From NCBI RefSeq assembly GCF_004010195.1, contig NC_057757.1, positions 2,185,940-2,224,679 of the forward strand: DNA of 38,740 nucleotides. Direction: 5' to 3'. The DNA comes from Chiloscyllium plagiosum (taxonomy: Eukaryota). The notes under the pieces are model-generated. The model searched no databases. It worked only from the letters and a program-made list of their open reading frames with translations, and was not told where the DNA came from. Position 1 is the stretch's first letter, and every line of letters begins with the position of its first letter. Both the position numbers and the translations under genes were made by a program. Below are positions 1 through 38,740 of this stretch, in pieces.

Positions 1-86
1 GGGTGGGTTGCGCTTCGGTGGGTCGGTGTGGACTTGTTGGGCCGAAGGGCCTGTTTCTACACTGTAAGTAATCTAATCTAATCTAA
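1..86 (+). mobile_element. HE1 SINE 3' tail
   Basis: GGACTTGTTGGGCCGAAGGGCCTGTTTC...(TAATC)n; complementary to the tails of the full copies. Confidence 0.85.
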
Positions 87-709
87 TTCCTGAACCAAGC
101 AGCAGCTCAGGGTACTCTTAATGAACCAGGTCAGTCATGAACTGGGGGTCATGGTGTAAGGATATGTGGTCGGACTGAAAGGAGGAAAAAAATGTCTTCA
201 CCCAGAGAGTGGGTGGAATTCTCTAGCACGGACAAGTGAGGTCAAAACATTGAGTGTTTTCAAGGAAAGTTGGGTATAGTTCTTGGGGTGAAAGGGATCT
301 AAGGGCAAGGGGGAAAGAAACAGGAACAGGGGTCTGAGGTGGACGATTCCTTGTTCGTTATGTTTGGGTCACGAAGGGTTCAGAGAGAAAGAATATGGAC
401 AGACAATATGGGCAGACGACCAGAGAGGTACAGATAAATGACAGCAGGCAAGTGGAAAGGCAGGGGGGGGGGGGGATGAGGAGTTTATATTTTCGGTTGG
501 GGTCCGGAATGGGTTGCTGAAAGAGTCATGGGCGAGGGAGGAAGGTTTGGGAAGAGAATGACTCCAGCTCAGAACGCAAGCAGAGATTTTCGCATTGGGT
601 GACAAAACGCACAGAGTATGACACCCATGCTCCTTTGCACACTTTCTATTCCATGGTCAACCTACCTTAACCTTTGACTGTGGAAGGAAACCAGAGCAGA
701 CAGGGTTAC

Positions 710-2692
710 AATGTAGCCATGAAGGAACTGAAGAATGGACTTAGGAGAGGTAGAGGGGGGTAATAAGAAAGCTTTAGTGGACAGGATTAAGGAAAGCCCT
801 GTGAGGAATGAGAGGATTACCAGAGTGAGGGTAGGGCTGATCAGGGATAGTGGAGGGAGGGAAGGTTCTGAATGAATACTTTTGCTTCAGTATTCACTAC
901 TGAGAGGGACCTTGTCACTCATGAGGACAGCGTGAAACAGGCTGATACACTCAAACAGCTTGATGTTAAGGAGGATGTGCTAAACATTTTGAAAAACAAG
1001 GCTAGATCAGTCCCCTGGGCCAGACGGGATATTCTCAAGGCTACTACAGGAAGCGAGGGAAAAGATTGCTGCACCTTTGGCGATGAACTTTGCATCCTCA
1101 CTGTCCACTGGAGTAATGCTAGATGATTGGAGGTTGGCAAATGTTATCCCTTGTTCAAGAAAGGGAATTCTTGAGAATTACAGACCAGTCAGTCTTACCT
1201 GTGTGATGGGCAAAGTATTGGGAGAGGATTCTGAGAGACAGGATTTATGATTACTTGGAAGGCCATAGTTTAATTAGATATAGTCAGCATGGCTTTGTGA
1301 AGGGCAAGTCATGCCTCACAAACCTTACTGAATTCTTTGAGGATGTGACAAAACACATTGATGAAGGTAGAGGAGTAGATATGGTGTACATGGATTTTAG
1401 CAAGGCATTTGATAAGATTCCCCATGATAGTCTCATTCAGAAAGTAAGGAGGCAAGGGATACAGTGAAATTTGGCCGTCTGGATACAGAATTTGCTGGCC
1501 CATAGAAGACAGAGGTGGTGGTTGATGGAAAGTATTCAGCCTGAAGCTCGGTGACCAGTGGTGTTCTGTAGGGATCTTTTCTGGGTCCTCTGCTCTTTGT
1601 GATCTTTATAAGTGACTTGGCTGAAGAAGTGGAAGGATAGGTTAGTAAATTTGCCGATGACATGAAGGTTGGTGGAGTGGTGCGTAGTGTGGAGGGCTGT
1701 TGTAGGTTGGAATGGGACATTGACAGGATGCAGAACTGGGCTGATAAATGGCAGATGGAGTTCAACCTGGAAAAGTGTGAAGTGATTCATTTTGGAAGGT
1801 CAAATTTGGATGCAGGATTCTTGGCAGTGTGGAGGAACAGAGGGATCTTGGGGTCCATGCCCATAGATCCCTCAAAGTTGCCACCCAAGTTATGATTTGG
1901 AGATGCCGGTGTTGGACTGGGGTGTACCAAGTTAAAAATCACGCAACACCAGGTTATAGTCCAACAGGTTTAATTGGAAGCACACTAGCTTTCAGAGCGC
2001 CGCTCCTTCATCACCTGAAAGCTAGAGTGCTTCCAATTAAACCTGTTGGACTATAACCTGATGTTGTGTGATTTTTAACTTTGGCCACCCAAGTTGTTAA
2101 GAAGGCGTATGGTGTGTTGGCTTTCTTTAGCAGGTGGATTGAGTTTAAGAGCCGCAAGGTTATGCTGCAGCTCTACAAAGCCCTGGTAAGACCACACTTG
2201 GAATATTGTTTTCAGTTCTGGTCTCCTCATTATAGGAAGGATGTGGAAGCTTTAGAGAGGGGGCAGAGGAGATTTACCAGGATGCTGCCTGGACTGGAGG
2301 GCATGTCTTATGAAGAAAGGTTGATGGAGCTAAGACTTTTCTCATTGGTACAGGTGTACAAGATGATAATAGGCATCGATAGACTGAAGAGTGAGAGACT
2401 GTTAGCCAGGGCAGAAATGGCTATCATAAGGGGGCATAATTTTAAGGTGATTGGAGGACGGTTTAGAGGAGATGTGAGAGGTTGGTTCTTTACACAGAGC
2501 GTGGTGTGTGCGTGGAGTACATTCCGTGTGGTCGTAGTAGAGTCAAATACATTAGGGATGTTTCAGCGACTCTTGGATAGGGACATGGATGATAGTAAAA
2601 TTAAGGTTACGTAGTTTTATCCTACAGTAGGATTAAAGGTCAGCACTACATCAAGGGCCCAAGGGCCTGTACTGTGCTGTACTGTTCTATGT
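710..2692 (+). mobile_element. HER1/CR1-type LINE, 5'-truncated and decayed (RT region to 3' tail)
   Basis: ORF pieces QHGFVKGKSCLTNL, YMDFSKAFDK, KFADD and LYKALVRPHLEYC-QFWSP with stops and frameshifts. Tail GGGCCTGTACTGTGCTGTACTGTTCTATGTTC. Confidence 0.92.
1892..2083 (-). mobile_element. Short fold-back Penelope-derived element inserted in a HER1 LINE
   Basis: Inverted arms 1929-1995 / 2015-2081 (3 mismatches). Minus strand reads gTGATGA-AGGAGCGGCGCTCT-GAAAGCTA. GCCACCCAAGTT is duplicated at 1880-1891 and 2084-2095. Confidence 0.75.
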
Positions 2693-3969
2693 TCACCTGG
2701 AGGAGACCCACGCAGACAGTGTAAACTTCCCACAGTCGCCCGAGGGTGGAATCAAACCCAGGTCCCTGGTGCTGTGGGGCAGCAGTGCTAACCATGGAGC
2801 CACCATGCCAGACATGATGGAACTAGTGGGGTTTTTTTTCATGACAATTGCGATACTGGGATTCTACGTTTAAATTTGCCCTGTTGTTTGTTTTCGTTTC
2901 CAGGCCATTTACTCATCGAGGCCCGGAATCTCATTGAGATCATCTCACGCCACTCAATGTCATTGACTGGTGTACCTGACCCAATGGTGGCCATTTTGGG
3001 TGCCACCTCTCTCTGAGCCACACTGCTGCTGGTGGGGGGGGGGGGGGGTTGCTGCACAAGGAAACCCCTCCCCCCCACCCACCTACCAGACTGCCCGCCT
3101 CAGTGTACCCACTCAAGGGGCTACCCCTGAAGCGCTCTCTTGGTCGGCTACGATACACCAGCACTCCCCAACTCCCAGCCAAGACAGAGAAACCTGGCAA
3201 CTCCCTGCACCCAACTTGGAATAAATTCGGAGCTTCTTTCAAAGAGCTAGCATGGGCACGAGGAGCCGAAAGGCCTTGCTGTGCAATTCTGAAAGGGAGA
3301 CACCACCTCCTTACCTCTCCGTCGATCCCTCCTTATCCGTGTCAATGCCTTGCTCTCCAGCAGCCCCTGCAGGAAGCTCAACCTCACTGCGGGACTCCCC
3401 ACTTCCTGTGGCAGGTCCGAGCGGACATTCGCAAACGACATTGACACATCCCCCTGAAGGAGAAAGCAGAGCAGAGCAGAGTGGGCACGGTTGGCACTGA
3501 GCATTAAGACAACCCAACTCGAGACATTAGATCCACCACTGTCTGACCCTGCCAGCCCCATACCAGATAGCCGTGTTGGGTATTAAACTCCAATCAAACC
3601 AAGGTTCAGAAACCATGCACACAGCTCAAAGACTGACAGCTCACCACCACTTACTCCAAACCCAATGTCTAACTACAAATAGCTTCAGATGGTGCTTAAT
3701 TCCTTCCTTGTGTTCTTTAGTGTTAATGGGAACGTTCAAAATATCTTCCACTAATACGTTTGTTTAACTCCTGTGCCATTTTCTTGTACCCCAAAACCAT
3801 CTCCTCAGATTCATTTTCTTCCCTATTGTCCAAAACTTTCTCAATGTTGTTGCACAGTGCATCCTTGTGTTATCTTTCTCAGCTCTTCCTTAGCATAACA
3901 AAAAGCAGGAGACCATTCAGCCCTTCAGGTCTACTCCAGCATTCTAGTTAATTACGGATAATTTTCTAC

Positions 3970-4510
3970 TGGTACGGCCACACTTGGAGTATTGTGTACA
4001 GTTCTGGTCACCGCATTATAAGAAGGATGTAGAAGCTTTGGAAAAGGTGCAGAGAAGATTTACTAGGATGTTGCCTGGTATGGAAGGAATGTCTTACGAG
4101 GAAAGGCTGAGGGCCTTGAGGCTGTTCTCGTTGGAGAGAAGAAGTTTGAGAGGTGACTTAATAGAGACATACAAGATAATCAGAGGGTTAGATAAGGTGG
4201 ACAATGAGAGCCTTTTTCCAAGTATGGGGACGGCAAAACGAGGGGACACAACTTTAAAGCGAGGGGAGAGAAGTATAAGACAGATGTCAGAGGTAGTTTC
4301 TTTACTCAAAGAGTAGTAAGGGTATGGAATGCTTTGCCTGCAACGGTAGTAGATTCGCCAAGTTTAAGTGCATTTAAGTTGTCATTGGACAGGCATATGG
4401 ACGTACATGGAATAGTATAGGTGGGATGGGCTTCAGATTAGTATGACAGGGTGGCGCAACATCGAGGGCTGAAGGGCTTGTACTGCGCTGTAATGTTCTA
4501 TGTTCTATGT
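3970..4510 (+). mobile_element. HER1/CR1-type LINE 3' fragment
   Basis: ORF 3984-4316 [31 protein letters not shown]; (TGTTCTA)n tail. Confidence 0.9.
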
Positions 4511-4828
4511 ACTTCAATCCCGGGCTCAGAGCTCACAAATCTGTCAATCGCAGTCTTGCTTATGTTTCAACAATAGGACAGATGTTCTTCTCAGATAGAT
4601 AATTTGAAAGATTCACAATCCCGTGATTGAAAAAGTTTGTCACTGACCCTTCATTCTGCGACTGTGATCCTTCTTGCTCTAAACTTTCCAGGCAGAAGGA
4701 AACAGCCTTAAGTGAATTGGCTGAGAGCCCAAGCTTCCATTAGTCTGTTGAAACAGCCGACAGGGGAACTTCGCTTGATAGACAGCTTTTCCTTATCAAA
4801 TGATTGTGCAATGTTTACTTACACGAGG

Positions 4829-5517
4829 TGTGGGAAGAGATCTGCCACCCTACCTACCCATAGCAGGCCCACACCAAACATAGGAAAGCAAACTTGGCCA
4901 GACTATACCAGAAACACCCAGAATGCCTCAGCAATGACCAAGCAGGCTGACAAGTGAAAGCAGACAGCACTCGCAGACAAGGGACTACACTTCCCAACAC
5001 CCACTAACAATGCCAGATCAACACAGCTGTCCCAGGGCAGTCTCATAACCCAGCAATACCAAAGCCACACAAAGAACAGGTCAGACAGAGAGGCACCACC
5101 AAAGACCTCACTCCCAGGACAGGACAATAGAAACACCTCACTGGTTCAAAAAAGAGATATTCTCACCGACCTACAAAAGAGAATGGGAATCTCCTGATTC
5201 CATTGATACTGTTGGGATGCATCGAGAATCAGGACATTGTTCCGATAACTGGTTTCCAATTGTCACCATTGTAACTGGATTACTCCATTTCAAATACATT
5301 GTATCTTTCCCCATTTTAATTAATCTTCTTGTACAAGATTATTATAAAACCTGGCTTCTTCCTCAGCTAGAGGAAGAGAACCCTTAATCTACCTGCACAG
5401 ACAGTCAGTTCTGGGTCAGCCCAGTCAATTTCTCTTATTGCTTGTAATAAACAACTTGTCAATTTCACCATATCTGGTTTGTGAGATCTCGGATTTATTG
5501 GGCTAATTTCTCCGACA
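4829..5517 (+). mobile_element. Solo LTR (689 bp)
   Basis: Starts TGT, ends ACA, with imperfect terminal inverted repeats (TGTGGGA/TCCGACA). Flanked by CGAGG at 4824-4828 and 5518-5522. TATAAAA at 5343-5349 precedes AATAAA at 5446-5451. Confidence 0.8.
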
Positions 5518-6019
5518 CGAGGTCTTTCTGATTGGAAGTTATGAGGCTGCAGTAAAAGCTGATTTTGTTTCAGAAAGTCATGATTAAACTATTTGATTTA
5601 AAACTTTCACATACACGACACTGAACCCTCCAGGGTTAACTGGTTCTGTACAGAGTCTACAGTGGGTGAATGGACATGGGGGTGCCACTGATTGGCATGG
5701 AGCATATATGGGACTTGGTGGCTAGAGGGATAGTGGGAGATATGATTGGCTATGGGGGGGATTGGCATGGGCAGTGAAAGTAGGAGATCCAATGGGAGGA
5801 AGGATGTTATCCAATCTATGCTTTCATTACAACCGAGAACAAGTTGGATCTTTTAACCATCCCATTTCCCGACCAACAGTCCATGGTCGTCTCTGAACTG
5901 ATTTCAGGGGGTTGCAGGTCTGACTCCCATTAGCAACCCACCTCTCCTGGATAGGCCTGAAGAGGGCAGGTCAAGCTGGGGAAATTCCAAACTCCCACCA
6001 TCTACCTCTCGGATACTCC

Positions 6020-6500
6020 CCACTCGCCCTGGATAGCTGCACTCTAGAAGCTCGACACCATCCAGGGACAAAGCCACCCCAGCTTGATTGGCACCAAATC
6101 CACAAACATCCCCTCCCTCCCCCACTGACACTCATAGCAGCAGTGTGTACCAAGATGCACTGCAGCAATTCACCAAAGACCCTCAGACAGCACCTTCCAA
6201 ACCCACGACCACTTTCATCTAGAAAAACAAGGGGCAGCAGATACATGGGAACACCACCCCCTTGCAAGTTGCCCTCCAAGCCGCTCACCATCCTGACTTG
6301 GAAATATATTACTGTTCCTTCACTGTCGCTGGGTCAAAACCCTGGGACTCCCTCCTTAAGGAACATTGTGGATCTACCCTACAGCACATGGACTGCAGTG
6401 GTTCAAGAAGGCAGCTCAGTCTCACCTTCTCAAGGGGGCAACTAGGGACGGTCAGGCAATAAATGTTGGTCAGCCACGTCCCACAAAAATGAATAATATT
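6020..6500 (+). mobile_element. 3' end of a second LINE family (further copies at ~14820-15175 +, ~32755-33245 +, ~13700-13845 -, ~17745-17885 +)
   Basis: Shared AAGATGCACTGCAG...CCATCTAGAA...GTTCAAGAAGGCAGC...GGGCAAYTAGGGA...AATAAA among copies. Confidence 0.75.
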
Positions 6501-6697
6501 TTTAAAAATCCAGATCTCAGAATCAGAACAGAGACTGCATTGTGAACATAGGGGCCTCTTTATTTTCTTCCAGACTCCCTCTGCTGGTATACCAGCATTT
6601 GGCAGCCTTAAGTGGACAAACGCTCCTTACACTTTTCAAATCACCAGTGTCCAGGGGTGAAGAAGTATCCCGCAATCAACATCACTAAAACCACAAT

Positions 6698-6700
<3 letters not shown>

Positions 6701-6752
<52 letters not shown>

Positions 6753-6753
6753 G
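6701..6753. repeat. (GA)n microsatellite
   Basis: Directly visible. Confidence 0.95.
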
Positions 6754-7123
6754 GTGGAATGAGAGCGAGAGGCAGAGATTTGGGAAGGGAATTCCAGAAC
6801 GATTCAGCACAGGAAGCTGAGGAGTCTCAGATTTTCACAGAAGGTTGTAGGTTAATGTTTGCAATGGGAAAATATACTCCTTCAACTGTGCCCAGGGAAA
6901 GTAATAAACCCTTCCTATCAGAGCTAGCAAACAGTTGCGAAGAGGAAACAAGAGGCATTACAGGAATGCGTGCTGTGTGACTGAATGTCCGGATATCAAT
7001 GTATTAATAGCTTGCCTCCCAGGTACGAACAGCTGGGGATTATCGGTGGTATCAGTATATTACAGCTCTTCCAGAAATTCAGAGATAGGAAGCTAGATCA
7101 TTCAAGTTTTCTTCTTTCTCAGC

Positions 7124-8010
7124 TTAGATACAGAGTGAAGCTCCCTCTACTGTGTCTCCATCAAACCCCTCCCAGCATAGGGACAGCACCAGGGTTAGAT
7201 ACAGATTAAAGCTGCCTCTACATTAAACACTCCCAGGACAGGGAGATAGATTCATATAAATCGCTAGAGTGTGGAAACAGACCATTCAACCCATCGAATC
7301 CACATCAACCCTCCCACTGCACCACCCCATCCTGTAACCTTGTATTTCCCATGGCCAATCCACCCTAACCTGCACATCCCTGGCCACTATGGGACAATTT
7401 AGCACGGCCAATCCACCCTAACCTGCACATCTTTGTGACTGTGGGAGGAAACCAGAGCACCCGGAGGAAACCCACACAGATACAAGGAGAATGTGCAAAT
7501 TCCACACAGATATTTGCCCGAGGCTGGAATTGAACCTGGGTCTCTGGCACCGTGAGGCAGCAGTGCTGACCACTGAGCCACCGTGCCACCCTTACTCTTT
7601 ACAGAATAAAGCTCCATCTAGTTTCCCCATCAAACACTCCCAGGACGGGGACAGCACGGGGTTAGATACAGTAAAGCTCCCTCTACACTGTCCCCCCATC
7701 CCAGGGCAGAGACAGCACAGGGTTAGATTCAGAGTAAAGCTCCCTCTACACTGTCCCCTATCCCAGGACAGGGTCAGCACGTGGCTAGGTACAGTGTAAA
7801 GCTGCCTTACACTGTCCCCCATCAAACACTCCCCAGGACAGGGACAGCATGGGTTAGATACAAAGTAAAGCTCCCTCTACACTGTCCCCCCATCCCAGGA
7901 CAGGGACAGCACGGGGTTAGATACAGAATAAGGCTCCTTCTACACTGTCCCCCCCCCATCCCAGGACAGGGACATCACAGGGTTAGATACAGTGTAAAGC
8001 TCCCTCTTCA
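7124..8010. repeat. Degenerate ~60-70 bp tandem repeat interrupted by HE1
   Basis: Recurrent GGGTTAGATACAGAGTAAAGCTCCCTCTACACTGTCCCC...CCCAGGACAGGGACAGCAC. Confidence 0.9.
7265..7591 (-). mobile_element. HE1-type V-SINE
   Basis: tRNA-like head with A/B boxes, central GGGTTTCCTCCGGGTGCTC domain, LINE-like tail. Confidence 0.85.
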
Positions 8011-9479
8011 CCCATTTGGATGAAGTATTCTAACCTCTGTTCCATAGTGAGGTGGTCACACATGTAAATGTTGAAGGTTTTTTCAGGTGGATAGGGACGC
8101 CCTAGAAACTGATGATGATCCCAGATTGCATTGTCCGGACTGGCACCAAGTCCCCGCTCACACCACCTCTCCCTGTGCCTGCCCACTGACCCCGATAGGC
8201 TCGACTCAGTCACCTTTCCAAAGATCTTCACCTCTCGCGTATCACCAGAGCCTCCCCTAGCCCTGCAATCATCCAAAGCTTTTTATTTCCCACAAAAAAA
8301 AAGGTTTACAGGTACTGGAAATCTGAAACAAGAACAGGAATGACTGGAGAAACTTAGCAGGGTCTGACAGCACATGGGGAGGGAGAGACTGGCAAGCATA
8401 TTCTTCTGTGTCCCTTGTTCCTATTGTTTTAATCTCATCCCGTTCAGGGCTTCAGTTACCTGGGGCCCTATGCTCTGAACTTGCTCCCCTATACCACTCG
8501 GCTGAACTCTGTCCTGTTCCTTAGTGGTGTTTTTTTTTAAAAAAACGCTGAAATCTTTGGCTCCCAGATTTGATCGCAATATCCCCTTGCGTAGTTTGGC
8601 GTTAAATATGGTTTGGGTGAAGGGACTCAGGCCCTACAATGATGTTAAAAGGCACTTGTAAACACAAGACCTGAAATAAAACAGATTTCGAGGAGCTAGG
8701 CTGGTTCATGTCGGACTGCAGGAAGAATGAGAGGAAATGGGAGAGGGAGAGAAAGATAGAGATAGAGTGAGAGAGAGAGAGAGACAGAGAGAGGTATGTA
8801 ATCCCTAGAGACGTCAATTTTAAGGGAAACCTGACACAGGGTGGAGGTCAAAGGAAGGAGAAAATAGCTTAGCAACTCACAAAGGGATGCGCTTTGACAG
8901 AGGTGGAGTTATGTCTTAACACAATTTACGACACTCTTCCTGTCTTGTCCTGTCAGATTCCAATGGGGGACCCATTCTGGCACAGTTTATCCTTGTTGTG
9001 TGTCATGGTTGCTAAGGCAACTGACTACTACCAGCTGCCAAATCCCACAACTTGCACTTTTCTTTTCCCTTCTTTGCAACCTTGAAATGTGGTTTTCAGA
9101 CAACGACGTGTTATCAAGGCGGCTTTCAGGAGCTGTCTTGGAGCAGACGCAGCCCCACATTTCCCCACTTCAGCCTTCCCTCCCACAAGCCTAGAAAAAT
9201 TCCTGCATTTTGCGAGCCAGGGGTGTAGGAGTTCTCCCCACCCAGCCAAGGGGGGGGGGGGGGAAACCGAGTAGCAGCTGCAGTATCCAGAGAATTCAGG
9301 GCGTTTGCTGATCCAGAGCCTAACAGGCCTCCAATTGCATTCTGGGAGCCGGAAAAAGATGGCATGAAATCCACAGGCCATTCAGCCCATCATGCCTGCA
9401 TCAACTCCGCCATCTCATCCGGATTTATTACCTCGTGCCAATCTCCTACCTCTTCCCTACACACCAAGAATCCAATGAA

Positions 9480-10325
9480 AAAAAACCGTGGATGCCGAAA
9501 ATTGGAAATCGCTGGAAAAGCTAAGCAGGTCTGGCAGCATCTGTGGAGAGAAATCAACGTCTCAGGTTGAGTGACCCTTCATCAGAACTGATGGTAGCTG
9601 GGAAAAAGGTTGGATGGTTTTTTTTTTGCAGATGGTAGAGAGTAAGTAGTAAATGATTAGATTAGATTAGATTACTTACAGTGTGGAAACAGGCCCTTCG
9701 GCCCAACAAGTCCACACCGACCCGCCGAAGCGTAACCCACCCATGCCCCTACATTTACCCCTTACCTAACACTACGGGCAATTTAGCACGGCCAATTCAC
9801 CTGACCTGCACATCTTTTGGAGTGTGGGAGGAAACCGGAGCACCCGGAGGAAACCCACGCAGACACGGGGAGAACGTGCAAACTCCACACAGTTAGTCGC
9901 CTGAGGCAGGAATTGAACCCGGGTCTCTGGCGCTGTGAGGCAACAGTGCTAACCACTGTGCCACCGTGCCGCCCACAGATGATAAGTGGGGATAGAGTCC
10001 ACACAGAGAGAACAGTTGGATGGACAAAGAAGTGCATAATGATTAGGCTTGGAGGCTGACTAGCTGCTGATGGGGACTGTTAGTGGGTTGCGTGTAATGG
10101 CAGACTGTGTAATAACAAGTAGACAGGCAGGAGGCTGGAAGAACACAGCAAGCCAGCCAGCATCAGGAGGTGGAGAAAGTGCCTCAAACCCTGAAGTTAT
10201 TGAACTCCGTATTGAGTCCTGAAGGCTGCAGGATTCCCAAGCAGAAAGTGTGGTGCTTTCGCTGAGCTTTGCTGGAGCACTGCAGCAAGCCTGAGACAGA
10301 GGCGTTGGCCAGGGAACACGGTGAA
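9480..10325 (-). mobile_element. Penelope-like (Neptune-type) element 3' end, interrupted by an HE1 SINE
   Basis: 10321-10184 minus reads PCSLANASVSGLLQCSSKAQRKHHTFCLGILQPSGLNTEFNNFRV*, containing the LxxLxPxGLN motif of PLE GIY-YIG C-termini. Degenerate hammerhead CTGATGA-AGGGTCACTCAACCT-GAGACGTT at ~9588-9553. Confidence 0.7.
9655..9974 (-). mobile_element. HE1 SINE, full length
   Basis: GGGCGGCACGGTGGCACAGTGGTTAGC head, central V domain, (TAATC)n tail. Confidence 0.92.
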
Positions 10326-11412
10326 GGGCGGGGGCGGGGGCGGGGTTGAAATTGAAGAATCCAATATTCCTCGAGTTAAAGCCTTGCGATGGCTTGCTTT
10401 CGAGTGCATTGAAAGAACGGACTTGGAATTCCCCTCAACTTTTCTTGTAAAATAATAATATGCAGAATCAGACAGAAGTGCAGCCGAAACATATCCTCTC
10501 ACACTCATCAGGACACGTCTGCAAGAATACCAAATCTCAAAGAGAATAACAACTTACAGTACACAGGAAGGGAGGCAGCTGATTGGCCAGCTGTCTGTCC
10601 TAATGAGTTTAGGACCTAAAGCTTTGAGGGTCTTTCAGCAGGACTGACTATCGGTTTGACCTCCCTCATCTGTAAATCCTGATCGGAAGATAGTATGCTG
10701 ACAGGTGCGACAGTAAGGAAGCAAGCGCTGGATTTGCTTCATATTTTTTATCAGTTAGCTGATAAGAGGATGTTTGATATGTGGCATTCACACCTTCCTG
10801 GCCAACACTGCTGGCTTACATAACGGCATTGCAAACCCAGGAGCCAATTTTAAAATTCCCAACCTCGTCTTCCAACCAGAAGCCTTTCCTCTCTCTGTAA
10901 CCTCCTCCTGTTCATACAGCCCTGAGATTTCTACCTCGCGCACCTTCTGGCCTCTTAGCCAACCCTGGATCTGCATTGTTTCACGTTGCCTCTGCCCTTG
11001 CTATCCTCTCTCACACTCTCTATCACTCCCTTTTCCTTCCGATCACTTCTTGAAATCAAACTCTACGATCAAGGCATTGGATAGCTACCTTGATATCTCC
11101 TTACGCAGTCAAATTCTGCCTTAATTATCACATGCCTCAGTCCATTTTACTATTTTAGAGACACCACCTAAATGCGCATTGCCTCCGATGGACGAACCTG
11201 CCCCCTTGTTGAAAACCTCTTGAAAATAATCTGTGCATTTAGCTCCTCCCTCAACCTCTCCCCTCAAGTTCTTTCGAATTGGCTCCCTTTAGCACATTAT
11301 ACCCATCACAACATAGATTACAAAAACCATACCTGATTATGTACCTCCTACCTTGATGCTTGAGTTTACTCTTTAACCTTGATAATCGTATGCCAACTAC
11401 ATACTGGGCACT

Positions 11413-11728
11413 GATTAGATTAGATTAGATTACAGTGTGGAAACAGGCCCTTCGGCCCAACAAGTCCACACCGACCCGCCGAAGCGAAACCCACCCATAC
11501 CCCTACATTTACCCCTTACCTAACACTACGGGCAATTTAGTATGGCCAATTCACCTAACCTGCACATCTTTGTGACTGTGGGAGGAAACCGGAGCACCCG
11601 TGGGTTTCCTCCGCAGACACGGGGAGAACGTGCAAACTCCACACAGTCAGTCGCCTGAGTCGGGAATTGAACCCGGGTCTCTGGCGCTGCGAGGCAGCAG
11701 TACTAACCACTGTGCCACCGTGCCGCCC
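11413..11728 (-). mobile_element. HE1 SINE, full length
   Basis: Near-identical to 9655-9974, with an 11-bp microinversion. Confidence 0.92.
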
Positions 11729-11734
11729 ACTGGT

Positions 11735-13050
11735 ACGGGAGGCGAAGTCACATGGTGTCCAGGGTGAGTTGGCACAATAGATACAGGACTGGTGTAGTCA
11801 TTGGAAACAGAGGGCAGAGGTGGAAGGATGCTTTTCAGAATGGAGTGTTGTGACTAGCGGTGTTTCCACAGGGATCAGTGCTGGGACCTCTGCTGTTCAT
11901 GGTCTACGTAAATGATTTGGGGGGGGTGGAGAATGTAACTGGTCTAATTAGCAAGTTTGCGGATGATACAAAGATTGGAGGAGTTGTGAATAGTGAGGTG
12001 CGTTGTTAGAGAGGATACAGCCGGATATAGATCAGTTAGAGGCATAGGCAGAAAAATGGCAGATGGAGTTTAATCTGGGCAAACGAGAGGTGATACATTT
12101 TGGAAGATCAAGTGGAAATTATAGTGTGAATGGCAGAACCCGTGGGCGTTTTGATATGCAGGGGGTTCTGGGTCCACAGATCACTGAAGGTGGCACTGCA
12201 GGTAGGTAAGGTAGTAAAAAGAAAACAGTCTATGGCATGCTTGCCTTCATTGGAAAGGACATTGAGTACAAGGATAGAGAAGCAATGCTGCAGTCTTACA
12301 GAACGTTAGTCAGGCCACACTTGGAATATTGTGTACAGTTCCATTCACCACATTATCAGAAGGATGTGGATGCTTCAAGAGGGTGCAGAAAAGGCTTACC
12401 TGGATGTTGCCTGGTATGGGGGATTTTAGCTATGAAGAAAGGTTGGATAGACTGGGTTTGTTTTCACCGGAACGCAGGAGGTGGAGGGGCGACCAGATAG
12501 AAGTTTATAAGATTGTGAACGGTGTGGATAGAGTGGAAAGAGGCTTTTTCCCCAGGGTGGAGGGTCAGTTACTAGGGGCCACAGATTCAAGGTGTGGGGG
12601 GGAGGGGGACGTCTAAAAGAGATGGAGACTGGTACAATTGCAACATTTAAGAGGCATTTGGATGGGTATATGAATAGGAAGGGTTTGGAGGGATATGGGC
12701 CGGGTGCTGGCAGATGGGACTAGATTGGGTTGGGATATCTTGTCGGCATGGATGGGTTGGACTGAAGGGTCTGTTTCCGTGCTGCACATCTCTATGACTC
12801 TATGACTGTATGTGCGAGGCAAGTTTTTCACACAAAGGGTGTTGAGTGCCTGGGACGTGTTGCTCGAGGAGGTGGTGGAAGCAGACACAATAGCAGCAGT
12901 CAAGAAGCACCAAGGTGAATATATGAACAGGAAGGGAATAGAGGGACACAGATCCCACAAGTGAAGACAGTTTTAGTATAGAAGGGCAAAATGTGTCAGT
13001 TTAAGCTGGAGGACCGAAGGGCCTGTTCCTATGCTGTATTGTTCTTTGTT
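11735..13050 (+). mobile_element. HER1/CR1-type LINE fragment with a nested HER1 3' tail (~12622-12808)
   Basis: QGSVLGPLLF, KFADDTKIGG and [15 protein letters not shown]; nested tail ending CTATGACTCTATGACT. Confidence 0.88.
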
Positions 13051-13844
13051 AATGAAGTATCTTGAACACTTGGAAAGTGAGGATGCTGGGTAACAGATGT
13101 GTGCACTGTACATGTTGGAAATAAACTGATGATGAAGAAAAATATTCGCGTCTTGTTTTATACTTGTACAACTGGCTTGTGAGCAGCTTAAGGTAGCTTT
13201 CCATTTCTAGTGAAAAATAACATGCCCCTTTTTCATCCTGTTCTGTAACCTCTCACCACCTCCCTCCCCCCACCCACCCAGTAACATGCTGGTCAGTTTA
13301 AACAGGACCACTTCCATTATGTTGGTATCCTTCCCAATCTGGATGCTCAGAACCACTCATTACCCTCCAACAGATGCTTTTTATTTAAATACAAGTTTGT
13401 CTTGACCTTTAACCCAGGCCTTGAAATGATTCAGTCCTGAGGACACATCTGAACGCATTGGGGCAATCTGACCAGATGTTTGAAACAGCTGGGAGGATTG
13501 GAGACAAGTGATTTCCTCTGGTGCTGCAAATTAGACCCAAAGGGAACTAAATCTCGACATTCCAGACAAGCTGATCAGGGGGGAGGTGATGCTAAGGGAA
13601 TGCTTCCTCACACTAACAAGAGTGGAAATATAAGTTTCTCTTCCCCTACACATCCCCCTGCCCCCAAAATAAAATCTATGGGTTTCTTTTCACTCTTTGT
13701 TGCCCGTCTCTAATTGTCCGATGGAGAAGCTGCCTTCTTGAGCCGCTGCACTCCTGTGTGGTGTAGGGACACCCACACAGCGCCGTTAGCGAGGGAGCTC
13801 CAAGAAGGAACAGCTGATATATTTCCAAGTCAGGAAGGGTGAAT

Positions 13845-14180
13845 CTGAAGTTTATAAAATCATGAGGGGCATAGATAAGGTGAATAGGAATGGACTTTTC
13901 CCCAAGGTGGGGGGATGGGGGCTGTTCAAAACTGGAAGGCACATGGTTTAAGGTGAGAGGGGAAAGATTTAAGAGGGGCAACCTTTTTACACTTACAAGG
14001 TAGTTCGTGGGTGGAATGAACTGCCAGAGGAAGTGGTGGATGCAGATACAGTGACAACATTTAAAAGATTTAGAGGGATATGTGCAGGCAATTGGGACTA
14101 AGTTAGTTCAGGAAACCTGGTCAGTGTGGGCTGATTGGACTGAAGGGTCTGCTTCTGTCCAGTCTGACTCAATGACTTGA
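13845..14180 (+). mobile_element. HER1/CR1-type LINE 3' fragment
   Basis: GTTTATAAAATCATGAGGGGCATAGATAAGG through the tail; matches other copies in the window. Confidence 0.8.
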
Positions 14181-14185
14181 AGTGA

Positions 14186-14547
14186 ATATTTAAGGCAGCA
14201 GTGGACAGGACAGATATTTAAGGTGGCAGACGGGGTGGATATTTAAGGCGGCAGACGGGGTGGATATTTAAGGCGGCAGTGGACAGGACAGATATTTAAG
14301 GCGGCAGACGGGGTGGATATTTAAGGCGGCAGACGGGGTGGATATTTAAGGCGGCAGACGGGGTGGATATTTAAGGCGGCAGACGGGGTGGATATTTAAG
14401 GCAGCAGTGGACAGGACAGATATTTAAGGCGGCAGACGGGGTGGATATTTAAGGCGGCAGACGGGGTGACAGATATTTAAGGCGGCAGACGGGGTGGATA
14501 TTTAAGGCGGCAGACGGGGTGGATATTTAAGGCGGCAGACGGGGTGG
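14186..14547. repeat. Minisatellite, 14 units of 25 or 28 bp
   Basis: ATATTTAAGGCGGCAGACGGGGTGG interspersed with ATATTTAAGGCRGCAGTGGACAGGACAG. Confidence 0.95.
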
Positions 14548-15509
14548 TTTGTGAAAGGTGCTATAGAAATGTGCATTCATTTCTTGCATTCTCTCAACTC
14601 AAACAGGTAGGCCTCGACTTGTTTTCCATACTTTAGAATCTCATCAGCATGGCTCTAAACAAACCAGGAATTAATATCTTTGACGTCATCGTTGTGGGGA
14701 AGCTCACATAACTGAAGAGAACATGTTGTGAAATGTTTTTTTGGCATAGGGTTCCCAATGCAAAGACAGCCAAAGATTTAGGTGGTACATTGATCCTGTG
14801 AATTCAGGGCAGACACTTGCTGCCCTTACAGCAGTGTATGCCATCTGCAAGATGCACTGCAGAAATTTCACCAAGGCTCCTTGGACAGTACCTTCCAAAC
14901 CCACGACCAATTCCATCTAGAAGGACAAGGGCAGCAGATACACGGGAATGCCCCCCCCCCCGCAAGTTCCCTTCTCCATCCTGACTTGGAAATGTGTCGG
15001 CTGTTCCTTCAGTGTCGCTAGGTCAGAATCCAGGAACTAACTCCCCAACGGTGCTGTGAGGGTGTCCCTACACCACACGGGACTGCGATGGTTCTGGAAG
15101 GCAGCTCACCCTCCCCCACCTACTCAAGGGAGTGACTCGGGACAGGGCATTAAATATTGGGCTTGTCAGTGACACTACAAACTAGGACTTGCCTCGAATT
15201 CACTGCTGGTTTTATTCCTGACTTTCTTCTACGTAGAGGAGTATCCCTGCTCTAAGATAAACACTGAGGAAACTGCATTCATAACATGTCCGCGCAGATG
15301 GATTACGCTGCTGTAAATATTCCCAACATTAACAGAAGGCAGCGAGAATGGGAGAGATGCTTGGTTAGCCAGGATAGGGAAGAGAGATTGCACTCTCTGT
15401 GTCACTATGCATACCTCCAGACTGCAACATGTATATAACAAGGGCACATTGCCACAGCATCTGAAAGTTCCTGAGACAACTGTAATATGCAAATTATATA
15501 CAATCACAG

Positions 15510-17100
15510 TACACAGAACATTGAACATCACAGCCTCGATGTTGCACTGACCTGTTAAACCAATCTGAAGCCCATCTAACCTACACTATTCCATTTTCAT
15601 CTATATGTCTATCCAATGATCATTTAAATGCCCTGAAAGTTGGATAGTCTACTACTGTTACAGGCAGGGCATTCCACACCCCTACTACTGAGTAATGAAA
15701 CTACCTCTGACGTTTGTCCTATATCTATTACCCCTCAATTTAAAGTTATGTCCCCTCATGCTAGCCCATCACTATCTGTGCAAAACAGCCCACACTGTCC
15801 ACTCTATCTAACCCTCTGATTATCTTATATGTCTCAATTAAGTCACCTCTCAACCTTCTCTCTAATGAAAACAGCCTTTCCTCAAGACCAGGCAACATCC
15901 TAGTAAATCTCCTCTGAACCCTTTCCAAAGCTTCCACATCCTTCCTATAATGCGGTGACCAGAACTGTACACAATACTCCAAGTGCAGCCGTACCAGAGT
16001 TTTGTCCAGCTGCAGCGTGACCTCATGGTTCCGAAACTCAATCCCTCCACCAATAAAAACTAATAAAAGAAACAGATCCTTCGGCCCAACCAAACTAAAC
16101 TAGGCCCACCTGCCTGCTCCTGGCCCATATCCCTCCAAACCTTTCCTATTCGTGGACTTATCCAAATGTCTTTCACACATTGTAACTGTCCCCACATCCA
16201 CCACTCCCTCTGGAAGTTCATTCCACACATTAACTACTCTGTAAAAAAACAAAATGACCCTCATGTCTTTTTAAAATTTCTCTCCTCTCACCTTAAAAAT
16301 ATATTCCATGGTCTTGAAATCCCCCACCCTAGGGGAAAGACACCTACCATATCTATACCCCTCTATAGCCCTCATGGTTTTATAAATCTTTATCAGGTCA
16401 CCCCTTAACCACCTACAACTCCAGTGACAAAAGTCCCAGCCTTTCTTTATAACTCAAACCTTCCCTTCCCAGAAACACCCTGGTAAATCTCTTCTGAACC
16501 CTCTCCAGTTTAATAATATCCTTCCTATAACAGGGCGACCAGAACTGGACACAGTATTCCAGAAGAGGCCTCACCAAAGTCCTGTACAATCTCAATATGA
16601 CGTCCCAACTTCTGTACTCTGAGCAATGAAGACAAGTGTGCTAAACGCCTTCTTAACCACCCCGTCTGCATATGACAACACACAGAGTCATAGAGATGTA
16701 CAGCACGGAAACAGACCCTTCGGTCCAATCCGTCCATGCCGAGCAGATATCCTAACCCAATCTAGTCCCACCTGCCAGCACCCGGCCCATATCCCTCCAA
16801 ACCCTTCCTATTCATATACCCATCCAAATGCCTCTTAAATGTTGCAATTGTACCAGCCTCCACCACTTCCTCTGGCAGCTCATTCCATACACGTACCACC
16901 CTCTGTGTGAAAAAGTTGCCCCTTAGGTCTCTTTTATATCTTTCCCCTCTCACCCTAAACCTATGCCCTCTAGTTCTGGACTCCCCGACCCCTATTTACC
17001 CTATCCATGCCCCTCATAATTTTGTAAACCTTTATAAGGTCAACCCTCAGCCTCTGACGCTCCAGGGAAAACAGCCCCAGCCTGTTCAGCCTCTCCCTCA
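15510..17100 (-). mobile_element. Cluster of three HER1/CR1-type LINE 3' fragments
   Basis: Minus ORFs 15761-16093, 16413-16595 and 16762-16953 with [10 protein letters not shown] and NFFTQRVVRVWNELPEEVVEAG; three separate tails. Confidence 0.88.
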
Positions 17101-17894
17101 TCTTCCATCATGACCCCCTCCCCCCTTTGCCAGAAGGGTCAAAGTCCAGAACACACAGAGGCCCCTCAGCCCATTATTTGTGTCTTTGACACTGAAGGTA
17201 AAGAGAAACCAAGGGGACTCAGTCAATCCGAGGCGTCACGTATTTCAAAGTCAGTCTGTGGTCATTATTTCAACATGACCCACAAGGCTGACTTCCTCAA
17301 TCGGGTCAGCGAAGACAGAACTAAAGTCTTGCGAACTTGTGCAATTTAGGACACAGTTCACCACAGCCTCCCCCCACCCAGTGTTCAATGTTAGGCACCA
17401 CATTTTAGGAACGGTGGGGTTTACCAGGACAATACCAACGGTAAAGAGACACCAGCTAGAGGTCAAGTCTGGCCGAGTTTGAATCGTACACCTTACAGCG
17501 TTGAGCCCACCCAGCACAGAAACAGGGCCTGCACAGTTGGGCGGGGTTTCCCACAAAAACAGAAGCCATTGCAATTGGCAATTGGGTTCGGGATTCCGAA
17601 CCCAGAGATTTAAAGTAAGCGGCAACTGGATGACAGGGGAAGTGACACATTAAACGCAGAGGGTTGTTAAACAGTTGAGGTGGACTACCTGAGAAAGGGT
17701 GGTGGGATTAACGAGATAGGAACTGGCAATGTGCAATGTGCAAAGTCCTGGAGTTCCATCCCTTATAAGGAACACACCATGTGTTCAAGAAGGCAGGTCC
17801 CCACTACCTTCTCAAAGGGCAATTAGGGAAGGGCAATAAACCCCTGGGCACAGCTGGCAGGATCCACATCACACCCAAAAGAGAATAGAAAGAA

Positions 17895-18435
17895 AATAGG
17901 AGTACTGGAGTTGAGGCATCATGTTGAGGTTGTACAGGATATTGGTGAGGCCTCGTCTGGAATACTGTGTCCAGTTCTGGTCGCCCTGTTATAGGAAGGA
18001 TATTATTAAACTGGAGAGGGTTCAGCAGGGAATGGAGGGTTTGAGTTATAAGGAGAGGCTGGAATTTCTTTCACTGGAGTGTAGGAGGTTGAGAGGTGAC
18101 CTTACAGCGGTTTATAAAATCCTGAGAGGCACTGATAAGGTTAATGGTAAGTTTCTTATCCTGAGGGTGGGGGATTTGAAGACTAGGGGGCATATTTTTA
18201 AGGCCAGAGGAGAGAAAATTGAGAGAGAGACGCGGGCAACATTTTCATGTGGAATGAACTTCCTGAAGATGTGGTGGAGGTCGGCACATTACATTTAAAA
18301 GTTAGATAAGCACATGAATAGGAGAGGTTTGGAAGGATGTGGACCAGGAGCAGGCAGGTGGGACTGGTTTAGTTTGGGAACATGGTCAGCATGGATTGGT
18401 TGGACCAAAGAGTCTGTTTCGGTGCTGTGAGACTT
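17895..18435 (+). mobile_element. HER1/CR1-type LINE 3' fragment
   Basis: ORF 17921-18298 [19 protein letters not shown]. Confidence 0.88.
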
Positions 18436-19147
18436 GAAGCATGTTAACTGACAGAGTAGGAGGCATTGTGTTGGCAGGGTGGTGTCCCTGCCTCTGCTCC
18501 AGAAGATCTTGGTTCGAGACTCAATGCAGGAACTATTGGCCTGAATGGGAAGGTGGGCTCGGAATGTGCTCAAACAGACAGAGTGCCAATCTACAAATCC
18601 TTCCAATGCACCAACGGCAGCAGGCAACAGAAGGAGAGAGACTCCTGGTCAATCCTGCTTGACAGAATGACAAACCTCCCTACATCCCTCAAGCTGCAGC
18701 CTCTAACCTCAGCCTGGAAACCTCTTTTGGTTGAAACAAGTCAAACAGAAAACTGTTGCAATAGCTTGAAGAGAGGGAAGAACTGGTGGGGTTCTGAAGG
18801 AACACTCATCCAATGGCTATCTTTCGTGGGCACTGCGGGCAGGAAGGCCTCCTCTGTGCTGCCACGGTTCAAACTGATTCATTTTACAGGCGTTTCTTGA
18901 CAGCCAGTAGAGACCTCGTCCAAACTTTTGCTATTCAACTGTGGGGGAAATCGCAATTGAGGCCAACATTTCCCTCCACTGCCAGAGATTTGAAAAAAAA
19001 AATTCCTAAACAGTTAGCAGGCAGGAGGGATCATTTCCCTCTTCCTGATCACAAAAGCATTGCAGGAACACTCTCTCAGCCCCTGGTTATTGACATGAAC
19101 TGATGGCCGACCTAAGGCTTTGGCTCAGGACCATACTAGGGGAGACT

Positions 19148-19441
19148 TTAGATTCCCTACAGCGTGGAAACAGGCCCTTCGGCCCAACAAGTCCACACCG
19201 ATGCTCCGAAGAGTATCCCACCCAGACCCATTCCCCTACATTTCCCCCTAACTAATGCACCTAACACCATGGGCAATCTAGCACAGCCAATTTACCTGAC
19301 CTGCTCATCTTTGGACTGCAGGAGGAAACCAGAGCACCCGGAGAATGTGCAAGCTCCACACAGACAGTGGCCCGTGTTTGGAATCGAACCCGGGTCCCTG
19401 GTGCTGTGAAGCAGTGCTAACCACTGAGCCACCGTGTGCCC
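19148..19441 (-). mobile_element. HE1 SINE
   Basis: Colinear with the other HE1 copies. Confidence 0.88.
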
Positions 19442-19707
19442 AGGGGAAGAGGCCACTTGCTGTCTGGGTTTCAGGTTGCTGTGTTCATACTATAGCGTCA
19501 GGGTTACGAGGTGGACACATAACTCTGTTTCTGTCACTGAACACAGGCTTTAGTTCATTGACAAGACCTTGCCAAGGACACCACGTTCTGAGGCCAGCAG
19601 GGGGCAAGGCTGGAGTTGTGGGGGCTGGTGGAAGTTGGTTTAAGAAGCAAAGCACACCTCCTGGTGTGTTCAAAGACACATTGGAGCCAACGACTCGCAA
19701 AGGAATG

Positions 19708-19960
19708 AGAGACAGAGAGAGACACACACAGAGAGACACACAGAGAGACACACAGAGAGACACACAGAGAGACACACAGAGAGACACACAGAGAGACACA
19801 CAGAGAGACANNNNNNNNNNNNNNNNNNNNNNNNNNNNNNNNNNNNNNNNNNNNNNNNNNNNNNNNNNNNNNNNNNNNNNNNNNNNNNNNNNNNNNNNNA
19901 CACACACACACACACACACACACAGAGACACACACACACACACAGACACAGAGAGAGAGA
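19708..19960. repeat. (CACACAGAGAGA)n/(CA)n microsatellite spanning gap 19811-19899
   Basis: Directly visible. Confidence 0.9.
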
Positions 19961-21149
19961 GGCCTGGCATCCTGTGACCAAAGCAGCAGCCTTGAGAAGT
20001 CCCTGGGCCCACAGCCAGCTCCTTATGGTGTTGGACAAATGAACGTTGGGTCAATATTAGTCTTTTCCTCCTCCGACAAGTTTCAATAGCCAAGCTCAGT
20101 GTCACTCAGTCTCTGCGGCTCAAACTAATACATCCCCTACACAACAGCCTGCCCAACAATGTGCTCAAATCTCCCCTGCATGGGATGGGAACGTGTTGTG
20201 TGTGTGTGGTGGGAGGGGGGGAAGGAAGGAAGGAAGGAAGGGCAGAGACAGAGAGAGGCAGGGGCGGAGGTATATATAGATATAGAGAGAGAGATAAGCA
20301 GGGGCAGAGAGAGAGAGAGAGAGAGACAGGGGTTTCGGGTGGGAAGTTGGGGCCTGCAGTGGAAATCGGGATACATGAGAGGCCAAAGTTGGGTAAATCC
20401 CCTCAGCGTTATCCAGTGAACACAAGATTGTAATGTGGCTTCCTCACCGGGGGCTGCTTAGCTCTGACACTTGGTGCTTTTTATAGAGCTGGCAGGAACT
20501 AGCCCTGGCACCTGATCCACTCGTGGCGAGTCAACAACCCAACCCAGAGACTGTGGATGGGCACTGGCAGGAAGCGATGGCATACAGACAGCCCACAGAT
20601 TGACTTGCTGCCAATGGCCCAATCCACTGGGCAGACACAGACACACACAGACACACACAGACACACACAGACCTGCCTCTGCCGCTGAAACATCAGCTTG
20701 CTGGCCCCACTTACACAGCACCCTGAGCTAGGGACTGTGATCCCTGCCCCCTCACCCTCTCTCCCAGCCAGCCCTTGATAAACAAACTCGGGACAGCGAG
20801 ATTTCTCTGTCCAAGTTCTACCGTGGGACGGTGAGCATCATCGCTGATTGCAGAAGAGGGGGAAAAAAAAAACTCAAAACAACTGCGGATGCTGCACATC
20901 AGAAACAGAAACTGCTGGAGAAATTCAGCAGGTCTGGCAGCAGCTGTGCAGGGGAGAGAAACTGCGTTAATGTTTCGAGTCCAGTGATTCCTCTTTGGAA
21001 ATGTTAACTCTGTTTTCTCTCTCTCTCTCTACAGATACGGCAAGACAGAGTATCACCAACAATTGTCCCTTGAACGGAGTGGCTCGCTCGGCCATTTTGG
21101 GGAAGGGGAAGTCAGTTAAGAGTCAGTTGCATTGACTGAGGGGTCTGAA

Positions 21150-21580
21150 GAGTCAGACACGTACAGCACATAAACACACCCTTCACTCCAACTCGTCCAT
21201 GACGACCAAACATCCTAACCTAATCTCATCCAGCACTTGGCCCATATCCCTCCAAACCCTTCCTATTCATGTACCCATCCAGATGCCTTTTAAATGCCGT
21301 AATTGTACCAGCCTCCACCACTTCCTTTGGCAGCTCATTCCGTACACACACGTGAAAAAGTTGTCCCTTAGGTCCCATTTAGATCTTTCCCCTCTCACCC
21401 TAAACCTATGCCCTCTAGTTCTGGACTGCCCCACCCCAGGGAAAAGACTTTGTCTATTTATCCTACCCATACCCCTCATGATTTTATAAACCTCTACAAG
21501 GTCACCCCTCGGTCTCCGACGTTCCAAGGAAAACAGCCCCAGCCTGTTCAACCTCTCCCTATAGCTCAAACCCTCCAGAC
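21150..21580 (-). mobile_element. HER1/CR1-type LINE 3' fragment
   Basis: ORF 21267-21569 YRERLNRLGLFSLERRR-RGDL. Confidence 0.88.
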
Positions 21581-22230
21581 TGGATAAGGAGGGAGGATTT
21601 CCCTTTATGAAAGGGGTATTAATGATCCAGACGGGTTTTTATAAATCGATGATAGCTGCTCAGATTATTCCAGATTTATTAACTGTGTTTAAATTCAGAA
21701 GCTGCTACTCTCAGATTCAAACTCACAATTGTTGGCCCCGATTCCCAAATTATCACAATCATCATATCACAAGGACTTTCACGTCTTGTCCCCCTCAGGA
21801 TGAATATATGAATAGGAAGGGTTTAGAGGGATATGGGCTGGGTGCTAACAGGTGGGACTAGATTGGGTTGGGATATCTGGTCGGCATAGACGGGTTGGAC
21901 CGAAGGGTCTGTTTCCATGCTGTACATCTCTATGATTCCTGTCTCCACTGTTGGTTCATTGTGGAGTTTTCTTGTCAGATTAATATACTCCATAAAGTTT
22001 CTCTTTAACAGCCGGTTCAGGGCTCACAAAATAACTTTCACACTTTTAATGCCCAGGTTAGGGTTCAAAGTGCGGCACTCCCTTGGCGCTGACCCGTCAG
22101 AGGGTCAGCGCCGAGGGAGTGCCCATAGTGTCAAAGATCAGGCTGCCACTGTTTTGGGGAATGTAGGGATAGATCGTCTCTGGCAGATGAACCCCAACGT
22201 ATTCCCAATTGGACGCCCACTACTGCACTG

Positions 22231-22232
<2 letters not shown>

Positions 22233-22267
<35 letters not shown>

Positions 22268-22430
22268 AGAGAGAGAGTGCGCATGAGAGAGAGCGAGAGA
22301 GAGCGCACGCGAGAGTGAGAGAGAATGTGCGAGAGCACGAGAGAGTGCACGCATGGGAGTGCATGAGAGAGAGTGCGAGATAGTGTGCAAGAGAGAGAGA
22401 GACCGCGAGAGAGACTGCGCGCGTCTGTGT
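22233..22430. repeat. (TG)n plus degenerate (GA/GC)n low-complexity tract
   Basis: Directly visible. Confidence 0.85.
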
Positions 22431-23708
22431 GTTGGGTGGTGGGGGGGGCGGTGGAGGAGTGGGTGGGGTGTTGCTGTGTGCAGACAGACTGCCCCATAGC
22501 CTGCAGCAGCAGCAGGGACATGCCTGTACGTGCTGCTGCAGACTGCCTACACCTTGCCAGCTCTGCCTGGCTTTTGACAGCCCACTGTGTCGTTTGCCAA
22601 GAGCTCACCGCAGGAGTGCGTCACTGTGTGGATGTCGGTTTCCAAAGGGGGCTGCCAGCAACTGAGAGGGCCAAGAGAGGTTTTTTTTGTTGTTGTGTTT
22701 TTTTTAAAAAAAAAGCTCTTCCCCTTAGCAGTTCCTTCCACACCTGGCACGGAGCTCTGCTTGTGACGCTAAGAAATGCAAACAGTAAGGTCTGGTCATC
22801 AGTTTCCACTTCACGCTGCTCCCGACCCCTGTCCAATCCCCATCCAAACCCTCCCCCTGGTGATCTCCTGGGTGGTGGTGGGTGTCCCCAAGTGGTCACC
22901 AGTGACCTCCGTTTAAGAGCAGCGTGGATGCCAGGAAAATCACATACAAATGTGATCCCACAGTTACACTCAATCAGGACGCCTAACATGCAGCTGTAAC
23001 GTCAACTGAGATGGAAGTTAACATTCACTAGGTGTTGAACTGCAGCCCCTCCCATTGGCATCCACATTGGAAGCTGTAGGAGGCCATTCAACCCCTTGAG
23101 TCTGCTACACAGGTCACACCTTCTCAGATCACAACCTCAACTCCCGTCAACTTCCAATAACCATAGACCCCCTCCTCGGTCAAGGATAAACATTTGCAGT
23201 GGTACATCAGGGGATTATAAACTGAGCAGGCTGGAGACTGCTCCCATCATACCCCCTTAAGGTGAGCACCAAAGAGCAATGGCTATCCTATACTGGACAG
23301 GAACAAAGCTTCCTTTTGATTCATTTACAGAATGTGGCTGGGCCAGCATTTATTGCCCCTCCCCGAGGGCAGTTAAGAGTCAACCACATTGCTGTGGGCC
23401 TGGACGCCCACGTAGGCCACTCCAGGTAAGGACAGCAACTTCCGTCCTTAAAGGACATGAGTGAATCAGACAGATATCACCCCACCGCCCCCGACAATCA
23501 ACAATTGATTCATGGTCACCAATTTCCCTCCATCTACCGCAGCCGGATTCGAACCCAAGGTCCCTAGAACGTTACCTAGGTCTCTGGAGTAACACCGCGA
23601 GGCCGTCTCATCACTCTGCCACCTTTGACTGTGTAGGCTTGCACAGGGTGAGTATTGCTTCAGTGGCAGACTGGGGGTTGGATAATAGAATTCTTGCAGC
23701 GATGATAC

Positions 23709-24040
23709 GGATTCCCTACAGTGTGGAGACAGGCTCTTCGGCCCAACAAGTCCACACCGACCCTCCGAAGAGTAACCCACCCAGACCCATTCCCCATTAC
23801 TCTGCATTTACCCCTGACCAATGCATCCAACTCACATATCCCTGAACACTACAGGCAATTTCCCATGGCCCTTCCACCCTAACCTGCACATCTTTGGGTT
23901 GTGGAAGGAAACCCACGCAGACACAGGGAGAATGTGCAGGTTAGTCGCAGAGGCTGGATAGTCGCCAGAGGGTGGAATCAAATCCGGGTCCCAGATTCTG
24001 TGAGGCAGCAATGCTAACCACTGAACCATCCTGTCGTCCC
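23709..24040 (-). mobile_element. HE1 SINE
   Basis: Colinear with the other HE1 copies. Confidence 0.85.
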
Positions 24041-25002
24041 AGGTAACCAGATGGCATCAGGAAACTTTTGTTTGGCCCAAAGGTCATGGGTCAACGTATA
24101 CACAAGATCGACTCTGAACTGGAGTATACATGGTATTAACACACTTGAATTGGTGGAGGTCACCTCAGATGCCAATACAGAGGGCATTGGCAATGGCAAC
24201 TTGCACTTCTTGAAGATGGTAAAACATCCACCTAGGTGTTTCATGGTAGTGCAGGAGGACAGACCAGGGAGAGGTGACCAGAAGCTTGGTCAAAGAGGGT
24301 CGGGCAATGTCTCAGAGGAAGAGGAAGTAGCAGCTGGAGAGCTTAGGGCTCGGGCAGCTGAAGGCTCAGTAACAGTCATACAGTACGGATACACACCCTT
24401 CAGTCCAACATGTCCATGCTGACCAAGTTCCCGAAACTGAATTAGTCCCACTTGCCAGCACTTGGCCCATATCCCTCCAAACCCTTCCTATTCATATACC
24501 CATCCAGGTGCCATTTAAATGTTGCAATTGTACCAGCCTCCACCACTTCCTCATTCCATCCATGTACAACCCTCTGCGTGAAAAAGTTGCCCCTTAGGTC
24601 TCGTTTATATCTTTCCCCTCTCACCCTAAACCTATGTAGTCTAGTTCTGGACTCCCTCACCCTGGGAAAAAGACGTGCGCTATTTACTTTATCCATGCCC
24701 CTCATGATTTTATAAGCCTCTATAAAAAGGTCAGCCTCCTACACTCCAGGGAAACAATTCCCAGCCTATTCTGATAACTCAGTCTTGGCAATATCCCAGC
24801 GAATCTTTTCTGAACTCTTCCCAGTTTAATAACATCCTTCCTATGGGACAGATGTCAGAGGTAGTTTCTTTACTCAGAGAGTAGTCAGGGCGTGGAACAG
24901 TAGTAGACTCCAGGTGAGTGGTGCTGGAAAAGCACAGCAGATCAGGCAGCATCTGAGCAGGAAAACTGCTCATCATCAGGAATGAGACACAGTAGTAGAC
25001 TC

Positions 25003-25197
25003 TATTGCTGGAACAGCACAGCAGGTCAGGCAGCATCCAGGGAACAGGAGATTCGACGTTTCGGGCACATTCCTGAAGAAGGACCTGTGCCCGAAACGTC
25101 GAATCTCCTGTTCCCTGGATGCTGCCTGACCTGCTGTGCTGTTCCAGCAATAAAGTTTCAACTTTGATCTCCAGCATCTGCAGACCTCACTTTCTCC
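25003..25197 (+). mobile_element. Short fold-back Penelope-derived element
   Basis: Perfect 67-bp inverted repeat (25003-25069 / 25086-25152), 16-nt loop holding CTGAAGA, and a 3' tail containing CCAGCATCTGCAG. Flanked by ACAGTAGTRGACTC duplicates. Confidence 0.8.
25069..25104 (+). ncRNA. Minimal type I hammerhead ribozyme motif
   Basis: ATTC-CTGAAGA-AGGACCTGTGCCC-GAAACGTC-GAAT: stem I ATTC/GAAT, intact core, stem II with one mismatch, palindromic ACGT stem III, GUC cleavage triplet. Confidence 0.7.
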
Positions 25198-25689
25198 ACA
25201 GTAGTGGACTCGCCACGTTTAAGGGATTTAAATGGTCATTGGATAAACATATGGACGAGAATGGAATAGTGTAGGTTAGATGGGCTTCAGACTGGTTTCA
25301 CAGGTCGGTGCAACATCGAGGGCCGAAGGGCGCTGGAATGTTCGATTTACATCCCTGTCACGACAGAATCCCAATGGATTCCCAGCTCACCAGGGAGTGT
25401 GCACCCAGGGTGAATCCAGACTTGTAGACTGTAGGCAGAGCTTGCTCAGACTCAACCTAGCTCCCCCTGGCCCACACAGCAAGGCATCTCAGCCTTCTCA
25501 CCTGAAGCAGGGCAGGGCTGGCAAGGGAGGAAGTCAGAAGGAGTTGAACCCACCACCTTCTCATTGGAAGGCAGTGGGGGGTGGGGGTCACAGGGGATTA
25601 GTGAGTCAGCTATGCTCCTCAGGAACTAAACCCTGATGTCTAGTGCAAGGGAAAACGCACCCCACTCTGCAGGGACCCGGGGGGAGGGA

Positions 25690-25882
25690 GGGAGGGAGGG
25701 AGGGGAGAGGGCAAATGCACACAGTCCTGACTGGGGCGGGGTAGGGCAGGGAGGGGAGAGGGCAAATGCACACAGTCCTGACTGGGGCGGGGTAGGGCAG
25801 GGAGGGGAGAGGGCAAATGCACACAGTCCTGGACTGGGGCGGGGTAGGGCAGGGAGGGGAGAGGGCAAATGCACACAGTCCT
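25690..25882. repeat. G-rich 51-bp tandem repeat (~3.6 units)
   Basis: GCAAATGCACACAGTCCTG recurs at 25711, 25762, 25813 and 25865. Confidence 0.92.
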
Positions 25883-25989
25883 GAGATTACTGTCCTTCCA
25901 AATAAACCTGTTGGACCTTAACCTGGAGTTGTGTGATTTTCCACTGCGTCCACCCCCCTCCAACACCGGCTCCTCCACATCACGGGAGT

Positions 25990-26281
25990 ATTGCACAGAG
26001 TCTACCCTGGGGTGGGTGGAGAGGGTGACATTGCACAGAGTCTACCCTGGGGTGGGGGGCGAAATTGACATTGCACAGAGTCTACCCTGGGGTGGGTGGA
26101 GAGGGTGACATTGCACAGAGTCTACCCTGGGGTGGGTGGAGAGGGTGACATTGCACAGAGTCTACCCTGGGGTGGGTGGAGAGGGTGACATTGCACAGAG
26201 TCTACCCTGGGGTGGGTGGAGAGGGTGACATTGCACAGAGCCTACCCTGGGGTGGGGGGCGAAATTGCACAGAGTCTACCC
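25990..26281. repeat. G-rich 40-bp tandem repeat running into a gap
   Basis: ATTGCACAGAGTCTACCCTGGGGTGGGTGGAGAGGGTGAC, about 7 units. Confidence 0.95.
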
Positions 26282-26870
26282 NNNNNNNNNNNNNNNNNNN
26301 NNNNNNNNNNNNNNNNNNNNNNNNNNNNNNNNNNNNNNNNNNNNNNNNNNNNNNNNNNNNNNNNNNNNNNNNNNNNNNNNNNNNNNNNNNNNNNNNNNNN
26401 NNNNNNNNNNNNNNNNNNNNNNNNNNNNNNNNNNNNNNNNNNNNNNNNNNNNNNNNNNNNNNNNNNNNNNNNNNNNNNNNNNNNNNNNNNNNNNNNNNNN
26501 NNNNNNNNNNNNNNNNNNNNNNNNNNNNNNNNNNNNNNNNNNNNNNNNNNNNNNNNNNNNNNNNNNNNNNNNNNNNNNNNNNNNNNNNNNNNNNNNNNNN
26601 NNNNNNNNNNNNNNNNNNNNNNNNNNNNNNNNNNNNNNNNNNNNNNNNNNNNNNNNNNNNNNNNNNNNNNNNNNNNNNNNNNNNNNNNNNNNNNNNNNNN
26701 NNNNNNNNNNNNNNNNNNNNNNNNNNNNNNNNNNNNNNNNNNNNNNNNNNNNNNNNNNNNNNNNNNNNNNNNNNNNNNNNNNNNNNNNNNNNNNNNNNNN
26801 NNNNNNNNNNNNNNNNNNNNNNNNNNNNNNNNNNNNNNNNNNNNNNNNNNNNNNNNNNNNNNNNNNNNNC
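26282..26870. other. Assembly gap (others at 19811-19899 and 36528-36699)
   Basis: Runs of N. Confidence 1.
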
Positions 26871-26897
26871 CACCCCCCCCCCCCCAGCCCTCCTTAC

Positions 26898-27062
26898 TTG
26901 TCTCTGAAGGCTACTCTCCCAGGCTTGCAGAGACCGGGACAGACTGCGACACTTGAGCCAGGACAGGACAGCCACAGCCAGGCTGGAAAAAGCCAGAGAG
27001 ACCGCTAGAGCTGTCAGCAACGCCAAGCGGATCTTCCACCTCAGCCTCCTAACCCCGGCCAT
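26898..27062 (-). CDS. tnfsf12: First coding exon of a type II transmembrane TNF-superfamily ligand, most like TWEAK (55 aa, phase-0 donor)
   Basis: Minus strand reads MAGVRRLRWKIRLALLTALAVSLAFSSLAVAVLSWLKCRSLSRSLQAWESSLQRQ: basic N-terminus, ~22-aa hydrophobic signal-anchor, then W..RSLSRS. It ends at a strong donor CAA|GTAAGG (GT at 26897-26896). ATG context is GGAATGG, with in-frame upstream ATGs at 27086 and 27125. Exon size, phase and pattern resemble TWEAK exon 1 as I recall it. No TNF-domain exon was found in the window. Confidence 0.65.
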
Positions 27063-27139
27063 TCCTCCGACGCCCACCTGCCCCATCCTGCTGCAGACTG
27101 GTGCTCCGGGGACGGGGCAGGACATAAACTTGGCGGAGG

Positions 27140-27560
27140 AACTTGGCTCAGGACCTCCTTCATTTAAATATAATCTTCCCCCCACCACCCCCCCCTGCTC
27201 TTCCCCCAGCACCTTCCCTGAACTGTTAGGACTATTCCTCACACACCAGGAAGGACAGACCTTTGCCAACAGGAAACTGATTCCTTTTCCCAGTCTCCCC
27301 AGGGGACTCAACACTTAAAGAGGCATCGCTTGCTCTTGAAGCATCCTGTAGCCGAATAGCTGTCCGGCCAGCTCCACGCTGGCGAGACTCCAGAGACCAG
27401 CAAGCACTTTTCCAAAAAAAAAGGAGCTGCATTTCTGTAGCGCCTCCAGCATCTTCAGGCAGGCTCAGGCCGACAGGGCGGTCCATTTTTGAAGGGGTGG
27501 GTGATGTCACAGCTGCAGGCGACCAATCTGCTCACAGCGAGCTACCCAACCCCCCCCCCC
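27140..27560 (-). promoter_or_regulatory. Putative promoter/5' region of the TWEAK-like gene
   Basis: Unique sequence, locally richer in CpG, upstream of the ATG. TATA-like TTATATTTAAA on the minus strand at ~27163-27173 and CCAAT at ~27523-27527. Confidence 0.3.
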
Positions 27561-27771
27561 CAACAATAAACTCAATTTGTTTTACTTTGTACTGATGTAA
27601 ACTGGAAGATACTGGAGGAGAAACAAACTTTTGGAACGGGTGGGGTCCCTAAAGTCCACCAAAGAGTTTAACCGAAAGCAGACACCTCCAACAGAGCAGT
27701 ATTCTCAGTGCGACCACCAGACCTTACGGCCTGAACTGGAGAGAGAAAAAGTGAGAGAGAAGCTATACCCA

Positions 27772-28385
27772 GTATCTGTTATTCGTATATAAACCACCCC
27801 GAGCACCTCGATTAGATTCCAGTCTGTAACTCACTCCCAGGTATCTGTTATTCTGTATATAAACCACCCTGAACCCCTCAATTAGATTCCAGACTGTAAC
27901 TCACTCCTGGGTATCTGTTATTCTGTATATAAATCTCCCTAACCCCTCGATTAGATTCTAGTCTGTAACTCATTCCTGGCTATCTGTTATTCTGTGTATA
28001 AACCACCCTGAACCCCTTGATTAGATCCCAATCTTTAACTCACTCCCAGGTATCTGTTATTCTGTATATAAACCACCCTGAACCCCTCGATTAGATTCCA
28101 ATCTGTAACACCCTCCCGGGTATCTGTTATTCTGTATATAAACCACCCTGAACCCCTCGATTAGATTCCAGTCTGTAACTCACTCCTGGGTATCTGTTAT
28201 TCTGTATATAAACCCCCCTGAACCCCTCGACTAGATTCCAATCTGTAACACCCTCCCGGGTATCTGTTATTCTGTATATAAACCACCCTGAACCCCTCGA
28301 TTAGATTCCAGACTGTAATTCATTCTGGGGTATCAGTTACTTTGTATCTCAACTCGTATATAATGCACTCCCTGGTATCTGTTGT
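27772..28385. repeat. 70-bp tandem repeat (8 full units plus partial)
   Basis: GTATCTGTTA, or a 1-nt variant, at 27772, 27841, 27911, 27980, 28050, 28120, 28190, 28260 and 28330. Confidence 0.95.
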
Positions 28386-29275
28386 TCTATGTGAAGTACT
28401 CAAACCTTCAATTAGCTTCTAAACTCTTGACATTTCTGTAATTTCTAATTGATTGCAGCCCTTTTCTGCCATTACACAGTGTAGAATCATCTGGAATTCC
28501 ACATGTGTGGAAAACCCAGGAGTTGTTGTCAGTCTTCAGAGGAGGAATGTGACAGCATCTCCACCATTGCCACGTTAGGATCCAGGCCAGTAGACGTGAT
28601 TGTGGTCTCAGTATAGATTTGAGATCTTTCTCGCTCGTTCTGCATGTCCTGCTATGTAAATTAGAATCAGTGTCCTCTGCTATCCCCTGCAAGTGTTTGG
28701 TTATGCCAAACACACAGTGGCATTCAGTGAATAAGGAGCAACGTCACTTATAGAATGGAGGACTGACATCTGAGAGGCAGTCTGTGTCGAAGAGCTGGCG
28801 TTTGGACCGAAATGGGCCAAGGGAACAGGTGCTAACCTAAGATGCCTCCAGAAAGTGTTGGCATTTGAGAAAGTGTCAGAAATGCAAAGAAGTGGTAATT
28901 GAAAGCAGGAATTGTGAGCGGAATTGTTGTGGGGACAACCAGGGAGGGGGGAAAATCAGTCAGATGAGTTGAGAATGGTGTCTGACACCGAACACGCCAC
29001 ATCCTGAATGTGAATGTTAAAGTGCTCAACGGTGTTAGCTTTCACGCTGTCTCTCTGTTTACACTGCTCAGGTTGCTGTCAATAACATCTCATTGTAGCC
29101 AATGCCATGAACCGGTCCCCAGCCTCTACTTTAACAGGAAGTAGATCAACAACGCAGAGGCAAAATACCACTCACTGGCTTTTATACTCATTTCAAAGCA
29201 CTGCTCTAAAGTGATTCGTGTTGCTGAAGCTTTTCACCTTGCGCTCGTCAAGACAAACACAAGAATGCCACATTG

Positions 29276-29612
29276 GGCGGGGAGACGGCCTGGTGGCGTT
29301 ATCACTGGACTGTTAATCCAGGTGGTGTCTGGGGTCCCCGGTTCAAATCCCACCACGGCAGATGGTGAAATTTGAATTCAGTAGAAATTTGGAATTAAGA
29401 ATCTAAGGACGACCTCGAATCGATTGTCGGAAAAATCCATCTGGTTCACGAATGTTCTTTAGCGAAGGAAACTGCTACCCTTACCTGGTCTGGCCTACAC
29501 ATGACTCCAGACCCACAGCAATGTGGTTGACTGCCCTCTGAGCAATTAGGGATGGGTGCTAAATGCTGGGTCCAGCCAGTGACAACCTCATCCCATTAGC
29601 AAATAAAACAAA
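29276..29612 (+). mobile_element. tRNA-derived SINE of a second family (tail shared with the second LINE family)
   Basis: Head GGACTGTTAATCC...GGTTCAAATCCC, central CCATCTGGTTCAC...GAAGGAAACTGC, tail CAATTAGGGATGGG. Similar copies at ~23320-23625 (-) and ~35440-35965 (-). Confidence 0.8.
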
Positions 29613-31409
29613 ACTCCACATGATGACAAAATCTGTTCAACAGCAGGAAAGAGGCCAGACTGATTCACAAGGTGACTTTGGCAGCTGCCCCCACCATCAC
29701 CTGACCTGACGCATTGAGGTCCAGAGTTCAAAAGCCACAGTGTGATTTCAATCTATCATTGATAGCGAGTGGCTCAGTGGTGGCGCCCATGAAAGTATGA
29801 TCGATTGTGTTGTAAAAGGAAACACCACAACTGGTCCTTCGGTGAAGGAAATCTGCCATCCTTAGCCCGTCTGGCTCTACACATGACTCCAGACTCCACA
29901 GACTACCCCTTTAGCTGCCCTCTGTAATGGCTTGAGGAAGCCACTCAATTCAATGTTAATTTGGGATGGGGGGAACAGTTGCCAGAGATAGCAGATGTGT
30001 TCCAGTTGGCTTTTTCCTTTGAGATTACAGAATCCCAGTTGTGTTGCTGCTCAAGGCAGCTTGCACTATGCTCTCATGTTACAGTAGTGACCACTTCCAT
30101 AAAAGAACTCCAGTGGCTGTGAGATGATTTAGCATGTTCTGTGGTTGCAAAAGGAGCTGAAGAATTGCAATGTTTTCTTTTGCAAAGATTCTTTCCTCCC
30201 GGGTCAGGTACCTCTCCACTACCCTTCCATTACCGTTCTATTTGGTACAAAGTACGAGTCTCATTATTTCCAACCCCAGATACATCAAACCCCTCCCTGG
30301 GCTTTCTCTCTCCACAGATGCTGCTTTGACCCTTTGGGGGGGGGGGGGCCTTGCAGGGTTTCTTCTGCTTAGAGTCCAAAATAGCAGCCTCATCTTATCG
30401 GTTGCAACGGATGTGGTTCTGTCCCTGGCAGCTGGTAAGTGTCACTGCGCAAGAGAAACAGCCACAGAATCAGTGAAGAGCTCACCCCTGAGAGAACCTA
30501 GTCAGTCTGTCACTTTGCACCGACTCGTTCAGTCCAGTTAGTCCTGCTCCCTCTCACTCTTTCCTCACAAAGCTCCCATATCCATCTCCTCCTTTTGGAA
30601 GGCTTTAAGAAATAAGAACAGGAGGAAGCCATTCGACCCCTCGAGTGTCCTCCAAGTGTGGCTGATCCAACATTCCCCATGTCCATAACCCTTGACTCCC
30701 CGACTGATGTAGAATCTGTCTCAGCCTTCAATATACACAAGGTCTTTACCCCACAGCTCTCTGTGGTACGGAGGTCCATATATGGAATGAGCTGCCAGAG
30801 GGGGTGGTAGAGGCTGGTACAATGAGAACATTTAAAAGGATCGATAATTGAGTGGGAAGGGTTTAGAGGGATATGGGCCAAATGCTGGCAAATGGGACTA
30901 GATTAGGTTAGGATATCTGGTCGGCATGGACAAGTTGGGCCAAGAGGTCTATTTCCATGCTGCACAACTCTATGACACCATTGATGAGAACAATTTATTT
31001 GTCAAAACACCTCGGATAAATCACCTCTTGATCTCTTGAGCGTCAAGGATTTTTTACAGGAATGTCATTGGAATGTCAATGTCCAAAGTCATCCTTCACA
31101 TTGAAATGTTATGTTTTGGAATCCTGGGAAAGCAAGAGGTGAGACCAGTTCTGGCAAAGAGTCACTGGAATCAAAGGGTTAACTCTCTGTTTTTCTCTCT
31201 CTGCAGAGGCTACCAGACCTGCTGAGTTTCTCCAGTGCTTCCAGTTTCTCGAGCAAGAAGTTAGACACTGGTTTGAACTTACAGAGTCACTTTGACCCAC
31301 GATTCTAACATGCAAAGTCCTTTCATCAGTCCCATTTGAAAATATAAATCTCAGAGACTTCAGCAAAGTTACTGTACATAGCCATAGGAGCAACACTCTC
31401 TGTGGGTTA

Positions 31410-32065
31410 GAGTCATACCTGACACATAGGAAGATGGTGGTGGTTGTTGGAGGTCAGTCATCCCAACTCCCGGTCATCTCAACAGGAGTTCCTCAGGGTA
31501 GTGTCCTAGGCCCAACCATCTTCAGCTGCATCATCAATGCCCTTCCCTCCACCATAAGGTCAGAAGTGGGGATGTTCGCTGATGATTACACAATGTCCAG
31601 CACCATTCGCCACTCCCCAGATACTGAAGCAGTCCGTGTCCAAATGCGATGAGATCTGGACAATATCAAGGTTTGGGCTGACAAGTGGCAAGTAACATTC
31701 TGAAGAAAGGTCACTGGCCCTGAAACGTTAATTCTGCTTTCTCTCCAAAGATGCTGCGAAACCCTGCTGAGTTTCTGCAGCAATTTCTGTTTTTGGTTCA
31801 GATTTCCAGCATCTGCGGTTCTTAGACTTATGACATCAAGTAACATACATGATGGACAAGTCCCACAGGAGAGAAGCTAATCATTGTACAATGGCAGTAT
31901 CATCACTAAACCTCCCACTGTCCATATTGTTGCTGGTACCATTGACCAGAAACGCAACTAGAATAGCTATACTGTAGCTATAAAGAGCAGGTCAGAATTC
32001 CCACTGCACTGGGAATTCTGCAGTGAGCAACTCACCTCCTGAGTCCCCAAAGCCTGTCCACCATA
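31410..32065 (+). mobile_element. RT fragment of a second CR1/L2-group LINE family
   Basis: ORF 31434-31652 GVPQGSVLGPTIFSCIINALPS...MFADD. Confidence 0.8.
31699..31836 (+). mobile_element. Penelope-derived tail starting at a hammerhead core
   Basis: ATT-CTGAAGA-AAGGTCACTGGCCCT-GAAACGTT-AAT followed by the CCAGCATCTGC tail. CAAGTAACAT is duplicated at 31689-31698 and 31837-31846. Confidence 0.7.
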
Positions 32066-32144
32066 AGATAAAGAAGCAGAACTGGACCATTCGGCCCATC
32101 AAGTCTACTCTGCCATTCAAACATGGCTGTCTATCAGGCACACG

Positions 32145-32750
32145 TCAGGAGAAAACTAGCCACCAGGATACATGAACACCAACTAGCCACAAAGCGACAT
32201 GACCCTCTCTCACTAGTATCCTTACATACCACTTCGACTGGGACAACACATCCATCCTGGGACAAGCCAAACAGAGACACGCGCAAGAATTCCTAGAAGC
32301 ATGGCATTCCAACCAGAACTCTATCAACAAACACATTGACTTGGATCCCATTTACCACCCCCTGAGAAAAAGAACAGGAAATGACATCACCAGGAAATGA
32401 TTAGATTCTCTACAGTGTGGAAACAGGCCCTTCGGCCCAACAAGTCCACACATCCCCTCCGAAGAGAAACCCACCCAAACCCATTCCCCTACTCTATATT
32501 TACCCTTGACTAATGCACCTAACACTATGGGCAATTTAACACGGCCAATTCACCTGACCTGCACATCTTTGGACTGTGGGAGTGTCACCACAGGAAATGA
32601 CATCACCAACCCAAAGAAACTCAAACATATAAATAGAAAGCGGGCTACACCACCGGTGCTTCAGTTGGAGGCTCACTGAAGATGTTACCTAGTATGGTGA
32701 CGAAACATCTGAAAACGAACCTTCCAGCTCAGCGAGCAAACCTACATCCA
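32145..32750 (+). mobile_element. Penelope-like element 3' end (GIY-YIG endonuclease C-terminus plus hammerhead-bearing tail), interrupted by an HE1 fragment
   Basis: From 32150 it translates to RKLATRIHEHQLATKRHDPLSLVSLH / HFDWDNTSILGQAKQRHAQEFLEAWHSNQNSINKHIDLDPIYHPLR (one frameshift), typical of Penelope/Poseidon-type endonuclease ends. Hammerhead core at 32673-32712. Confidence 0.8.
32673..32712 (+). ncRNA. Minimal hammerhead ribozyme motif in Penelope tail
   Basis: TCA-CTGAAGA-T-GTTACC-TAGTAT-GGTGAC-GAAACATC-TGA: 6-bp stem II, stem I TCA/TGA. The ACGT palindrome is changed to ACAT. Confidence 0.65.
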
Positions 32751-33519
32751 CATACTCTCCATTTACCTGGATGGGTGCAGCTCCAACAGCACCTCAATAA
32801 GCTAAATACCAACCAGAACAAAGCAGTCTGCTTCATGGGAACCATAACCACCACCTTCAATACTCACTCCCTTTACCACTGCCGCGCAGTGTGTATCGTC
32901 TATAGGATGCACTGCAGCATCTCAGCAAGGTAGCTTCCAAACTCCTGACGTCTACCATCTAGAAGGACAAATGCAGCAGATACGAGCGAACACCATCCCC
33001 CTTGCCAGTTCCCCTCCGAGCCCCTCCCCATCCCGACTTGAAAATACATCGGCCATTCCTTCAGTGCCTCTGCGTCAGAACCCTGGAACTCCCTTCCAAA
33101 CAACACCCCACACTACACGGGACTGCAGCAGTTCAAGAAGGCAGCTTACCCCCCCCCCCCACCACCTTCTCAAGGGGGCAATTAGGGATGGGGTGATAAA
33201 TGCAGGGTCCAGCCAGTGACACCCATATCCCATAAAACATGAAGTACAGATAAGATCTCTGACTGGGTAAAAGTAATGATTTTGACATCTTTCCAGATCT
33301 GATGAGTTATTTATTCACTTTGACTTTTCACTCTGGTGTACCGACACTGTACACATCACTGTTGACTCTCTAGGTGCTTATCTTGATGTTGGTGGTTAGA
33401 GTGTCCAGGTTTTATGAACTCACTCAACCTCTGGGTGTATCCTCCAAATGCCACAATGCCCCCCCATCCCCAACGGGACCTTTGCTCCTGGTTTAAGGAG
33501 TGACAAGGCTTAAGGCAGA

Positions 33520-34608
33520 CAGAGTTTAATTTGGATTAATGTGAGGTGTTACATTTTGATCAAGCAATTCAGAGCAGAACTTACACACTTAATGGTAGGG
33601 CGCTGGGAAATGTTGCTGAACAAAGAGACCTCAGTTCATAGCTCCTTGAAAGTGGAGTCGCAGGTAGACAGGATGGTGAAGGAGGCGTCTGGTATGCTTG
33701 CCTTTATTGGTCAGTGCATTGAGTACAGGAGTTGGGAGGTCATGGTGTGGCTGTACAGGACATTGGTTAGGTCACTGTTGGAATACTGTGTGTAATTCTG
33801 GTCTCCTTCCTATCAGAAGGATGTTGTGAAACTTGAAAGGGTTCAGAAGAGGTTTGCAAGGATGTTAGAGATGTACAGCATGGAAACAGACCTTTCGGTC
33901 CAACTCATCCAAGGATGTTGCCAGGGTTGGAGGGCTTGAGCTATAGGGAGAGGCTGAACAGGCTGGGGCTGTTTTCCCTGGAGCATCAGAGGCTGAGGGG
34001 TGACCTTATAGAGGTTTATAAAATCATGAGGGGCATGGATAAGGTGAATAGTCAAGGTCTTTTCCCCAGGGTAGGGGAGTCCAAAACTAGAGGGCATAGA
34101 TTTAAGGTGAGGGGGAAAGATTTAGAAGGGACTTAAGGGAGAAGTTTTTCACGCAGAGGGTGGAGTGTATATGGAACGAGCTGCCAGAGGAAATGGTGGA
34201 CAAGCAGGAGGCTGGAAGAACACAGCAAGCCAGGCAGCATCAGGAGGTAGAGAGGTCAACATTTCAGGTGTAACCCACAGTCCTGAACAGTCCTGAAGAA
34301 GGGTTATACCTGAAACGTTGAGTTCTCTGGCTGATGCTGCCTGGCTTGCTGTGTTCTTCCAGCCTCCAGCCTGTCTACCTTGGATTTCAGCATCTGCAGT
34401 GTTTTTTTTTAATCTCAAACAGGAGGTGGTGGACGCTGGTACAATGACAACATTTAAAAGGCATCTGGATGGGTTTATGAACAGGAAGGGATGACAGGAA
34501 TATGGGCCAAATGCTGGCAAATGAGACTAGATTAGTTTAGGATATCTGGTTGGCATGGACGAGTTGGACTGAAGGGTCTGTTTCCATGCTGTGCATCTCT
34601 ATGACTCT
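33520..34608 (+). mobile_element. HER1/CR1-type LINE 3' fragment with two nested inserts
   Basis: ORFs 33541-33795 and 33915-34136; tail CTCTATGACTC. Confidence 0.88.
34201..34420 (+). mobile_element. Short fold-back Penelope-derived element inserted in a HER1 LINE
   Basis: Inverted arms GGAGGCTGGAAGAACACAGCAAGCCAGGCAGCATCAG / CTGATGCTGCCTGGCTTGCTGTGTTCTTCCAGCCTCC. Hammerhead core CTGAAGA-AGGGTTATACCT-GAAACGTT at 34293-34319. Confidence 0.75.
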
Positions 34609-34689
34609 CAGGGTCACTGGACCCTCAACATTAACTCCGATTTCTCCCCGCAGACCTGCTGAGTTTCTCCAGCAATTTCTGTTTCCGTT

Positions 34690-35365
34690 AGTGACTTTAA
34701 ATCCATTTGTTCTTGACCCTTTTACAAGTGGGAACATCTCCCTATCTACTCTGTCCAGATTTCTCGTGACTTTGTAAACCTCCATCAGATCACCTTCTAC
34801 TCTCCAAGGAGAATAGTCCTGACCTGTGTTGTCTATCTTCACAGTTCACCCATGGAACTATTCCCTTGAACCTTTTCAGCACTCTCCCCAGTATGTCCAT
34901 GTTCTCTCTATAGTGTGGTGCCCAGAGCTATACACAATATTCCAGCTGAGATCGAACCAGTGACCTGTGTTAGTTCAGCATAATCTCCCTGCTCCTGTAC
35001 TCAATGTCCTGATTAATAAATCTCAAGAACAAGCAAGCTTTATTAACTTCTCCCCCCACCTTGAGCTGCCACCTTTCGTGATTTATACATACATTTGCCA
35101 AAGTCTCTCTGCTCTCACACGGCTCAAGAACTATATGTTTTATTTTAGACTGACTGTCCATGTAATTCTCACTAAATGCATCGCTATTGATCTGTCAGCT
35201 GCCTGTCTATTTGTCTACATAATTTAGGAATTCTACACTGTCCTCCTTACTGGTCTTCCGGGTGTTGTGTCATCTGCAAGGTTTGAAATTGTCCCCTGCA
35301 CACCAGAATCCAGATCATGGATATATTTCAGGGAAAACAAGGGCCCCAGTACTGACCCCGAGCAA
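34690..35365 (-). mobile_element. Older CR1-type LINE fragment
   Basis: Diverged SVLGPLF / ADD and GDLMEVYK pieces on the minus strand. Confidence 0.7.
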
Positions 35366-35759
35366 CCATTCTTCAGCGAGTGTGTCAGTATTTACAGGGG
35401 GGTACCCGAGGGGAGCGAAAAACTGACTGTTTCTTCTTCAATAATTCACGGGATGAGGGTGATACTGTCTCGACCCAGCATTTATTGCCCACCCCTAATT
35501 GCCCAGAGGGCAGTTACGAGTCAACCAAATTGTTGTGGGTCTGGAGTCACATGTAGACCAGCCCAGGGAAGGATGACAGTTTCCTTCCCTGAAGTGTATT
35601 AGTGAACCAGACGGGTTCTTTTTCTGACCATCAATTCATTAGACCCTTAATGCCCGAACTTTATTCAAATTCTGCCATCTGTCATGGTGGGATGTGAACC
35701 CCGGTCCCCCAGATCATTTCCTGGGCGTGGGGAATAACAGGCCCGTGCTAATACCACCA

Positions 35760-35936
35760 GGAGACATTGAGGACCGCAGATGCTGGAGATCACAGTCGAG
35801 AGAGTGGTGCTGGAAAAGCACAGCAGGTCAGGCAGCAACTCAGGAATCCAGATGAAGGGCTTCTGCCCGAAACGCCGATTCTCCTGCTCCTCAGTTGCTG
35901 CCTGACCTGCTGTGCTTTTCCAGCACCACTCTCTCA
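35760..35936. mobile_element. Short fold-back Penelope-derived element inserted in a SINE
   Basis: Inverted arms GAGAGAGTGGTGCTGGAAAAGCACAGCAGGTCAGGCAGCAAC and its complement. Mutated hammerhead AATC-CAGATGA-AGGGCTTCTGCCC-GAAACGCC-GATT at 35845-35880. TAATACCAC occurs at 35749-35757 and 35941-35949. Confidence 0.7.
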
Positions 35937-36225
35937 GCCATAATACCACTCAGCCATTGCCTTCCCCTAGAACTGTTACTGTTACTCTCTGCCTATTTTT
36001 CTGATCTGCCTTCTGGATGAGATGGGACTTGAGCTTCCCAGTCCAGGGGTAGGGACACCACCACTGTTTTATCACACAGTTAATGTTGCATCCACATTGC
36101 CCCTGCCACGTCCAGCTATTGTACAACAATCCCTTCATTATCCTCAAACAATAATTACACTCGCTCTTATTCCCCTCATGGGCATCGATAAAAAGTCACA
36201 GAATCACAACCGCCCGCTGTGTCTT

Positions 36226-36298
36226 GTTTCTGTAGTGTAGTGGTCATCGCGTTCGTCTAAGACGCGAAAGGTCCCCAGTTCGAGACTAGGCAGAAACT
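36226..36298 (+). tRNA. tRNA-Val-derived gene or pseudogene with anticodon AAG
   Basis: 73 nt GTTTCTGTAGTGTAGTGGTCATCGCGTTCGTCTAAGACGCGAAAGGTCCCCAGTTCGAGACTAGGCAGAAACT, colinear with vertebrate tRNA-Val(AAC). Acceptor stem GTTTCTG/CAGAAAC pairs fully, anticodon arm is TTCGT-CTAAGAC-GCGAA, A and B boxes are present, and TTTT follows at 36321-36324. Confidence 0.85.
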
Positions 36299-36327
36299 GC
36301 TTTGTTCTTTAACTGCAGCCTTTTAAA

Positions 36328-36527
36328 GGGCAGCACGGTGGCACAGTGGTTAGCACTGCTGCCTCACAGCGCCAGAGACCTGGGTTCAATTCCCGCCTCA
36401 GGCGACTGACTGTGTGGAGTTTGCACGTTCTCCCCGTGTCTGCATGGGTTTCCTCCGGGTGCTCCGGTTTCCTCCCGCAGTCCAAAGATGTGCGGGTCAG
36501 GTGAATTGGCCATGCTAAATTGCCCGT
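36328..36527 (+). mobile_element. HE1 SINE 5' part, running into an assembly gap
   Basis: GGGCAGCACGGTGGCACAGTGGTTAGC head and central domain. Confidence 0.9.
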
Positions 36528-36699
36528 NNNNNNNNNNNNNNNNNNNNNNNNNNNNNNNNNNNNNNNNNNNNNNNNNNNNNNNNNNNNNNNNNNNNNNNNN
36601 NNNNNNNNNNNNNNNNNNNNNNNNNNNNNNNNNNNNNNNNNNNNNNNNNNNNNNNNNNNNNNNNNNNNNNNNNNNNNNNNNNNNNNNNNNNNNNNNNNN

Positions 36700-37345
36700 T
36701 TCAGCCTCTCCCTATAGTTCAAATCCTCCAACCCTGGCAACATCCTTGTAAATCTTTTCTGAACCTTTTCAAGTTTCACAACATCTTTCCGATAGGAAGG
36801 AGACCAGAATTGCACGCAATATTCCAACAGTGGCCTAACCAATGTCCTGGACAGCCGCAACATGACCTCGCAACTCCTGTACTCAATACTCTGACCAATA
36901 AAATGGCTCAATTGGCAGGCCTAACATATGATGAACGGCTGAGGATCCTGGGATTATATTCATTAGCGTTTAGAAGGTTGAGGGGAGATCAGATAGAAAC
37001 TTACATGATAATGCATGGCTTAGAAAGGGTGGACGCTGAGAATTTGTTTTCATTAGGTGGGGAGACTAACACCTGTGGGCACAGCCTTAGGATTAGAGTG
37101 GGTCAGTTTAAAATGGAAATGAGGAGCCAGAGATTGGTGGGCCGGTGGAATTCACTGCTACGGAGCGATTGGAGGCCGGGACGTTAAATGTCTTCAAGGC
37201 AGAGAGTGATAAATTGTTGATCTCGCAAGGAATTAAGGGATACAGGGAGAGTGTGGGTAAGTGGTGCTGAAATGCCCATCAGCCATGATTGAATGGCGGA
37301 GTGGACACGGTAGGCTGAATGGCTCCTATGTCTTATGGTCTAATT
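36700..37345. mobile_element. Opposed CR1-type LINE fragments (minus 36700-36900, plus 36905-37345)
   Basis: [15 protein letters not shown] (minus); YDERLRILGLYSL-RRLRGD (plus). Confidence 0.8.
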
Positions 37346-37616
37346 GATCTTGCCTCCACCACATGCTATACTCATTGTTCGTCAACCAATTTAACCATTT
37401 CTATTCTATTTGACAATTCTGTTCTATACCAAGTCCTCAGTTCTGCTAGGCAGCATTCAACTGGTCCTCTGTTTCCACAGTGAGCTGTTCTAAGACCATA
37501 GGAGGAGCAGAATTCGGCCATTCGGCCCATTTGAGTCTGCTCTGCCATTCAACCCCGGCTTTGTGCTCTGGTACGCACTTTGAGGTTCATGTTTGGAAGG
37601 GAATTGAATAAAGGCA

Positions 37617-37950
37617 GGGGAGGCAATGGCCAGTGGTATTATCGCTGGACTGTTAATCTAGTGGCTAATGGCCTGGGGACCCAGGTTCAAATCCCAGCAT
37701 GGCAAAATCGAGAATGGAGAGTCTAATGATGACCCTGAATCCATTGCTGATTGTTGGAAGAACCCATCTGGTTCACTAATGCACTTCAGGGAAGGAAACT
37801 GCCATCCTTACCTAGTCGGGCCTACATATGGCTCCAGACCCACAGCCAATATGGTTGACTCGTAACTGCCCTCTGGACAATTAGGGATGGGAATAAACGC
37901 TGGCCCAGTCAGTGGCGCCCTCATCCTGTAAATGAAATTTTTTAAAAAAT
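37617..37950 (+). mobile_element. tRNA-derived SINE of the second family
   Basis: Colinear with 29276-29612. Confidence 0.8.
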
Positions 37951-38740
37951 CTTCAATGAAGGGGTAATAATGCAGGGCTGTGGGGTAAGAGTAGGCAGAA
38001 CTAAGCGGATACCATTATCAAAGGGCTGGCACAGGCATTATGGGTTAAAAGGCCTCATTCTGGGATATAGGGTGTGACAGTAACTGTAACCTTACATGCT
38101 CCCAAAATTCAGCACAACGCTGGCGTCTGGAACATGGTACAAGCTGTGGCCATGAGATGTCAACCATGCTACTATGTCACACAGCTCTGTCCTTGGGTCC
38201 GTTTCACTGCCTGTGCTGAATTAGTGAATTCATTACCAGATGCACAGTATTTAACTCAGTCCGAGGTTAGGGCTGACAGCGGTATACATACCCGGGACTG
38301 ACAGGGCTGGTCTTGTATACAGACTGGGATGGGGGCAGGAGGGTGTAGGTTTCAAGATGCAATAGAATTGGTGAAGGCAAGAGGTATGAGGTAGAAGCAA
38401 GGGGCTAAGGCCGAGGTAGTCAAAAACTATATGTTTCGGGTCAGAGAGGGGATTGAACATGGCTGTGAGGCCCCTCAGAGGTGAATAGTCAAACGTTATG
38501 GTTAACAGAGCAAGGTAATGGAAGGGCTGCTGACATATCTGGAGGGAATATGTAAACATCCCCTGGCACACTCCCCAACCAAGGGAACACACACCCGCCT
38601 TAAATACTGTCACACCCGCCCCGCCCCTCGGGGACACCCACTGTAAATACTGACACACTACCCCCTACCCTCAGGGACCCACCCCTTTTAAACAGACACA
38701 CTACCCCCTACCCTCAGGTACCCCCCCCCATAAATACTGA

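Follow-up and report, generated by a model that had tools for sequence, protein, structure and literature searches.

What left the short hammerhead-bearing inserts that dot this stretch of a shark genome: small families moving as units, or the broken ends of larger retroelements? The window, meaning the whole stretch analysed, spans 38,740 nt of Chiloscyllium plagiosum contig NC_057757.1. We delimited 17 intervals derived from Penelope-like elements (PLEs) in it, which together cover 2492 bp (6.6% of called bases; Table 1). A ribozyme remnant is recognisable in about 12 of the 17, so the copy density put forward in a sequence-only reading, roughly one per 3–5 kb, is fair at one per 3 kb. The intervals form at least four sequence groups, and no alignment between groups is longer than about 30 nt.

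Table 1. PLE-derived and associated features in the window (motif, position of C3)
Feature	Positions	Strand	Motif	Description
Hairpin A	1892–2083	-	2014	C3 lost at junction; GUGAUGA, AGCU-A, stem II 5 bp, stem I without first pair; tail ~35 bp, sense arm only
Target duplication of A	1880–1891 and 2084–2095			12 bp, GCCACCCAAGTT
Arm X	8300–8392	-		Decayed, tail-only, group of 31700; without ribozyme core
Single arm B	9495–9591	-	9585	GAGA replaces GAAA; ACGU-U; stems 4 and 4 bp; 5' limit undefined
Arm Y	10117–10186	-		Tail-only; 96% identity to 34293 copy over 48 nt; after 10187–10312 frame
Copy E2	10440–10535	-		Decayed; CUGAUGA at 10511; placed in 29251 family by eye
Hairpin C	20881–21035	-	~20998	Decayed; long arm with degenerate core; short opposite arm begins at GAAA
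Extra inverted arm near D	24912–24988	-		Between first and second of three target copies
Hairpin D	25003–25197	+	25073	Arms identical over 67 nt; unbroken core, ACGU-C, stem II GGAC/GCCC with A-C mismatch, stem I 4 bp; tail 45 bp, sense arm only
Target copies of D	24897, 24989, 25198			14 bp
Arm Z	25888–25982	+		Tail-only; 82% identity to A over 94 nt
Family E	29150–29270 (approximate)	-	29251	Core UUGACGA, 2-bp stem II
Single arm F	31144–31255	+	31151	Decayed; degenerate core
Single-arm insertion G	31699–31836	+	31700	Begins one base before CUGA; unbroken core, ACGU-U, stem II 3 bp + mismatch, stem I 3 bp
Target duplication of G	31689–31698 and 31837–31846			10 bp, exact, CAAGTAACAT
GIY-YIG C-terminal remnant of PLE ORF (copy H)	32132–32392	+		Frameshifted
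SINE-like high-copy repeat	32393–32582	-		Later insertion into copy H; absent from other copies
pLTR of copy H	32583–32750	+	32676	Unbroken core, broken palindrome ACAU-C, stem II 6 bp, stem I 3 bp; ATG 32682 at stem II start; predicted cut after 32709
Hairpin I	34195–34412	+	34293	Unbroken core and palindrome, stem II 4 bp unbroken, stem I 2 bp; 10-bp duplication at junction; tail ~30 bp, sense arm only
Single arm J	34604–34690	+		Decayed; CUGANGA beyond recognition
Hairpin K	35758–35940	+	35849	Two defects (CAGAUGA, ACGC-C); stem II 4 bp, stem I 5 bp; tail 40 bp, inverted arm only
Target duplication of K	35749 and 35941			9 bp, TAATACCAC

Hammerhead motifs in the window

Motif comparison supports an identification as PLE-type minimal type I hammerheads, which come from several PLE families and are dispersed in the shark genome. 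All seven motifs named in the sequence-only reading are present where it placed them, and all seven copies carry the extra unpaired base after CUGANGA (between positions 9 and 10.1) and extend across the predicted cut site. The common CUGANGA/GAAA core assigned to them holds in part, as the 11-nt core is unbroken in four and has one change in the other three. Similarly, the palindrome ACGU or AGCU (positions 15.2–16.2, without a real stem III) stands in five copies and is replaced by ACAU and ACGC in two. Stem II has four to six uninterrupted pairs in five of the seven; the copy at 31700 pairs over 3 bp with a mismatch, and the GGGC/GCCC stem claimed for 25073 is in fact GGAC/GCCC, with an A-C mismatch. 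The suspected decayed copies near 20998 (minus strand), 31151 and 34610 proved homologous. The one placed at 29225–29255 lies on the minus strand in a different family (E), which reads GAAA-AGCUU-C with a 2-bp stem III.

The motifs are more frequent than expected by chance. A strict descriptor matched once in the window (34293) against a shuffle mean of 0.025, and a relaxed one (one mismatch tolerated, stem II ≥3, stem I ≥2) matched four times against 0.2 in shuffles (at most 2 in any of 40 dinucleotide shuffles). A search with an nhmmer profile of 14 arms from the window regained the same arms at E values of 1e-27 to 3e-11, a result that is circular as a test, and beyond them returned only fragments at E ≥ 0.03 in the window. 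An Rfam search gave no hammerhead match at E ≤ 10; it returned microRNA matches at 1960, 25045, 34221 and 35820, because the inserts there are hairpins. Monomer folds of eight motifs were no more stable than shuffles (z −1.55 to +1.94), and unconstrained homodimer folds of four did not give the active dimer; neither result says much about activity. Three hairpins are predicted to bury their ribozyme.

These features resemble those of known PLE ribozymes. Metazoan PLE terminal repeats (pLTRs) contain minimal type I hammerheads (min-HHRs), which, in the main-text parts of Cervera and De la Pena 2014 (PMC4209133) on which we draw, occur mainly as scattered solitary motifs that are assigned to truncated PLEs, with many families per genome and opposite-strand pairs 100–700 bp apart; sharks are not named in those parts. 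The window motifs share with the min-HHRs described there CUGANGA, the extra base, stem II, GAAA, the palindromic 15.2–16.2 and a short stem I, and differ in that most copies are mutated.

Further copies were sought elsewhere. Metagenome contigs gave no match to a 26-nt pattern, and viral contigs and prokaryote genomes gave no further copies. Fourteen metagenome matches to a 21-nt pattern were set aside as chance, their likeness being restricted to the pattern itself. A search of sequencing runs listed no RNA run that contains the elements. In one poly(A) single-cell RNA run, an ill-suited library, read starts and ends did not pile up, and 97% of reads continued into unlike sequence.

Hairpin and single-arm insertions

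Five inserts (A, C, D, I and K) are hairpins made of two head-to-head copies of one pLTR end, and in A, D, I and K only one arm carries the tail. All five have unequal arms and different junctions; D and K differ at the junction despite 84% identity, although these two are the only close relatives, which keeps the sample for this comparison small. The 140–220 bp families proposed as unit-length elements find no support: in the inserts of 180–220 bp, the arm is doubled, the junction differs from copy to copy, and the tail is one-sided. The five do not share termini together with an internal junction, as a fixed-length SINE- or MITE-like family would. For K, we rejected the idea that one arm arose by snap-back copying of the other, since each contains sequence that its partner does not.

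Target duplications flank several of the inserts. Those of A (12 bp), D (14 bp) and G (10 bp) stand above the null, with scores so high in 3 of 145 random pairs. The borderline 9-bp duplication of K and a candidate at I have scores that the null also produces (9 of 145 pairs), and the same scoring found none at B, C, F, J, X or H. Neither inverted arms nor target duplications figured in the sequence-only description.

This architecture is that of endonuclease-bearing (EN+) PLE insertions, in which an inverted 5'-truncated copy adjoins the 5' end and one side has a 30–40 bp tail (Craig 2021, PMC8557442), and for which target duplications of 8–10 bp are reported (Arkhipova 2013, PMC3846280). A, C, D, I and K all have such an adjoining inverted copy; one-ended tails of 30–45 bp (A, D, I and K) and target duplications near 10 bp are further points in common. 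The hairpins depart from those units in having arms of only 25–135 bp and a junction within the ribozyme; with both arms so reduced, the unit consists entirely of a hairpin and has no ORF.

Copy H and its coding sequence

A single ribozyme in the window can be tied to a coding element. A profile of 27 PLE ORFs matches the window only at 32111–32382, and the GIY-YIG remnant of copy H is 86–87% identical to a shark protein (P0002) with RT and GIY-YIG matches, both under Pfam's cut-offs; two frames of the remnant itself have no Pfam match. The coding sequence of P0002 continues through the ribozyme region. Read from the ATG at 32682, the translated frame matches the N-terminal ends of two full-length PLE ORFs with scores of 46 and 41, against 29 for the next best, and a score of 41 was reached by none of 2000 shuffles. 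Since the post-ribozyme sequence translates like an ORF start, the label "non-coding" fails for this copy. Copy H is a 5'-truncated coding PLE with an ORF beginning within the pLTR.

Relatives of copy H point the same way. Many in DNA runs reach into the ORF, and other copies of the family run beyond 32750. In DNA run X1, depth (a sum over contigs at 82% likeness, distinct from copy number) is similar in magnitude over the GIY-YIG remnant (290–695k), ribozyme (761k) and tail (1241k). It dips to 127k immediately before the ribozyme, without lasting loss upstream. Alignments between this family and the others do not exceed 18 nt.

Copy H follows the layout of PAc, a Poseidon element of Anolis carolinensis that cleaves and extends on both strands and in which two internal RT starts define the tail, the ORF starts at stem II, and uncut RNA is the main template in vitro (Frangieh 2024, PMC11167929). 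As in PAc, the ATG lies at the stem II start, the ORF N-terminus is in the pLTR end, and the insertion spans an uncut ribozyme. The predicted cut lies 27–28 nt past the A of the ATG, compared with a reported 26 in PAc. Copy H stops 69 nt inside the ORF, and other H copies are longer; PAc initiates at 111–118. Placement in the Penelope/Poseidon clade is putative and follows from this ATG-in-stem-II layout; the window has no RT.

A second remnant is less certain. Two copies had been placed directly downstream of GIY-YIG remnants; 32676 bears this out, and the second was not confirmed. A stop-terminated 42-codon frame (10187–10312, minus strand) upstream of arm Y is a candidate ORF end, which may resemble a Neptune-type endonuclease end. 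It has no credible homologue by word-based search, atlas, phmmer, the 27-ORF PLE profile or Pfam; three phmmer matches were discounted as repetitive proteins. No GIY-YIG sequence was found upstream of 29225 on either strand in the window. Among the roughly 12 ribozyme-bearing loci, H is the only one for which a parent ORF was found in the window, and the only one seen with a pLTR adjacent to an RT/GIY-YIG ORF.

Origin and meaning of the short copies

The inserts are probably heavily 5'-truncated, dead-on-arrival insertions of endonuclease-bearing PLEs and not independent small families. A PLE reverse transcriptase-endonuclease would nick one or both target strands 9–14 bp apart, and cDNA would be primed at either of two internal start sites, about 75–135 nt downstream of the ribozyme core, the choice of start giving an arm with or without the 30–45 bp tail. 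Synthesis would mostly stop in the ribozyme or just before it. One cDNA would yield a single arm, and two joined 3' end to 3' end would yield a hairpin. The ribozyme would be read through uncut, a passenger in these copies.

One regularity counts against plain truncation: all six definable 5' limits of short copies (A, C, D, G, I and K) fall at −6 to +1 of C3, a clustering that random truncation would not predict. More tentatively, the template RNA of the short families may start at the 5' boundary of stem I, set by a transcription start site or a splice acceptor, and internal priming at the first pLTR may leave a fixed-start stub of ~125 nt. A dimeric RT-endonuclease could then prime both target strands from one donor, with the cDNAs joined via the self-complementary stems of the ribozyme, which would make the hammerhead a boundary or joining element and not a cutter.

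The same clustering would be expected if all short families but H were non-autonomous, SINE-like elements, with a short RNA starting at the 5' edge of stem I and PLE proteins acting in trans, an account that we regard as rather unlikely. The short families have no parent ORF in the window, pLTR derivatives of this type exist in vertebrates (bioRxiv 10.64898/2026.07.22.740005), and rotifer pLTRs mobilise sequence in trans (PMC3846280). However, choosing loci by their core skews the 5' ends toward it; X, Y and Z, like the second arm of each hairpin, begin downstream of C3; neither lengths nor junctions are fixed; and depth in family H does not fall lastingly upstream of the ribozyme. Full-length PLE RNA starting near the ribozyme and primed internally at the first pLTR would give the same stubs, so the clustering needs no separate element. 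The sequence-only proposal of distinct non-coding families mobilised as units comes close to this account and is not supported.

It is very improbable that the inserts are monomers or relics of non-LTR retrozymes, which are self-cleaving repeats in head-to-tail tandem units that form circular RNAs (Cervera 2020, PMC7229834; bioRxiv 10.64898/2026.07.22.740005). Retrozymes are likewise short, type I hammerhead-bearing and pLTR-related; they are reported from one chondrichthyan genome, and dispersed monomers exist, in Xenopus. The small stem III of family E also resembles canonical metazoan motifs. However, the window has no tandem ribozyme units (none of 25 tandem-repeat rows, in the window only, overlaps a ribozyme locus), pairs are head-to-head and not head-to-tail, and the units show no permutation at the cut site. 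Least credible of all, for the palindromic inserts, is an origin as MITE-like DNA transposons, with terminal inverted repeats and a hammerhead match that is incidental. Five loci do have long near-perfect inverted arms, but one-sided tails and the single-arm copy G, with its own target duplication, already largely refute the idea. Because the arms are unequal, the inverted repeat does not reach both ends of an insert; target duplications range in length from 9 to 14 bp; and the motif is above chance and sits in a PLE pLTR at H.

Truncated PLE insertion thus remains the reading we prefer, and the inserts likely belong to an already described kind of element, not a new system. The literature already describes minimal hammerheads in PLEs, scattered truncated copies, inverted pLTRs and tails, and the whale shark is reported to be rich in PLEs (bioRxiv 10.1101/443036). 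PLE-derived pieces, at ~6.6% of the window, are of practical rather than discovery value: PLE hairpins imitate microRNA precursors and MITEs in annotation. The end of PLE integration was left unvalidated by Frangieh et al. (PMC11167929), and the 5' ends and junctions of such pieces, taken genome-wide, would bear on how it proceeds. If the template RNA does start at stem I, thousands of stubs would map the 5' ends of vertebrate PLE RNAs and second-strand joining.

Probable insertion ends and their hammerhead motifs

The loci behave like the insertion ends of endonuclease-bearing (EN+) Penelope-like elements (PLEs) with minimal type I hammerheads (min-HHRs), whose testable features they share. 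PLEs have been noted in the whale shark (bioRxiv 10.1101/443036), and no paper on hammerheads in shark PLEs turned up in a literature search conducted mostly outside subscription journals. All seven motifs named in the sequence-only reading were found where it had placed them. The CUGANGA and GAAA boxes are both intact in four (25073, 31700, 32676, and 34293), a single change within the boxes marks each of the others (35849, 9585, and 2014), and the palindrome preceding position 17 is undamaged in five of the seven. A strict descriptor matched the window once, at 34293 alone, while shuffles averaged 0.025 matches; under a relaxed descriptor there were four, compared with 0.2 expected and at most 2 in any of the 40 shuffles. 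The Rfam search of the window contained no hammerhead family match, and its weak microRNA matches coincide with hairpins.

Stem II had been described as varying across families yet still pairing. It is paired in five of the seven motifs, but each family contributes just one or two intact copies, so the comparison is not a covariation test. The copies described as decayed are indeed homologous, except that the motif at 29225-29255 lies on the minus strand, has a stem III of 2 bp, and belongs to another family. The intervals 29215-29270 (-) and 10470-10535 (-) contain hammerheads of a second type, which lacks the extra base and has AAGCUU as stem III; the minus-strand copy at 10511 in the latter interval is absent from the earlier list.

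Hairpin anatomy and target duplications

At five loci, two arms lie head to head and form a hairpin, each arm being one end of the PLE terminal repeat (pLTR), with tails outward (see table). This inverted-arm anatomy was overlooked in the sequence-only reading, and the proposed families of 140-220 bp need resizing: because the hairpins pair two arms, sizes of 180-220 bp are double arms, and the actual unit is 90-140 bp. The arms are unequal in four of the five hairpins, the inverted arm being the longer one in K, and the junction position varies from hairpin to hairpin. Pairing of the GAAA box and of position 17 with the opposite arm is predicted for A, D, and I (probability 0.95-1.0), so these copies would be unable to fold as ribozymes.

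Positions and properties of features in the window
Feature	Position	Strand	Second arm ends	Extra length on one arm (bp)	Target duplication	Remarks
Hairpin A	1892-2083	-	where stem II ends	35	12 bp, exact	
Hairpin C	~20881-21035	-	at GAAA			
Hairpin D	25003-25197	+	inside loop II	45	14 bp, one mismatch	three target copies bracket two inserts
Copy G	31699-31836	+			10 bp, exact	
Hairpin I	34195-34412	+	at stem II start	~30		10-bp duplication at junction
Hairpin K	35758-35940	+	near stem I 3'	40	9 bp, exact	
tRNA match	36226-36298	+				Rfam, 47 bits, several non-standard pairs
Minisatellite	7625-8011					period within 25-70 bp, without ribozyme core
Minisatellite	14213-14547					period within 25-70 bp, without ribozyme core
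Minisatellite	25693-26256					period within 25-70 bp, without ribozyme core
Minisatellite	27772-28347					period within 25-70 bp, without ribozyme core

Among 145 random pairs, 3 reached the target duplication scores of A, D, and G, and a further 9 resembled K; the remaining loci tested in the window gave no convincing duplication. At 24897-25211, the 14-bp target stands in three copies, between which lie a lone inverted arm and hairpin D, an arrangement reflecting two insertions into one site or a single complex event. The interval 31797-32026 is matched by an organism B contig (record 9 of run X11) with 10 differing letters and 10 gaps; because this contig bridges the 3' junction of G, it suggests that this insertion is older than the split from organism B.

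Copy H and its coding parent

A frameshifted GIY-YIG C-terminus sits upstream of the ribozyme core of copy H at 32676 (+). Two copies had been placed downstream of such remnants, which holds for 32676; the second remnant is unconfirmed, because a profile of 27 PLE ORFs matched nothing in the window besides the H remnant. At 10117-10312 (-), a stop-terminated 42-codon frame (10187-10312) leads directly into a tail of the family of hairpin I, with the ribozyme absent. The frame may resemble a Neptune-type endonuclease end, but none of the sequence searches applied to it confirmed this likeness or a PLE origin.

The H remnant matches eight proteins; in four, which are named as carpet-shark proteins, the GIY-YIG fragment sits inside host-gene models. 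The carpet-shark protein P0002 is 86-87% identical to the remnant, has reverse transcriptase (RT) and GIY-YIG matches that are both under Pfam cut-offs, and continues its reading frame across the ribozyme region; a search with it returned 52 longer proteins, the majority with a recorded RT domain. An ATG at 32682 coincides with the stem II start, and its frame aligns with the N-termini of P0013 (score 46) and P0011 (score 41), both full-length ORFs (next best of 60 proteins, 29), a score of 41 being reached by none of 2000 shuffles. The anole Poseidon element has the same ATG, stem II, and ORF-start layout (PMC11167929). In the annotated shark proteins P0001, P0003, P0004, and P0005, the C-terminal end is the translated H-family GIY-YIG C-terminus; thus, host gene models often include this PLE, either exonised or mis-annotated.

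Reads from 4 of 24 runs were placed on 31680-32790. Summed depth, which does not equal copy number, ranged in the DNA run X1 from 290k to 695k across the GIY-YIG remnant and reached 570k at 32592-32629; it was 127k at 32630-32667, rose to 761k across the ribozyme, and stood at 1241k in the tail. The profiles of X11 and X16 were similar in shape. The depth over the remnant means that numerous H relatives extend upstream into the ORF. This reading of depth covers the H family; copy G has diverged and lacks a reference upstream. Since depth recovers further upstream, the dip at 32630-32667 probably reflects divergence of the H copy. Other copies of the family skip a repeat at 32393-32582 and run on beyond 32750. 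Across the ribozyme and tail of H (32668-32743), the minus strand received about 3-4 times as many first mates as the plus strand in the RNA run X21. No pile-up of read starts or ends appeared in the raw RNA run (poly(A), single-cell, ~2% read, 4477 reads placed), although a library of this kind makes that weak evidence.

Proposed insertion mechanism and the template RNA

Each insert probably represents a single short cDNA or a pair of them, with priming at staggered nicks. The PLE protein cuts and extends both strands and uses two internal start sites that delimit the tail (PMC11167929). PLE insertions are described as truncated at the 5' end, lying next to an inverted copy and carrying a tail of 30-40 bp on one side (PMC8557442); rotifer elements show target duplications of 8-10 bp and palindromic junctions, and antisense self-priming has been put forward for them (PMC3846280). 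Truncated PLEs have been named as the source of dispersed single min-HHRs and of pairs on opposite strands (PMC4209133). Either arm of K carries sequence absent from its partner, and both have T at a site where most other arms have A. Because the arms differ in content yet share this T, the pattern is consistent with a pair of cDNAs copied from a single donor, or with subsequent conversion.

The 5' limits of six short copies (all definable ones) fall between -6 and +1 relative to C3, the ribozyme position used as locus anchor, a small sample biased by choosing loci for the core; H extends 544 bp upstream, and the minus-strand copy E (29150-29270) at least 20. A template beginning at that place would explain the clustering. 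A D. virilis intron terminates at helix I (PMC4209133), 46 + 75 nt past the start site (PMC2377424). Immediately before stem I of the minus-strand copy B (9495-9591), a pyrimidine-rich run ending in CAG (9592-9655, -) is splice-acceptor-like and may be upstream pLTR instead of flank. The intron and this run offer a lead only toward an RNA-start explanation. A non-autonomous origin of the short families seems unlikely to us and is retained because their parent ORFs were not found.

Cleavage by min-HHRs was low, dimers included (PMC4209133), and uncut RNA serves the PLE protein in vitro (PMC11167929). The predicted cut site is spanned by all seven named copies; therefore, the template RNA was uncut or religated.
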